A stretch of 64,000 nt of DNA from an uncultured delta proteobacterium (GCA_963745835.1 CAVUZH010000022.1:224001-288000), one strand, 5' to 3'; positions 1 through 64,000 are shown, counted from the first letter of the stretch. The notes: a model not told the origin generated them from the sequence alone. Made by a program: numbers and translations.

Positions 1-4
1 TGTC

Positions 5-427
5 ATGAAACTTGACCTGACCAACGCATCAGTTATCGTCGATGCCGCGCTAGAGAATGCGCGGAAGTCCAAGATTAGACCGCTCTGCGTTGCGGTTCTC
101 GACGACGGCGGCAACTTAAAAGCTCTCAAGCGTGATGACGGCGCCAGCATTTTGCGACCGCAGATCGCGATCAGCAAAGCCTGGGGCGCTATCGGCATGG
201 GAGAATCGAGCCGTCACCTGGGCAATCGGCTGAAAGAGCTTCCGGCTTTTCTCAACGCGCTATCAGCGATGACTGGCGGCAAGGTCGTTCCGGTTGCGGG
301 CGGCGTATTGATCATGGACGGTGAAGTGATTCTCGGCGCCGCCGGCGCCAGCGGCGCGACCGCCGATGAAGACGAGGCTTGTGTCATTACCGGCATTCAA
401 GCAGCCGGCCTTCAATTCAAAGTTTGA
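5..427 (+). CDS. GlcG/HbpS-family heme-binding protein
   Basis: 140 aa; VAVLDDGGNL..L.RDDGA, IAISKAWGA and GGVLI..G..LGAAGASGAT..EDE motifs typical of the family. Confidence 0.85.
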   Translation: MKLDLTNASVIVDAALENARKSKIRPLCVAVLDDGGNLKALKRDDGASILRPQIAISKAWGAIGMGESSRHLGNRLKELPAFLNALSAMTGGKVVPVAGGVLIMDGEVILGAAGASGATADEDEACVITGIQAAGLQFKV

Positions 428-459
428 GGCGCAGCTAATTTATTTTACAGGAGCACATA

Positions 460-810
460 ATGAAGATCGTCAGGCTGTATACGGGTAACGATCAGAAGTC
501 GCATTTCGAAGAAATCGAGCTCAACTTTGGCGGCAATCAACCGATGCTGACGACCGAATCTCGAGCCGCAACCAGCGCGATCTTTCGCTCCGCGCCCGCC
601 GGGCTTTTTCTCGATCGCCACCCGGCGCCGCGGCGCCAATTCCTGGTGACACTATCCGGCTCATGGGAGATCGAAGCCAGCAATGGCGTCAAGCGGGTCT
701 TCAAGACCGGTGATGTCATGCTCGCCGATGACACCACCGGCGAGGGGCATACGTCCCGCGTGCTCGGCTCCGAGCCGCATGTTTTTATGACTGTGCCACT
801 GGCGGACTAA
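460..810 (+). CDS. cupin-domain protein
   Basis: HPAPRRQFLVTLSG..EIE and GDVMLADDTTGEGH motifs; RBS AGGAG upstream. Confidence 0.8.
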   Translation: MKIVRLYTGNDQKSHFEEIELNFGGNQPMLTTESRAATSAIFRSAPAGLFLDRHPAPRRQFLVTLSGSWEIEASNGVKRVFKTGDVMLADDTTGEGHTSRVLGSEPHVFMTVPLAD

Positions 811-838
811 ACGGCGCACCAACTATAATCATTGACTG

Positions 839-897
839 ACGTTGAACGTTGAACAAGAAACTTGGGTCCAACGGTTCAACCGTTCGAGGTTCAACGT
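839..897. repeat. heptamer-periodic inverted repeat (GTTGAAC x2 / GTTCAAC-like x3)
   Basis: acgttgaacgttgaac ... gttcaaccgttcgaggttcaacgt in the intergenic region. Confidence 0.6.
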
Positions 898-934
898 TAG
901 ATCTCAATGGAGTAGAATTTCTTCGAGGTAAATC

Positions 935-1867
935 ATGATCCGAATCGCCGTACCTGATTTAGTATCGAACTCTTATTTCCCGGCCATTGCCGCTGTCGAG
1001 TTGGGCTTTTTCAAATCTGAAGGTCTCGATGCCAGCATCGATTTGTTGTTCCCGGTGCCGAAAACTTTCGCAGCATTGCGTGACGGGCAGCTCGATTTTG
1101 TCGTCGGCTCGGCGCATGCCACGCTACTGGCCTTTCCAGATTGGAACGGCGCGAAATTACTGGCCGCGATCGCCCAGCATACCTACTGGTTTCTGGTGAT
1201 TCGCAAGGATCTCAATCCGCGGCGCGGTGATTTGAGTATCGTCAAAGGGCTGCGCATCGGCGCCGCGCCGGGCGTCGACTTGAGTTTGCAACGAATGCTG
1301 GTTGAAGCCGGCATCGATCCAGCAAAAAACAATGTGCAAATCATGCCGATTCCGGGCGCCGCCGGACCCAACGTTTCTTTCGGCCTCTCGGCGGCAAAGG
1401 CCCTTGAAGACGGCAAGCTCGACGGATTCTGGGCCAACGGCATGGGATGCGAAGTCGCCTTACGGCGCGGTGTCGGAACGATGGTTATCGATGTGCGTCG
1501 CGGTGACGGCCCTCCTCCGGCGCGTCACTATACGTTTCCGGCATTGGTGACCACCGAAAAAAGAATCCAACAGGAACCCGAAACCGCGACCGCGGCGATC
1601 CGCGCCATCATCAAGGCGCACAAAGCGCTCAAACAAGACATCAGTTTGGCTACTGAGGTCGGCAAAAAACGCTTCCCTCCTGCGGAAGCCGAACTCATCG
1701 CCGAGTTGATCCGGCGCGATCTTCCCTACTACGATCCGGCCATCACGGAAGAAAAAATAGCCAGCATGAATCGCTTCGCTACCGACATCGGACTGCTGTC
1801 AGCTCCGGTGACTTACGACAAAGTGGTCGCGATCGAGTTCAGCCATCTGTGGAAAGAAGCGGTTTAA
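935..1867 (+). CDS. NitT/TauT (NMT1/THI5-like) ABC substrate-binding protein
   Basis: AVELGFFKSEGLD, ALRDGQLDF, KGLRIG; no obvious signal peptide. Confidence 0.8.
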   Translation: MIRIAVPDLVSNSYFPAIAAVELGFFKSEGLDASIDLLFPVPKTFAALRDGQLDFVVGSAHATLLAFPDWNGAKLLAAIAQHTYWFLVIRKDLNPRRGDLSIVKGLRIGAAPGVDLSLQRMLVEAGIDPAKNNVQIMPIPGAAGPNVSFGLSAAKALEDGKLDGFWANGMGCEVALRRGVGTMVIDVRRGDGPPPARHYTFPALVTTEKRIQQEPETATAAIRAIIKAHKALKQDISLATEVGKKRFPPAEAELIAELIRRDLPYYDPAITEEKIASMNRFATDIGLLSAPVTYDKVVAIEFSHLWKEAV

Positions 1868-2181
1868 TCAGGCAAGTGCCACATCGATACTACAGCCAGC
1901 GCACCAATCCCCCGAGATGCGTTTCTCACTGAACCCAGGGTACGGCTTTCTGATCGGACGAATTCCTTCAGCTCGATGTTCAGCTTTCATCCTCTGATGC
2001 CGCCGCCATGATACTCGACCGAGCTTTTCTATTTATTACGAAGCACGCTAACGACACGGAATTCGGATAAACGAGTCACGAAGGCAAGCGGATTAAACAT
2101 ATTTTGTCTTCCTTCATCCGGTTCGTGGCGAGATCGTCCGCATACACAAAAAGCCCTATGTATTCGCCAATCTATGCGACG

Positions 2182-2209
2182 GGAACTTTTTCCTAAACCG
2201 ACCGTCTAA
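2182..2209 (+). promoter_or_regulatory. ECF (sigmaE-like) promoter upstream of the sigma gene
   Basis: GGAACT-N16-GTCTAA just upstream of the ATG at 2224. Confidence 0.75.
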
Positions 2210-2223
2210 TAAACAACAGGTCC

Positions 2224-2802
2224 ATGCTCGCTGAGGAAATAGGTGACGCGGAATGCGTCAAGCGCGTTCAACGGGGCGACACTCAATCCTTCGAGATTTT
2301 GGTGCGGCGACACCAAAACACGACTTTCAACCTGATTTATCGGTTTTTAGGAGACTATGATGAAGCGACCGAGACGGCCCAAGAAGTATTCCTCTCGGCG
2401 TACAAATCGATTCAGCAGTTTCGCGGCGACGCCAACTTTGCCACTTGGCTCTATCGGATCGCTTTTAACCATGCCAGCAGCCGCCGCAAAAGCTTGAACA
2501 GCAAACTACAGCGACAGGTTGCGCTGGGGGACGACCTGGTGCTGGTCGACTGCGGCGCAGATCCTGAGACCAGTGCGGAACGGAAGGAAATCCAGCAATG
2601 CGTGCAACAAGCGCTGAACAGTCTGGATGGTGACGACGCGCAAATCATTCTGCTCCGGGATCTACAAGACGTTTCCTATGAGGACATCGCCGAGACGCTT
2701 GATGTTCCCGTCGGCACTGTAAAATCGCGACTGCACCGCGCGCGACAAGCGTTGAGAACCAGACTTGCGCCCTACTTTACTCGCGATCGGAAAGTATCAT
2801 GA
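2224..2802 (+). CDS. ECF RNA polymerase sigma factor (RpoE/SigW-like)
   Basis: region 2 (AQEVFLSAY..FRGDANFATWLYRIA) and region 4 (SYEDIAETLDVPVGTVKSRLHRAR). Confidence 0.95.
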   Translation: MLAEEIGDAECVKRVQRGDTQSFEILVRRHQNTTFNLIYRFLGDYDEATETAQEVFLSAYKSIQQFRGDANFATWLYRIAFNHASSRRKSLNSKLQRQVALGDDLVLVDCGADPETSAERKEIQQCVQQALNSLDGDDAQIILLRDLQDVSYEDIAETLDVPVGTVKSRLHRARQALRTRLAPYFTRDRKVS

Positions 2803-4022
2803 ACTGCGTAGAGGCACAGAAACACTTTGCGGATTTGTTGGATCACAGCCGCGATGAACGGCTGCGCAAAGTAAACGATCATCTTGCCGCCTGTGCTCGG
2901 TGCAGGCAAGAGTTGGCCGCAGTTGCTGCATGCCAACAACTCGTTTCGGCTTTGCCGCCGGTCGAGCCGCCGGCAGGCTTCACAACCCGGGTCATGGCAG
3001 AAGTTCGTGACACGGCCCATCGGCCCAACCTATGGCAGCGTTTATTTTCAACACTGCAAGTTAAGCTTCCGCTGCAGGCCACGGCTGTGGTTCTGATCGG
3101 TGTCCTGGCGGTTTTCATTTATCACAAAGAGTCCGGCCAGCGGCAATCGACAAATACCGATCCGCCTACGAGTAGTCTTCAAAAACAGGCGGAAGCAGAC
3201 AAATTGCCGCCGACCGTCGGCCGAGCGCGTGCGCTTAAACCCGATGCGGAAAACCCGGAGGAGGCAGGAGCGCAGAAGCAGAAGGTGAAACGTTTACCGC
3301 GAACAGAACAGCCTCGATCGCCTGCCGAACCAGCAGAACGGAGCATCAGTGGCGGCATCCAGCCTGGCGCTCCGGCGGCTGGTCTTGCCGATGGGCCGGG
3401 CCGCTCTCCCGCTCCTCCCAAGTTAGAAAAACAATCTTCAGCAGCAGGCAATGCTGCATCCTCTCGCCGAGAACAGCTTTCGCCTTCCGACGCGCATGCG
3501 CCACCGTCGGCGACAGCAGTTCCGCAGCTCGACAAGGATACCGACTATAAGGACACTGCCGCCGCCGGAGAGCCCTCATCGTCTGCCGCGCCGGCGGAGA
3601 AGCGAGCTTCCAGTTCCTTAGATGCTCTTAAATCCGGCAGAACCGTGTTAGCGTTCCCGGCCGGCCATGAATTGACGCTCCGTCTGAAAGGGCCGGCCCG
3701 GGGTGACGAAACCGCAGCAGCGCCATTGGAATTGGAACGTCCTCAGACACAGCCGCGACCTTCGCCGGTAGAGGGAGAATTCAAAGAACTCGATCAGGCG
3801 CAGCAGCGCGCCATCGCAACCGATCAGCCACAAACTATCTGGGTTACTATCCGGGCCAGCCAATATGAGGGATTCAAGAAAGAACTTGCAGGTTTGGGTA
3901 ATATCGAGAGCGAATTGCCGGCGCCGGCTCACAATAACGAGGTAAAGCCGGCGGATCAACTTCGCATCAAGCTGACAATTCTCCCGCCGAACTATTCAGC
4001 GCAGCCTCCTTCAACCCGCTAG
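2799..4022 (+). CDS. zinc-finger (zf-HC2) transmembrane anti-sigma factor with long Pro/Ala/Ser-rich linker
   Basis: MNC...HLAACARC motif, one TM segment, ATGA overlap with the sigma gene. Confidence 0.85.
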   Translation: MNCVEAQKHFADLLDHSRDERLRKVNDHLAACARCRQELAAVAACQQLVSALPPVEPPAGFTTRVMAEVRDTAHRPNLWQRLFSTLQVKLPLQATAVVLIGVLAVFIYHKESGQRQSTNTDPPTSSLQKQAEADKLPPTVGRARALKPDAENPEEAGAQKQKVKRLPRTEQPRSPAEPAERSISGGIQPGAPAAGLADGPGRSPAPPKLEKQSSAAGNAASSRREQLSPSDAHAPPSATAVPQLDKDTDYKDTAAAGEPSSSAAPAEKRASSSLDALKSGRTVLAFPAGHELTLRLKGPARGDETAAAPLELERPQTQPRPSPVEGEFKELDQAQQRAIATDQPQTIWVTIRASQYEGFKKELAGLGNIESELPAPAHNNEVKPADQLRIKLTILPPNYSAQPPSTR

Positions 4023-4056
4023 AAATCTCCCGCAGTTTGCTGCGAAAGTTTGATTA

Positions 4057-4180
4057 CAGGCTGCTCAAAAAGACTCAAAGGCAAGGCGCGCGAAGTTCGA
4101 TGAGCTGAGGCGTACGCTTCAGTACGTTGAAGCGAGTCGGGCGAGCACAACGAAGCATATGAGGCTTTTTCAGCAGCCTG
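4057..4180. repeat. MITE/REP-like element with terminal inverted repeats
   Basis: CAGGCTGCTCAAAAAG ... CTTTTTCAGCAGCCTG, 124 bp; related copies at 5708 and 40857. Confidence 0.75.
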
Positions 4181-4183
4181 CTC

Positions 4184-4211
4184 GGAACATTTTCTTCCGT
4201 GCGAAGTCTAA
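4184..4211 (+). promoter_or_regulatory. second ECF promoter, upstream of the DUF4139 gene
   Basis: GGAACA-N16-GTCTAA, same spacing and -10 as 2182-2209. Confidence 0.7.
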
Positions 4212-4255
4212 TCGAAGAAATTGCAACTCGGAAAACACCGCCTCAGGAGGAAACA

Positions 4256-5707
4256 ATGAGATTACGCCGCAGAAGCGCTTTAGAGTTTTTGGCGCTCGCT
4301 TTGATTATGATTCTTGCGCCGGGAGCGGAGTGGCGCACATTTGCCTATGCAGCCGATCCTGCCGGCGCTGCGGTCGCGACCAGCCTCGCCGATCAGGAAG
4401 CACTTTCGATTACCATCTACAATAGCAATCTCGGTTTGGTAAAAGACACCAGACGTCTAACCTTGCCAAGCGGCGTCACGCAGCTAAAGTTCGGTGAAGT
4501 AGCGGCGAAAATCATGCCGCAGACCGTGCATATCAAGTCGCTGAGCGATCCCAGGCAATTGCAGATTCTCGAACAGAACTACGAGTATGATCTGCTGACT
4601 CCGCAGAAGCTGCTCGAGAAATTCGTCGGCAAAGAGATCACGATTCTCAAAGACAACGTGGAAGTTCCCATCACGATTCTCAGCGTGAATCAGGGTATCG
4701 TTTACAAATTGGGCGGACGCATTTTTACGGGGCAGCCGCACAATCTGATCTTCCCCAACATTCCCAACAACCTCATCTCTCATCCAACCCTGGTTTGGTT
4801 ATTGGAAAACCGCGGGACAGCGCCGCATGAGCTGGAGGCAACCTATCTCACTCAAGGCATCAGTTGGCGGGCCGATTACGTCGCCGTTCTCGACAGTAAG
4901 GATAAGCTCCTGGACCTTTCCGGTTGGGTGACTTTGGACAATCAAAGCGGCGCGAACTATCAAAACGCCCGCCTCAAACTCGTCGCCGGCGACGTCAATC
5001 GGGTCATCGAACGGCGCGGCGCTGCAGACGCCGTACGAGCATTGTCGGAACTATCGGCAAAGCCCGCCGTCGCTCCGTTTAGCGAGGAGTCGTTCTTTGA
5101 ATATCACCTTTATAGCCTGCAGAGAGCCACGACCATCAAGGAGAACCAGACAAAACAGGTGAGCCTCTTATCAGCGGATCGCGTACCAATCACCAAACAG
5201 TATGTGTATCGCGGCTCACAGCAATATTTTCGGTCCAGATTTGGCACGCCGGTCTCGGACCAAAAGATTGGGGTTTATGTCGATATCGGCAACAAGAAAG
5301 AAAACAATTTAGGCATGCCCCTGCCCAGAGGGATCGTGCGGGTTTACAAAGCCGACAGCGATGGCAGCCTGCAATTCATCGGCGAAGACCGCATCGATCA
5401 CACGCCAAAGGACGAAACGATCAAGATCAAGATGGGCGACGCCTTCGACGTCGTCGGCCAGCGCAAGCAGACCGACTGGCGCAAGCTCGCCGACAATCTT
5501 TATGAAGCCGCATTCGAGATCAGCGTGCGTAATCACAAGGAGGAAGCCGTTACCGTGAACGTCATCGAACCGATGCTGGCGGATTGGGAAATTCTGAGCA
5601 ACTCTCATGCTCACAAAAAAACTGACGCTCACACGGCTCAGTTCGATCTGCCCGTGGCGAAAAACGGTGAGACCAAACTGCAGTATCGAGTCCGATATAA
5701 GTTTTAG
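4256..5707 (+). CDS. DUF4139-domain secreted protein
   Basis: ITIYNSNLGLVKD, LEQNYEYDLL, YLTQGISWRADY, FFEYHLY, LGMPLPRG.VRVY; AGGAGG RBS supports ATG 4256. Confidence 0.9.
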   Translation: MRLRRRSALEFLALALIMILAPGAEWRTFAYAADPAGAAVATSLADQEALSITIYNSNLGLVKDTRRLTLPSGVTQLKFGEVAAKIMPQTVHIKSLSDPRQLQILEQNYEYDLLTPQKLLEKFVGKEITILKDNVEVPITILSVNQGIVYKLGGRIFTGQPHNLIFPNIPNNLISHPTLVWLLENRGTAPHELEATYLTQGISWRADYVAVLDSKDKLLDLSGWVTLDNQSGANYQNARLKLVAGDVNRVIERRGAADAVRALSELSAKPAVAPFSEESFFEYHLYSLQRATTIKENQTKQVSLLSADRVPITKQYVYRGSQQYFRSRFGTPVSDQKIGVYVDIGNKKENNLGMPLPRGIVRVYKADSDGSLQFIGEDRIDHTPKDETIKIKMGDAFDVVGQRKQTDWRKLADNLYEAAFEISVRNHKEEAVTVNVIEPMLADWEILSNSHAHKKTDAHTAQFDLPVAKNGETKLQYRVRYKF

Positions 5708-5826
5708 CAGGCTACTGAAAATGCTCCATCTACTTCCTGCTACTTTGTCCGCTCGCTCAACGTACTCACAACGACGAGCGTACGTTCTTCGCCCGCGTTT
5801 GTATCGCCATTTTTTTGAGCAGCCTG
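5708..5826. repeat. MITE/REP-like element, second copy
   Basis: CAGGCTACTGAAAA ... TTTTTTGAGCAGCCTG directly after the DUF4139 stop. Confidence 0.7.
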
Positions 5827-6559
5827 CAGGAAGAGGGTTTTCAGCAGAGTGTCAGTGTGCTGTCTGAGTTCGCTACTTAGTAAGCCTTCTGCCGGCAAGC
5901 TGGTGATAGATAACAGGAGCCGGAATCCCCTTGTAGTGGGCCGGTTTGAACCGGCCTTACGGATGCGTCCTTTCCGAGCGCATCACGGCGCGAAGCACAT
6001 CACCGACCCGACGGCTGAAGAATTGTGATTGACAGTTGTTCTAGGACGGTGCGATAAGGCGATAGCGACACGATTGGCCTGACGCTCCTCGGGCCGGCAA
6101 GATTCTAGACATACTCAGGTCCGATCGGTTCTATACATTTTCACCGTCATCTCCAAAATGCCGGGTCCTCTGAGCGGTGCTTGCGATGCACCCCTCCCCT
6201 AGGTGACAAAAGAAAGCGAATCAAATTTGCTCTCCTCAGTAGTCAAAAAGATACATCGAGTCTGCCTCTCGACATACGAACATTGCGCGAACCATGAGAT
6301 TTCTCCGGCAGTTCAGATGCCGACCGTCTTTAATGACGGTCGTGAGCGCTGGCCTCGCGATTGCTGAAGGAATCTCTAGGTTAAGTATTCCGTATGTGAT
6401 TCGCTCAACACCAAACCGTCAACAAATTCATTGTGAGGTGACTTATTAGCGGCCGACAAGCTTGATCGAGGTGCTCTCGCAGGCCGCAACTAACAAGAAG
6501 CAAAACATTCCGGCTGACGCTGTTCAGGCTGCAACTCTTAACTCTCCCATTTCCATTTG

Positions 6560-6596
6560 GGCCCGATTGGTTTCTAACCGGTCGGGCCTTTTAATT
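6560..6596 (+). terminator. intrinsic terminator-like hairpin ~70 bp before the SBP array
   Basis: GGCCCGATTGGTT-loop-AACCGGTCGGGCC followed by TTTTAATT. Confidence 0.6.
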
Positions 6597-6667
6597 GAGC
6601 TCTATTGGACGTCTGTTGAGACGAGCAGAAAAACAAATTTAATGATCGGCTGAATCAGGCGCACAAG

Positions 6668-7660
6668 ATGATCACGAAAATAATCAGTCGCCAGTGGTCA
6701 GCAGTCAGTTTTGCTGTTGGCGTTTTGCTGTTTCCGCTTTGCGTATCCGCTCAAAGCCAGCAAACAACGAAGCTCTACCGTATAGGATATCTAACTGGTG
6801 GCTCCCTTTCTTTTGAGGGGGCGCTCGGCCAGGGGCTGCGCGATCTTGGATACGTCGAAGGAAAAAACATCATCATTGAGCGACGCTCTGCAGACGGAAA
6901 GCTCGATCGACTAGCTACTCTCGCGGAGGAGTTAGTGCGTCTGAAGGTAGACGTCATCGTCACAGCTGGCTTGGGGACAACCGGTCCCGCACATGCAGCA
7001 ACGAAGACGATTCCTATTGTCATGACGCAGGATCAGGACCCGGTTAGTAACGGGTTTGTCGCTAGTTTGGCGCGGCCAGGCGGAAACATCACGGGGTTGT
7101 CCACTCTTGCCCCCGAGATAAGCGGAAAACGACTTGAGCTTCTGAAAGAAGTCCTCCCTAAGCTCTCGCGGGTTACCGTCCTGGGGACATCAACGAGCCC
7201 GAGCACGGCACAAGCTTTAAAGGAAACCGAACTCGCCGCAGCCGCATTTGCAGTCAATCTTCACTACCTCGATGTACGGACTTCGAAGGATGTCGGAATG
7301 GCCTTTGGAGCCGCAGCGAAAGAGCGTGCTGACGCAGTCCTAGTACTTGGGGGTCCAGTGCTCGCTTCTCAGCGATCACAGTTTCCCGATCTCGCAGTAA
7401 ACAGCCGGCTCCCGGCAATATACTGGAGGTCGGATATTGTGGAAGACGGCGGACTTATGAGCTACGGCGTGAACTTGCCCGACTTAAACCGCCGCGCCGC
7501 GACGTATGTTCACAAGATTCTCACAGGGGCGAAGCCAGGCGATTTGCCCGTGGAGCGGCCGAATAAATTCGAGCTAGTCATCAATCTGAAAGCGGCGAAG
7601 CAGATTGGTCTGGCGATTCCGCCCAACGTGCTGGCGCGAGCGGACAGGGTGATCCGGTGA
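6668..7660 (+). CDS. COG2984/ABC_sub_bind substrate-binding protein, array copy 1
   Basis: signal peptide; [62 protein letters not shown]. Confidence 0.92.
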   Translation: MITKIISRQWSAVSFAVGVLLFPLCVSAQSQQTTKLYRIGYLTGGSLSFEGALGQGLRDLGYVEGKNIIIERRSADGKLDRLATLAEELVRLKVDVIVTAGLGTTGPAHAATKTIPIVMTQDQDPVSNGFVASLARPGGNITGLSTLAPEISGKRLELLKEVLPKLSRVTVLGTSTSPSTAQALKETELAAAAFAVNLHYLDVRTSKDVGMAFGAAAKERADAVLVLGGPVLASQRSQFPDLAVNSRLPAIYWRSDIVEDGGLMSYGVNLPDLNRRAATYVHKILTGAKPGDLPVERPNKFELVINLKAAKQIGLAIPPNVLARADRVIR

Positions 7661-7718
7661 CAGCGGTCAGAGATCAGAAGTCAGACAACAGAGATCGGAA
7701 AACCCAGGACGAACAGCA

Positions 7719-8711
7719 ATGACTGAAAAAATCATTCTTCTTGCTCTATGCTCCCTTCTCCTTGCTCCATGCGCTGCCGTCGATGCGCAGCGGCCGACGA
7801 AAGTCCCGCGGATAGGGTACCTATCGAATAGCGATCCAGCTCAGGAGTCCGCCCGTTCCGAGGCCATTCGGCTGGCTCTGCGCGAGGTTGGCTACATAGA
7901 AGGACAGAACATCGCCACTGAATACCGATATGCGGAGGGAAAACCCGATCGATATCCTGAGCTTGCGGCCGAGCTGGTGGCCCTCAAGGTTGATATCATC
8001 GTGGTACCCGGAGGGGACATACAGATCAGGGCGGCCAAGGATGTGACCAAAACGATTCCCATTGTTATGGTGGGGCAAGGGCTCGATCCTGTTGAGGCAG
8101 GCCTCGTTGAAAGCCTCGCCCGTCCCGGCGGCAACGTTACCGGTGTTACAAACCTTGGCACAGATCTAGGCGGGAAGCGCCTGGAGTTGCTCAAAGAAGC
8201 CGTTCCCAAACTTTCCCGCGTCGCGGCTATTTACGCTCGCACCATTCCCCGCAGTGTACTCGAAGCGAGAGAGGTTCTCCCAGTCGCAGCGCGTGCGCTG
8301 TGGTTGACTGTTCGGTCTTGGGAAGTACGAGCTGTGGACGATTTCGACAGGGTATTCGCTGAGATCAGTAAGTGGCGTCCCGACGGACTCTACGTGCTTG
8401 GCGGCGGCGCGCTAATGCGTGCTAACGAAAAAAGGATGATCGGCTTTGCATTAAAGAGCCGGTTACCGTCTGTGTACACGACGCCAGCCGTAAATGCCGG
8501 TGGACTCATGTACTACGGGGCGGACTTCGCGGACAGCTACCGGCGCGTAGCCACCTACGTGGATAGAATCATCAAGGGCGCAAAGCCCGCGGATCTTCCC
8601 ATCGAGCAGCCGACGAAGTTTGAGTTGGTGATCAATCTGAACACGGCAAAGCAGATCGGCCTGACAATTCCGCCGAACGTGCTGGCGCGAGCGGACAAGG
8701 TGATCCGGTGA
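7719..8711 (+). CDS. COG2984 SBP, copy 2
   Basis: same motifs, intact ORF. Confidence 0.92.
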   Translation: MTEKIILLALCSLLLAPCAAVDAQRPTKVPRIGYLSNSDPAQESARSEAIRLALREVGYIEGQNIATEYRYAEGKPDRYPELAAELVALKVDIIVVPGGDIQIRAAKDVTKTIPIVMVGQGLDPVEAGLVESLARPGGNVTGVTNLGTDLGGKRLELLKEAVPKLSRVAAIYARTIPRSVLEAREVLPVAARALWLTVRSWEVRAVDDFDRVFAEISKWRPDGLYVLGGGALMRANEKRMIGFALKSRLPSVYTTPAVNAGGLMYYGADFADSYRRVATYVDRIIKGAKPADLPIEQPTKFELVINLNTAKQIGLTIPPNVLARADKVIR

Positions 8712-9739
8712 AGCGATTTTGGATTTGTCAGATTTTGGATTTTGGATTGGACGACTCCAGGAGTCAGAAAATTTTCGTCTTACTCTTGCGCGCATTGCTC
8801 TTTGCGCTTTGCTCGTCCGCCGAGGCGCAGCAGCAGGCAAAGATACCTAAGATTGGCTGGCTCGGAGTCCGTCCCGCTGCGTCAGACCCGGGCGCGAGTT
8901 ATTCGGTCGAGAGTTCCGTGAACTCGGCTATGTTGAAGGCAAGAACATAATATTCGAGTATCGATCCGCTGACGATAAGCTCGAACGGCTCCCCGCCCTG
9001 GCTGATGAATTGGTCCGTCTCAAAGTTGACGTGCTCCTCGCGTCCGTGGACGCCTGCTGCCGCTAGCCGCCAAGAACGCTACCACGTACGATCCCCATCG
9101 TTTTTTAACGGCGGCTGATCCTGTTGCGCTGGGCTGGTTGATAGCCTGGCGCGGCCTGGGGGGAACATCACAGGGTTCACCAGCATTGCGCCGGTGTTAG
9201 CTGGCAAACGACTTGAGTTACTCAAGGAAACCATTCCCAAACTCTCCCGCGTTGCGGTGCTGTGGGATCCGCAGAATCCAGGCTCTGCGCAACAATGGAA
9301 AGAAAGCCAACTGCCGGCACGAGAACTGGGTTTGCAACTTCATTCCATGGAGGTAAGCAGCGCCGACGAATTCGAGAGCGCGTTCAAAGAGGCGATTAAG
9401 GCGCGTAGCGCCGCTCTCGCCGTGATGGCGAGCCCGTTTGTCTATTCTAATCAAAAACAGATCATGGACCTGGCGACAAAAATCGATTGCCGGCGATATA
9501 CCCTCGGGAAGATTTTGTCGACAGCGGCGGCTTGATGTCCTACGGAGCCGACCGGAGCCGAATCCTTCAGGCGCGCCGCGTTGATGGTCGACAAGATTTT
9601 GAAAGGTGCCAAGCCCGCCGATCTTCCCGTGGAGCAGCCGACGAAGTTCGAGTTCGTCATCAATCTGAAAGCGGCGAAGCAGATCGGTCTGACGATTCCG
9701 CCGAACGTGCTGGCGCGGGCGGATAGGGTGATCAAGTGA
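8708..9739 (+). pseudogene. COG2984 SBP, copy 3 (several frameshifts; may be sequencing errors)
   Basis: fragments 8708-8950, 9194-9535 and 9487-9726 in different frames together cover the full paralog. Confidence 0.85.
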
Positions 9740-9777
9740 AGCTTAGGGTCACGATTTCAGACAAGGAAGCCAGACAA

Positions 9778-10821
9778 GTGATCGAAATATTTGGATCCGT
9801 TCTTCGCCTCTCAATCGACAATCTGAAATTTAAAATCGAAAATCTAAAATGGCTGTTTTCGGAATTGCTTTTATGATCGTGGCGTATGTGGGCCTAGCTC
9901 AGGCGCAGCAGCCAGCGAAAGTCCCGCCGGATAGGATACCTATCTAATACCTCCCCTTCCGTTGCTGCAGCTCCGCGTCGAGGCTTTCCGTCAGGGTCTG
10001 CGCGAGCTTGGATACGTAGAGGGGAAAAACATTGTCATTGAGTGTCGATACTGCGGAGGGAAAACTCGATCGCCTGCCCGCGCTCGTGGCTGAGCTGGTG
10101 CGTCTCAAGGTAGACGTCATCGTCACCGGTGGTCCGACAGCAACCCGTGCTGCCAAGGAAGCGACGACAACGATTCCCATTGTCATGGCGCAGGATGGCG
10201 ATCCTGTTGCAGCGGATTCGTCGCCAGCCTGGCGCGGCCTGGCGGGAACATTACTGGGCTGTCAACTCTTGCCCCGGAGATAAGCGGAAAACGACTGGAG
10301 CTTTTGAAGGAGATCGTTCCCAGGCTCTCCCGCGTGGCCGTCCTCGGGACTTCGACCGATCCGGGCAACGCACAAATTTTAAAAGAGATGAACTGGCCGC
10401 AGGCGCGTTGCGAGTGCAGCTTCAATACCTGGACGTGCTAAGTTCCAAGGATATTGAGACTGCCTTCCGAGCCGCAAGCAAGGCGCGTGCTGACGCAGTC
10501 CTCGTGCTGGCGGGTCCTGTGCTCAATTCTCAGCGAACACAGGTTGTAGAGCTCGCGGTAAAGAGCCGGCTTCCGGCGATATACAGCTAGCCAGAATTTG
10601 TGGAAGCTGGCGGGCTTATGACCTACGGCGTGAACATGAGCGACTTGGCGCGGCGCGCCGCCACCTATGTGGATAAGATTCTGAAAGGCGCCAAGCCCGC
10701 CGATCTTCCGGTGGAGCAGCCGACGAAGTTCGAGCTAGTGATCAATCTCAAAGCAGCCAAGCAGATCGGCTTGACGATTCCGCCGAATGTGCTGGCGCGG
10801 GCGGATAGGGTGATCAAGTGA
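9778..10821 (+). pseudogene. COG2984 SBP, copy 4 (frameshifts plus in-frame TAG at 10588)
   Basis: fragments 10032-10283, 10129-10590 and 10600-10821; start approximate. Confidence 0.85.
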
Positions 10822-10872
10822 CAGAGGTCAGAGAGTCAGAGGTCAGAGATCGAGAAAGCACGACGTATAGCA

Positions 10873-11863
10873 ATGACCAAGAAAATCGATTACTCCTAGG
10901 TCTATGCTCCCTGTTCTCTTGCTCCATGCACGGCAGCCGACGCACAGCAGACAGGCAAAGTCTTCCGCATAGGTTTCCTGGATCGAAGCAATGCTTCGGG
11001 CAGCGCGCTCGTCATCGATGCGTTCCGGCAAGAGATAAGCAAGCTTGGCTGGATTGAGGGAAAGAATGTCACCATCGAGTACCGGTTTGCCGAAGGAAAA
11101 ACTGACCGGCTACCTGAACTTGCGGCGGAGCTGGTTCGCTTGAAGGTGGATCTAATTGTGGTCTCAGGGAGGGCCCGGGATTGGCGGCTAAGAAAGCTAC
11201 CACTAACATTCCAATTGTGATGATGAGCTTTCCGGACCCGTAGCTGCGGGTATGGTTGCCAGTCTGGCGCGGCCGGGAGGCAATGTCACCGGGCTCTCAA
11301 GTTTAAGTCCCGAGCTAAACACTAAAAGATTAGAGATACTTAGGGATGCAGTCCCCAAGCTTTCCCGAGTTGGACTTCTGCGGCAAGTGGGAAGCCCCGA
11401 ATCAGCAGACCTCCCATTGAAAGAGCTCAGGGCTGCGGTTCCGATACTGAACCTGAAATTAGAGGAGATCGAAACTGAACCTAATGCCAAAGGATTAGAT
11501 AGCGCCTTTCAAACCGCAAAGCAGAAGCAAGTCAATGCGATTATGCAGGGCGGTGGTCGAGGCTTTTTCGGCGAAAGAAAGCGAATCGTCGAGTTTGCCG
11601 GCAAATACCGGTTCCCGGCTATTTACAATCAGAAGGAGTTTGTCGATGCGGGCGGTCTCATGTCCTATGGGGAGGACTACAATCACCTCTACCGAATCGC
11701 GGCCGTTTACGTCGACAAGATCTTGAAAGGTGCCAAACCCGCTGATTTGCCGGTGCAGCAGGCAACGAAGTTCGAATTCATCATAAATCTCAAGGCAGCA
11801 AAACAGATTGGTCTGACGATTCCGAACCGTGTGCTGGAGCGGGCGAATCAAGTGATTCAATAA
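10873..11863 (+). pseudogene. COG2984 SBP, copy 5 (frameshifted 5' half)
   Basis: AQQTGKVFRIGFLD region plus 203 aa C-terminal ORF 11252-11863. Confidence 0.85.
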
Positions 11864-11892
11864 GCGCGAGGTGGTGAGGCTTAAGGCGTGAG

Positions 11893-12889
11893 ATGAGAAA
11901 AGTGAATCGGGAAATCTTGACGGTAACGCTTCTCGCCATATTCTTTGGGCTTTCCTTACCCGCCTCTGCGCAGCCAAAAAAAGTTCCGCGGATTGGTTAT
12001 CTATCATCGATTGATTCAACTAGTGAGTCCACCCGTTCCGAGACGATTCGGGGGGCGCTCAATGAGCTTGGCTATGTCGAAGGACAGAACATCGCGATCG
12101 AGTACCGATATTCGGAGGGGAATACCGATCGGGCTTCCGAGCTTGCGGCCGAGCTAGTGCGTCTCAAGACCGATATCATCATCGTAGCGGGAGGAATCAT
12201 ATGGATCAGGGCCGCCAAGAATGCCACCAACACGATTCCTATCGTCATGGTGGGCGCTGGAAACGACCCTGTCGAGGCAGGCTTAATTGAAAGCCTCGCC
12301 CGTCCAGGTGGCAACATTACCGGCCTGACAAATCTTTCCGGCAGATTAGGCGGCAAGCGGCTTGAGCTGCTAAAAGAAGCCGTTCCCAAAGTTGCCCGTG
12401 TCGCGATTCTCTATGATCCAGCCACCCCAGCCAATAGAGGCGAGTTGAAAGAAGTTCAGACCGTTGCGCCGGCGCTCAAGTTGACTGTTCAGCCTTGGGA
12501 GCTAGGAGACGTGGACGGCTTTGACAAGGTATTCGCTGGACTAAACAAGGAGCGCCCCGATGGACTCCACGTGCTTGGGAGCCCGTTACTTAACAATAAC
12601 CAAAAACGAATCGCGGACTTTGCGTTGAAGAACCGATTACCCTCGATGTACCAGAACAGAGAAGCTGTAGATGCCGGCGGGCTCATGTCGTACAGCGCGG
12701 ACCTTGCGGACAGCAACCGGCGCGTCGCCACCTACGTGGACAGAATCCTGAAGGGATGCCAAGCCCGCCGATTTACCCGTCGAACAGCCGACAAAGTTCG
12801 AGCTGGTGATCAATTTAAAAACGGCAAATCAGATCAGCGTCACCATTCCCCAGAAAGTCCTGGCGCGAGCGGACAGGGTGATCAAGTAA
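11893..12889 (+). pseudogene. COG2984 SBP, copy 6 (frameshift near 12755)
   Basis: intact to RILKG, then the conserved tail continues in another frame to TAA 12887-12889. Confidence 0.85.
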
Positions 12890-12922
12890 AACAGTGACCA
12901 GCAGTAAGAGCAGAAAAAATTG

Positions 12923-13900
12923 ATGAATAGAAAAATCGTTTGCCTTGCACAATTTGCTTTGCTCTTTGCGCTGTGCTCGGCAGAGGCGCAGCAGCAGGCA
13001 AGAGTTCCTAAGATTGGGCTTCTCAGAGCCCGTCTCGCCGCTTCAGGCACCTCGCTTGACGGATTGCTGCGAGAGCTTCGCGTATTAGGTTACATAGGAG
13101 GCAAGAACGTAATTATCGAGTCCCGATCAGCCGAGGGTAAGCTTGACTAGCTCCGCGCCCTAGCCGATGAGCTGGTCCGTCTCAGAGTAGACGTTCTTGT
13201 GACAGCCTCTTCAGTGGAAGCCGTGGCCGCCAAGAACGCTACCACGATCATTCCCATCGTCTGTTTAAACCTGGGTGATGCTGTTGGATATCGGCTAGTT
13301 GATAGCCTAGCGCGTCCCGGCGGGAACATCACGGGATTCACTGGCATTTCGGGGGAATTATCGGGCAAACGGCTGGAGTTGCTGAAGGAGACCGTGCCCA
13401 AACTCTTCCGTGTTGCGGTGCTGTGGAACCCGCTAAACCTAGGCTCTACTCAAGAATGGAAAGAAGGCCAATTGCTGGCTCGAGACCTGAGTTTGCAGCT
13501 GAGTTCAATGGAAGTAAGCAGCGCAGACAAATTCGAGGCGAGTTTCAAAGAAGCGACGAAGGCCGGTAGTGGCGCTATCGTCGTGACGCGGAGCACGCTC
13601 AACAATTCTTATCAAAAATTGATTGCGGACCTCGCGAGGAAAAATCGACTCCCAACGACAACGAGTCGTAATGATTTTATCGAGAGCGGCGGTTTGATGT
13701 CCTACGGCGCCGACCAAGCCGAGCCCTACAGGCGCACCGCAGCGATGGTCGACAAAATCCTGAAAGGCGCGAAGCCTGCAGATCTGCCTGTCGAGCAGCC
13801 AACGAAATTTGAGCTTGTGATCAATCTGAAGACGGCGAAGCAGATTGGACTGACGATTCCGCCAAGCGTGCTGGCCCGAGCGAACAAAGTGATTCAATGA
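12923..13900 (+). pseudogene. COG2984 SBP, copy 7 (single in-frame TAG at 13148)
   Basis: ORFs 12920-13150 and 13199-13900 are in the same frame. Confidence 0.85.
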
Positions 13901-13948
13901 CAGTGAAATAAGAATGATCTTTGACAGCACAACGCAGGTGAAATTCGT

Positions 13949-14929
13949 ATGAAGAAAATTCTTTCTTTCGCTCTAAGCACGATGCTCATCGGTGTTAGTC
14001 TTCCTGCCTATGCGCAGCAGCAGGAGAAACTTTATCGTATAGGATTTTTGTCAGGAGGTTTTTCCGGGCCTTCGTCTAATGTAGAAGCATTTCGACAAGG
14101 GCTCCGCGATCTGAATTACGTTGAGGGTAACAACATTGTCATCGACTATCGATATGCCGAAGGGCAGACCGGCAGTCGATATCCTGCGCTTCTTGCAGAC
14201 CTCATCCGACTCAGAGCCGACATCATCGTTGCCGATGGCAGCGGCCCGGCTCGGGCTGCCAAAAAAGCAACAAGCACGATTCCCGTTGTTATGACGACTA
14301 GCACCGATCCTGTTGGGCAGGGCCTCGTTGACAGTCTTGCGCGACCCGGCGGAAACGTTACGGGCCTAACAAGCGTGAGCGAGGAGTTGGGCGGAAAACT
14401 TCTGGAGTTGACTAAGGAGATTGTCCCGAAGCTGACTCGCGTCGCGATCGTATTCCCAGACGGTCTAGCGGGTCAACTCTTCGTTAAACAGACAGAGGGA
14501 CCAGCACGCACGCTGGGAATACGCCTAATACCCTTAACTGTTCGCCAACCTGACGATTACGAGAACGTTTTTCGAGCCGCGGCGAAGGAACGCGTTGAGG
14601 CGATTATCAGCCGGCTCGGTCCCTCTCCTTTGTCTGCTCACCGCGGACAGTTTATGGCATTAGCCACGAAGAGGCGTCTACCAGTGGTTTCTCAAGGAAC
14701 GGACGATGCAGAGGCCGGCGCTCTTTTATCCTACGGACGGGATGTCTTTGCCCAGTACCGTCGCGTCGCCATATTTGTGGACAAGATTTTGAAAGGCGCA
14801 AAGCCCGCTGAGTTGCCTGTTGAAGCTCCGACGAAGTTCGAGCTGGTTATCAATTTGAAAGCGGCCAAGCAGATCGGCCTGATTATTCCACCCCACGTGC
14901 TGGCGCGCGCTGATAAGGTAATCAAGTGA
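13949..14929 (+). CDS. COG2984 SBP, copy 8
   Basis: intact ORF, family motifs. Confidence 0.92.
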   Translation: MKKILSFALSTMLIGVSLPAYAQQQEKLYRIGFLSGGFSGPSSNVEAFRQGLRDLNYVEGNNIVIDYRYAEGQTGSRYPALLADLIRLRADIIVADGSGPARAAKKATSTIPVVMTTSTDPVGQGLVDSLARPGGNVTGLTSVSEELGGKLLELTKEIVPKLTRVAIVFPDGLAGQLFVKQTEGPARTLGIRLIPLTVRQPDDYENVFRAAAKERVEAIISRLGPSPLSAHRGQFMALATKRRLPVVSQGTDDAEAGALLSYGRDVFAQYRRVAIFVDKILKGAKPAELPVEAPTKFELVINLKAAKQIGLIIPPHVLARADKVIK

Positions 14930-15921
14930 GAAGGCCATCAGGCATGAGGGCTGTTCTTCTGCTGGTCAGCTTTATCTTCCCGAGTATCCATTTTGCCCAA
15001 GCCCAGCAGCCCGCGAAAGTCCCCCGAATAGGATTCCTAACCGGCGCCGCCCTTTCCACTCAGCTGGCTCGTGTGGAAGCATTCCGGGAGGGTCTACGCG
15101 AGCTTGGGTATGTGGAGGACAAAAACATTGTCATTGACTGGCGATCGTATGAGGGAGAACGCGATCGTCAGGGAGCGCTCCTGAGGGAGCTGGTGGATCT
15201 CAAAGTAGACGTCATCGTTGCCGTCGGTGTAGGCGATATACGCGCCGCCAAGGAGGCAACGACCACAATTCCTATTGTGATGTTAGTCGGTGGTGATCCT
15301 GTTGCAAGCGGGTTAGTTTCCAGCCTTGCGCGACCAGGTGGAAATATAACCGGATTGGCAACCCTTCGCCCGGAGTTAACCGGCAAACGACTCGAGCTTA
15401 TGAAAGAAATCGTGCCTAAGCTCTCGCGTGTTGCAATCTTTGCCAGTTCAGAGAGCCAGGACTACTCCCATGTTCTAAAAGAACTCGATCTCAGCGCAGA
15501 GGCGTTCGCCGTAAAGCTTCAAGTTGTTAATGTCCGCAGTGCCAAAGATATCGAGCCAGCATTCCGAAACGCAGTCAAAGGGCGAGCTGACGGCATCATT
15601 TTCCGAGTGCCGGGACCGCAGGCCAGTTTTCAGCGACCGCAGATTGCAGCACTCGCCGTTAAAAGTGGATTGCCAGTGATATACGAAGGCGCAGAATTTG
15701 TCGAAGCCGGGGGACTCATGAGCTACGGCGTGAGCATTAACGACCTAGCTCGTCGGGCAGCCACGTACGTTGACAAGATTCTCAAGGGCGCCAAGCCCGC
15801 CGATCTCCCGATCCAGCAGCCAACAAAGTTCGAGCTGGTGATCAATCTTAAGACGGCCAAGCAGATCGGATTGACGATCCCGCCGAACGTGCTGGCACGA
15901 GCGGACAAGGTAATCAAATGA
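14926..15921 (+). CDS. COG2984 SBP, copy 9
   Basis: intact ORF; GTGA overlap with copy 8. Confidence 0.92.
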   Translation: MRRPSGMRAVLLLVSFIFPSIHFAQAQQPAKVPRIGFLTGAALSTQLARVEAFREGLRELGYVEDKNIVIDWRSYEGERDRQGALLRELVDLKVDVIVAVGVGDIRAAKEATTTIPIVMLVGGDPVASGLVSSLARPGGNITGLATLRPELTGKRLELMKEIVPKLSRVAIFASSESQDYSHVLKELDLSAEAFAVKLQVVNVRSAKDIEPAFRNAVKGRADGIIFRVPGPQASFQRPQIAALAVKSGLPVIYEGAEFVEAGGLMSYGVSINDLARRAATYVDKILKGAKPADLPIQQPTKFELVINLKTAKQIGLTIPPNVLARADKVIK

Positions 15922-16988
15922 TTTCGAATTTCGGAATGAGGACACGAACGATAAAAGGAATTTTGACCGGGTCGCGCTCCCGCATCAATCTAAAATCCGC
16001 ATTCCGCAATCGTAAATGCGCGATCATACTATGCTCCCTGCTTGGTGCTCCGTGCTCTGCAGCCGATGCACAGCAGCAGGCAAAGCTACCTAAGATCGGC
16101 TGGCTCGGAGCGGGTCCTGCTTCGGTGCCAGGCGGCGCAAGCGAGTTATTCCTGCAACAGCTGCGTGGACTCGGCTATGTCGACGGCAAGAATGTAGCTA
16201 TCGAGTATCGGTACGCTACTAACAAGCTTGACCGGCTCCCCGACCTGGCGGATGAACTGGTTCGTGTGAAAGTCGATCTACTCGTCGCAGGCGGGGCGAA
16301 CGCCGCCCTAGCCGCCAAAAACGCAACCAAAACGATCCCTATTGTTTTCTATAATGTGGCTTCTGATCCCGTTACGCTGGGGCTGGTTGGCGGTCTGGCA
16401 CGACCGGGAGCAAACATCACCGGGTTCACTACTATCTCTGGAGTGTTGGTCGGTAAACGGTTGGAGATACTCACGCAAACGGTTCCCAACCTCGACCGCG
16501 TTGCAGTCCTGTGGGATGCACAGAATTCAGGTTCTGCGCAACAATGGAAAGAAAGCCAACTCGCTGCGCGGGAATTAGGTCTGCGGCTTCATTCTATGAA
16601 AATCAGCAGCGCCGATAAACTCGAGAGCGCGTTCCAAGCGGCGGCGAGTGCAAGCAGCGATGCGCTCACGGTCACGCAAACTCCATTGATCACTTCACGA
16701 CGAAAACACGTCGTGGACCTGGCGGCAAAAAGTCGACTGCCGGCAATGTATCATCAGGGCGATTTTGTGGAGAGCGGTGGTTTGATGTCATATGGGACTG
16801 ATCAGACAGAACCGTACAGACGTGCCGCGTTGATGGTCGACAAAATCCTCAAAGGCGCCAAGCCCGCTGATCTCCCGGTGGAGCAACCCACGAAGTTCGA
16901 GCTGATCATCAATCTGAAAACCGCGAAGCAAATCGGCGTGACCATTCCGCCGAATGTGCTGGCGCGAGCGGACCGGGTAATTAAATGA
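15918..16988 (+). CDS. COG2984 SBP, copy 10
   Basis: intact ORF; ATGA overlap; N-terminus encoded by heptamer repeats. Confidence 0.92.
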   Translation: MISNFGMRTRTIKGILTGSRSRINLKSAFRNRKCAIILCSLLGAPCSAADAQQQAKLPKIGWLGAGPASVPGGASELFLQQLRGLGYVDGKNVAIEYRYATNKLDRLPDLADELVRVKVDLLVAGGANAALAAKNATKTIPIVFYNVASDPVTLGLVGGLARPGANITGFTTISGVLVGKRLEILTQTVPNLDRVAVLWDAQNSGSAQQWKESQLAARELGLRLHSMKISSADKLESAFQAAASASSDALTVTQTPLITSRRKHVVDLAAKSRLPAMYHQGDFVESGGLMSYGTDQTEPYRRAALMVDKILKGAKPADLPVEQPTKFELIINLKTAKQIGVTIPPNVLARADRVIK

Positions 16989-18080
16989 ATTTTGGATTTT
17001 CGAGTTGCGGATTTCCGATTGAGGACGAAGACAATGAGAACATCATTGGGTGCGATGGCTTAAATTTTTCTCCCGACAATCCAAAAATCCAAAATCGAAA
17101 ATCTACAATGGCTGGGGCTTTCTGTCATCGCTTTCGTGCTTGCACTGTGTGGGGCTGTGGCTCATGCCCAGCAGCCGCTAAAGATACCGAAGATTGGTTT
17201 TCTTGGATCCGGTCCCAGTTCCCGACCGTGGCACGAATCGTTCAAGCGAGAGTTCCGGAAACTTGGTTATGTCGACGGCAAGAACGTAACCTTTATCAAT
17301 CGATTCGCCGATACCAAGTACGACCGGCTCCCCGTCCTGGCTGATGAGCTGGTGCGTCTCAAGGTCGACGTGATCATCACGCCCGGGTCCAATGACACCG
17401 GCGCCGCCAAGAACGCCACGAAAACAATCCCCATCGTTTTTCTCGGGGCAGGCTCCGATCCTGTTGTGCTTGGGCTGGTTGACAGCCTAGCGCGACCTGG
17501 AGGCAACCTTACAGGGGTCAGCAGTATAGCCTCTGAGTTGGCTGGCAAAAGACTGGAGTTGCTCAAGGAAACCGTTCCCAAGGTTAATCGGGTCGCGGTG
17601 CTGTGGAATCCGCAGAATGCGGGCTCTACGCAAGTATGGAAAGAAAGCCAACCCGCGGCAAAGGAGCTGGATCTGCAACTTCATTCCATCGCGGTAAACA
17701 GCGCCGATCAATTAGATAGCGAGTTCAAAGGGGCAGTTAAAGCGCGTAGCGGCGCTCTCGTCGTGACCGCAGGTGCGTTGCTCACTACTAATCAAGTACA
17801 AATCATCAACCTTGCCACAAAATATCGGTTGCCGGCTATCGGCGCTGGAAGAGAATTCGTAGCCAACGGCGGGTTGATGTCCTACGGATCTGACGGTATC
17901 GAACGATACCAGCGCGCGGCGCTGATGGTCGAAAAGATTTTGAAAGGCGCTAAGCCCGCCGATCTTCCGGTGGAGCAGCCCACGAAGTTCGAGCTCGTGA
18001 TCAATTTAAAGACCGCCAAGACTCTTGGCCTGATGATTCCGCAAAACGTGTTGGCACGGACGGATAGGGTCATCAAATAA
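16985..18080 (+). CDS. COG2984 SBP, copy 11 (mature part 17136-18080 intact; probable indel in repeat-encoded leader)
   Basis: family motifs; true start uncertain. Confidence 0.85.
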
Positions 18081-18131
18081 TTTCGATTTCAGTTTGGCGA
18101 TTTTCGATTAGGAGAGACAAATGAGCAAAGC

Positions 18132-19172
18132 ATGCGGGTTCTGATTTTGGAATCCGACAATCTAAAATCCAAAATCGAAAATCCAAAATGGCTGGGGCTT
18201 TGGGTGTTCATTTTGGTGCTTGTGGTGAGTGGGGCTGTGGCCCAGGCGCAGCAGTCAAAGAAAATCCCTCGGATAGGGTATCTATCGACGCTCGATCAAG
18301 CTCGTGACTCCGGACGTTTCCAAGCAATTCGACTGGGTCTCCGCGAGCTTGGCTACATAGAAGGACAGAACATCACCATCGAGTATCGATATGCGGAGGG
18401 GAAGCAAGATCGGCTTCCAGAGCTCGTGAACGAGCTGGTGCGTCTCAAGGTTGATATCGTCGTGGTAGCAGGAGGAATCATGGGGATCAGGGCGGCCAAG
18501 AATGCGACCAAGACAATTCCTATCGTTATGGGAGGCAGTGGGATCGACCCTGTCGCGGGAGGCCTAGTTGAAAGCCTTGCCCGTCCCGGCGGCAACGTTA
18601 CCGGCATTACGAACCTTACCAGAGAACTAGGCGGTAAGCGGCTGGAGTTGCTCAAAGAAGCCGTTCCCACAGTTGTTCGTATCGCGGTTCTCCACGAGTC
18701 GGCCAATCCGGGCAGTTTACGCGAGCTGAAAGACGTTCTCCCGGTAGCGGCGCGGGCGCTGGGGTTGACGGTTCGGTCTTGGGAGATACAAGGCAGTGAC
18801 GGTTTCGAGAAGATATTCGCTGCGCTCAGTAAGGATCGCCCGGATGGACTCTACGTGACCACGAGCCCGCTAATGACGGCTAACCTGAAACGGACCGTCG
18901 GCTTTGCGTTAAAGAGCCGGTTACCATCCGTAGGCAGCAATATACAGTATGTAGAGGCCGGTGGGCTCATGTCGTACGACGCGGACCCCGCGGACAGCTA
19001 CCGGCGCGTGGCCTGGTACCTGGACAAAATCCTCAAGGGCGCCAAGCCCGCCGACCTCCCGGTCGAACAGCCGTCGAAGTTCGAGCTTGTCATGAATCTC
19101 AAGACGGCCAAGCAGATCGGTCTGGCAATCCCGCCGAATGTGCTGGCGCGGGCGGATAAGGTCATTAAATAG
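18132..19172 (+). CDS. COG2984 SBP, copy 12
   Basis: intact ORF, family motifs. Confidence 0.92.
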   Translation: MRVLILESDNLKSKIENPKWLGLWVFILVLVVSGAVAQAQQSKKIPRIGYLSTLDQARDSGRFQAIRLGLRELGYIEGQNITIEYRYAEGKQDRLPELVNELVRLKVDIVVVAGGIMGIRAAKNATKTIPIVMGGSGIDPVAGGLVESLARPGGNVTGITNLTRELGGKRLELLKEAVPTVVRIAVLHESANPGSLRELKDVLPVAARALGLTVRSWEIQGSDGFEKIFAALSKDRPDGLYVTTSPLMTANLKRTVGFALKSRLPSVGSNIQYVEAGGLMSYDADPADSYRRVAWYLDKILKGAKPADLPVEQPSKFELVMNLKTAKQIGLAIPPNVLARADKVIK

Positions 19173-19217
19173 CTCGGAGCAAGGAGCAGGGAGCTACAAA
19201 GACATGTGTGGAAACTC

Positions 19218-20207
19218 ATGAGAGGAAACTTCTACGGTCTTGCGCTTTGCGCCATGCTCTTTGCGTTTGGCCCTGGCGCGGAAGCGCAGCAGCCAACGAA
19301 AGTCCCGCGGATAGGATATCTATTGCCGGGCAACCCCGCTAGTGAGTCCACTGTTTTCGAGGCAACTCGACTGGCTCTACGCGAGCTTGGCTACATAGAA
19401 GGACAGAACATTGCCACGGAGTACCGATATGCGGAGGGGAAGCGCGATCGATTTCCTGAGCTTGCGGCCGAGCTAGTGCGTCTCAAGGTTGATGTCCTCG
19501 TGGTGGCAGGAGGGAACACACCGGTCCGGGCGGTCAAGAATGCGACCAAAACGATTCCGATCGTTATGGCGGGCGGATCCGATCCCGTCGAGGCAGGGCT
19601 GGTCGAAAGCCTCGCCCGTCCCGGCGCCAACGTCACCGGCCTTACAAACCTTGCGAGAGAACTGGGGGGGAAGCGGTTGGAGCTGCTCAAAGAAGCCGTT
19701 CCCAAACTTGCCCGTGTCGCGGTTCTCTACGATGCGGTCAATCCTTCCCATGTACGCGAGGTGAAAGAGGTTCTCCCAATGACAGCGGGTGCGCTGAAGT
19801 TGACTATTCAGCCTTGGGAGGTGCCAGACGTAGACGGTTTCGAGCGAGCATTCGCTACGTTTAAAAAGGAGCGCCCCGACGGACTGTACGTGCTCTCAGG
19901 CACACGAGTGTGGGCTATCTATAAACGGATTGCGGGCTTCGCGTTAAAGAGTCGGTTACCATCGATATACAACAACACAGAAGCTGTAGATGCTGGCGGG
20001 CTCATGTTTTATGGGGCGGACGTCGTGGACAGCTACCGTCGGGTCGCTCTCTACGTTGATAGAATTCTCAAGGGCGCTAAGCCGGCCGACCTGCCCGTGG
20101 AGCAACCGACGAAGTTCGAGCTGATCATCAATCTGAAAACCGCGAAGCAAATCGGTTTGATAATTCCGCAGTCCGTGCTCGCGCGAGCGGACAAGGTCAT
20201 TAAATAG
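19218..20207 (+). CDS. COG2984 SBP, copy 13
   Basis: intact ORF, family motifs. Confidence 0.92.
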   Translation: MRGNFYGLALCAMLFAFGPGAEAQQPTKVPRIGYLLPGNPASESTVFEATRLALRELGYIEGQNIATEYRYAEGKRDRFPELAAELVRLKVDVLVVAGGNTPVRAVKNATKTIPIVMAGGSDPVEAGLVESLARPGANVTGLTNLARELGGKRLELLKEAVPKLARVAVLYDAVNPSHVREVKEVLPMTAGALKLTIQPWEVPDVDGFERAFATFKKERPDGLYVLSGTRVWAIYKRIAGFALKSRLPSIYNNTEAVDAGGLMFYGADVVDSYRRVALYVDRILKGAKPADLPVEQPTKFELIINLKTAKQIGLIIPQSVLARADKVIK

Positions 20208-20252
20208 CTCGGAGCAAGGAGCAGCGAGCTACAAAGACATGTGTGGAAACTC

Positions 20253-21230
20253 ATGAGAAGAATCTTCTACGGTCTTGCGCTTTGCGCCATGCTCTGTGCG
20301 CTTAGCTTTCCAGTTGAGGCGCAGCAGCCGAAGAAAGTGCCGCGGATCGGATTTGTCTCCGCTGGCAATCTAGATCGACCCGGAACTCGGGTCGAGGCAT
20401 TCCGTCAGGCGCTTAATGAGATTGGTTATACGGAGGGGAAAAACATTCTGGTTGAGTATCGCCACATTAGCGGCCGAACCGATCAAATCCCACGGCTCGT
20501 TACCGAACTTGTGCAACAGAAAGTTGATGTGCTTGTCGTTAGAGCCCAACCATCGATCCGCGCGGCCAAGCAGGCCACCAAGACGATCCCCATTGTTATG
20601 GTGACAACTCAGGATCCAGTGGCGGCCGGATTCATCAACAGCTTGGCTAAGCCCGGTGGAAATATTACGGGGGTAACCACGCTCCAGCGAGAGCTAAGTG
20701 GAAAACGGCTGGAATTGTTAAAGGAGGTGCTCCCGGGAATATCGCGTGTCGCTGCTCTTATGAATGCGACCTCTATCAATGACTTCAAAATGTATGAGGC
20801 GCCTGCGCGCCATCTAAAGATACAGCTTCAATCGGTCGGGGTGCGTGGCCCTAATCCGGATCTAGAGGACGCATTCCAAGCTGCAGGAAGAGCGCGCGCT
20901 GGCGCGATCATCACGATTAGCAATGCTGTGCTTAATCCCCAGGCGGAGAAGATTGCCGAGCTTGCCATAAAGAACCGGCTGCCTTCCGTAAGTGAGCAAA
21001 GCGATTACGTCGAAGCCGGTGGTCTGATGTCGTATTCAGCGGACGAAGCTGCGAGTTACAAACGCGCTGCCATCTATGTGGACAAGATCCTGAAGGGAGC
21101 CAAGCCAGCCGATCTACCCGTTGAGCAGGCGACCGAGTTTGAGTTGGTAATCAATCTGAATACGGCAAAGCAGATTGGTCTGACGATTCCGCCCAACGTG
21201 CTGGCACGGGCGGACCGGGTGATCAAATAG
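20253..21230 (+). CDS. COG2984 SBP, copy 14
   Basis: intact ORF, family motifs. Confidence 0.92.
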   Translation: MRRIFYGLALCAMLCALSFPVEAQQPKKVPRIGFVSAGNLDRPGTRVEAFRQALNEIGYTEGKNILVEYRHISGRTDQIPRLVTELVQQKVDVLVVRAQPSIRAAKQATKTIPIVMVTTQDPVAAGFINSLAKPGGNITGVTTLQRELSGKRLELLKEVLPGISRVAALMNATSINDFKMYEAPARHLKIQLQSVGVRGPNPDLEDAFQAAGRARAGAIITISNAVLNPQAEKIAELAIKNRLPSVSEQSDYVEAGGLMSYSADEAASYKRAAIYVDKILKGAKPADLPVEQATEFELVINLNTAKQIGLTIPPNVLARADRVIK

Positions 21231-21273
21231 AAGGGAGCAAGGAGCAGGGAGCGGCAAGCACACGTGAAGAAAC

Positions 21274-22269
21274 ATGATAACAAAATTCTTTTGTCTTACC
21301 CTTAGCACTTTGCTCTTTGCACTTAGCTGTCCGGTCGAGGCGCAGCAGTCGAAGAAAATCCCTCGGATAGGTTATCTATCGCCGCTCGATCAAAGTCGCG
21401 AGTCCACCCGTGCCGGGGTAATTCGCCACGCGCTGCGCGAGCTTGGCTACATAGAAGGACAGAACATCGCCATCGAGTACCGATATGCAGAGGGGAAGCG
21501 TGATCGGTTCCCTGAACTCGCGGCCGAGTTGGTGCGTCTTAAAGTTGATGTCATCGTGGCAGCAGGAGGAGAGCCGTTGATCCGGTCTGCCAAGAATGCG
21601 ACCAAGACGATTCCCATTGTGATGACGGGCTCCGGGCCAGATCCTGTCGAGGCGGGCCTTATTGAAAACCTTGCCCGTCCAGGCGGCAACGTCACTGGGC
21701 TTACCTATCTTTCCACTGAATTAGGCGGTAAGCGGCTGGAGCTGCTCAAAGAAGCGTTAGCCAAATTGACTCATGTCGCGGTTCTCTACGATCCGGCCAC
21801 TCCGGGCACTGCACGCGAGGTCAAAGAAGACCTCCCAGTTGCAGCGCGCGCGCTGGGTTTGACGGTTCGCTCTTGGGAGGTACGAGACGCGGTCGGTTTG
21901 GAGAAAGTATTTGCTGCGCTAACCAAGGAGCGTCCGGATGGACTCTATGTGCCGCTCACGGGAGCACTAATGCGTGCTAACGGAAAACGGATTGCGGGAT
22001 TTGCGTTAAAGAGCCGGTTACCGTCCCTGTACGGCGACAAAGAAGGTGTGAACGCCGGTGGGCTCATGTACTATGGCGCGGACCTCGCGGACAGCTACCG
22101 GCGCGTCGCCACCTACGTGGACAAAATTTTAAAGGGCGCAAAGCCTGCCGATCTGCCGGTGGAGCAGCCCACAAAGTTCGAGTTGGTGATCAATCTCAAA
22201 ACGGCGAAGCAGATCGGCCTGACGATTCCGCCGAGCGTGCTGGCGAGAGCGGACAAGGTGATTAGATGA
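21274..22269 (+). CDS. COG2984 SBP, copy 15
   Basis: intact ORF, family motifs. Confidence 0.92.
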   Translation: MITKFFCLTLSTLLFALSCPVEAQQSKKIPRIGYLSPLDQSRESTRAGVIRHALRELGYIEGQNIAIEYRYAEGKRDRFPELAAELVRLKVDVIVAAGGEPLIRSAKNATKTIPIVMTGSGPDPVEAGLIENLARPGGNVTGLTYLSTELGGKRLELLKEALAKLTHVAVLYDPATPGTAREVKEDLPVAARALGLTVRSWEVRDAVGLEKVFAALTKERPDGLYVPLTGALMRANGKRIAGFALKSRLPSLYGDKEGVNAGGLMYYGADLADSYRRVATYVDKILKGAKPADLPVEQPTKFELVINLKTAKQIGLTIPPSVLARADKVIR

Positions 22270-22301
22270 AAGGCGAGTCGAATAGCTTGATGGCTTCAGC
22301 T

Positions 22302-22760
22302 TCAAAGAAAGTCGGAAAGGACCAGAACTTGAACCGCGTCGAGCCTTTTCACTCGCTTATCGTTGGTCAAAAACAATGTGGCTTCCTCCTGAATAGCAGC
22401 GGCGAGTTGCAGAGCGTCGGGCAGGCGGATCGTGTAGCGTGCCCGAATGAGCGCCGCCGTTTCCGCCAGCTTCTCGTCAATCGGCGCCATGGAAAGCGAA
22501 GAGAAAGACTTGAGCGTGAATTTGATTTCGTCGGCGAGAGCAAAGTTTTTGTCGGCGAAGGGTTTTGTCAGAATCTCGGCCAATGTCACCGACGAGGTAA
22601 CGGCGCGCAGAGCATTATTTTCCAGCAAGGTAAATACCGGATCGAGGAGATCGGCGTAGGGAGCAATATCCTCGATATAATAAATGAACGGCGCGGTATC
22701 GAGGCCGATGATCTTGTGCTTTTCGACGGCGCGGCGAAGCTTAAGCGCGTTGCCATTCAT
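22302..22760 (-). CDS. PIN-domain (VapC-like) toxin
   Basis: IGLDTAPFIYY, TSSVTLAEIL, IRLPDALQLAAA, FLTND motifs; overlaps antitoxin end. Confidence 0.9.
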   Translation of the reverse strand: MNGNALKLRRAVEKHKIIGLDTAPFIYYIEDIAPYADLLDPVFTLLENNALRAVTSSVTLAEILTKPFADKNFALADEIKFTLKSFSSLSMAPIDEKLAETAALIRARYTIRLPDALQLAAAIQEEATLFLTNDKRVKRLDAVQVLVLSDFL

Positions 22761-22989
22761 CGCGCAGCTTCTCGATATAGGCGTCGATCTTGGCTCGACT
22801 GCCCCAGGTCCCTTTGCCGAGACCGCGCAGGCGAGCCGTCGGGCTCTTGGGTTTAGGCCGGAGGACGATTTTGTCGCCTTCGACGACAGCGGCCAACCAA
22901 TCACCGGGCTTTAGTCCCAAGCTCTTACGGATCGCTTTGGAGATAACGATTTGTGACTTTTGATTGAGTTTTAGTACCGATTCCATCAT
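22741..22989 (-). CDS. AbrB/MazE/SpoVT-family antitoxin
   Basis: KSQIVISKAIRKSLGLKPGD...GDKIVLRP. Confidence 0.88.
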   Translation of the reverse strand: MMESVLKLNQKSQIVISKAIRKSLGLKPGDWLAAVVEGDKIVLRPKPKSPTARLRGLGKGTWGSRAKIDAYIEKLRDEWQRA

Positions 22990-23062
22990 GGTACTCCAAA
23001 AACCATACTTAGGGTAAATTTAACAGGCTTGGGTTACACCGTCAATCGAGCATTGTGATCAG

Positions 23063-24116
23063 ATGACAGCAGTCAGCGGTCAGCTATCAGCGGTCAGCAG
23101 GTTACCGGAGACAAAACCCGTAACGAAATCTATTCTTGTCTGGCTCCTGGCAACTATCTTTCTGCCGACTGCTCTTGTCGTCGAGGCGCAGCAGCCGAAG
23201 AAGGTCTTCCGGATAGGGTATCTATCGTCGTTCGATCCAGCTAGTCGACTCCCATGGCACCGAGGCAATTCGGTTGGCTCTGCGCGAGCGTGGCTACATC
23301 GAAGGACAGAACATCGTCTTCGAATACCGATATGCGGAGGGGAAGCTCGATCGGTTCCCTGAACTTGTGGCCGAGTTGGTGCGCCTCAAGGTTGATATCA
23401 TCGTGATAGCAGGAGGCAACGGGACGGTGCGGGCCGCCAAGAACGCGACCCAGACGATTCCCATCGTTATGGCGGGGATTCCAGCCGATCCTGTCGAGGC
23501 AGGTCTTGTTGAAAGCCTTGGCCGTCCCGGGGGAAACGTCACCGGGCCTACCTATCTTTCTACTGAATTAGGCGGTAAGCGGCTAGAACTGCTCAAAGAA
23601 GCGTTAGCCAAATTAACTCATGTCGCGGTTCTCTACGATCCCGCCACTCCGGGCACTGCACGCGAGGTCAAAGAAGACCTCCCAGTTGCAGCGCGCGCGT
23701 TGGGTTTGACGGTTCGGTCTTGGGAGGTACGAGACGCGGTCGGTTTGGAGAAGGTATTCGCTGCGCTAAGCAAGGAGCGTCCCGACGGAATCTATGTGCC
23801 TCTCACGGGCGCGCTGATGCGCGCCAACGGAAAACGGATCGCCGATTTTGCATTAAAGAGCCGGCTGCCGTCCCTCTACGGCGATAAAGAGGGTGTGAAT
23901 GCCGGTGGGCTCATCTACTATGGGGCCGACCTCGTGGACAGCTACCGGCGCATGGCCACCTACGTAGACAGAATTTTGAAGGGAGCTAAGGCCGCCGATC
24001 TGCCCGTCGAGCAGCCGACGAAGTTCGAGTTGGTGATCAATTTCAAGACGGCGAAGCAGCTCGGCCTCACTATTCCCCCTCAGTTACTGGCGCGCGCGGA
24101 CAAGGTCCTTAAATGA
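23063..24116 (+). pseudogene. COG2984 SBP, copy 16 (frameshift near 23250)
   Basis: 23063-23362 gives signal peptide and N-terminus, 23274-24116 the remainder. Confidence 0.85.
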
Positions 24117-25198
24117 TTTTCATTTTAAATTGCCGATTTTCGATTGAGGAAATAAAGCGCATGAGCAAAAGCTTTTCGCTTTTCGTTCTGCAATCTTGCT
24201 CTGACAATTTAAAACCGAAAATCCCAAATTTAAAATGCTATGGGATCGTTGTCATGGTTGTCACTTTCGTAATGTGTGGACCTGTGGCTCAGGCGCAGCA
24301 GCGCGGAAAAATGTCGCGGATCGGGATCCTGTTTTATGGCTCTCGGGATCAACCGCACCTACAATCCTTTCAGCAAGGACTATTTGATCTTGGGTATATC
24401 GAACGGAAAAACATTGCTTTTGAATACCGCTATGCGGAGGGAAACCCTGATCGTCTTGCCGCTCTCGCAGACGATTTGGTCCGGATCCCAGTCGATGTCA
24501 TCGTAACCACAACCGACCAGGGTGCCCGGGCGGCGGCCCAAGCAACGCGGACTATCCCCATCGTGTTGACAACGGGCGATCCGCTGGGCTCAGGCCTGGC
24601 TGCGACCTTGGCCAAACCCGGCGGCAATGTCACGGGGCTGACTGTGCTGTTAGCGGATTTGAGCGGGAAGCGGTTGGAGCTGCTCAAAGAGACTATTCCT
24701 GGCATTACTCGTATAGCCGTGCTGTGGAGCGCTGACAGCGCTGGTATTAGTGCTTTCAAGGAGACACAAGCGGCGGCATTGGGGTTTTCATTGCAGCTTA
24801 ACGCCTTTGAGGTCGATAGAGTCGGACAAATTGACAGGGTATTTTCAGAGATGCCGAAGGCGCGCACGCAAGCGCTGGTCGTGGTATTGAGTCCTTTAAT
24901 GACCCTCAATTCAAAGAGGATCGTAGATCTCGCGGTAAAAAATCGATTGCCTGCCATGTATGCCACCCGGCAATTTGTCGAGGAAGGTGGACTTATGGCG
25001 TACGGACCGAGTATTGGCGACTTGTATCGGCGCGCCGCTACTTATGTGGATAAAGTCTTAAAAGGTGCTGACCCGGCGGAACTCCCAGTAGAGCAGCCGA
25101 GGAAGTTTGAGTTCTTCATCAATATAAAGGCGTCAAAGCAGATCGGGCTGACGATTCCGCCCAATGTGCTGGCGCGAGCAGACAGGGTCATCAAGTAA
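24113..25198 (+). CDS. COG2984 SBP, copy 17 (alternative start 24161)
   Basis: intact ORF, family motifs. Confidence 0.92.
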   Translation: MIFILNCRFSIEEIKRMSKSFSLFVLQSCSDNLKPKIPNLKCYGIVVMVVTFVMCGPVAQAQQRGKMSRIGILFYGSRDQPHLQSFQQGLFDLGYIERKNIAFEYRYAEGNPDRLAALADDLVRIPVDVIVTTTDQGARAAAQATRTIPIVLTTGDPLGSGLAATLAKPGGNVTGLTVLLADLSGKRLELLKETIPGITRIAVLWSADSAGISAFKETQAAALGFSLQLNAFEVDRVGQIDRVFSEMPKARTQALVVVLSPLMTLNSKRIVDLAVKNRLPAMYATRQFVEEGGLMAYGPSIGDLYRRAATYVDKVLKGADPAELPVEQPRKFEFFINIKASKQIGLTIPPNVLARADRVIK

Positions 25199-25625
25199 CC
25201 ATCACAGAACCTAAAGCTTGCCGGCTTGCGACCCTGAGCAGCATGAACGCAGTCTCCTTGAACCTGAGGCCCGACTACCGGCTGAGGAACAGCTAAGACT
25301 GAAGCTGCGGCGACTCATCCAATCAAAAGACATCGTAGAGTTGGCGGGGCCAGCATTGACATTGTTGACAACATGGTTACGTTCAGACCTCCCCGAGAGT
25401 TACGACAACCATCTTTCGCTGATTGAGTCCATTTTCCACATCAGGTGCGAGGCACCAGCGACGAAATCATCGAGTTAGGCTCACCGATAGATCTTACCAT
25501 TCAGACGACGCATGCCCGGTGTTTGCGTTTAGTGCTTTATCTCTTATCGGCCACTAGGTAACGCGATTTTTACAGGAATAAGAGGAGTCCGGTCTTAGAC
25601 GCTATTGGAGGAACAAGAAGGTTCT

Positions 25626-25895
25626 ATGAAAAAGCTACTTATTCTGGCGGCTCTGCTCGTTTTGTTGCCGATTATCAGCGATGCGGCTGAGGTTCGCGGA
25701 GATAACCGAAAGGACGTAGCGCCTAGCCCAATCGTTGAACCCAAAGAGCGGAGAAATACAAGCATAACCTACGAGTCGATTCAACCAGACGCTATCCCTA
25801 ACAATATTGGACTACTCGGCCCGTCAAGGCAGGAAATTCACGATTTCCTTTATCCGACGCTCAACGATGGGAAAGTTGTAATACCAACCAACTAG
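25626..25895 (+). CDS. small secreted hypothetical protein
   Basis: MKKLLILAALLVLLPIISDA signal peptide. Confidence 0.55.
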   Translation: MKKLLILAALLVLLPIISDAAEVRGDNRKDVAPSPIVEPKERRNTSITYESIQPDAIPNNIGLLGPSRQEIHDFLYPTLNDGKVVIPTN

Positions 25896-26283
25896 AATGG
25901 CGCGCAGGCCCGGGGAATCGCCACTAGGCCCAAATGACAAGACGCCAGTTTCAGATGAGGGCATGTACTTACGTTACCAAAAAAAAGGTAGCCGAAAATA
26001 TAACCCGTGGGTTCTACGTACTGAATGTTTTCTTATCAGGTAAAAAGGTTGTTGTTTAGTTCAGTATTGGACAGCAATCCCTCTACGGGAGATGCAAGGG
26101 TGAGCAAATCGACCCAAACGTCATACGGAAGTAGCGCTTTTCGACGTACGTTAGAGACAAAAAAGGGTCGCCCTTGAGGGCCTTCGTACCGCCAGGAGAG
26201 GTGGTTTTAAAGACCCCACCAAGGGAGGGAGGCCCCAACAGCCTAAGCGGCCACCCGAAGAATTTTGCGGTGGAAAAAACATC

Positions 26284-26490
26284 ATGATGATTGTGCTAGG
26301 TTACTTCCTTATTGCAGCAGGAGCCGTCATCGCAGCATCAGCGATCATCGGGTTTTTTCTTACTAACTTGCTGATTCTGTTGCTTCAGACGATTGATCGT
26401 TCTATCAGACTTTGCAGAGGTGCGGTCCCTGCGTTTTCTGCGCCCCATCGGCTTCTGAGAAAACTCCGTAGTTTAGAAAATCTGGCGTAA
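26284..26490 (+). CDS. small membrane hypothetical protein
   Basis: hydrophobic N-terminal ~35 aa. Confidence 0.4.
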   Translation: MMIVLGYFLIAAGAVIAASAIIGFFLTNLLILLLQTIDRSIRLCRGAVPAFSAPHRLLRKLRSLENLA

Positions 26491-26577
26491 GCGCTGCTTT
26501 AACAATCATGCCCAATTCGAGCAGCTAAGGGTGTCGCGAATAGCGGCCGGACTCTTCTCGGCGGCCGAATTAGGTGC

Positions 26578-26631
26578 GGTCTGACAATTCCGCCCAACGT
26601 TCTGGCGCGAGCGGACAGAGTGATCAAGTGA
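26578..26631 (+). pseudogene. orphan 3' tail of a COG2984 gene ([17 protein letters not shown])
   Basis: ggt ctg aca att ccg ccc aac gtt ctg gcg cga gcg gac aga gtg atc aag tga with no SBP body upstream. Confidence 0.9.
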
Positions 26632-26757
26632 GAAGAGCCAATACTAGAAAGCCGAATTTAGGCCTCGCGCACCAAGTGAAACCATTTTCGTTTTAGTTTC
26701 GCTTTTCGATTCAAGGCTCCTGGCTGGTCAATGCATCGAGATTCTCAAAGGAAACAC

Positions 26758-27729
26758 ATGCGTAAAAATATCATCCTGACGCTGCTGCCCATTTTGATCC
26801 TTGCCTCAGTGCAATTCAGCCACGCTCAGCAAACAAAGAAAGCAACGATAGGAATTCTGACTCTCGCGTCCGACGACCCGTTAGTGAAGGTGCTTCGCGA
26901 AGGGCTGCGGGACCTCGGCTATGTCGAGGGACAGAACATCGTCTTCGAGCATCGCTATGTAGACGGGAAGGTCGAGCGCCTTTCCGATCTTGCCGCGGAG
27001 CTGGTGCGCATGAAGGTCGATGTGATCGTGGCGAGGTCCACGCCGGTCGTCCAGGCGGTCAAGAAGACGACGACCACGATCCCGGTCGTCATATCGGTTC
27101 CGGACTCGGTCGGCTCCGGATTCGTCGCCAGCCTGGCCCGACCCGGAGGAAATATTACTGGGACGTCCTCCATCATGCCGGAGCTGGCAGGCAAGCGGTT
27201 GGAGCTGCTCAGAGAAATTTTTCCAAAGCTTTCCCGGGTTGCCTTCCTGGCGCATGGAGGTGATTCGTCGCATCCCCAGTTTATCAAGGAGCTCCAGGAC
27301 GCGGCCGAGAGCGCCCGGCTTCAGGTTCAGCCCGTCGTGGTCAAGGGTCCCGAGGAGTTCCAAAGCGCTTTCGATTCCATGGAGCGAGAGCGGGCTGGCG
27401 CTGTGATCGTTCAGCCGCTTTTTGCCGGCGTTCTTGGAGTAGCGGGGCCGATCGCGGAGCTTGCGATGAAGAATCGTTTGCCGACAATCTCGGACGGACT
27501 TCGCTTTGCGGACGCGGGAGGCCTGATCTATTACGGGCCGGATCAGCTCGCATTGTGGCGGCGCATCCCTATCTATGTCGACAAGATTTTGAAAGGCGCG
27601 AAGCCGGAGGAACTGCCGGTCGTGCAGCCGTCCAAGTTCGAGCTGATGATCAATTTGAAAACGGCCAAGCAGATCGGTGTTACCATTCCGCCGAATGTGT
27701 TGGCGCGTGCGGACAAAGTGATCAAGTGA
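26758..27729 (+). CDS. COG2984 SBP, copy 18
   Basis: intact ORF, family motifs. Confidence 0.92.
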   Translation: MRKNIILTLLPILILASVQFSHAQQTKKATIGILTLASDDPLVKVLREGLRDLGYVEGQNIVFEHRYVDGKVERLSDLAAELVRMKVDVIVARSTPVVQAVKKTTTTIPVVISVPDSVGSGFVASLARPGGNITGTSSIMPELAGKRLELLREIFPKLSRVAFLAHGGDSSHPQFIKELQDAAESARLQVQPVVVKGPEEFQSAFDSMERERAGAVIVQPLFAGVLGVAGPIAELAMKNRLPTISDGLRFADAGGLIYYGPDQLALWRRIPIYVDKILKGAKPEELPVVQPSKFELMINLKTAKQIGVTIPPNVLARADKVIK

Positions 27730-27942
27730 CAGGGCACTGCGCATTAAAGCTGTTCTTCTCTAAATTAATTTTATTAGGCGATCTCCTTTTTGGCGTTTCG
27801 CAGCAGTCGGCGAAGTATCACGAGTGGCTGGCTCTCACGCACGTATACTACTTCAGCCAGTGTCGGTTTTCATTTCTGCATAGAAGAATACTTACTATCG
27901 GACGCTGAATCTATTATTTCAGCAAACAAACGGCGGTCTACC

Positions 27943-28365
27943 ATGCAGGCTCAAGAAAAACCGTCACTATACGATCGACTTGGAGGTGTCTATAACATTG
28001 CTACCGTGGTGGATGATTTAATCGACAGAGTCATCGTTGGTGGGAGATTAAATGCTAATCCTCGGGTCGATGAAGCGCACCATCGAGTTTCACCGGCGGG
28101 CTTCAAGTACTTTGTGATCGAAATGGTTTGCTGGGCAGCTGGCGGTCCGCAAATATTCCGGCCGTTCCATGGGTGATTCACATCGCCATCTCATGATCAC
28201 CGAAGAAGAGTGGGAAGCCTTCATGGACGACTTTCAGCAGACATTGAATAAATTTGAAGTGCCGCAGCAGGAACAAGAAGACTTGAAAGCGATGTCGAAA
28301 GTACAAAGGAAGCCATCGTGGTACGACCGTTTCAGGAAGGAGCAGCGGCAAAAAATGATCAGTAA
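27943..28365 (+). pseudogene. group I truncated haemoglobin (two apparent single-base frameshifts)
   Basis: SLYDRLGG..IA.VVDD, VCWAAGGPQ.YSGRSM.DSHRHL.ITEEEW.AF. Confidence 0.85.
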
Positions 28366-28624
28366 CATAGATCCGGAGCAAACGCTTCAGCAGAACATGT
28401 ATTCCTGTTTCATAGTTGTTGCTCTACCCGCTTTGCTCCGTTGATGGCGACGATCGGCCGAAGCGTGATCATCCCGCTAACTTTGGATTTCTTCGTTGAC
28501 GCTATCAACCACCTGAAGTAAAACTCATCTCAGCCGGGGGGGACCTATTTTCCGCAGCGCACCCCGATTCTATCATCCATGTAGCTTCTTCTCCCCAATC
28601 GATATTGCCGTTTGATTTTTACTT

Positions 28625-31600
28625 ATGCCAACCACGACTAAAAAGGGCTCTAAGAGCACTAAGGAGAAACCGCGACGTGTTGTAGTAAAAGCCTCGCCGA
28701 ATAAACAAGCCCAGGCGGTCACCGAACTACGCCAGGAACTCGCCGAATCTTTGCAGCGGGAGAACGCCACCGCAAGCGAGAATGTACGGCTGGTCAAAGA
28801 ATTACAAGAACGCAGCCGTGACCTCACCGAAGCTCTGGAGCAGCAAACCGCAACCGGCGAGGTGCTACGGGTCATCGCTACCTCACCTACCGAGCTTCAA
28901 CCGGTCCTAGACACGCTGATCGCGAACGCGGTGAAGCTATCCGGCGCGACCAAGGGTCACATTCGACAGTACGAAGGGGACTCTCTCGTAGTGGTCGCGC
29001 ATTTTGGCGAGAGCGCCGAAGAGATTGAGCGATATCACAGCATGCCTGTTCCGGTAGTCCCCGGAGGACGGGCCGCCGCGCGATGGTGGAGAAGAAACCA
29101 GTCCATGTTCTTGACGTTCAAACCGAGGCAAATGTTTCTCAGGTGGCTCGTCAGACCGGGGAGCGGACCAGGTTAGTTGTGCCGCTGCTGCGCGAAGACG
29201 CGGCGATCGGAGTTATCACGATTTGGCGCGATCTTGTTGAGCCCTTTACCGAACGACAAATCGAGCTGGTAAAGACCTTTGCCGACCAGGCGGTGATCGC
29301 CATAGAGAATGTCCGTCTGTTTCAAGAACTTTCTGAATCGTTGGAGCGGCAAACAGCGACGAGTGAAATCCTCGGTGTGATCGCCAGCTCGCCGACGGAT
29401 ATTCAGCCTGTGCTAAATGCCGTGGCGGAAAATGCTGCCAAACTCTGTGATGCGACCGACGCAATTATTTGGCGTGTGAATGGGTCTGAACTCAGACGAG
29501 CGGCCAAACACGGCGCGTTCTCTTCAGGAGCAATTGGAGAAGCATGGCCGTTGAGTCGAGGTCGCGGCTGGGTTCCTGCGCGAGCCGTGCTCGATCGCGA
29601 GACCATTCATATCCATGATCTCCTTGCAGAGGTTGAGACTGAATTCCCCGAATCCAAGAGAACACAAGAAAGCACCGGTGCACGAACCGTACTTGTTACA
29701 CCCTTGCTTAGAGAAGGTGTATCGATAGGCGCTATTTTCATCCGCCGATCTGAAGTTCGTCCATTCTCGGAGAAGCAAGTCGCGCTTCTGAAAACCTTCG
29801 CCGATCAGGCCGTCATCGCAATCGAGAATGTACGCTTGTTCAAGGAGACTCGGGAGCGCAACGCGGAACTGCGAGAGGCTCTGGAGCATCAGACCGCAAC
29901 GGCCGAGGTGCTCGGCATCATCAGCCGCTCGCCTACAGACGTGCAGCCGGTGCTCGACGCGATCGTCGAGAGCGCAGCACGGGTTTGTGGGATCGATGAT
30001 GTGCTGCTGCGACTCAGCGAGGGCGACACTATGGTTTCGCGGGCTCATTTTGGTTCCATACCGATTAGCCGCGTCGAGATCAGTATAGATGAGCCACAGA
30101 ATCGCTGGATGCGAGAGCATGGTACGCTCCACATTCCCGACGCTCCACGCGCAGAACGATTTTCCAATGTTGGGTATCGTCGGCAGTTTCGCGCACCTTC
30201 TTGTCAGTTCCCCTTCGACAGCAGGGGGAACTCATTGGAATACTGAACGCGCGTCGTACGGAGGTGCGCCCGTTCACCCGGCACAGATCTAAACTCCTTG
30301 AGACCTTTGCTGATCAGGCCGTGATCGCGATCGAGAACGTGCGGCTATTCCAAGAACTCAAGGAAGCATTGGAACAGCAGACGGCGACGAGCGAAATCCT
30401 GGGCGTGATCGCTAGCTCGCCGACGATATTCAACTCGAAGCCCGCAATCGCGACCTCACCGAAGCCTTAGAGCAGCAGACCGCAACGAGCGAGGTATTGC
30501 GAGTGATTGCCGGTTCCCCGGCGGAACTACAGTCGGTGCTCGACGCCGTCACCGAGAGCGCAGTACGGCTCGCGAGCGCCACGCGAGGTCACATACGTCA
30601 ATACGATGGTGAGTTTCTTCGCCTGGTGGCTTCCTACGGGGAGTCACCCGAACAACTGGCTGTATTCCAGGCTCCCGTCCGCCCTCGTGCCGAGAGCAGG
30701 TCTGGTCGTGCGTTCCTCGAGCGAAGGCCGATCCATGATCTGGATGCCCAAGTTGAACGTCACCCGATGGCGGCTCAGACCGGGGCTCGAACGACCCTGG
30801 CGGTGCCGCTCTTGCGCGAAGATACCCCGATCGGAGTCTTTACGATTTGGCGCGACCTTGTTCAGCCGTTTACTGACCGGCAAATCGAACTGGTGAAGAC
30901 TTTCGCCGATCAAGCAGTCGTCGCCATCGAAAATGTGCGGCTGTTCCAAGAATTGCAGCAGCGCAATCGCGACCTCACCGAGGCTCTGGAGCAACAAACA
31001 GCAACGAGCGAAATTCTGGCCGTGATTGCTAGTTCGCCGACCGACATCCAGCCGGTGCTTGATACCGTGATTGCAAATGCGGTGACACTTGCAGGTGCGA
31101 AGCATGGTCACATCCGTCAGCTCGACGGCGAGTTCCTGCGTTTGGTCGCCCACTATAACGAGAGCCCGGAGTACATAGCCCACTTACAAGCCAATCCTGT
31201 GCGTGTTGCACAGAGTCTGGCAGGCCGTGCTTTTCTTGAGGGAAAACCAGTCCAGCACCTTGCGGGCACGGAGGAACCAGGTCCCAGCTAGCGCGTGGTC
31301 GGGGCTGGGAGATCGAACCCTGCTGGCCGTACCACTGCTGAAAAAGGGAACCCCCATCGGAAACATCCTGATTTGGCGCGATGTTGTTGAGCCATTCACT
31401 GAACGGCAGATCGAGTTGGTTAAGACCTTCGCCGACCAAGCGGTCATTGCGATCGAAAACGTGCGGCTGTTCCAAGAGCTCGAGGAGCGCAACGCCGAAT
31501 TGCGCGAAGCCCTGGAGCATCAGACGGCAACGGCCGAGGTGCTCGGCATCATCAGCCGCTCGCCTACGGACGTCCAGCCGGTCCTCGACGCTATCGTCGA

Positions 31601-34600
31601 GAGTGCCGCGCGGGTTTGTGGGATCGATGACGTGGTGCTGCGACTCCAGGAGCATAACAATTTGGTTTCGCGGGCCCATTTTGGTTCCATACCCCTACAC
31701 GCACCGCGTCGAAATCAGTATTGATGAGCCACATTATCGCTGGGTGCGCGAGCATGGCACGCTCCATGTTCCCGACGTTCGCGCGCGCAGAATGATTTTC
31801 CAACGTTCGGTGCCGTCGGAGGCTTCCGTACCTTCTTGGCCGCTCCCCTTCGTCAGCAGGGGCAACTCATTGGAACGCTGAACGCACGTCGCATCGAGGT
31901 GCGCCCCTTCACCCCGGCGCAGATCAAACTTCTCGAAACCTTCGCCGATCAGGCGGTCATCGCAATCGAGAACGTACGGCTGTTCCAAGAACTAAAGGAG
32001 TCGCTGGAGCAGCAAACGGCTACCAGTGAAATCTTGAGCGTCATCGCCAGCTCACCGACTGACATCCAACCAGTCTTCGATACGATCCTGGCGGCCGCGG
32101 CACGACTTTGCGGAGTGCCCGACGGCGCGATTTCACTCATCGAAGATGATCTCTATCGGACCGTCGCTAGTTGTGGTTCCGGGCCGACGCGCTGGTCGGT
32201 GGGCCAAACCCATCCCATCAATCGAGGCTCCGTGACTGGTCGTGCCATCGTTGACCGTCAGTCGATACATATCCATGACATTCAAGAAGTCTCTGACGAT
32301 TTCTGGCAAGCTCAAAATGCGGTACGCGCTGGTCTACGGACTATGCTCGCCATCCCGTTATTGCGCGAGGGCATTCCCATTGGCGTGATTGGTATTCGCC
32401 GCAGCGAAGTTCAGCTCTTTACTGACAAGCAAATCGCTCTGCTCAAAACCTTCGCCGATCAAGCCGTCATCGCCATCGAGAACGTCCGACTGTTCCAAGA
32501 ACTGACGGAAGCGCTCGAGCAGCAGACGGCAACGAGTGAAATCTTGGGGGTTATTGCCAGCTCGCCAACTGACATTCAGCCGGTACTGGACACGATTGCC
32601 AAAAGTGCTGCTCAAGTGTGTAGTGCCGATGATGCAGTAATTCGGCTTGTTCAGGATGACGGACTGCAACTGGCGGCACATTACGGCTCAATCTGTGTTG
32701 AAGTCCCGATACGACCAATCGACCGCAATTCGGCTGTTGGGCGTGCAGTCTCCGACCGCGCCGTAATTCACATTGAGGATTTGCTTGCCGTCATCGAAAA
32801 AGAGTTTCCTGCTACTGTCGCGACCTCAGATGGCCTTGGCCTCCGCACTCTGCTCGCCGTTCCCCTAATGCGCGAGAACCAGCCGATCGGTGTCATCGTC
32901 ATTCGTCGCACAGTAGTCCAACCGTTCTCGGAAAAACAGATTTCGCTTCTTAAAACCTTCGCCGACCAAGCCGTGATCGCCATCGAAAACGTACGCCTGT
33001 TTCAAGGAGATCCAGGAGCGCAACGCAGAATTGCGCGAGGCCCTGGAACATCAGACCGCGACGGCCGAGGTGCTCGGTATCATCAGCCGCTCGCCCACTG
33101 ATGTGCAGCCGGTTCTTGATGCCATCGTCGAGAGCGCGGCCCGCGTTTGTGGGATTGATGATTTAGTGCTGCACCTTCACGAGGAAAACAGTCTGGTCTC
33201 GCGGGCTCATTTTGGTTCCATTCCCGTACCCATCGGCCGCGCCGAGATCAGTATGGATGATTTGCAATATCGCTGGATGCGCGAGCACGGCACGCTTCAC
33301 ATTCCCGACGCCAGCAAGTGGAACCATTTCCAGGTCAGTAAATATCAGCGGCTGGCGCAGCTTCTTGGCCGTTCCTCTACGTCAGCAAGGTGAACTCATT
33401 GGTGGAATGACTGCGCGTCGCATCGAAGCACGCCCCTTCACCCCGGCTCAAATAAAGTTACTTGAAACTTTCGCTGACCAGGCCGTGATCGCCATCGAGA
33501 ACGTCCGGTTGTTTCAAGAATTGAAAGAATCCTTGGAGCAGCAAACTGCGACCAGCGAAATCTTGGGAGTCATTGCTAGGTCACCAACGGATATCCAGCC
33601 AGTGTTGGATACCATTGCCGAAAATGCGGCTCGGCTCTGCGGTGCAACGATGCAGTAATCCGCCTTATTGAGGCGAACGTGCTTCGATTGGCAGCGCATT
33701 AGGTCCGGTGGGACATGAGCTACGGAACGACCATTGACCGTCATTCGCCGGGTGGCCGGGCGGTGTTAGACCGGAAACTTGTCCATATAGAGGATATGGA
33801 GCTCTGACCTAGAGAAGGAATTTCCTGAGGTTTACGAGACCAATTTACGTGTTGGTGCTCGACGTATGTTAGCCATGCCACTGATGCGCGAAGGTGTTGC
33901 CATAGGCGCGATTCATATCCGCCGCACGGAGCTCGCGACCGTTCACAGACAGACAGATCAAACTGCTTGAGACTTTCGCTGACCAAGCGGTCATCGCCAT
34001 CGAGAACGTGCGTCTGTTCCAAGAACTGGAGGAACGAACCGACGAGTTGGCGCGATCGGTAGGGGAATTGAAAGCTTTAGGCGAAGTCGGCCAAGCGGTG
34101 AGCTCTACTCTGGATCTCGAGACCGTGCTCCGCACGATCGTTCGCCACGCGGTCCAGCTTTCGCGGAACCGATTGCGGAGTCATTTACGAATACGATGAG
34201 CCGAGGCAAGAGTTTCACCTGAGGCCAGCCACCGAATGGAAGAAGGAGCTGGTCGATGCGCTTCGCGCAACGCCGCTCCGTTTGGGCGAGGGCGCTACTG
34301 GGCGAGCGGCAGCAAACGCGAGACCGGTCCAAGTCACCGATCATCCTCGAAGAGCAGGAACTATGCTACCGCGCGATGCGCCCCATGCTTGACCCGGCTT
34401 GGCTATCGTTCGCTCCTTGCGGTGCCGCTGCTCCGCGAGCAGACAAATTATGGGGGCCTTGACGTTTATCGGCGCGCAGACCGGGAACTTTCACACCGGA
34501 AGTCGTCAAGCTTCTTGCAGACCTTCGCAACCCAATCAGTGTTGGCGATACAAAACGCTCGGCTGTTCCGTGAGATCGAGGACAAGAGCCGGCAAATCGA

Positions 34601-35303
34601 AGCCGCCAACCGGCACAAGTCCGAATTCTTGGCCAACATGTCGCATGAGCTGCGCACGCCGCTCAATGCCATCATCGGCTTCTCTGAAGTCCTGGGCGAG
34701 AAGCTATTCGGCGAGCTCAATGAAAAACAAGCGGAGTACACAGAAGACATCCTTTCCTCTGGCCGCCATCTTTTGTCTCTCATCAATGAGATTCTCGATC
34801 TCTCCAAGGTCGAAGCCGGCCGGATGGAGCTGGAGCTGGCCACGTTCGATCTCCCCTTAGCGATAGACAACGCACGCACCTTTGTGCGCGAGCGCGCCAC
34901 GAAGCACGGCATTCACCTCGACGTTGCAGTGGATGAGCGACTGGGCGACTTCCTCGGTGATGAGCGCAAGATCAAGCAGATTCTGCTCAATCTTCTGTCC
35001 AATGCAGTGAAGTTCACCCCGGAGGGAGGACGGATCGGAATCAACGCTATACAGAGTAACGGAGCTGTGGAAATCTCAGTCACCGACACCGGCATCGGCA
35101 TCGCACCCGAGGACCAGCCCAGGATATTCGAGGAATTTCGCCAGGTAGGAGGCGACTATGTTCACAAAAAGGAAGGAACTGGACTTGGGTTAACCTTGGC
35201 GAAGAAATTTGTCGAGCTGCATGGCGGGAAGATTTGGGTGGAGAGTGAAGCGGGGAAAGGGTCGACGTTTATTTTTACGCTACCGATTACCGCGATCGCG
35301 TAG
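28625..35303 (+). pseudogene. giant soluble multi-GAF sensor histidine kinase (11 GAF + HisKA + HATPase), many frameshifts in this sequence
   Basis: 10x TFADQAV(I/V)AIENVRLF plus 1x [16 protein letters not shown] with EQQTAT linkers; [36 protein letters not shown]. Confidence 0.9.
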
Positions 35304-35369
35304 GTTCACGAATACAGGGGCTCAGGTTCCGATTGTCATCTCTCTGGCGCCACATTATTTCACCAGTGG

Positions 35370-35437
35370 GATTGAACTGAATTCTCCTTCAACGCAACCT
35401 CGCGTGGCATCGCATTGAGGCGTCGTTCAGTTCAACC
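35370..35437. repeat. 68-bp palindromic element, copy A
   Basis: GATTGAACTGA...TCAGTTCAACC. Confidence 0.7.
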
Positions 35438-35566
35438 GTGTATTGCCTCCGAAGAAGCGCAAGCTTATTGGGCTTTGTTCTCGGCATTTCTCGCAAATAG
35501 TCTATTGACGACGAACCGAATTGCTAATAGTGCTAATATAAACTTGACTTGATTTAGGAGGCAATT

Positions 35567-35851
35567 ATGAGCAGGCTTGCTTTGGCAGGAATGGTCGTAG
35601 TTTTGTTACTTGGTTCATCCGTCATAACAAGTTGTACGCTGTTTAGAAAGGATACCGACGTCACCATCGCTCAGGTGCCGCCCCCGGTTAGAAAAGCGAT
35701 TGAAAAAGAAACGGCGGGTGGCACCATCAAATCAATAGAGAAAATAGAATCTGGCGGCAAAGTTACTTATGAAGTTGAGTATATGAGGGACGGCAGAGAG
35801 ATTGAAGTCTACTTCACAGAAGACGGCCGACCGGTAAAGGGTGTGCAATAG
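35567..35851 (+). CDS. PepSY-like secreted protein or lipoprotein
   Basis: signal peptide with Cys; VPPPVRKAIEKE..GG.IK.IEK....YEVEY..DG.E.EV.F.EDG. Confidence 0.75.
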   Translation: MSRLALAGMVVVLLLGSSVITSCTLFRKDTDVTIAQVPPPVRKAIEKETAGGTIKSIEKIESGGKVTYEVEYMRDGREIEVYFTEDGRPVKGVQ

Positions 35852-35891
35852 ATAACGAGCTGGGAGCAGGAAAACGAGGCAGCCATGCCAG

Positions 35892-35958
35892 GGTTGAACT
35901 GATTTCTCCATCAATCCAATCTTCCCAGCAATCGAATTGAAGCGTCGTCAGTTCAATC
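35892..35958. repeat. 67-bp palindromic element, copy B
   Basis: GGTTGAACTGA...TCAGTTCAATC; internal sequence alignable to copy A. Confidence 0.7.
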
Positions 35959-36166
35959 ACAGGTCAGTTTCAAGCTTAACTCATGCCTATCGACGAATTC
36001 GGCGCGTGGGACTCAGCTAAACGTTTGCGTAAGCGGACGATATTGCGCCGGTGAACTGAGACAGCCTTGCTTCACCTTCGGTTTTCGAGCTGTCGCTGAC
36101 ACCGGACCTCCCGAACAACACAGAGGCTCACAAAGAGATGAGGCTCCCGAATGGGAGAACGATCCT

Positions 36167-36694
36167 TCAGCCGACGAACAGCGTATACTGCGCGCCATTT
36201 AAATTGGCGAGGGGCTTGGGAAACAGCAAGCGACGATCGGGCGCCAGCACTCGTTGGGCGATCTCCCAGTTGACCGGCGGCAACGGATTCAAGCCGCGAA
36301 TCTGCTCCAAGGTGAAATAGCCGGCGTGATCGACTTCGTGGTTGTCGGCGGTGGGTTCGCCGCTCACCGGCCGCAGCAAGAGGATGATGTATACGCCGTT
36401 TCCAGAGTCCGGATCATAGCGGCTCCGCAAGCCCAATACGGCTTCGACTTCGGCCTCAACTCCCGCCTCTTCCTGCACCTCCCGAACAACCGCCTGTTCG
36501 ATGGTTTCATCGGGTTCGATGAAGCCGCCGGGCAATTGCCAGTTGCCGCGGCCATGACGCGAAGCGCGTCGCACCAGCAACAGCTCGCCGTCACGCACCA
36601 CCGCGCCGCCGACACCGATGTTGTAGCCCAGATTATAGCGTTCAGGGATGGGCATCACGACTCCAGATGAAACAAACGGACGGCGTTTTTCCAC
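36167..36694 (-). CDS. NUDIX hydrolase
   Basis: Nudix box GGFIEPDETIEQAVVREVQEEAG; true start may be near 36655. Confidence 0.9.
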   Translation of the reverse strand: MEKRRPFVSSGVVMPIPERYNLGYNIGVGGAVVRDGELLLVRRASRHGRGNWQLPGGFIEPDETIEQAVVREVQEEAGVEAEVEAVLGLRSRYDPDSGNGVYIILLLRPVSGEPTADNHEVDHAGYFTLEQIRGLNPLPPVNWEIAQRVLAPDRRLLFPKPLANLNGAQYTLFVG

Positions 36695-37842
36695 CGTATC
36701 AGTTCTTTTTCTTCTTCTGAGATGTCCGGATGTGTTCTAAGCAGTTCGACGTCTTGGAATTTCATCCTTCCGCCGGGATCGTCGTGGGGATAATCAGTGG
36801 CGAACAGGAATCGTTCAGCGCCAAGGAATTGAATGGCTTCGGCAAGCTCCGGCTCTTCCGTCTCAATGGTGAAGGAAAAGTTATTTTTAAAATAATGGCT
36901 CGCCGGCTGTTTATTTTTTTCAAGGAACTCGCTTGCAGGCAGAATGGCGCGCGCCCGACGCAGCTTCTCGCCTGTCTTGGACAAATTGCCGTTGCCCAGC
37001 GGCGCTTCTTCCTGATCGTCATAATCCACCGGCGGCGCCTCTAGAATTTTATCGAGACGCTGGACCAGTGGTTTGATAAACGCGGTGCCCGCTTCGGTGT
37101 AAATAAACTGCAGCTTGGGGCAAGCGTCCAATAAACCACTGGTGAACAATGAAACCAAGCTCATGTGCCCTTCTTGCGGCGCGAAGACGTAAAGCCCGTC
37201 TCTCTGGAACGGCAGCAAGTTACTGAGGCGATGGCCATGCTGAACGTTGTGCAGGTAGAGCGGCATGTCCAGCTCCTCGGCTTTTCGGAAGAACGGCCAG
37301 AGCTCGCGCCGGCTGCCGAGAGGCTCGCCGTAAGGATGATCTTTGACGGGAAAAATCTTATCGACCACAGCGCTCGCAAAGCCGCGTTCCTTGGCCCATT
37401 CCAGCTCGCGAATCGATCCGGCAACGTCCTGCAGCGCCACCAGCGCGACACCGAGAATCCTGCCGGGATACTTCTCCATGATCCGCAGCATCGACTCGTT
37501 GTGCGAACGGGCCATCCGCCCGGCCAGTTCGGGTTCTATCACGTAGGACCACCAGCCGGAAAATTGCGGCAGTACGAAGTGCCTTTCGATCCCGAGACGC
37601 TCATCGTAATCGCTCATGCGCGCTTCCACATCCCACAAGCTTCTGAACATGGCGCCGGAACCGGGTGCGCCGAGCGGGCTGGTCCCGGGCACTTGAGGCG
37701 CATTGCCGGGAAACTCGACATCGGCGTACAGGCCGTTGTCGGCGAATTTTAATATCGGCTTGCGCGAGCCGAAGCGGCCGCCAACACTGTCAAAAGCGTC
37801 CTTGGGCATCAGATGACTATCGCAATCGATTATCACTCTCAC
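36655..37842 (-). CDS. amidohydrolase family 2 protein
   Basis: IIDCDSH, PLYLH, FATDYPHDD. Confidence 0.88.
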   Translation of the reverse strand: MRVIIDCDSHLMPKDAFDSVGGRFGSRKPILKFADNGLYADVEFPGNAPQVPGTSPLGAPGSGAMFRSLWDVEARMSDYDERLGIERHFVLPQFSGWWSYVIEPELAGRMARSHNESMLRIMEKYPGRILGVALVALQDVAGSIRELEWAKERGFASAVVDKIFPVKDHPYGEPLGSRRELWPFFRKAEELDMPLYLHNVQHGHRLSNLLPFQRDGLYVFAPQEGHMSLVSLFTSGLLDACPKLQFIYTEAGTAFIKPLVQRLDKILEAPPVDYDDQEEAPLGNGNLSKTGEKLRRARAILPASEFLEKNKQPASHYFKNNFSFTIETEEPELAEAIQFLGAERFLFATDYPHDDPGGRMKFQDVELLRTHPDISEEEKELIRWKNAVRLFHLES

Positions 37843-38172
37843 TCCTCATTACTAGAGAATTAGTTTCTTATAGGGCCCGCAGGATAATGAAGTCAAGGAA
37901 GGCGCAATGAAGGGCAAATTACCAACAGCTGCGAACAGCATCAAACAGATTGCTGAATGAAAGGAGTAAAACCGAAAATGCTGATCAGGGTCATGATCGA
38001 CGAACCTGAGAAAGAGACCGAGACTCTCATGCTATTTCCGACCGGCATTTGTCGCGCCGGTCGTTTAGTTGGATCTGTATAAGAGCATTCCTTGCGTATT
38101 GCAAAGCAAATCAATAAGTTTACGATCCGATTACTTAGAACCCGTGATCAAAACACCATTGGAGGAAAACTC

Positions 38173-39222
38173 ATGAAGTGTCGCAGTGTGGTGATTATAA
38201 CCTTTGTTCTCGCCTCTCTGTTACTGCTCACCGGACCGCAGTCGGGTTCGGCGCAGGAGCCGTATTACAAAGGCAAACAAATACGCATTATCGTCGGACT
38301 GAGCAGCGGCGGCGGGTACGACCGCGCGGCGCGCATGCTCGCTCGCTTCATCGGCAAGTACATACCGGGCAACCCGGAGGTGCTGGTGCAAAACATGCCG
38401 GGCGCAAGCTCCGTCACCGCCTCGAATTATGTCTGGGGCGTGGCCAAGCCGGACGGCCTGACATTGCTGGCGCCGCACAATAACGTTTACTTGAGCCAGC
38501 TCTCGGGACAGAAAGAGGTTCAGTTCGATCTGGCGAAATTCCAATGGATCGGCTCTCTCGAAAACGACGACATGATGCTGTTCGCGCGCGCCGACGCGTC
38601 CTATAAATCGATAGCCGACATCATCAAAGCCAAAGAACAACCGAAGTGCGGCTCAACCGGTGTGGGCAGCTCGGACTATGTGATGTCCAAGGTGCTGGAG
38701 GACACCATCGGCGCCAAGGTAACTCATGTTACCGGCTACCCCGGCAGCAGCGAAATTGCGATAGCCCTGGAAAGAGGCGAAGTTTCCTGTATGGGATTGA
38801 CCATCGCTACCTATTTCGGCCGCGAGCCATTTGGCACCTGGTACAAGGACAAGTATGTCAGATTCCTTGCCCAGAGCGGTCGTAAACGCGACAGCCGAAT
38901 TGCCGATGCGCCGACTGTCTACGAGCTGATGGATGAATACAAAACCCCGGCAACCAAGCGCCGAGTGGCCGAGGCGATGCTCCAGGGAGGCGAATGGGCG
39001 CGACCGTTGATGGCTCCTCCAGCAACGCCCGCGGACCGTGTCGCCATTTTGCGCGCCGCTCATGAAAAGGCCGCCAAAGATCCGGACCTGCTCGCCGAGG
39101 CGAAAAAACTGCGCATCGAAATCACGCATTTGCGCGGCGAACACCTGCAATCAACAGCGAAAGAAGTCATGACCCAGCCGCCCGAGGTGGTCGAACAAAT
39201 AAAGAAGCTCTTCGTGCAGTAA
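38173..39222 (+). CDS. tripartite tricarboxylate transporter (TctC/Bug-like) substrate-binding protein
   Basis: YYKGKQIRIIVG..GGGYD, QNMPGA, KPDGLT, GYPGS; GGAGG RBS. Confidence 0.88.
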   Translation: MKCRSVVIITFVLASLLLLTGPQSGSAQEPYYKGKQIRIIVGLSSGGGYDRAARMLARFIGKYIPGNPEVLVQNMPGASSVTASNYVWGVAKPDGLTLLAPHNNVYLSQLSGQKEVQFDLAKFQWIGSLENDDMMLFARADASYKSIADIIKAKEQPKCGSTGVGSSDYVMSKVLEDTIGAKVTHVTGYPGSSEIAIALERGEVSCMGLTIATYFGREPFGTWYKDKYVRFLAQSGRKRDSRIADAPTVYELMDEYKTPATKRRVAEAMLQGGEWARPLMAPPATPADRVAILRAAHEKAAKDPDLLAEAKKLRIEITHLRGEHLQSTAKEVMTQPPEVVEQIKKLFVQ

Positions 39223-39290
39223 AGAGCGAGCGACGCGCTCGCCTTTGTGCTCGATCCATTAAGCAACATTTCAGGAGTCATCGCCGACAC

Positions 39291-40463
39291 ATGCAACAGG
39301 TCGCGCCCGCAGAATCTAATCATCCCCAAGGATTTCTCTCTTTGGCAAAGAACGTCGGCATTAAAGACGATACGCTGGATCTCACTGTGATCTATTCCAC
39401 CGTCCGCGCTCGCGCCGCAGCGATGTTTACGCGCAATCGCTTCCCTGGCGCGCCGGTGATTGTCGGCAGAAAGCATGTTGCCACTGGCTTCGTCCAGGCG
39501 CTGGTGATCAACAGCAAGAACGCCAACGTCGCCATGGGGAAGCAGGGAGTCGCCAATGCAATCGAAACCTGCCGCATCGTCGGCAAAGAGCTCGGCATAA
39601 GTCCCTATGAGGTCCTGCCTTTTTCGACCGGGGTCATTGGGCGCCCCCTGCCCATGGACAAAATTCGCGCCGGATTGAAAGGCATTGGCAAAGAACTCAA
39701 GCCTAACAATCTCAAGTTGGCCGCTGAAGCGATCATGACTACCGATATGTATCCAAAGTACGTTTTCTGCCAGGTCGGTTCGGCAGTGATCGCCGGAATC
39801 GCCAAAGGCGCCGGCATGATCGAGCCGAATATGGCGACCATGCTCGTCTATCTTATGACCGACGCGGAGCTGCCGAGGTCGACGATGCGCCCCATGCTGC
39901 GCCGCATCGTCGACCGAACTTTCAATTGCATGAGCATCGATACCGATACCAGCACCAGCGATACAGTGGTGCTGATGGCAAACGGATTGGCCGGCAAAGT
40001 CAATTTGCGGCATTTTGAAGACGCCCTATCGCATGTTTGCGAATTTCTTACCCGGGAGATTGCCCGGAACGGTGAAGGCGCAACCAAACTTATCATTGTC
40101 GATGTCGCCGGCTCGAAGAGCGGCGCTCAAGCAAAATTAGTAGCGAAGTCCATCGTCAACTCGCCGTTGGTCAAAACGGCTGTCTATGGATGCGATCCCA
40201 ACTGGGGCCGTGTGATCATGGCGATTGGCAAAAGCTTTGACACTGCCATCGATCCTGCCAAAGTTACAATCCGCTTCGGCAACAGCAGGGTTTTCAAGAA
40301 AGGCTCCCCCGTGGATTGCGATCTCCAAGGATTGCGCGACTATCTTGGGCAATCCGAAGTGACGATCTCAGTCGAGCTTGGCCTCGGCAAAGCTTCAGCG
40401 CGTGTCTGGGGTTGCGATCTAACCGAGGGATACATCAAGGAAAACGCCTACTATACGACGTAA
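39291..40463 (+). CDS. argJ: bifunctional ornithine acetyltransferase / N-acetylglutamate synthase
   Basis: STGVIG, IMTTD, KGAGMIEPNMATML, GEGATK, SPLVKTA..DPNWGR. Confidence 0.95.
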   Translation: MQQVAPAESNHPQGFLSLAKNVGIKDDTLDLTVIYSTVRARAAAMFTRNRFPGAPVIVGRKHVATGFVQALVINSKNANVAMGKQGVANAIETCRIVGKELGISPYEVLPFSTGVIGRPLPMDKIRAGLKGIGKELKPNNLKLAAEAIMTTDMYPKYVFCQVGSAVIAGIAKGAGMIEPNMATMLVYLMTDAELPRSTMRPMLRRIVDRTFNCMSIDTDTSTSDTVVLMANGLAGKVNLRHFEDALSHVCEFLTREIARNGEGATKLIIVDVAGSKSGAQAKLVAKSIVNSPLVKTAVYGCDPNWGRVIMAIGKSFDTAIDPAKVTIRFGNSRVFKKGSPVDCDLQGLRDYLGQSEVTISVELGLGKASARVWGCDLTEGYIKENAYYTT

Positions 40464-40856
40464 AAGTTTTTACAACTCGTGTGCTGATCGAATGTGATGT
40501 ATTGCCCGGTTCGACTCCAACGACTCACGAGACGAGCTGCGCATTAGGCCCACGCACAGTCAGCTTCGTTCAACCCGAATTCGAGTTCAGGGTGACACAG
40601 CGATCAAAGGACGAACCCTCCGGAACGAACGCAATAGGTCTGTGACTGATAGTGGCCTGCAAGCTCCACTGCTTTAGCGGACGCTTGAAAGAATTGCCAG
40701 CCCAGGGCCAAGTACCATAGACGGTATCGAAATTGTTCGCTTCTGTGCCTTCGCTCCTCCACGCTCGCCCCTTGATCGCTCTGCACGTATCCATCTCTAC
40801 TGCGGAATCCGGGTTCAATAGATACCAATATCCTGACCTCATGCGAGAGAGATCAC

Positions 40857-40896
40857 CGAGCAGCAACGAAGCATATGGGTCTTTTTCAGTAGCCTG
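40857..40896. repeat. partial (right-end) copy of the 4057-4180 element
   Basis: CAACGAAGCATATGGGTCTTTTTCAGTAGCCTG vs CAACGAAGCATATGAGGCTTTTTCAGCAGCCTG. Confidence 0.7.
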
Positions 40897-40977
40897 CCAG
40901 AGTCTAGTTTCGCTCGATCACTTCTCCTTGCAGTGGTCACTTTCGCTGCGGCATCCTGGTTGATCGAGCCAAAGCGA

Positions 40978-43008
40978 CTACTCTTTAATGCCGGCGAGGT
41001 CGAGGATAAAGACATAGGAAAACGCGGTCTCGCGATGGCGCCGAAATCGGCCGCTCGAGCCGCCGTGACCGGCCTCCATATTGGTTTTGAGCAGCACCCT
41101 GTTGTTGTCGGTTTTGAGATCCCGGAGCTTGGCCACCCATTTCGCCGGCTCCCAATACTGCACTTGGGAATCGTGTAAGCCGCCCGTGGCTAACAGGTTG
41201 GGATACTGCTTAGCCTCGACATTGTCGTACGGCGAGTACGAGAGCATGTATTGATAAACATCCTTTTGATTAGGATCACCCCATTCGTCGTATTCTCCCG
41301 TGGTCAGCGGAATACTAGGATCGAGCATCGTTGTGATCACATCGACAAATGGCACCTCGGCAACAATTCCCTTGAATAAATCCGGCCGCATGTTGGCGAC
41401 TGCTCCCATCAGCAGGCCGCCCGCACTGCGGCCCATGGCGAACAGCTTTTCCGGTCGGGTAAATTTCTCGCGGATCAGATATTCGGCGCAAGCAATGAAG
41501 TCGGTAAAGGTATTTTTCTTTTTCAAGAGCCTGCCGTCATCATACCACTGCCGCTCCAACTCTTGACCGCCACGGACGTGAGCGATGGCGAAAATAAATC
41601 CGCGATCGATCAGGCTCAAGCGCGGCGAAGAAAATGCAGGATCGATACTGGCGCCGTAGGAGCCGTAACCGTAGAGGAGCAGCGGATTCTCGCCGTTTCG
41701 CTTCAATCCCTTGCGATAAACCAGAGAAATCGGCACCTCAACGCCGTCCGGAGCGGTTGCATGCAGGCGCTCCGAATCATAATTACCTGAGTTGAAACCG
41801 CCCAATACTTGTTCTTGTTTCAGCAACGTCCGTTCGTGCGTGACCATGTCGTAATCATAAATCGACAATGGCGTCTTCATCGAAGTGTACTCGTAGCGCA
41901 GGACGATTGTGTCAAACTCCGGATTAATTCCAACATTGGCGCGATACGCCGGCTCATCGAACGGAAGATAATAGCCTTGTCCGCCCGACCAGGGTATGAT
42001 GCGGATCTGGGTCAGACCCCGGTTACGCTCCTCCAAAACCAGATAGTCTTTAAAAATCTCGAAGTCGCCGAGATAGACATCTTGCCGATTCGGAACGATT
42101 TCTTGCCAATGCTCTTTGCCGATTTTTTCCACCGGCGTGACCATGAGGCGAAAATTTTTCGCCTGATCATTGGTGCGTATCAGGAAGCGATCGGCGAAGT
42201 GATCGATTGAATATTCGTGTTCGCGCTGCCGCGGTAAAAAGATTTTGAATTCGCCAAACGGATCTTGAGCCTCAAGATAACGATATTCCTGGCTGAGCGT
42301 TTGTGCCGAAACAATCATTAAATATTTTTTCGATTTAGTCTTGTAGACATAGGCCACATAAGTTTCATCGGATTCCTCAAACACCAGCTGATCGGTATCC
42401 GCGGAGCTAACGAGCCTGTGGCGGTAGATCTGATAAGCGCGCAAGGTCTTTAGGTCCTGCTTGGCATAAAAAAGCGTCGAGTTATCGTCGGCCCAGGTGA
42501 GATTTTCCGTGACGTTGGGGATGACGTCCGGCAACAGTTCCCCGGTCATGAGATTCTTGATGTAAATCGTAAACACCCTTCGGCCTTGCGTATCCACCGC
42601 ATACGCCATGAGATTTTGATCGGCGCTGAGGGCCCAGCCGCCGATGGAAAAAAAATCATGGCCCTGTGCCAGCACGTTGGCATCGAGCATGATCTCTTCC
42701 GGCTGATCCAGCGAACCTTTCCTGCGCGCGAAAATTGGATACTCTTTCCCCTGTTCGTAGCGGGTGTAATAGAAATAACCGTCACGTTTGTAGGGCACCG
42801 ACATGTCCGTTTGGGCGATTCGGGATTTTATTTCTTCGAAGACCTTTTCCTCCAACGGCTTGGTATGAGCCATGATACGATCGGAATACTCGTTCTCGGC
42901 TTTCAGGTAAGCGATCACATCGGGATTATCCCGGTCTTTTAGCCAATAGTAATCGTCGACACGCAAGTGGCCGTGTTTTTCAAACTCGGCGGGAATTTTT
43001 TTTGCCAT
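40978..43008 (-). CDS. ptrB: oligopeptidase B (S9A protease II)
   Basis: DDYYWLKD, LLYGYGSYG, GRSAGG, DSQVQYWEPAKW, AGHGG. Confidence 0.95.
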   Translation of the reverse strand: MAKKIPAEFEKHGHLRVDDYYWLKDRDNPDVIAYLKAENEYSDRIMAHTKPLEEKVFEEIKSRIAQTDMSVPYKRDGYFYYTRYEQGKEYPIFARRKGSLDQPEEIMLDANVLAQGHDFFSIGGWALSADQNLMAYAVDTQGRRVFTIYIKNLMTGELLPDVIPNVTENLTWADDNSTLFYAKQDLKTLRAYQIYRHRLVSSADTDQLVFEESDETYVAYVYKTKSKKYLMIVSAQTLSQEYRYLEAQDPFGEFKIFLPRQREHEYSIDHFADRFLIRTNDQAKNFRLMVTPVEKIGKEHWQEIVPNRQDVYLGDFEIFKDYLVLEERNRGLTQIRIIPWSGGQGYYLPFDEPAYRANVGINPEFDTIVLRYEYTSMKTPLSIYDYDMVTHERTLLKQEQVLGGFNSGNYDSERLHATAPDGVEVPISLVYRKGLKRNGENPLLLYGYGSYGASIDPAFSSPRLSLIDRGFIFAIAHVRGGQELERQWYDDGRLLKKKNTFTDFIACAEYLIREKFTRPEKLFAMGRSAGGLLMGAVANMRPDLFKGIVAEVPFVDVITTMLDPSIPLTTGEYDEWGDPNQKDVYQYMLSYSPYDNVEAKQYPNLLATGGLHDSQVQYWEPAKWVAKLRDLKTDNNRVLLKTNMEAGHGGSSGRFRRHRETAFSYVFILDLAGIKE

Positions 43009-43176
43009 CGATTGCCTTTCCGGACTCCCTGGGTCTCCGTAAAAGAATGGAACATCCCACGGAAGGTATCAGCATTGATTATGAAATAATCGCGGCAGCC
43101 GCAACCGTTCCGCAGAATCTCTTAGCAGGCACCACATTGACAGCTTGTTTTCACATCGGCTACTCTCGTCATCTCA

Positions 43177-45078
43177 ATGCATATTTTTCTCCGTAGAATC
43201 GTATTTTTAGCGTGTGCCATCTTCGCCGCCGCCATTCCCGGCGCGACTCACGGCCAGACAGCAAAAGCGATCGTGCTTGCATGGGATGGCACGGTCCCAA
43301 CCTTTGTCGATGAATTGACTCGCCAAGGAAAGCTGCCCAATCTGGCAAAGCTCATTGCCGGCGGTGCTTTTGCCGATGATGTGAGGCCCGGATTTCCCTC
43401 GAAGACGGCGCCCGGCTTTGCCTCGCTGATGACCGGTGCGCCACCGCGAGTTACCGGCATTAGCGGCAATCGAGTGCCGCGCGAGCCCCGCGCCGAGTTC
43501 ACGATTCTTGACAGCATGGCTGGCTTTTCGGGGGCGCCTTTGCTTGCGGAGCCAATCTGGGCCGCTGCCCAACGCGCCGGCAAAAAGGTGGTGATTTCCC
43601 ATATTCCTTCCTTTGCAGCAGAAAATTCGGAAAACACGATACGATTCCACGGCTACAGCATGATCGCCGGACGGGACGGTATCGTGACGCCGCGGCTAAG
43701 CAAGCCGCAGCCGGCGACTTCTTGGGACAAGCTGCCGGCCAGCGATGCGCCCGCGCTCGAAATCAGTTTCGCCGTCGCCGCTTCCAAATTTTTCGGTCTG
43801 CTCGTCGATGATCCAGCAGACGAACAGATTGGCTACGACACCTTGCTTCTCACCCGCAGCCGCAACACCGAAGACATAGAAGTGAAACTCAAAAGCACCC
43901 CCGCCGGCGCCACAGGGGAACTCTTCTGGAGCGGCCCGGTAGAAGTCAAAACCACCGGCGAACGTAGTGCCAGCGTTTATTTCAGGCTGTTCGAGCTCAG
44001 GGGCGACGGCAGCGATTTTTTTCTTTACTTCACCCGACCCGCCCGCGCCATGGTTACTCCCGAAGATGCGCTGGAGGGCGCCGGAGAAACGGTACGTTCA
44101 TTCATTGGCAACGGCGCGAGCATTCTCTATCAGCAGGGAAGCTTCGGTCGAACGATCCCCAGCGGCGGCAGTGGCGGCGCGGAAGCGAGATATATCGAAA
44201 CTGTGAGGTTCGCTCAGCATCAGCTTATGGAGACCAACCGCTGGGCATTGGCGAATCTTCCCTGGGACCTGTTCTTTGCCTATACCCCGTTTCCGGATGA
44301 GAGCGAGCACCTCTGGCGCGGCTATCTGGACCCCGGGGTTTCGACTTACCGTAAAGAAGTCGCAGATCGGCTGCGCCCATTCTTGGAGCAGGTTTATAAA
44401 ACCTCTGATGATCATTTGGGTCTTCTATTAGCCAATCGCCCGGCGGACACGATCATCGCGGTGATTTCCGATCATGGCATGCAAGCGGTGAATAAACGTT
44501 TTGCGATCAATCGGCTGCTACAACAGAAAGGGCTGTTAGTAATCGATGCACAAGGTCGCATCGATCTGTCCAAGACGAAAGTTCTCTATCCTTCGATCAA
44601 CAATGACTACCTGTTGATCAACTCGATGGATTTCAAGAACGGTATCGTCGCTGCCGAAGAACGTAAAGAACTCGCGCGTCAAGTAGGTGAGCTGCTCAGC
44701 GAGGTGCGCGATGGCGACCAACCGGTGGTGAAAAACGTATATGATGCCGAAATTTACGGCGCAGAAATGGGCATTGGCGGTCCCTCGGGCGGAGACGTCT
44801 ACATCGAGCTCGTCCCCGGCTACGATTTTGATCCACGAACGACACCGGAGCCGCTGATCACGCAAGTCGAACCGCACGGAAGTCATGGAGCCAACCCGGA
44901 GCAAAGTTCGATGCGCACTCTCATGCTCTTCCATGGCCCGGGAATCGCCGTGGGACATCGGCTGCAAAACGTCCGCATTATCGATTTCGCCCCAACGATT
45001 TCCGGGTTGCTTGGTTTTCCTGCTCCAAAGAACTCAAGCGGCCGCGTGCTGCACGACGTTTCCGCCGCTTTGCATTGA
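43177..45078 (+). CDS. alkaline phosphatase superfamily (nucleotide pyrophosphatase/phosphodiesterase-like) protein
   Basis: LAWDG, PSKTAPG..SL.TG, PDE.EH, ISDHG, GSHG; signal peptide. Confidence 0.85.
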   Translation: MHIFLRRIVFLACAIFAAAIPGATHGQTAKAIVLAWDGTVPTFVDELTRQGKLPNLAKLIAGGAFADDVRPGFPSKTAPGFASLMTGAPPRVTGISGNRVPREPRAEFTILDSMAGFSGAPLLAEPIWAAAQRAGKKVVISHIPSFAAENSENTIRFHGYSMIAGRDGIVTPRLSKPQPATSWDKLPASDAPALEISFAVAASKFFGLLVDDPADEQIGYDTLLLTRSRNTEDIEVKLKSTPAGATGELFWSGPVEVKTTGERSASVYFRLFELRGDGSDFFLYFTRPARAMVTPEDALEGAGETVRSFIGNGASILYQQGSFGRTIPSGGSGGAEARYIETVRFAQHQLMETNRWALANLPWDLFFAYTPFPDESEHLWRGYLDPGVSTYRKEVADRLRPFLEQVYKTSDDHLGLLLANRPADTIIAVISDHGMQAVNKRFAINRLLQQKGLLVIDAQGRIDLSKTKVLYPSINNDYLLINSMDFKNGIVAAEERKELARQVGELLSEVRDGDQPVVKNVYDAEIYGAEMGIGGPSGGDVYIELVPGYDFDPRTTPEPLITQVEPHGSHGANPEQSSMRTLMLFHGPGIAVGHRLQNVRIIDFAPTISGLLGFPAPKNSSGRVLHDVSAALH

Positions 45079-45146
45079 CAGGGTTGTCGGCTTTTGCATA
45101 GTCTTAAAGTCGTCAGACTCACCAGTGCCTCAAAGAACATTCGCCG

Positions 45147-46439
45147 ATGTCAAACCGATCAATTTGGGAACCGCCGTCCGTCGTCTCCCGTGAAGAAATT
45201 CTAAAGCTTCATCATGAGATTGCGGCGATGCCGGACATCTCATTAAACATCCGTGAGGACATCTTCCGCATTGATGCCTTGGAAATGGCATGGGATATCG
45301 GGGTGGTCGTTTACGAGCCCTCCGATGCTACGAAGATTCCATTCGGGCCCGACGGCAATCGTATCGGCGTCTTCCTCCTTCACGGCGGCGTATCGGATTA
45401 TAAATCGGTCGAGGGCATCGCTCGCATACTGGCGCAGAAGTTCGGCGTCAAAGTCGCCAGCATGACTTTTCCCGGCAGGTTCTACCTGCTCGATCCAAGC
45501 AGGGACTGGCCCGGCGATGTCGAGCGCTCAGATGGGTCGGCACGCACGCCGCTGTGGAGTAAAGAAACTAACATAACCAGAGACCAATACGAGATCGTGC
45601 AAGATGGTTCGAAGCGCGAAAGCTACGGAACTTTGATCTCGCTCTCGGCCAGACAAGGTACTGAGTTTTATGACCGCATGGCGGCTTGGCCAGTGGCGTT
45701 CGAGGAAGCCATTCAAGAAACCGCCAGACGCCATCTACCGCAAAGCCAGTTCTCGATCTATATCCACGGCCATTCCACCGGAGGGCCGTTTGCCATGATG
45801 GCAACGCAACGTGTCCCCAATATCGTCGGCGTCATCGGTTACGGCACTTCTCCATTCGGTTACATGTACCCACAGGTCAGCGGAGACCACTGGGAGTTCC
45901 CGTTTAATCAGCTGCGGCTTCGCACCTGGCGCGATACAGCCCGGTACCTCTACGAAGGAATGAAAGACAAAGGCATGGGCTTGCCGATGCTGATCGAGCT
46001 CACCTTCGAGCGCTGGGAGAAAAGCAAGAAACGGCCGAACTTTAAAGCTGAAGACTTCGTGCACAAAAATTCGGCGAAAGCCCTGGAGGCCGCTGCCCGG
46101 GCCGCGGCGGCGCGGTTGAATTTGTCGGCCAAAGACAGTGAGCGTCTCGTGCAACGGTATTGGGGCTACACACGAGAATTATCCGGTCCCGGAGTCAAAC
46201 CTGTGCCGCCTTTCCTCTCGCTTCACGGGATCAACGACGATACCGTCACCTTGTCCCGCTGTGACAAGGGGCTGTCGCTGTTTGCCAAACTGAATCCTGC
46301 ACCGAAAGTTCGTTGCGTCTCCATCGGCGCGGGAGTCCATACCTGGTCTCACACGGAGCCCGGCCTGCCGCAGGGCATTGCCACGCCGGTGGCGAAACTG
46401 TGGCACGATGCGATCATTAACGGTTTCTTCCTGGCGTGA
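45147..46439 (+). CDS. alpha/beta-hydrolase-fold hypothetical protein
   Basis: LLHGG, GHSTGG nucleophile elbow, HG.ND, GVH. Confidence 0.65.
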   Translation: MSNRSIWEPPSVVSREEILKLHHEIAAMPDISLNIREDIFRIDALEMAWDIGVVVYEPSDATKIPFGPDGNRIGVFLLHGGVSDYKSVEGIARILAQKFGVKVASMTFPGRFYLLDPSRDWPGDVERSDGSARTPLWSKETNITRDQYEIVQDGSKRESYGTLISLSARQGTEFYDRMAAWPVAFEEAIQETARRHLPQSQFSIYIHGHSTGGPFAMMATQRVPNIVGVIGYGTSPFGYMYPQVSGDHWEFPFNQLRLRTWRDTARYLYEGMKDKGMGLPMLIELTFERWEKSKKRPNFKAEDFVHKNSAKALEAAARAAAARLNLSAKDSERLVQRYWGYTRELSGPGVKPVPPFLSLHGINDDTVTLSRCDKGLSLFAKLNPAPKVRCVSIGAGVHTWSHTEPGLPQGIATPVAKLWHDAIINGFFLA

Positions 46440-46454
46440 TTAAACAGAGTGTCT

Positions 46455-47006
46455 ATGGCTGAAAAAGATCATCTTATTCTGACGGCGGTGGGACCCGATC
46501 AGGTGGGTCTCGTCGAAAAGCTTTCGGAATTCATCTCGGGCCACGGCTGCAACATCGAGGATAGCAAGATGGCTGTTTTCTGCGGCGAATTTGCCGTAAT
46601 CCTTTTGCTCACCGGCGACAGCGGCAGCCTCTTTAAGATTGCCAATGATCACCGAGCCCTCGAAGCGCAGACCGCTCTGACCATTTCCATCAAAACCCCG
46701 TCCAAACGCAAGACCGCAGAATCTTATCTCCCCTATCGCCTGACTGCGTCGTGCATGGACCACCCAGGCATCGTTTATCAGTTGAGCGGCGTGTTGAGCG
46801 CTCTGGGTGTCAACATCGAATCGATGGAGACCAAGACGTATGCAGCTCCGGACAGCGGCACGCCGATCTTCCGGCTTGAAGCAAACATTTCAGTGCCGGC
46901 CAAAGTGAATATCAATGCGTTGCGTGAACGTTTCTTCGAGATACAGAGACAAGAAAATATCGATGTCGAGCTCGCGCCAATTAATTTTTCGCCAAGGACC
47001 CTCTGA
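46455..47006 (+). CDS. GcvR-like double-ACT domain protein
   Basis: ILTAVGPDQVGLV..GCNIEDS.M; DHPGIV..GVNIE. Confidence 0.85.
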   Translation: MAEKDHLILTAVGPDQVGLVEKLSEFISGHGCNIEDSKMAVFCGEFAVILLLTGDSGSLFKIANDHRALEAQTALTISIKTPSKRKTAESYLPYRLTASCMDHPGIVYQLSGVLSALGVNIESMETKTYAAPDSGTPIFRLEANISVPAKVNINALRERFFEIQRQENIDVELAPINFSPRTL

Positions 47007-47288
47007 GGTTTTACCGAATTCAGAGTTGATGACGGTGCGCGGCGTTCAATCCTGCTCGTGCAACTGGCAAAGAGCCCAAATGCGAGCATGTCCTCATAAT
47101 ATTTCCGCAATGATCCAAAGAGCAGCACATTGGACGCCAACTGCAAAGCGGCATGTTCAACATGGGTCCCTGAGCATACTGCAATTAGATCGGCTGGTTC
47201 TTGCATCTGAGAAGCGGCCGCTGTCGCATAGAATGACTTTCAAGTAGCATCTAATCGTGATCCGACGTTTTTCAGACCGGCTCGGCCC

Positions 47289-47419
47289 GCGAGCCCTACA
47301 ACCGTGGGCAATGGGGCAGTGCCTTGAGGGCGACTCCCCAAGCCACCAAGGGTGATGTTACCGGTGGCCCGGGCCTGCAGACACCTGTACGTTCACGTGC
47401 CCACGGTTTCCAGACTCGC
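47289..47419 (-). ncRNA. candidate rod-like structured RNA, family unidentified
   Basis: four nested stems; mismatches resolve as G-U pairs only on the minus strand. Confidence 0.45.
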
Positions 47420-47604
47420 TGGCGTCGCTGACCGACTAGTGACGTGAGCTATTGCCGGATTAGGGCTAACGAATGAAAAATCTTAGACGATGCAATAGAA
47501 TGGAAAGCACACAGTTCAGGCATGGCCAATTTTTGGCGCGAACAATGAGATCAGAATTCTTGCACGTTTAATCCCGTCTTCCGCAACCTGCCAAGGAACG
47601 TAGA

Positions 47605-50244
47605 GTGACCAAGGAAGAAGAAAGACTCGAAGAGGATCGCCGGCGCAAGGTGAACTGGAAACGCTGGGGACCTTATTTAGCCGACCGCCAATGGGGCACG
47701 GTGCGCGAGGACTACAGCCCTCACGGTAACGCCTGGGAATATCTGCCGCACGATCACGCCCGCAGCCGCGCCTACCGCTGGGGCGAAGACGGCATCGGCG
47801 GCATCTCCGATCGCCATCAATATATCTGCTTCGCTTTGGCGCTTTGGAATGGCCAAGACCCGTTTCTCAAGGAACGGCTTTTTGGGCTGACTGGCAACGA
47901 AGGCAATCACGGCGAAGACGTCAAGGAATATTATTTTCATCTCGATTCGACTCCGACCCACTCGTACATGAAGTTTCTCTACAAGTACCCGCAGCGCGAG
48001 TTTCCCTATGCGCGACTGGTAGAGGAAAACCGCAGGCGATCGAAGCGAGACATGGAATTCGAGCTCGTCGATACCGGAGCTTTCGACGATAACCGCTACT
48101 TCGACGTGTTCATCGAATATGCCAAGGCGGCGCCTGATGACATTTTAGTTCGCATCGAGGCGATCAACCGCGGACCCGAGTCTGCGCCGCTGCATCTACT
48201 TCCAACCATTTGGTTTCGCAATACCTGGGCATGGGGCCTCGATCCGCGCAGGCCGCGCCTGCGTCGCGATGCGACCGCGGAAATCGCGGCTATCAATCTC
48301 AATCACTATTATTACGGCAAACGCTGGCTATACTGTGAGAGCGATCCCGAGTTGCTGTTCACCGAGAATGAAAGCAATCACAGCCGTTTGTTCAGTGCTG
48401 AGAATGCCGCTAGCTTCGTAAAAGACGGCATCAACGACTACTTGATTCACAAAGCTTTGAACGGCGTGAATCCCGAGTCTTCCGGAACCAAAGCGGCAGC
48501 GCATTATTCAGCGGTATTGCAGCCAGGCGCAAGCTTCACGGCTCGGCTCCGTTTCAGCAATCTTTCGCCGATGTCGAGTGAGACGCTCGATGGAAAATTC
48601 GATCAGCTTGTGGCGCACCGCCGCGACGAAGCGGAGGAGTTCTATCGATCGGTCATTCCACAGAATACCAGCCCGGACCGTCGCAATATTATGCGCCAGG
48701 CGTTGGCCGGTCTGCTTTGGAGCAAGCAATTTTATCACTACGACGTCGACCGCTGGCTCAAAGGCGACCCCTGCGGCCCCGAACCCCCGCGCGAACGTCT
48801 CGAAGGCCGGAATTCGGAATGGCGGCATCTTTACAATGCCGACGTGATCTCGATGCCGGACAAATGGGAATACCCATGGTATGCCGCCTGGGATCTCGCC
48901 TTTCATTGCATTGCGCTTGCCTTGGTCGATGCGGATTTCGCCAAGCAGCAACTGCTGCTGATGACTCGGGAATGGTACATGCATCCCAACGGTCAGTTAC
49001 CGGCATACGAGTGGGCCTTCGGCGATGTCAACCCGCCGGTGCATGCATGGGCAGCGTGGCGGGTGTATAAGGTGGAAAAAAAGCGCCGCGGCGTGGGCGA
49101 CCGTCAGTTCCTCGAGCGAATCTTCCAAAAATTGCTGTTGAATTTCACCTGGTGGGTCAACCGGAAAGATACCGCGGGCAGAAACATTTTCCAGGGCGGC
49201 TTTTTAGGTCTCGACAATATTGGTGTATTCGATCGCAGCGCGCCACTGCCGACCGGCGGGTATCTCGAGCAATCGGACGCAACCAGCTGGATGGGCATGT
49301 ACTGCCTCAACATGCTGGCGATTGCACTGGAACTGGCGCGCGAGAATCCCGTTTATGAAGACGTAGCGAGCAAGTTCTTCGAACATTTCGTTTACATTTG
49401 CGAGGCGATAAACAATCTTGGCGGCGCCGGCATCAAGCTGTGGAACGTCGAAGACGGTTTCTATTACGACGTCTTGAACATGACCAGCGGCGAGCGGCTG
49501 CCAATGAAGGTCCGGTCAATGGTCGGACTGATCCCACTCTACGCGGTTGAAACGTTAGATCCGGGGACAGTGGACGCTTTGCCGGGCTTCAAAAGACGCA
49601 TGCAATGGTTCCTCGAGAATCGCCCCGGGTTGAGTGAACACATCGAAACGAGATCCACCGACGAAGGTCCGCAACGGTTTCTATCGTTGGTAAACCGTCA
49701 TCGCCTAACACGCGTGCTGCGATACATGCTCGACGAGAATGAGTTCTTGTCTCCCTATGGCATCCGCGCGCTGTCGCGGTACCACCGCGACCACCCGTAC
49801 ACGCTCAAAGTCGATGGCATGGAGTATCGGGTCGATTACGAGCCAGCGGAATCGAGCACCGGTCTTTTCGGCGGCAATTCCAACTGGCGCGGGCCGATCT
49901 GGTTTCCAGTCAATTTCCTGCTTATCGAATCGCTGCAGAAATTTCATTTCTTTCTCGGCGATAGCTACAAGGTAGAATGTCCGACCGGCTCCGGTCGGAC
50001 AGCCAATCTCTGGCAGGTCGCAGGAGAGATTTCGCAACGGCTAACCCGCATCTTTACCCGCGATCAGGACGGGCAACGGCCGGTCTTCGGCGGCAACGAG
50101 AAGTTTCAAAGCGATCCTTACTGGCGCGACTTGATTCCTTTCAACGAGTATTTTCACGGCGATAATGGCGCGGGCATCGGCGCCAGCCATCAGACCGGCT
50201 GGACCGCCCTGGTGGCAAAGCTGATTCAACAATATGGCGAATAG
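47605..50244 (+). CDS. MGH1-like / GH63-like glucosidase
   Basis: [57 protein letters not shown]. Confidence 0.9.
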
Positions 50245-50512
50245 GTGGAGTAGTTACTCTCCACCATCACGATAGTGTCCGCTCCGTCGAGTTCTCTCGA
50301 CTGCACTGGCAAGCCGGATTGTTTCCGATCAACTGGCAAAATCGCCGTGCCGAAAAGCATCCTCCGGCGCGGACATAAACGATTCACCTTCGATAAATTG
50401 AGCCAAATCGGTCGACTTGGGCGGCTAAGTTGGGCATATTGGCAAACGGCTGATCCATCGCAAATTACGATATGAACAATCCGGGATTCGTCATCTACGG
50501 CGGACAAAAACA

Positions 50513-51856
50513 ATGACGCCTCGAAAACAAACTGACGCAGCAATCGTGTCTCTCGCGCTCGCGCTTGGGTTAACCACGTTGGCTTTTATCATTGCCAAAA
50601 CCGGTCGCGACGCGCTGTTCTTTCAAGGCGGTGGCGGCCTGTTACAACTGCCGCTCATCTATATCAATATCGCCGGGGCCGCGTTGCCGCTGGCGCTGTT
50701 GTTCGTCAAGGCTATGAAGATCTGGGGCGCGCGCTCAGCCCGAGTCGGGATACTGTTATTTGCGGCCGCGGTACTGGCTTTGACGGCGCCGTTTTTAAAG
50801 CCGGGCGAAAGCACGCTGCTATTGGCGGTGTTTATGTTCATCCCGGCAATCTTCGGAATCATCTTCGCAAGTCTGTGGCTGCTGGCCTCGGACATCTTCG
50901 AAAATGTGGAGAAACGCGAGGCAGCGCGGGCGTTCAGCAAGATCGGCGCGGCGACACTCGCCGGCGGCATGCTCGGTGGACTGATCGCCAAGGGACTCGC
51001 TCCCTATCTACATCCGAAATGGATGATATTTTCCGGCGCAATGATGATTGCTGGGGTGGCTGTCCTGGTGCGGCAAATCCATAAGCGCTTTCCAAGCAAC
51101 ATCGTAACGACGCAAGCCGATGAGCCAAAAAACAGATTCGGTTTTCTGGTTCCGCTGTCGAATAGGTACGCGCAAACCCTTCTATTCATTGCCATGACCG
51201 GAGCGCTGGCCGGCTTGCTCATCGATTTCCAATTCTATGCCGCCGCAACCAGCGCCAATATGGGATCCCAAGGCAACGCGAATTTCTTCGCCAATTTCTA
51301 TATCCTGCTGAATTTCAGCTCGTTGCTGCTGCAACTGTTTGCCACGCCGACGATTCAGGACAAGGTCGGATTGCGCGGCGGGCTCATGGTGCTGCCGCTT
51401 GCTCTGATCGGCGGCGCCACCTTCGCGACCGCCGCGGCAACGGCCCTTGGCCTTTCGGTGCTGCGAGTCACTGAGGGCGGATTGCGCTCCTCCGTGCACC
51501 GGTCGATCTGGGAACAGGCGTTTATCCCGGTCGCGTCCACGCAGCGCTCGTCAGTGAAGATAGCCGTCGATGGCATTGCCGCGAGAATCGCCGAGGCGCT
51601 AGGCGCGGTGGTTATTCTCATTTGGCTCAAGCGGGCGGCTCCAGATGGAAAAATTCCCATGCCCCTCGATACCAGCTGGATGACTTGGGTGTTATTGGTA
51701 ACGGTCGCGGTCTGGTTGCTGATCACCCAAACCCTCAGAGCGCAGATCAAAAAAGAATCGGTTGAAAGCGCGCCCGCGCCGGCTGTCGATATCGACTGCG
51801 AGCGCTTCCCCGATCAATGCCCATGCACAACCGAGCTCGGCAAGGGAATCGCTTAG
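50513..51856 (+). CDS. MFS-like membrane protein of the Npt/TLC nucleotide transporter type
   Basis: many TM segments; KTGRDALF, LIDFQF, LRSSVHR..EQAFIPV. Confidence 0.7.
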   Translation: MTPRKQTDAAIVSLALALGLTTLAFIIAKTGRDALFFQGGGGLLQLPLIYINIAGAALPLALLFVKAMKIWGARSARVGILLFAAAVLALTAPFLKPGESTLLLAVFMFIPAIFGIIFASLWLLASDIFENVEKREAARAFSKIGAATLAGGMLGGLIAKGLAPYLHPKWMIFSGAMMIAGVAVLVRQIHKRFPSNIVTTQADEPKNRFGFLVPLSNRYAQTLLFIAMTGALAGLLIDFQFYAAATSANMGSQGNANFFANFYILLNFSSLLLQLFATPTIQDKVGLRGGLMVLPLALIGGATFATAAATALGLSVLRVTEGGLRSSVHRSIWEQAFIPVASTQRSSVKIAVDGIAARIAEALGAVVILIWLKRAAPDGKIPMPLDTSWMTWVLLVTVAVWLLITQTLRAQIKKESVESAPAPAVDIDCERFPDQCPCTTELGKGIA

Positions 51857-51904
51857 CGGCCTAGCCAAAGAGCCGAAGAGAGCGTCGAGGCGCTTTCTGC
51901 GCGC

Positions 51905-52140
51905 GCCCACACGCTGAGCCGCGAGATCGGTGGACGAGACGAACGCTGGTCGGAGGCGATTGCGGTTGGCGATTTTACCTTCGTCTAAAAGGTGAAGAGC
52001 GAACTCGGATTCAAAACCATGCATCGCAGAGTGATGGAGGACACTGACGCGTATACGCTTCCGAAAGTGAGGCTCTAAGGCCGAGAAATACCCTACTGTG
52101 GGATGAAAACGCTGACTTAGACATAGCGTGTTCCGACCCC
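51905..52140 (+). pseudogene. C-terminal remnant of a RAYT transposase
   Basis: RDERWSEAIAVGDFTFV*KVKSELGFK matches REGRWSEAIAIGKLNFVTKMKSELGLK of 58538-59152; ends in TTCCGACCCC. Confidence 0.75.
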
Positions 52141-52281
52141 GCCCGCGATTTCGTCGAAAGCTAAGCCCGCGAAGGATTCAGTTTTTGCGAGCTGGAGCCG
52201 CAATGCTTTTGTCTAGATGAAATCATGAGGCTAGACGGAGCTAAACCGGCACCGCCACTTTCATCTTACAGCGCAAGCTGA

Positions 52282-53211
52282 TTATTTGAGCTTCAGTTCC
52301 TTCTGCACTTCGCGAAGCAGCGAAAAGTCCCGCACTTCATCTACTGGCTTCTTTTTTTCCGTTAAGATGTCCCATTCCTGATCGGTGATCTCGCCGGTCT
52401 TGCTAAGGGAGTTGGCGAGCAGCTCGTACGAACGTTCAGCGACCTCCGGCGACTGCTGGAGATAGCGCATGAGGAGGGGCATAACCTCCTTCTTGTTATC
52501 GAAGACGTAGCGGTGCGCCCGCATCAGCGCCCTCGCCGCGCGTTTTACACGCTGCGGATCTTGCTGCAACAGCCGGTTCGCGACAGCGAGCCCGGAACTC
52601 GGCAGCGCGTACTCGACATCCTGCGGGCCAGCGAGTACGGAGTAGCCCTCGTTCTTGAGAGCGAGATCGAACGGCGGCGAGAGCGATGCCGCCTCCACTA
52701 TCCCCGAACGGAGCGCCTGCGCCCGTACCGGCGCATCGCCGAGCGCGATCGGCTTTACGAAAGTGGGAGGAAAACCTTTGCCCCGGAGCATCTCCTCGGC
52801 GGCACGTTGATCCGTGCCGAATAGAGTCGACACGGCGAGCCGCTTGTCCTTTAAATCCTTCAGCTCTTTCAGCTCCGGCCGGGCCACTAGGAAGTGATCG
52901 GTCTTGCGCACGGAAACCGCCACGAACTTGAGCGGAAAACCGCCGATAATGGCGCGTAGCGTGCTGCCGAACGTTGTCGTGAAATCCACGTCACCGTTCA
53001 ACACCGCGGTGGCTCCAAGCCGCGGATTGATCTGAATCAACTCCGCATCCATTCCCTCTGCCGCGAAGAACCCCTTTTGCACCGCAAAATAAAAGGGAGT
53101 CATGGCGTTGCTACGGCTAGAATAGGAAATCCGAACTTTGGCCGGCTCAGCGGCGCTAACGGTACTGGCGGTCAAGCCAGTGATGATACATGCCACAAAC
53201 AGTAACTTCAT
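52282..53211 (-). CDS. NitT/TauT-family ABC substrate-binding protein
   Basis: signal peptide; AVQKGFFAAEG, LNGDVDF, LKDLKDKRLAV. Confidence 0.85.
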   Translation of the reverse strand: MKLLFVACIITGLTASTVSAAEPAKVRISYSSRSNAMTPFYFAVQKGFFAAEGMDAELIQINPRLGATAVLNGDVDFTTTFGSTLRAIIGGFPLKFVAVSVRKTDHFLVARPELKELKDLKDKRLAVSTLFGTDQRAAEEMLRGKGFPPTFVKPIALGDAPVRAQALRSGIVEAASLSPPFDLALKNEGYSVLAGPQDVEYALPSSGLAVANRLLQQDPQRVKRAARALMRAHRYVFDNKKEVMPLLMRYLQQSPEVAERSYELLANSLSKTGEITDQEWDILTEKKKPVDEVRDFSLLREVQKELKLK

Positions 53212-53287
53212 AGTTGTCCTTCGACGTAATTCTCTCTGATGCAATGGCGGGGGTGAAAGGTGTCACCGCGCACAGGATCGGTAATTC

Positions 53288-53992
53288 TCAGCGGAGCTGT
53301 TCCATGTAGTAGCCCAGGGCGCCCCGATAGGCTCGGTCGATGGCCATCGAGTCGCGCGCGCCCTGCAACACCAAATCGCGATCTTCAGGCGTCTTCACGT
53401 AACGTTCGAACATCTCGGAGATATTCTCCGAGTGCTCAGTGTCCGCGGCAACGTGAACGTCGATAGAGATCATTTTCTTGAGATTGATGCCGAGCTCATT
53501 TTCGAATTTCTTGCCGACCCGATACGACATGCCGCCCCCGTTGATGATCTTGCCGTTATTTCGGCGCTCGAGCATGTGCGACGCAGTGTAGGCCGTTAAC
53601 CAATGGCTGCGCAGCGCGACGTGGTGCCAGGCGTAGAAGCAGGCCTGCACCATTGCCGGCACCTCGGCGTTTTCAAAGTCTTCCGGCTTCAAGCCGATCA
53701 CCTCGCCCTGCTTGACGGTCAGAGAGTAATGATCCATGCCTGCGCGCGGGTCGTTGATCAGCTCATCGCTTTCGTGCTCCCAAATCACCCGCTTCACCGC
53801 GAGCGGCGCGCTGCCCTGGACGTAGCCCCAGCAATCGCGCCGATTACTCGTGTAGAGCGCACTCTGCACGACATAGAAACGTCCCCGCTCTAACGTTAAC
53901 GGCACGGCGAAAAACTTTTTGAACTCCACGCTCTCAAACTGGTCATTTACCATCTGGTCCAACGTTTTCAGCAAATCGCTAACAAGATCCAT
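53288..53992 (-). CDS. heme-oxygenase-like (TenA/PqqC/CADD-type) iron-containing redox enzyme
   Basis: EHE.DE...DH and H..AD.EH putative metal-ligand patterns. Confidence 0.65.
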   Translation of the reverse strand: MDLVSDLLKTLDQMVNDQFESVEFKKFFAVPLTLERGRFYVVQSALYTSNRRDCWGYVQGSAPLAVKRVIWEHESDELINDPRAGMDHYSLTVKQGEVIGLKPEDFENAEVPAMVQACFYAWHHVALRSHWLTAYTASHMLERRNNGKIINGGGMSYRVGKKFENELGINLKKMISIDVHVAADTEHSENISEMFERYVKTPEDRDLVLQGARDSMAIDRAYRGALGYYMEQLR

Positions 53993-54796
53993 AGTGGTCT
54001 CCCCCAAAAAAATATAAACCACCGATCAGAGAAATAGCAGCCGATCGCGAAGCCCAAATTGTCTCAATTCTGTTTGATGTGCAAGATCGAGAGTTCCTTC
54101 GGTCACGTACTCGAATGCAATGTTGCATCATTATCTTTGCTTCTCTAGCCTTACTTATTGTGATTGCCGTGGCTTTGCCACGGCCAAGGCTTGCGCCGCT
54201 TTCGGCAAGGGATCATCGGCTACTGTGTGCACCGGAGACACGGGCGACTCAGATAATGGCAAACATCTACTCAACGAGGAACAAATTAGGGGTGTTCGCT
54301 CACATGGAATTGCTTTGCGCCTGAATCAGTAGCCCACCACAGCATCCAGAAATCCTGTAGCACCATTCAATGGCCCGGCAGTGTCAGGCTTGCGTATTGC
54401 GTTATGACTTCAGCTGCTGCAGCAGGCCCTTCTCAGTTTTAGGTCCCGAGCCGCCGCATACGCTGAGTATAACCGGCTGATGACGGAAGGATCGCGATGC
54501 AGCCGCCTTCCAAGCTCCTTTACACTCACCCTCCCCACTCCCGTCCTAAGTACACCAATCTCGCTGTTACCCAGCGCCGATTACCGAACCCGGATCCAGA
54601 AACAACCGCGGGCGAATAGTGGTATAGGCCGGGCCGTGATCACAATGCTTATCGGACGAGAAGTGCTTGACAGAATTTTTTGAAAAAAGGGATATTACTA
54701 CCAGCGACTAAACTGTTGACTCGTTTGTTCAATTTCTTGATCTTACGACAACAAACAACTGTCCTACGGAGAAGGGCAACTATCATAGGAGGTTTT

Positions 54797-55276
54797 ATGA
54801 CATCGCAGGTTCGTACGGCTTTGTTATCCTTTATCCTAACACTGAGTGGCATCCTGACCGTAACCCCTTACGCCGACGCTGATGGCGGCTGCTTTCAGGG
54901 AACCTACTTTGTCAGAGAGAGCAGCGGCACGCAGAGCCTATGGACGTTTTCACAAGATGGTACTTATCAAAGCGCCAGCTCGGCGGAAGCGGCCCGCAGT
55001 TTTGGTCACATACAGGGTGCCTGGAAAAAGACCGGGGCTCGAGAACTGCGCTCGACAGGTTTGGCGTTTACTTTTAGTGGCGGCAACGGCGACGTAGGTG
55101 TTCCGCCGCTTCGGACCGCTCGGGTTGATACCGTTATGTCATTCACAAATAAATGTGCGGAGGTGGAAGGAACCTTTCAGGTTCGCTTCTTTGGCCCGGA
55201 CGACGATCCCGTCTCGGAGCCCGGCGAGTTCGTTTTTTCCGACACCTTTACCGGGCGGCGTGTCACGGTCAATTAG
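54797..55276 (+). CDS. secreted beta-rich hypothetical protein
   Basis: AGGAGG RBS, signal peptide ending ADA. Confidence 0.65.
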   Translation: MTSQVRTALLSFILTLSGILTVTPYADADGGCFQGTYFVRESSGTQSLWTFSQDGTYQSASSAEAARSFGHIQGAWKKTGARELRSTGLAFTFSGGNGDVGVPPLRTARVDTVMSFTNKCAEVEGTFQVRFFGPDDDPVSEPGEFVFSDTFTGRRVTVN

Positions 55277-55549
55277 TTTCGCTGCAAGTGCTAAGTTCTA
55301 CGGCTCGCCACTGCTGCTTCACCGCGGCGTAGTTGACCTCAGCGGTCATTAGGGTCTGGCATAAGTTATTGTCTTGTTTCCACTGCAACCATCCAGTCTG
55401 AGCCATCTCCTGCTGGAGACCGCGCGTCAAGGCAAGTTTAAACGCTTGAACATGAAGTGAGCCGTAACTGAAAGCGGTCAAGATCGTTAGCGATCGTCCG
55501 GCGCTCTTCGAAATCGGATGGGACTTCCGGGGTCGGAAGTGGCGCCGCC

Positions 55550-55672
55550 CCTTGGTAACGTGCGGCCTATTGTTCTGCTTCTCTTCGAACTGGGCGGTTC
55601 GTATATATCCTTCGCTCTATCGCCACACCCCACGAGCAGCAGGAGCAGGCACGCCGGAAGAAGTCTTCGCAT
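55550..55672 (-). pseudogene. truncated lipoprotein
   Basis: lipobox LVGC, then GDRAKDIYE(T)AQFEEKQNN with a 1-bp indel, cut at the 55521-55549 palindrome. Confidence 0.55.
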
Positions 55673-55876
55673 GAAATTCTGCTAATGGTTGGTGCGCGAG
55701 ACTTACACTCTGAATTGTGCAATCAGGTCGTCCTCGGGATCGACCCCTAGACCCGGTCTCTGCGAAACTTCACTCCCCCGTAGATACAGGCACGGTCTTG
55801 GCGAACGGAGTAGCGCCGCCACCGCTATCTCGGCTTCTGTTGACGGTTGCTGTTTGGTCTGTCAAAGGCTTGATGT

Positions 55877-56209
55877 ATGCGGCTACCCAATGGAGATCGA
55901 GCGGACCTCGGGACAAAGCTTGAGGACTATGTGCTGACCCTCGTCACCGAGAGGGGCGGCATAAGGCACGGCTTTTTGAATCGGCGCTTGGTATTACGCT
56001 AGCGAATACCGGTGTCTTACGTCAGGCGATTTTTTCGGCAGCCGAGAATTCAGCGGACGCTGAACCGTTCGGAAACAACGGGCACAGAGAGCTTTACGTT
56101 CTGCGGTTTGCGTTAGAAACGGAGAAAGGGAGCGGGACGGTTTTGACGGCGTGGATTGTCCGAGGACGGCGAAGACTTTCCGCGCCTGGTAACTTGCTAT
56201 ATAGTCTAA
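55877..56209 (+). pseudogene. DUF6883-like protein (frameshifted)
   Basis: manual translation MRLPNGDRA...KLEDYVL.P.H.EGRHKARLF...TAWIV...PRLVTCY; missing from the ORF track. Confidence 0.75.
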
Positions 56210-56211
56210 AT

Positions 56212-56457
56212 ATGCTTGACGAAATTAAAATGCACGACGTGATCGCATTGTGGCAAGATCTGCGAACGAAGCACTTTGAGAGCGGTCGGGTTTTGCTTTT
56301 ACGCCGAGGGCAGATCGGCACCGTTGTGACGAGCTACCCAGACGGCGCGTACGACGTCGAATTCGCCGATCGCGACGGTCGAGCGTTTGCGATTTTATCC
56401 CTCCGGCCCGAGCAGTTGATGGTTCTCCGCGACCACCCCGATTTCGCTGCGGCATAA
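56212..56457 (+). CDS. DUF4926-domain protein
   Basis: HDVIAL..DL...LRRGQIGTVV...YDVEFAD.DGRAFA. Confidence 0.85.
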   Translation: MLDEIKMHDVIALWQDLRTKHFESGRVLLLRRGQIGTVVTSYPDGAYDVEFADRDGRAFAILSLRPEQLMVLRDHPDFAAA

Positions 56458-56557
56458 GGACCCCTGTAGACCTGCCGCGGGCTGAAGTGTAGATTTGCAA
56501 TCCGAGCGCAGTCACTTAATATCTACGCCGCTATATCCATCGACTGTTTTCTTAGTG

Positions 56558-57043
56558 ATGCTCACGAAGCTCCGATTCTCAACCATACAGACCGGTCTCG
56601 TACTCTTCTGGGCGATCTGGCTGAACCTCGTAACGCTCACGAACTTCGCTGATGCGATGAGGCAGCTGGACGTGCTCCCCAGTGATTTCAAGCTCGCCTC
56701 TTACAATTTTGATCTTGTGAAGAAGACGGTCGGCGCTCATGGGGTACCAACGAGCGTCGCGGGCGTGCTCTTCGCCGGAGTTATTTTGTGGGAGTTGCTC
56801 GGCAGCATCCTGTTCTGGCGTGCATGGCGAGTTATGCGGCGTGACGGGAACGGCGCGGCTGCAGAAGTCGCGCAAGCGTTTGCAGTCAGTCTCGCTCTGT
56901 GGGCTGCCTTTCTAATTGCCACGGAGGCGACGGTGAACTACGAGACCGCCGCGACGCACAAGACAACCCTGATCGCGCAACTTGCAACCCTCCTCGTGGT
57001 TCGCGCCAGCGCTTCGCCCACGAAGTCTGAACAAGCGGACTAG
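56558..57043 (+). CDS. membrane hypothetical protein
   Basis: about 4 hydrophobic segments. Confidence 0.65.
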   Translation: MLTKLRFSTIQTGLVLFWAIWLNLVTLTNFADAMRQLDVLPSDFKLASYNFDLVKKTVGAHGVPTSVAGVLFAGVILWELLGSILFWRAWRVMRRDGNGAAAEVAQAFAVSLALWAAFLIATEATVNYETAATHKTTLIAQLATLLVVRASASPTKSEQAD

Positions 57044-57099
57044 CTGACTTCAGGGGAGCGTGTGACTTTCCGACTACGCCCTTCTCTGCCTATCCTCCG

Positions 57100-57630
57100 C
57101 AACGGTATAAATTCTCGTCAGCTTTGATTGCAGTCGCATGGTAATGTTCCTCCGAGAATGCACCGGAGCGTCCTTTGCGCTGATTTGTATTCTTGCGCAC
57201 TGCGGCCAGCGATCAGCTGCATGCTATCGGCGATAACCTTTGGACCGGTGTCTCTAATCAAAAACTGAACGTGGTTGCAGGTCACTATGTAATCACGTAC
57301 GGCCAGACCGAAGCGCTTCTTCGCTTCGAAAACTCAGCGCAAATACGACTGCCGATCGCAGCTTCCGAGGTAGCTGAAGGTCAGATCCCTATCTTAATCA
57401 AAGGTCTTGAACGGAGCGCAGCGATTGACCGATTGAAAGTGCCTTCTCTGCATTGGTGAGTGATGTGCCAGAGGTAGCCCGGCAAGAAATGGCGATTCGC
57501 GCGCGGCATCGGATTCGTTAGGAGTCGCTTTTCGGCATCAAAAAAGCCAGTCTAAGCGCATAACCGATGCCTTTCATGACAACTTAGATTAGTCAATCAA
57601 GAACTTGCCTTGGTCCCACCCGGAAGTGGC
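57100..57630 (-). mobile_element. RAYT (Y1/IS200-like) element remnant, copy 1, 3'-truncated
   Basis: MPRANRHFLPGYLWHITH start at 57509; close repeat of 58965-59396 plus 60762-60832. Confidence 0.8.
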
Positions 57631-57752
57631 AATACAAAAGGCGATCAGGAAAATGCCGCCCAACGACGAAGGCGAGTTAGTAGAGTTAGGCAAGTCTGAC
57701 ACGTATCTCGTGACATTCGATCCAGCACAAGTCGCTCCGGTCCTCGCCATTG

Positions 57753-58208
57753 CTAGTCGTGACTCACCTTGTGGAAAACGATCCTGCTCACTGGCGTCCC
57801 GTTCAGTGTGGTCGTATTCTCGATCATCGCGCCGTTGCCGACGAGCTCGTACCGAACGCGCAAAACCACCAGCGCGCCGGTGTTGGAGCATGCGATAGTC
57901 AGGCCGTTGCTCTGTAGCAAGTTCTTTTCCACCACTACGCCATCGGCGAAGCTGATGAAGCCGCGATCGGTCCCATCACACAGCGTGAGGGCGGTGTCGC
58001 GCCCGGCCAGCGCAAACATCCCGTTCTCCAGTTGTACGAGGCTGCGGCGCGAATCACCTCCGTCCAGCGGATCGATGCCCATCCAGTACCCCTGAAATCG
58101 GAGGCCGGTCTTTCCCGGCGGCTGCACCGATGGTGGTTGCGCCCAGAGGCGCGCGGCGAGGACGAGTCCGAGAACAGTAACAGTCAAGAGAACGGGACGA
58201 CTTTGCAT
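57753..58208 (-). CDS. secreted hypothetical protein
   Basis: GGAGG RBS, signal peptide, FQGYWMGIDPLDG, two Cys. Confidence 0.65.
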   Translation of the reverse strand: MQSRPVLLTVTVLGLVLAARLWAQPPSVQPPGKTGLRFQGYWMGIDPLDGGDSRRSLVQLENGMFALAGRDTALTLCDGTDRGFISFADGVVVEKNLLQSNGLTIACSNTGALVVLRVRYELVGNGAMIENTTTLNGTPVSRIVFHKVSHD

Positions 58209-58469
58209 GTTGAAAAACCTCCTGCCGAAACGGCATCGTTTGTAGATCGAATGTTACTCAAGTTTTTGCGTCCTCGACTTCCAGTTCATGGCCCTTATTT
58301 AACGTGGTTAGCCAACCCACCGATACAGTTTTCTATGTCTGACTTTACGCGGCGTCAACAGAAAAATTTCATGGCTTCTTAGTGGAGTACAGTGTGACCT
58401 TGATCGCCGTGCCGTGCTTAGTTTCTTCAACAACAATCTTGGCGTCGGGACCGGCAGTTTATGGAACTC

Positions 58470-59396
58470 CTGGGTCGGACTAAGCTAAGTCGCGGTAACT
58501 TCAGAATTCTCGTTCCAAAATCTAGTGTTTTCCGAGCTTAGCACCTCGTCGTTTTTACGGCTAAAATTGGGCCATAAGCTTCACTCTGCTCCCGGATCGC
58601 ATATGTGCCGCTCTCATCAATAACTTCGCGACGCGAGCCTTTCAATCCGAGTTCGCTCTTCATCTTCGTAACAAAGTTCAACTTGCCAATCGCGATCGCT
58701 TCGGACCAACGACCTTCTCTCACCATCCTCACACGGGTGAGAGAATCGTCTATCCACCGACCGTGTGCTAGCTGAAATTCCGCGATCTCACCAAATCCAC
58801 ATAACGGACTTAACTCCCGGAGATGAATAATCCCGTACCGCTTCGGTGGATTCTGAATCTCTCGACAACCAGCATGTGTCCAATTATAGGGCTGCCTAAC
58901 CACTCCGGCGCGAACCATGTTCAGATCGATGTAAACAAGACAACGTTGCAGGTGCTCGTTAGCCTCGACGGCCGTGGCATGATAGCGGTCTTCCCAGAAT
59001 GCGCGGTGCCGTCCTTTGCGCTGATTGTATTCTTGCCCACTGCGGCCAGCGATTGGCTGCATGCTATCGGTGATAACCTTTGGACCGGTGTCTCTAATCA
59101 AAGGTGAACGTGATTGCACGTAACGATGTAATTCAGGACCGCTAGACCGCAACGCTTCTTCGTTTCGAAAAGCCAGCGCAAATACGACTGCCGATCTCAG
59201 CTTGCGAGTTAGCTGAAGCTCAGATCCCTAACTTAATCAAACGTCTTGAACGGAGCGCAGCGATTGAGCGATTGGAACTGCCTTCTCTGCATTGGTGAGT
59301 GATGTGCCAGACGTAGCCCGGCAAGAAATGGCGATTCGCGCGCGGCATCGCGTTCGTTAGGAGTCGCTTTTCGGCATCAAAAAGCCAGTCTAAGCG
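58470..59396 (-). mobile_element. RAYT transposase pseudogene, copy 2 (start 59348)
   Basis: MPRANRHFLPGYVWHITH, NHVH (HUH), FWEDRYHA, YIDLNMVRAG; internal insertion and frameshifts. Confidence 0.85.
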
Positions 59397-60753
59397 GAGC
59401 TACGATCAAAGAGAGTGGAAATAGGAAATAGGTGGCGTACCCTTTCGTAGAGTTTAAACGAAAGGCTGCCTGTTGGAGCAGGCAGAGAAAGGATACGCCG
59501 GTGGAAGAGAAACATATTGGGGGAAGCGAATCAAAGGAAATTTTCTATGCGGAGTTGGAGCAGTTTGCGCGGGAGAAGATCCGGGGGCACTTGCAGGATT
59601 TATTGGAGCAAGAGGTGAGGGAATGGCTGGGGCGGGAGAAAAGCGAGCGCAAGGTAAAGGCGGTGGAGCAGCCGGGTTATCGCAACGGCTACGGCAGGCC
59701 GCGGCGATTGGCGATGAGTTTAGGGACTATCGAGATCGAGCGGCCCCGGGTGAGAGATTTGAGCGAGCGATTTAAGTCCAAGGTGCTGCCGATGTTTAAG
59801 CGTCAGACCCAAGAAGTGCGAGATCTGATGCCGGAGCTCTATTTACACGGACTGGCCAGCGGCGATTTTGAGTTGGCATTGCGCCATTTGTTGGGCGAGA
59901 GGGCTCCGCTATCGGCCAGCTCGCTACAGCGGCTCAAGGAGAAGTGGCAAAACGAATATACGCAGTGGACAAACGTGCCGATCGAGCAAGCCCGTTGGGC
60001 GTACTTTGGGCCGATGGGATCTACGTCAAAGCGGGGGTGGGCAAGGAGAAGGCGGCGTTGCTGGTCGTGATCGGAGTAAAGAGGGACGGTAGCAAGTGTT
60101 TTTTGGCGTTGGAAGCAGGCTACCGGGAGAGCAAGGAGTCGTGGGCCAGTGTCTTACGTCAGCTCAAAGGCCGCGGGTTAAAGCAGCCCCGGCTCTTTGT
60201 TGGCGACGGCAATCTGGGGTTATGGGCGGCGGTGAGCGAGGTCTATCCCCAGGCTCAACAACAGTTGTGCTGGAATCATAAGATGCTCAACGTGATCGAC
60301 ACGGTGAGTCGAAAAGAGCAGAGCCAAGTCAAGCGCCATCTCCAAGCCATGATGTACGCCGAGAGCCGCGAACAGGCGTTAGAGGAGCGAAAGAAATTCG
60401 AGCAAGCGTTTCGGCACAGTCCCAAGGCGATCAAGACGGTGGTGGAGAACTGGGAGCGGCTCGTGACGTACTACGACTATCCCCGCGAGCATTGGAAACA
60501 CCTGCGGACATCGAACGTGGTGGAATCGCCGTTTTCCCGGGTGCGGCTCCGAACCGCAGCCTCGAGGAGATTCAAGTCGCAGCTCAACGCGACCTGCTTG
60601 ATCTGGAAGACGCTCATGGTGGCCGAGATGAGCTTTAGAAAACTCAATGCGCCAAACTTGGTGGACCAAGTCGCGCGCGGACTAAAGTGCAACAACGGTG
60701 CAGAGGTGAGGGACGCTGCTTAGTTCTTTTTACACTCGATTTGACAACTGCTC
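59397..60753 (+). mobile_element. IS256-family insertion sequence with 8-bp target duplication TCTAAGCG
   Basis: transposase ~59500-60723 (YRNGY, WADG, Q.CWNH, LRTSNVVES; frameshift near 60005); imperfect ~25-bp terminal IRs; duplications at 59389-59396 and 60754-60761. Confidence 0.93.
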
Positions 60754-60848
60754 TCTAAGCGCATAACCGATGCCTTTCATGACAACTTAGATTAGAAATC
60801 AAGAACTTGCCTTGGTGCGACCCGGAAGTGGCGCCGCCATACTTTAAC

Positions 60849-61757
60849 TTACAAACGCCATAGTGATTTCAGTTTTTGTAAAAGTTCTTTTTGCCGGTCG
60901 TTGATTATGGCAGGCGTCCATTCTTTTTTGTTTAAGACCTGCGTAGTCAATACGAAAGGGGAAATACCTTTTTTTGTCGCGAATATTTGTCCTTTTTCTT
61001 TTCGAAATCGTAATTTTGTGCCTCGGCATTCTTTTTTCGCGATAACAAAGCCAAATTCCCTATGCGATGAACGTACTGCTCTCGCTCTTTGTCGATAGGA
61101 AACCACTTAACCCATACACTGGACTTGTTCGGGTTTTGCGGGAGTACATGCTCGACAGAGATGATTGGGGTAGTCGTAAACCGCCTCCGCCTGTGCAAGC
61201 GAAGAGTCCAGGCGTAGTAGAACGTATTGCCGAATTCTTTTCATCAGGTATAGATCTCCATTCAACGTCTCCATGATTCGTCTGGCCTCATCGGTAGTTA
61301 ACTGAAGGGGCGAGGCCACTTCCTGTAAATTGCCTCCTGTTTGAATAGCCGTAAGACGCCGACCATACCGTTCAATCCTCTCATTGATATCTGCTCGCAA
61401 GATCATTAAACCCGCTGCCAACCGTTCAAGGTCAGAAAAAAATTGCTTCAGTTTCTCCGGCGAGTGACGATTCTGAGATAGGTAAACAATCGCTGGCGGA
61501 ACCCAATCAAAATTATCGATCTGATTTAGCCATCGAAATAACGAGTTTACTGCTTCAGCACCTCTATCACTTTGATATGTGCCGGTTTTGATGATCTGTA
61601 AGGCGTCTGAATAAGGCTTTAGGATCTCGTCGATAAATTTTTGTGGCTCGTTCTGTGGCTGAATATACTTTCGAAACTCATTGAGCGCCGTTTCCCGTAG
61701 TTTAGCCTTGCGGTAAATCATCCGTATATGGCGAACAACTTTTGCAATCGCATCCAA
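60849..61757 (-). pseudogene. GmrSD-type C-terminal DUF1524 (HNH-like) fragment, N-terminally truncated and frameshifted
   Basis: SVEHVLPQNP...HRIGNLALLS..KN..AQN..F.KKK..Y. Confidence 0.8.
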
Positions 61758-61805
61758 CCTGGCGTTGATGATTAATCAACGTCAACAAACCAGAAGGAGA
61801 ATACT

Positions 61806-61961
61806 ATGCAAGCAGCTGAAGAGATGGCAAAAGAGATCGTTATTGCCTTATTAAGTAAGGTTGCAATGCAGGGCTCTTATCTTAAAACTGAGGCAAAGCC
61901 CTTGGGTGATACCATCGCTCAGATATATAGCCGTGTGCTGGAAGAGGTAAAAAAGATATAG
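61806..61961 (+). CDS. 51-aa hypothetical protein
   Basis: AAGGAGA RBS; MQAAEEMAKEIVIALL... Confidence 0.5.
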   Translation: MQAAEEMAKEIVIALLSKVAMQGSYLKTEAKPLGDTIAQIYSRVLEEVKKI

Positions 61962-61968
61962 CACTACG

Positions 61969-62433
61969 GTGAAAGCATTCTTCAAGGACATCCTGCGGAT
62001 CCCAACGGGAATACTCTTAGCGATTACCGTCAGTTTCGTAGTTCAGGGAACCGCCATCTCAGCGGAATCGAAACCGGTTTCCCCTGAAGTTGAGGCGCAT
62101 AGGCAGAAAGAAGCCGCACTAGTTGAGACCTTGAAGAAACCCGTAAACTGCAAAAACATGGGGTTTTACGATGACGGCGATCTCTATTGCTTTCTCAGCT
62201 TTCGCGGTCTTGAGCTTAATTTTGCAGGAGTAAACGCCAAAAATGACGGGACCATTTACGTAACAGCTCTCGGGAAAAATCAGACTGTTAGTTCCTTGGG
62301 GAGTCGTTGCTTGGAGATCGCCTTTGGTGACAAAGATCTGCGGGGGGTGATTGAACTCCACATCCTATTTCGGGATGACGGCGTGATTACACATAAAAGC
62401 GGCAACAAGCTGGCTTGGGCTGAATGCCGTTAA
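61969..62433 (+). CDS. secreted hypothetical protein
   Basis: signal-like N-terminus, 4 Cys. Confidence 0.55.
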   Translation: MKAFFKDILRIPTGILLAITVSFVVQGTAISAESKPVSPEVEAHRQKEAALVETLKKPVNCKNMGFYDDGDLYCFLSFRGLELNFAGVNAKNDGTIYVTALGKNQTVSSLGSRCLEIAFGDKDLRGVIELHILFRDDGVITHKSGNKLAWAECR

Positions 62434-62532
62434 GCGTCGCACAACCTGCATTATGCGACGTAGCCAAAACAATTCAGCCAAGGCGTACATAAACTTGCCT
62501 ACTAAACCGAAACAGAGTATATTTGCCGGCGC

Positions 62533-62790
62533 GTGGAAATTATAGCAATCGTCACAAAGATCGCGCTCGCCATAGGCGTAATATACGGCGCCGTGAAAGG
62601 GATTATCCCACTCCTCCACTGGCTCCGTGCCCGGACGTTGATTAAGCTCGAAGAGCTTAAAAGATTGAGAAAAATCGAGACCGAATACAAAAAATATGAA
62701 GTACTAATAGAGCAGCAAAAGGTGCGAAACGTCGAAGTAGCAGCTCATGTGCATAGAGCTTTGGCGGACAGGGTAACGGCAGAAAATTGA
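62533..62790 (+). CDS. small membrane-anchored coiled-coil hypothetical protein
   Basis: N-terminal TM segment and charged tail. Confidence 0.45.
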   Translation: MEIIAIVTKIALAIGVIYGAVKGIIPLLHWLRARTLIKLEELKRLRKIETEYKKYEVLIEQQKVRNVEVAAHVHRALADRVTAEN

Positions 62791-62861
62791 CCGCCCTACC
62801 TCGTTCCGGGTATCATCAAACCATTATTTTTTGGCTCAACACTTTTTTAAGCGACCAGACG

Positions 62862-62890
62862 AAAAAGCCCTCTCACGAGGGCTTTTTCTT
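62862..62890. terminator. bidirectional intrinsic terminator
   Basis: AAAAAGCCCTC-loop-GAGGGCTTTTT between convergent genes. Confidence 0.75.
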
Positions 62891-63179
62891 TTAACCTTAC
62901 ACGGGTCAGAAATTAACGGCCTAGGTATTCGACAGCCGGGCGCAACAGAACATACAGGTATAGTGAAATCCAGAATGCTGGGCGCACAAGACGGGGCATG
63001 GTTTATTCGGTTACTGGCTTGTTCGGGACAGAGTAGACAATTAGTGCGCTGATAGCGGCTCCTCCGACGATCACTAGAAACTGTTCAAGGGTCGTTTCGG
63101 GGCCGATACCGTACTGCGCCAGATAGGGCATCACAAAGGCGGTACCAGTGCTGCCCATGCTTTTGATGCTGTCATTTAA

Positions 63180-63630
63180 TCATTTTTTTGGCGGATAAAA
63201 GACCTTTAAAGCAATGACTTGATAATTGTCGCTTTGGGAATATTCAACCCGTGTGACATAATTTATCTTTTCAAGTTCCGGTGAGCTGGAAGCGTAAACG
63301 CGGATAAATTTCTCGATCGTCATCTCCGGCCTGCAGTACGGAACCATCCTTCCTGTCATTGCCGATCGTAAAAGCCTGAGTGGCGCTTGCTTGCCTAGGC
63401 TGTAGGTCGGGAATTTTGCAAATCCGTTTAACCCTCGAATCGAACCATACACCGTCTGCCATTTCGAATATTTGAGACAACCGGGATTGTTGTACTTCAT
63501 CCCCCAGCGTCTTCGGATCATTGTTATGCGTCTCCACCTTCTCCATGGCGCGGCCGAGCTCTTCAACTCGGGATTTTTTCGGGATCGCGACGGGTTTGAA
63601 TGCTTCCAGACTAATCCGTCGCATCTGTTT
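63180..63630 (-). pseudogene. phage-like NNPG-motif (lysozyme-like / virion protein-like) gene, frameshifted
   Basis: RAMEKVE...NNPGCL...FAKFPT...G..A...LL...TIEKFI..YA...NYV across two frames. Confidence 0.55.
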
Positions 63631-63829
63631 TGGGCTAGGGCGTTTCTGTTCTGCTCGCGGAGTCGGATGAGATGGGACAGCACGGCCCACTGGGGATTGG
63701 GCTGTTCCCCTGAGCACCGATGAGATCGCGAAGGCTATCGGCCGGAGCGTGCCGCGCATCGGCAATATTCTTGGGCACCTTGAGGCTGGCCGCGGTGGTC
63801 GATATGAGACCAGTACGGATAGGGTCTTC

Positions 63830-64000
63830 CGTAAGCGGTAAACTTTGCTCCGGTGTCTGATCCTGAAAATTCTTACGAGTTTCCGACCATCATTAATCTC
63901 ATAGACCGCTCTGTAATCGCCGATCCGGATTCGCCAGTCGTTCTTGGAGCCGACTAACTGTGGCAGCCAAATGGGCGTGGATTGTCTGCGAGCGCTTTAA
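63830..64000 (-). CDS. RelE/ParE-family toxin, partial at window edge
   Basis: manual translation KALADNPRPFGC.LVGSKNDWRIRIGDYRAVYEIND..V.IFRIRHR..VYR. Confidence 0.85.

Follow-up and report, generated by a model that had tools for sequence, protein, structure and literature searches.

Heptanucleotide repeat tracts at the gene junctions of a tandem PF04392 binding-protein array

Heptamers are an over-represented class of long repeats in bacteria and polymerase slippage has been proposed as their cause (PMC4679880, PMC4692102; here and below, published systems are cited as described in the portions of the sources available to us). Among their closest described forms, the TAACTGA repeats of marine Beggiatoaceae, cyanobacteria and Bacteroidetes are heptamer direct repeats of 2-6 copies just 5' of start codons, for which a post-transcriptional role has been proposed, and heptamer repeats adjoining start codons have been proposed as translational signals (PMC4679880). 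The GGGAATC/GGGGATT repeats of Xanthomonas and Nostoc are intergenic heptamers, mostly of ~4 units, with conserved and free positions in each unit and with length and sequence that differ among related strains; inverted heptamer-repeat pairs have been noted in Xanthomonas, and some convergent plus/minus-strand pairs are able to form stem-loops (PMC4692102). A deltaproteobacterium, Geobacter metallireducens, has multicopy four- or five-fold elements made of tandem heptamers in 4-5 units (PMC2700814). The repeats known as LSSR, or as STRR in cyanobacteria, are similar, with a 7-nt unit in 3-6 degenerate tandem copies, a constant core with free positions per unit, intergenic and within-operon locations and, in the available descriptions, over-representation relative to other periods.

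The DNA analysed here (the window, i.e. the whole 64-kb stretch from an uncultured delta proteobacterium) holds an array of 17 PF04392 binding-protein units of ~330 aa apiece, with Pfam E-values of 1e-32 to 1e-54 (the profile matches include fragments) and 43-70% identity between the aligned proteins. Frameshifts or stops break the units between 8711 and 13900 and also unit 23063-24116. A terminator-like hairpin just 5' of the array suggests that a new transcription unit begins here, and the array is interrupted by what looks like a toxin-antitoxin pair (22302..22989, minus strand), its putative antitoxin being recognised from size and position.

At the 16 junctions (J1 to J16, Table 1) the preliminary description of this locus had claimed a 7-nt periodicity, and the signal is far beyond chance. 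With a strict cut-off for lag-7 self-matches (at least 15/21), 12 of 12 segments fall inside 6600-25300, a region covering 29% of the window, and none elsewhere; a looser cut (14/21) places 19 of 19 in the same region, and lags other than 7 give 0-3 segments at the strict cut. Nearly all period-7/14/21 rows of Tandem Repeats Finder lie at array junctions, its only two matches outside the array having 2.3 copies each (at 839 and 59417), and no heptamer tracts were found in the window's other 31 gaps. In 75 related loci, whose sources are uncultured Deltaproteobacteria, Binatia and others, we counted 175 segments at lag 7 but just 26 at lag 8 and 8 at lag 5. Of the lag-7 segments, 98 fall between -260 and 0 relative to the PRIG motif conserved in PF04392 genes, a stretch that accounts for 6.5% of the bases. 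The four heptamer families described earlier are all present at the places named: ATTTTGG/CCAAAAT after 15921, 16988, 18080 and 24116 (with the 5' arm alone after 8711 and the 3' arm alone near 9812-9854), GGAGCAA versus TTGCKCY after 19172, 20207 and 21230, GGTCAGN/CAGCGGT at 7656-7701, 10822-10848 and 23057-23102, and a GGTGAGG-like family after 11863. Equivalent junctions carry many heptamers that are unrelated to one another, for example ATTTTGG, TTTTGAA, GTCAGCN, GCAGTAG, GCAAAGN, GGAGCAA and GTGATCA.

Table 1. Features of the array and its junctions (p, arm complementarity against shuffles; z, folding against shuffles).
Feature	Position	Strand	Basis and remarks
Terminator-like hairpin, 14 pairs, T-rich tail	6559..6589	+	directly upstream of array
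Tandem PF04392 (ABC_sub_bind, COG2984) array	6668..25198	+	Pfam profile and alignment
First-gene heptamer tract, NNTCAGN type, in N-terminal codons	6681..6712	+	lag-7 segment; no upstream partner tract
J1 upstream tract, GGTCAGA/GATCAGA/AGTCAGA	7656..7701	+	begins at stop codon, untranslated; not complementary to downstream tract (p=0.99, z=+1.58)
J1 downstream tract, TTGCTCY, encodes signal-peptide h-region LLALCSLLLAPC	7740..7776	+	lag-7 segment
J2 upstream tract, GATTTTG type	8715..8750	+	without complementary partner
J2 h-region tract, TTGCGCT type	8787-8822	+	sequence
J3 downstream tract, AAATCNA, encodes NLKFKIENLKW, broken unit	9812..9854	+	z=+0.98; upstream arm degenerate
J4 upstream tract, CAGAGGT type	10822..10848	+	69-79% identical to J1; the two J4 tracts not complementary
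J5 upstream arm, GGTGAGG-like	11864..11886	+	pairs with 11943-11971, end of next signal peptide; z=-2.29, 2/200 shuffles (trimmed), z=-2.56 in longer junction window
J6 inverted repeat, 12906-12922 vs 12950-12966 (14/17)	12906..12966	+	brackets start at 12924; h-region tract 12953-12980; p=0.06, z=-0.45
J9 module	15922..16018	+	arm 15928-15942 pairs with 15996-16010, 13/15; p=0.004; z=+0.22
J10 module	16985..17113	+	arms 16985-17020 (ATTTTGG type) and 17073-17113 (CCAAAAT type), 20/25, p=0.004; z=-2.43; SD and ATG in loop; frame broken at A-run
J11 module	18081..18194	+	upstream arm 18081-18110; downstream arm 18149-18194 encodes NLKSKIENPKW; perfect 11-nt match between arms, p=0.008; z=-1.35
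J12 module	19167..19268	+	GGAGCAA tract 19167-19199; TTGCGCY h-region tract 19237-19268; p=0.034; z=-2.53
J13 module	20205..20303	+	z=-1.33
J14 module	21224..21335	+	GGAGCAA tract 21224-21262; CTTTGCN tract 21295-21335; z=-2.93, 1/200 shuffles
PIN-domain ORF within array	22302-22904	-	PF01850 E=2.4e-14
Small ORF beside PIN-domain ORF	22741-22989	-	ORF call
J15, CAGCGGT tract 23057-23102, here translated as MTAVSGQLSAVS	23057..23173	+	Tandem Repeats Finder and ORF call; short complement 23164-23173 in h-region, 9/10, p=0.14; z=-1.65
J16 module	24117..24238	+	upstream arm 24121-24145, loop ATG 24161, downstream arm 24213-24237; 21/25, p=0.002; z=-3.42, 0/200 shuffles

Throughout the 75 related loci a recurrent order is seen: stop codon, heptamer tract, SD with start codon, and a further heptamer tract within the codons for the signal peptide. 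A junction module comprising a stop, a 25-45-nt tract of 3-5 degenerate heptamers that fills the spacer, SD plus start and a signal peptide is well supported, and equally so that the n-region or h-region of this signal peptide is encoded by a heptamer tract that is often reverse-complementary to the first. In the window and its relatives, 30 of 40 upstream tracts begin 0-5 nt from the stop, in line with the initial claim that the runs start there; 23 of the 40 end 10-24 nt before the start codon, and the commonest start of the downstream tract is 20-29 nt past it (7/22). The same junction sequences bear out that the start codon lies in the loop. As for translation of the repeats, the claim stands for the downstream arm, with NLKSKIENPKW and LCSLLLAPC in reading frames, and not for the upstream arm, which is normally untranslated because SD and ATG come after it; J9 and J16 are the only junctions whose ATGA-overlap frames are open through that arm, and those of relatives are not. 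Cysteine makes up 4.1% of h-region residues (167 genes) as opposed to 0.0% of the mature parts, which argues for nucleotide-driven coding of the h-region.

Whether the two tracts pair as a hairpin around the next start, as had been proposed, has an answer that divides the junctions about in half. Arm complementarity (ungapped, against 500 dinucleotide shuffles, 16 junctions) reaches p<=0.01 at J9, J10, J11 and J16 (4/16) and, leaving J12 and J6 aside, is not significant against shuffles at the 10 others. When junctions were folded after trimming to the stretch that begins at the stop and closes with the 3' arm (14 junctions, 200 shuffles each), at most 4/200 shuffles did as well at J5, J10, J12, J14 and J16 (5/14); J11, J13 and J15 gave z of -1.3 to -1.65, and in all 8 junctions with z<-1.3 the best fold is a long-range stem. 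Because the trimmed windows were chosen so as to stop at the arms, they are biased towards the stem; longer junction windows gave weaker z-scores. Conversely, 6 of the 14 trimmed junctions fold no better than shuffles, z is above 0 at J1, J3, J4 and J9, and J1-J4, J7 and J8 carry no hairpin signal.

Across the related loci, same-junction tract pairs are reverse-complementary in 12 of 29 cases and match directly in 1 of 29, with 4.2 +/- 1.7 reverse-complementary pairs expected from partner shuffling (maximum 10 in 1000). Over 132 junctions, arms form a stronger duplex with their cognate partners than with non-cognate ones (Wilcoxon p=3e-4), with 18 in the top 5% versus 6.4 expected, whereas in the window alone cognate arms do no better than other junctions' arms (ranks 4-40 of 40). 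A 21-pair stem recurs in 11/11 aligned class-I junctions from 9 genomes, its consensus being weak (-7.8 kcal/mol). Only 1 pair of this consensus has changed on both sides, and its covariation term comes out positive. Most mismatches of the 11 best stems (24/37) are of transversion type, with no G·U bias (5 G·U-type vs 8 A·C-type), and in 10/11 class-I junctions a 'GCC' unit is present in either the upstream or the downstream arm but never in both. Exact pairing is supported neither by covariation nor by G·U bias. The notion that period and structure are kept while sequence is not thus survives across families (unrelated heptamers; 12/29 pairs vs 4.2 expected) and does not within one family (1/21 double change, no G·U bias).

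Comparison of modules points to turnover and exchange. Between two related loci (L017 and L018) the two arms are ~95% conserved as against ~45% for loop and flanks, and the same A/G difference recurs in three successive units, a concerted, slippage-type change. Whole class-I modules share 70-74% identity between genomes, and their loops, which are homologous, have diverged in parallel with the genes (51-59% within the window). A junction in another locus (L056) matches the J9 module at 90% identity over 113 nt; this locus follows J9 (90%) up to the h-region and then window 19278-20003 (94.8%), and J13 is 94% identical to J12 over 99 nt but the downstream genes are only ~51% identical (protein). 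In 13 of 15 gene pairs at least 80% identical, homology is lost 7-23 nt before the PRIG anchor; spacers of pairs chosen by downstream-gene similarity are barely more alike than random ones (0.40 vs 0.35). These alignments show that junction modules have been exchanged separately from the mature genes, and the breakpoints lie in the h/c-region of the signal peptide. This separate exchange is the part of an earlier recombination proposal that holds; its attC-like sites (see below) do not.

That the tracts belong to the known, unexplained heptanucleotide repeat class of bacteria (LSSR/STRR type) is well supported, and so is the view that what is new here is their arrangement in pairs, in which one arm has been co-opted for coding. 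What they do is another matter, and the explanation we prefer, albeit tentatively, is a weak intercistronic RNA stem that holds the start site in its loop and whose function we infer. According to it, replication slippage would make and turn over the 7-nt units, template switching or inter-tract recombination would generate the inverted copy, and the arms would pair on the polycistronic transcript as a weak, mismatch-interrupted, long-range stem. The foot of this stem would adjoin the upstream stop codon and its loop of ~35-90 nt would expose the ribosome-binding site and start codon of the next gene. Such a clamp might shield each paralogue's initiation region from neighbouring coding RNA and might also link initiation with termination or processing events at the stop codon before it; as putative roles for the junctions, RNA processing and translational coupling are both plausible. 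The repeats could moreover serve as microhomology by which whole 'start modules' (spacer, RBS, signal peptide) are swapped among paralogues.

Somewhat unlikely, to our minds, yet to be taken seriously is that the tracts are a roleless, non-adaptive by-product, namely slippage microsatellites with template-switch inverted copies that survive only in unconstrained spacers and signal-peptide codons. Active expansion is evident from the long perfect heptamer arrays of L072, covariation and G·U bias are both absent, closely related genes have unrelated spacers, and Cys-rich signal peptides seem dictated by the repeat rather than driven by the protein. Many junctions have one tract or none (a single detectable tract in 56 of 81 tract-bearing junctions, none at all at J7 and J8), and high-GC relatives lack tracts. 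Furthermore, 55 of the 175 tracts in related genomes lie between unrelated genes, the flanking ORFs including ETF, acyl-CoA dehydrogenase, hydantoinase A/B, PGK-PK and others. By the preliminary description's own criterion, hairpins just as common at unrelated intergenic sites would count against its proposal; similar tracts and hairpins do occur at such sites in related genomes but they are ~4-fold less dense there than at PF04392 junctions (18/251 vs 43/151 gaps), with none in the other gaps of the window. This difference in density is hard to reconcile with a by-product, as are reverse-complement partners at 3x the expected number with direct ones nearly absent, the exact filling of the stop-to-SD spacer by the tract, arms that form ~95% identity islands in otherwise diverged non-coding DNA, and the identity of whole class-I modules across genomes.

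A small mobile palindromic element (MITE-, REPIN- or SDR-like), with heptamer tracts as terminal inverted repeats, inserting between genes and sometimes supplying RBS and N-terminus, seems improbable. It would suit the size of 100-170 nt, the conserved arms around a diverged interior in differing contexts (L017 vs L018), the J9 module joined to a different gene in L056 and the near-identity of J12 and J13 between diverged genes, and still smaller hairpin inserts, which resemble small dispersed repeats of cyanobacteria, are found within tracts of relatives. However, there is no associated transposase (the window's only one is a split Mutator-family gene 35 kb away), target-site duplications were not seen, class-I loops are homologous and diverge with their genes, and each of the many heptamer families would require a separate element.

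We regard as distinctly improbable that the tracts are 7-nt-register arrays of binding sites for a single-strand RNA/DNA-binding protein (cold-shock-domain protein, S1 or CsrA). Each heptamer family does have a constant 4-6-nt core with 1-3 free positions per unit, several upstream families repeat GGA or AGG every 7 nt, binding sites have been proposed for TAACTGA repeats (PMC4679880) and Geobacter heptamer sets are annotated as putative global regulator sites (PMC2700814). Yet at least 8 unrelated cores occupy equivalent positions, so that a single protein cannot read them all, the reverse-complement partner is left unexplained, and no candidate protein was identified.

Phase variation, in which gain or loss of 7-nt units in a translated tract would shift the frame and switch paralogues on or off, is highly improbable. 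Although 7 is not divisible by 3, the repeats fall within 5' coding sequence and several units have broken frames near their tracts (J10, J11), the breaks at those two junctions are single-base changes in A-runs rather than unit changes and the remaining ones lie in gene bodies; repeat units match imperfectly (68-91%), their runs are short at 2.7-4.6 copies, and the homologous tracts compared show no copy-number difference. Lastly, an integron-type cassette system with attC-like single-strand recombination sites is largely refuted and deserves next to no credence: family-level structure-not-sequence logic, module exchange and a toxin-antitoxin pair inside the array (such pairs occur within chromosomal integrons too) would fit, but the reading fails each testable defining feature, with core motifs missing at 16/16 junctions, no integrase among 43 ORFs scanned, units that are all paralogues of one family, one arm within the next gene, which excision would therefore truncate, and breakpoints after the 3' arm instead of within a core.

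Set against known systems, the junctions resemble integron attC sites in that imperfect inverted repeats follow the genes of an array lying on one strand and in that structure is conserved more than sequence, and differ in lacking core motifs and integrase, in their one-family cassettes and in one coding arm. REP/BIME, ERIC, Correia-type MITEs and Rickettsia palindromic elements are likewise transcribed intercistronic palindromes of ~30-150 nt, some directly after stops or in-frame inside genes, and influence mRNA stability or translation; they differ in having a conserved family sequence (REP with a dedicated transposase) and, to our knowledge, are not made of 7-nt repeats. As for heptamer systems, the reverse complement of TAACTGA resembles the TCAGNNN units found here, but those repeats have one sequence and one orientation, overlap the RBS position and, in the available text, are untranslated and without complementary partner (PMC4679880). 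The GGGAATC/GGGGATT repeats differ in being G-rich and studied as quadruplex formers, and are described there as non-coding, without a tie to stops or starts in paralogue arrays (PMC4692102). The window's GGTCAGA/GATCAGA units, taken as reverse complements, come close to the MTYCTGA consensus in Geobacter metallireducens, although the Geobacter elements are annotated as putative regulator sites or RNA elements, and the portion available links them neither to binding-protein arrays nor to signal peptides (PMC2700814). In a Nostoc hyp-operon spacer, ttgtcag repeats with a ctgac-containing partner nearby (PMC2408588) recall the NNGTCAG-type units of J1, J4, J15 and L009. Compared with LSSR/STRR as far as described, the start codon here stands between two oppositely oriented tracts, of which the upstream one is anchored at the stop codon before it and the downstream one codes for signal peptide, and the hosts are uncultured Deltaproteobacteria- and Binatia-like lineages.

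Our findings bear out the claim of the preliminary description that the array junctions are built on a period of seven nucleotides. Scanning the window for segments that match themselves at a 7-nt offset (lag 7, at least 15/21 self-matches) gave 12, all inside the array, which covers 29% of the window, and none outside, as opposed to 0-3 at the other lags from 2 to 13 and at lag 15, and 11 at lag 14; with a 14/21 cut, 19 of 19 lag-7 segments lay inside the array. Tandem Repeats Finder placed nearly all rows of period 7, 14 or 21 at array junctions, those of period 7 having 2.7-4.6 copies with 68-91% matches, and the four heptamer families that had been named are present at the positions assigned to them. 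With a degenerate 7-nt tandem unit in at least three copies and a period 7 that exceeds its neighbouring periods, in the window as well as in related loci, the repeats have two of the defining features of LSSRs/STRRs, and the junction tracts (runs of degenerate heptamers, also called arms) are a variant of this known class of heptanucleotide repeats.

The units flanking these junctions (J1-J16, numbered 5' to 3') all belong to one family, the PF04392/ABC_sub_bind (COG2984) binding proteins, of about 330 aa each and 43-70% identical to each other. Intact units match the Pfam profile with E-values of 1e-32 to 1e-54, and broken ones are covered by profile fragments. Since a scan of the array showed no excess of terminator-like or promoter-like sites at the junctions, a single polycistronic transcript is plausible from the sequence. 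Nucleotide identity among the units averages 75% in their last 170 nt versus 55% in gene bodies and 36% in junctions, the final 58 residues being almost invariant. At two junctions, J10 (break near 17085) and J11 (near 18127), the frame is lost through single-base differences in A-runs, so that some of the split genes in the window may be homopolymer assembly errors and not pseudogenes.

Features of the window in and around the binding-protein array
Feature	Position	Strand	Remark
Strong terminator-like hairpin	6559-6589		precedes the array
PF04392 array	6668-25198	+	17 units, head-to-tail
Split array units	8711-13900; 23063-24116		four units with frameshifts or stops
Terminator-like site	20283-20300		inside J13 downstream tract
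PIN-domain gene and small upstream ORF	22302-22989	-	toxin-antitoxin-like pair; interrupts the same-strand array
Lone extra PF04392 gene	26731-27729		outside the array
Split multi-GAF sensor kinase region	28625-35303
Split Mutator-family transposase	59432-60723

A profile-guided scan with one genome per species yielded 75 related loci (L001-L075, 933 kb), mostly from MAGs labelled Deltaproteobacteria, Syntrophobacter(aceae), Binatia, Rokubacteria, Methylomirabilia, Pyrinomonadaceae and others, the best PF04392 identity among the scanned genomes being 74%. These loci contain 175 lag-7 segments (at least one in 45/75 loci), the comparison lags 5, 8 and 10 yielding 8, 26 and 16, respectively, and 98 of the 175 lie no more than 260 nt upstream of PRIG, a conserved motif of PF04392 genes used here as an anchor, although this zone makes up 6.5% of the bases and holds only 4/87 segments at control lag 6 and 1/85 at lag 9. 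The 160 junctions that we read share a common plan, in which the stop codon is followed by a heptamer tract, an SD sequence with ATG and a signal peptide that carries a second tract. Upstream tracts mostly begin 0-5 nt from the stop (30/40) and often end 10-24 nt before the start (23/40), and the commonest bin for the beginning of downstream tracts is 20-29 nt past the start codon (7/22). In class I (ATTTTGG/CCAAAAT, TTTTGAA/TTCAAAA) the downstream tract encodes the basic n-region, in class II (GTCAGCN/NGCTGAC, GCAGTAG/CTACTGC, GCAAAGN/NCTTTGC, GGAGCAA/TTGCTCC, GTGATCA/TGATCAC) the hydrophobic core. Consistent with codons imposed by TTGCKCY-type repeats, cysteine accounts for 4.1% of signal-peptide h-region residues versus 0.0% in mature parts (167 genes from tract-bearing low-GC loci) and for 1.1% in the h-regions of 53 high-GC relatives, so that the repeat, judged from these codons, appears to dictate signal-peptide residues. 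High-GC relatives (L068, L032, L039, L030 and others with GC of at least 0.61) differ in that stop and start overlap (TGATG) in junctions of 80-95 nt, RR motifs (MDRRRFLL...) mark the N-termini and heptamer tracts are almost absent.

The companion claim, that these repeats form hairpins around the start of the next gene, holds for about half of the window junctions and not for every one of them. Comparing the 45 nt that follow each stop codon with the remainder of the junction, against 500 dinucleotide shuffles, gave significant arm complementarity (p<=0.01) at J9, J10, J11 and J16 (4/16), marginal values at J12 (p=0.034) and J6 (p=0.06) and none above shuffles at the other ten. Folds that ran from the stop codon through the downstream arm, a trimming that favours the stem, beat at least 196/200 shuffles for J16, J14, J12, J10 and J5 (z -3.4 to -2.3), reached z -1.65 to -1.33 for J15, J11 and J13, and were no better than shuffles for J2, J6, J9, J4, J3 and J1; longer windows scored more weakly. 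Minimum free energies of whole junctions, mostly non-significant against shuffles because the windows took in flanking coding RNA, were superseded by the arm-to-arm tests and trimmed folds. At J1 and J4 the two tracts (GGTCAGA and TTGCTCC) are not complementary, and J7 and J8 have no heptamer tracts.

That the two tracts of a junction are nonetheless partners is indicated by 29 same-junction pairs, 12 of which are reverse complements (at least 6/7) and one a direct match, as compared with 4.2 +/- 1.7 reverse complements (maximum 10 in 1000) when partners were shuffled. Over 132 junctions cognate duplexes are stronger than non-cognate ones (mean -24.5 vs -21.9 kcal/mol, Wilcoxon p=3e-4), with 18 in the top 5% versus 6.4 expected; window junctions rank only 4-40 of 40 in this comparison and the signal thus comes mainly from the relatives. 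Base by base the picture differs. The 11 best stems showed no G·U bias (5 mismatches of G·U type versus 8 of A·C type), which fails to support pairing of sense-strand RNA by this measure, and 24/37 of their mismatches are transversion-type. A long-range stem of 21 pairs is common to eleven class-I junctions, which come from nine genomes and are readily aligned. We found a double change at 1/21 of its pairs (consensus -7.8 kcal/mol, covariation term +0.97), a test that says little because the pairs are nearly invariant, and a 'GCC' unit is carried by the upstream arm in seven class-I sequences, by the downstream arm in three and by both arms in none. Mismatch pattern, invariant stem and one-sided 'GCC' unit together suggest that the arms keep family identity rather than exact complementarity, and these comparisons give no evidence of base-by-base selection on pairing. 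This is what the main rival explanation, which sees the tracts as tolerated by-products without function, would lead one to expect, and we rate that rival only a little below the reading that we favour. Whole arms of the same junction do co-vary at the level of heptamer families.

Sequence comparisons also show that junction modules have recombined in the past apart from the mature genes. Thus, L056:2580-3305 equals window 19278-20003 at 94.8% (726 nt), and upstream of 2580 the locus follows J9, not J12, with the switch in the h/c-region beside a TGCTCCN tract (J9 vs L056: 90% over 113 nt, blastn). Over L056:2380-3305, compared with window 15861-16140 and 19112-20003, this contig (3.3 kb, from a MAG labelled Binatia) is a chimera when set against the window. 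Over 99 nt J12 agrees with J13 at 94%, between genes with about 51% protein identity, and junction families do not track the subfamily of either flanking gene. Of 15 pairs that are at least 80% identical in their first 300 mature nt, 13 lose homology 7-23 nt before the PRIG anchor. So the idea of recombination at the junctions stands as past module exchange, if not as an attC-type site (see below); orthology being unprovable from fragments, the data speak to the occurrence of exchange and not to its rate. As for the tracts themselves, constraint and turnover are both in evidence. Constraint shows in L017 and L018, which have both arms about 95% identical, loop and flanks about 45% and different genomic contexts, and in the class-I modules of the window, which have counterparts in other genomes at 70-74% identity (130-178 nt), as well as in the J9 match to L056. 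Between L017 and L018 an identical A/G difference repeated in three successive units is the mark of concerted, slippage-type turnover. An apparent constraint on spacers, seen in pairs chosen by junction similarity, was set aside as biased selection: spacers of 139 pairs chosen by the downstream mature gene were near random (identity 0.40 vs 0.35 +/- 0.12). Long near-perfect arrays, indicative of active expansion, follow most stops in one MAG contig, L072 (14123-14281 and eight more sites, up to 158 nt) and include back-to-back inverted sets.

The enrichment at COG2984 junctions that had been put forward as a check was found within the gaps counted, at about 4-fold, but is not exclusive. By a crude count of gaps in related low-GC loci, tracts occur in 43/151 PF04392-adjacent gaps vs 18/251 others, and in the window in 4/12 vs 0/31. 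Of the 175 tracts found in relatives, 55 lie apart from PF04392 genes, and Pfam families other than PF04392 were assigned to 37 of the 44 flanking ORFs scanned, among them ETF subunits, acyl-CoA dehydrogenase, hydantoinase A/B, PGK, pyruvate kinase, MoCo-binding subunits, dCache sensor kinases and NMT1 and TctC binding proteins. At several of these sites (L072, L027, L036, L006) two inverted tracts stand side by side in the interval from a stop to the following start. GAF and histidine-kinase genes lie downstream of the window's array, and dCache-HAMP histidine kinases follow binding-protein arrays at L001:3729-5622, L013:15747-18713 and L042:15078-17495, the first two with an AAAATCN heptamer tract at the N-terminus and the third with a GGCAAAA-type tract about 165 nt upstream of its start.

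Small inserts accompany the tracts in several relatives. One, hairpin-like and about 25 nt long with a CCTGAGC...GTCGAAG core, lies within tracts at L020:3154-3305, L011:2193-2415, L064:2921-3094 (in both arms), L025:1896, L009:1167 and L018:2271, sometimes in frame within N-terminal codons; its strict core has eight matches (L002, L004 twice, L009, L018, L020, L025, L052), five of them in tracts, and looser copies in L020:3154, L011 and L064 were spotted by eye. We take it to resemble small dispersed repeats of cyanobacteria. A second, GCGGCCCCGCAGAC, occurs at L026:10197, L027:5408/8388/10561, L050:13376 and L061:1267, with five of the six matches in or beside AAAATCC-type tracts and L027:10561 adjoining a TCTGAC-type tract. 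Two junctions (L002:452-665, L013:14177-14392) carry inserted palindromes that are G+C-rich, of type CCCTC...GGGAGAGGG, beside heptamer tracts.

The reading that we favour, albeit tentatively, is that the tracts arise through slippage and template switching and on the transcript would form weak long-range stems, the foot touching the upstream stop and the loop presenting the next start site, and that the repeats may also promote the swapping of start modules among paralogues. A bolder version, improbable as it stands, has the paired tracts delimit exchangeable 'start modules' (spacer, RBS and signal peptide), the repeats acting both as an RNA clamp that sets translation and as recombination-prone microhomology; if true, it would amount to an integrase-free, cassette-like re-wiring of expression and export in a large paralogue family and to a first function for heptanucleotide repeats of many bacterial phyla. 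Apart from these options, a fixed, testable anatomy of heptanucleotide repeats emerges from the array together with some 160 homologous junctions of relatives, with one tract pinned between the stop and the next RBS and its mirror image read as a signal peptide. The case also shows that coding sequence for signal peptides can be recruited from microsatellite DNA and that the start modules of paralogues follow an evolution and recombination of their own, apart from the mature proteins. Should the stems be inert, it would still document slippage-prone repeats shaping the spacers of operons in soil and sediment lineages about which little is known.

Among known systems, integrons have a tyrosine-recombinase integrase next to the array, and their cassettes are of unrelated functions with the site wholly downstream of the ORF, whereas here all units are PF04392 and the ORF that follows contains the 3' arm. 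Neither of the conserved 7-nt cores that stand at the two ends of an attC inverted repeat occurs in any of the 16 junctions, and no integrase family was seen among the ORFs scanned (43 of the 63 listed for the 64-kb window, each at least 150 aa), so that the attC-like logic once suggested for the hairpins is very unlikely to apply. REP/REPIN elements form a conserved palindrome family, unlike arms that differ in sequence between junctions, and the window has no Y1 (RAYT) transposase. Intrinsic terminators, with their G+C-rich stem and T-run, do not describe the junction hairpins, none of which is among the 15 terminator-like sites in the scan (shuffles give 19.7), and Rfam 15 gave no match at gathering score in the whole window. 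The compensatory base-pair changes across homologues that mark structured cis-regulatory RNAs in general are all but missing from the class-I stem. Nor do upstream tracts serve as stop codons in all three frames (the +1 frame of J1 runs open into the next gene) or as tandem SD-like GGA every 7 nt, which is true for some families only and not for GTCAGNN, GCAGTAG and TTGAATG.

Closer parallels come from the heptanucleotide repeats themselves, which are reported to be the most over-represented long simple repeats of many bacteria, with slippage proposed as their cause and no function assigned for decades (PMC4679880, PMC4692102). Described examples are TAACTGA repeats that directly precede start codons in Beggiatoaceae, for which a translational role was proposed (PMC4679880), GGGAATC repeats of Xanthomonas that at times form convergent pairs (PMC4692102), four- and five-fold heptamer elements of Geobacter metallireducens, one with consensus MTYCTGA (PMC2700814), and a Nostoc operon spacer with ttgtcag repeats and a ctgac-containing partner (PMC2408588). 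Our junction units overlap the TAACTGA, GGGAATC, MTYCTGA and ttgtcag families. In the literature searched we found no description of PF04392 array junctions or of a paired, start-bracketing and partly translated heptamer arrangement; the repeat class is known and the paired, start-bracketing arrangement is new. The nearest analogue of the junction tracts is presumably the cyanobacterial STRRs together with the small hairpin elements inserted into them, and matching inserts do occur inside the tracts of related loci.
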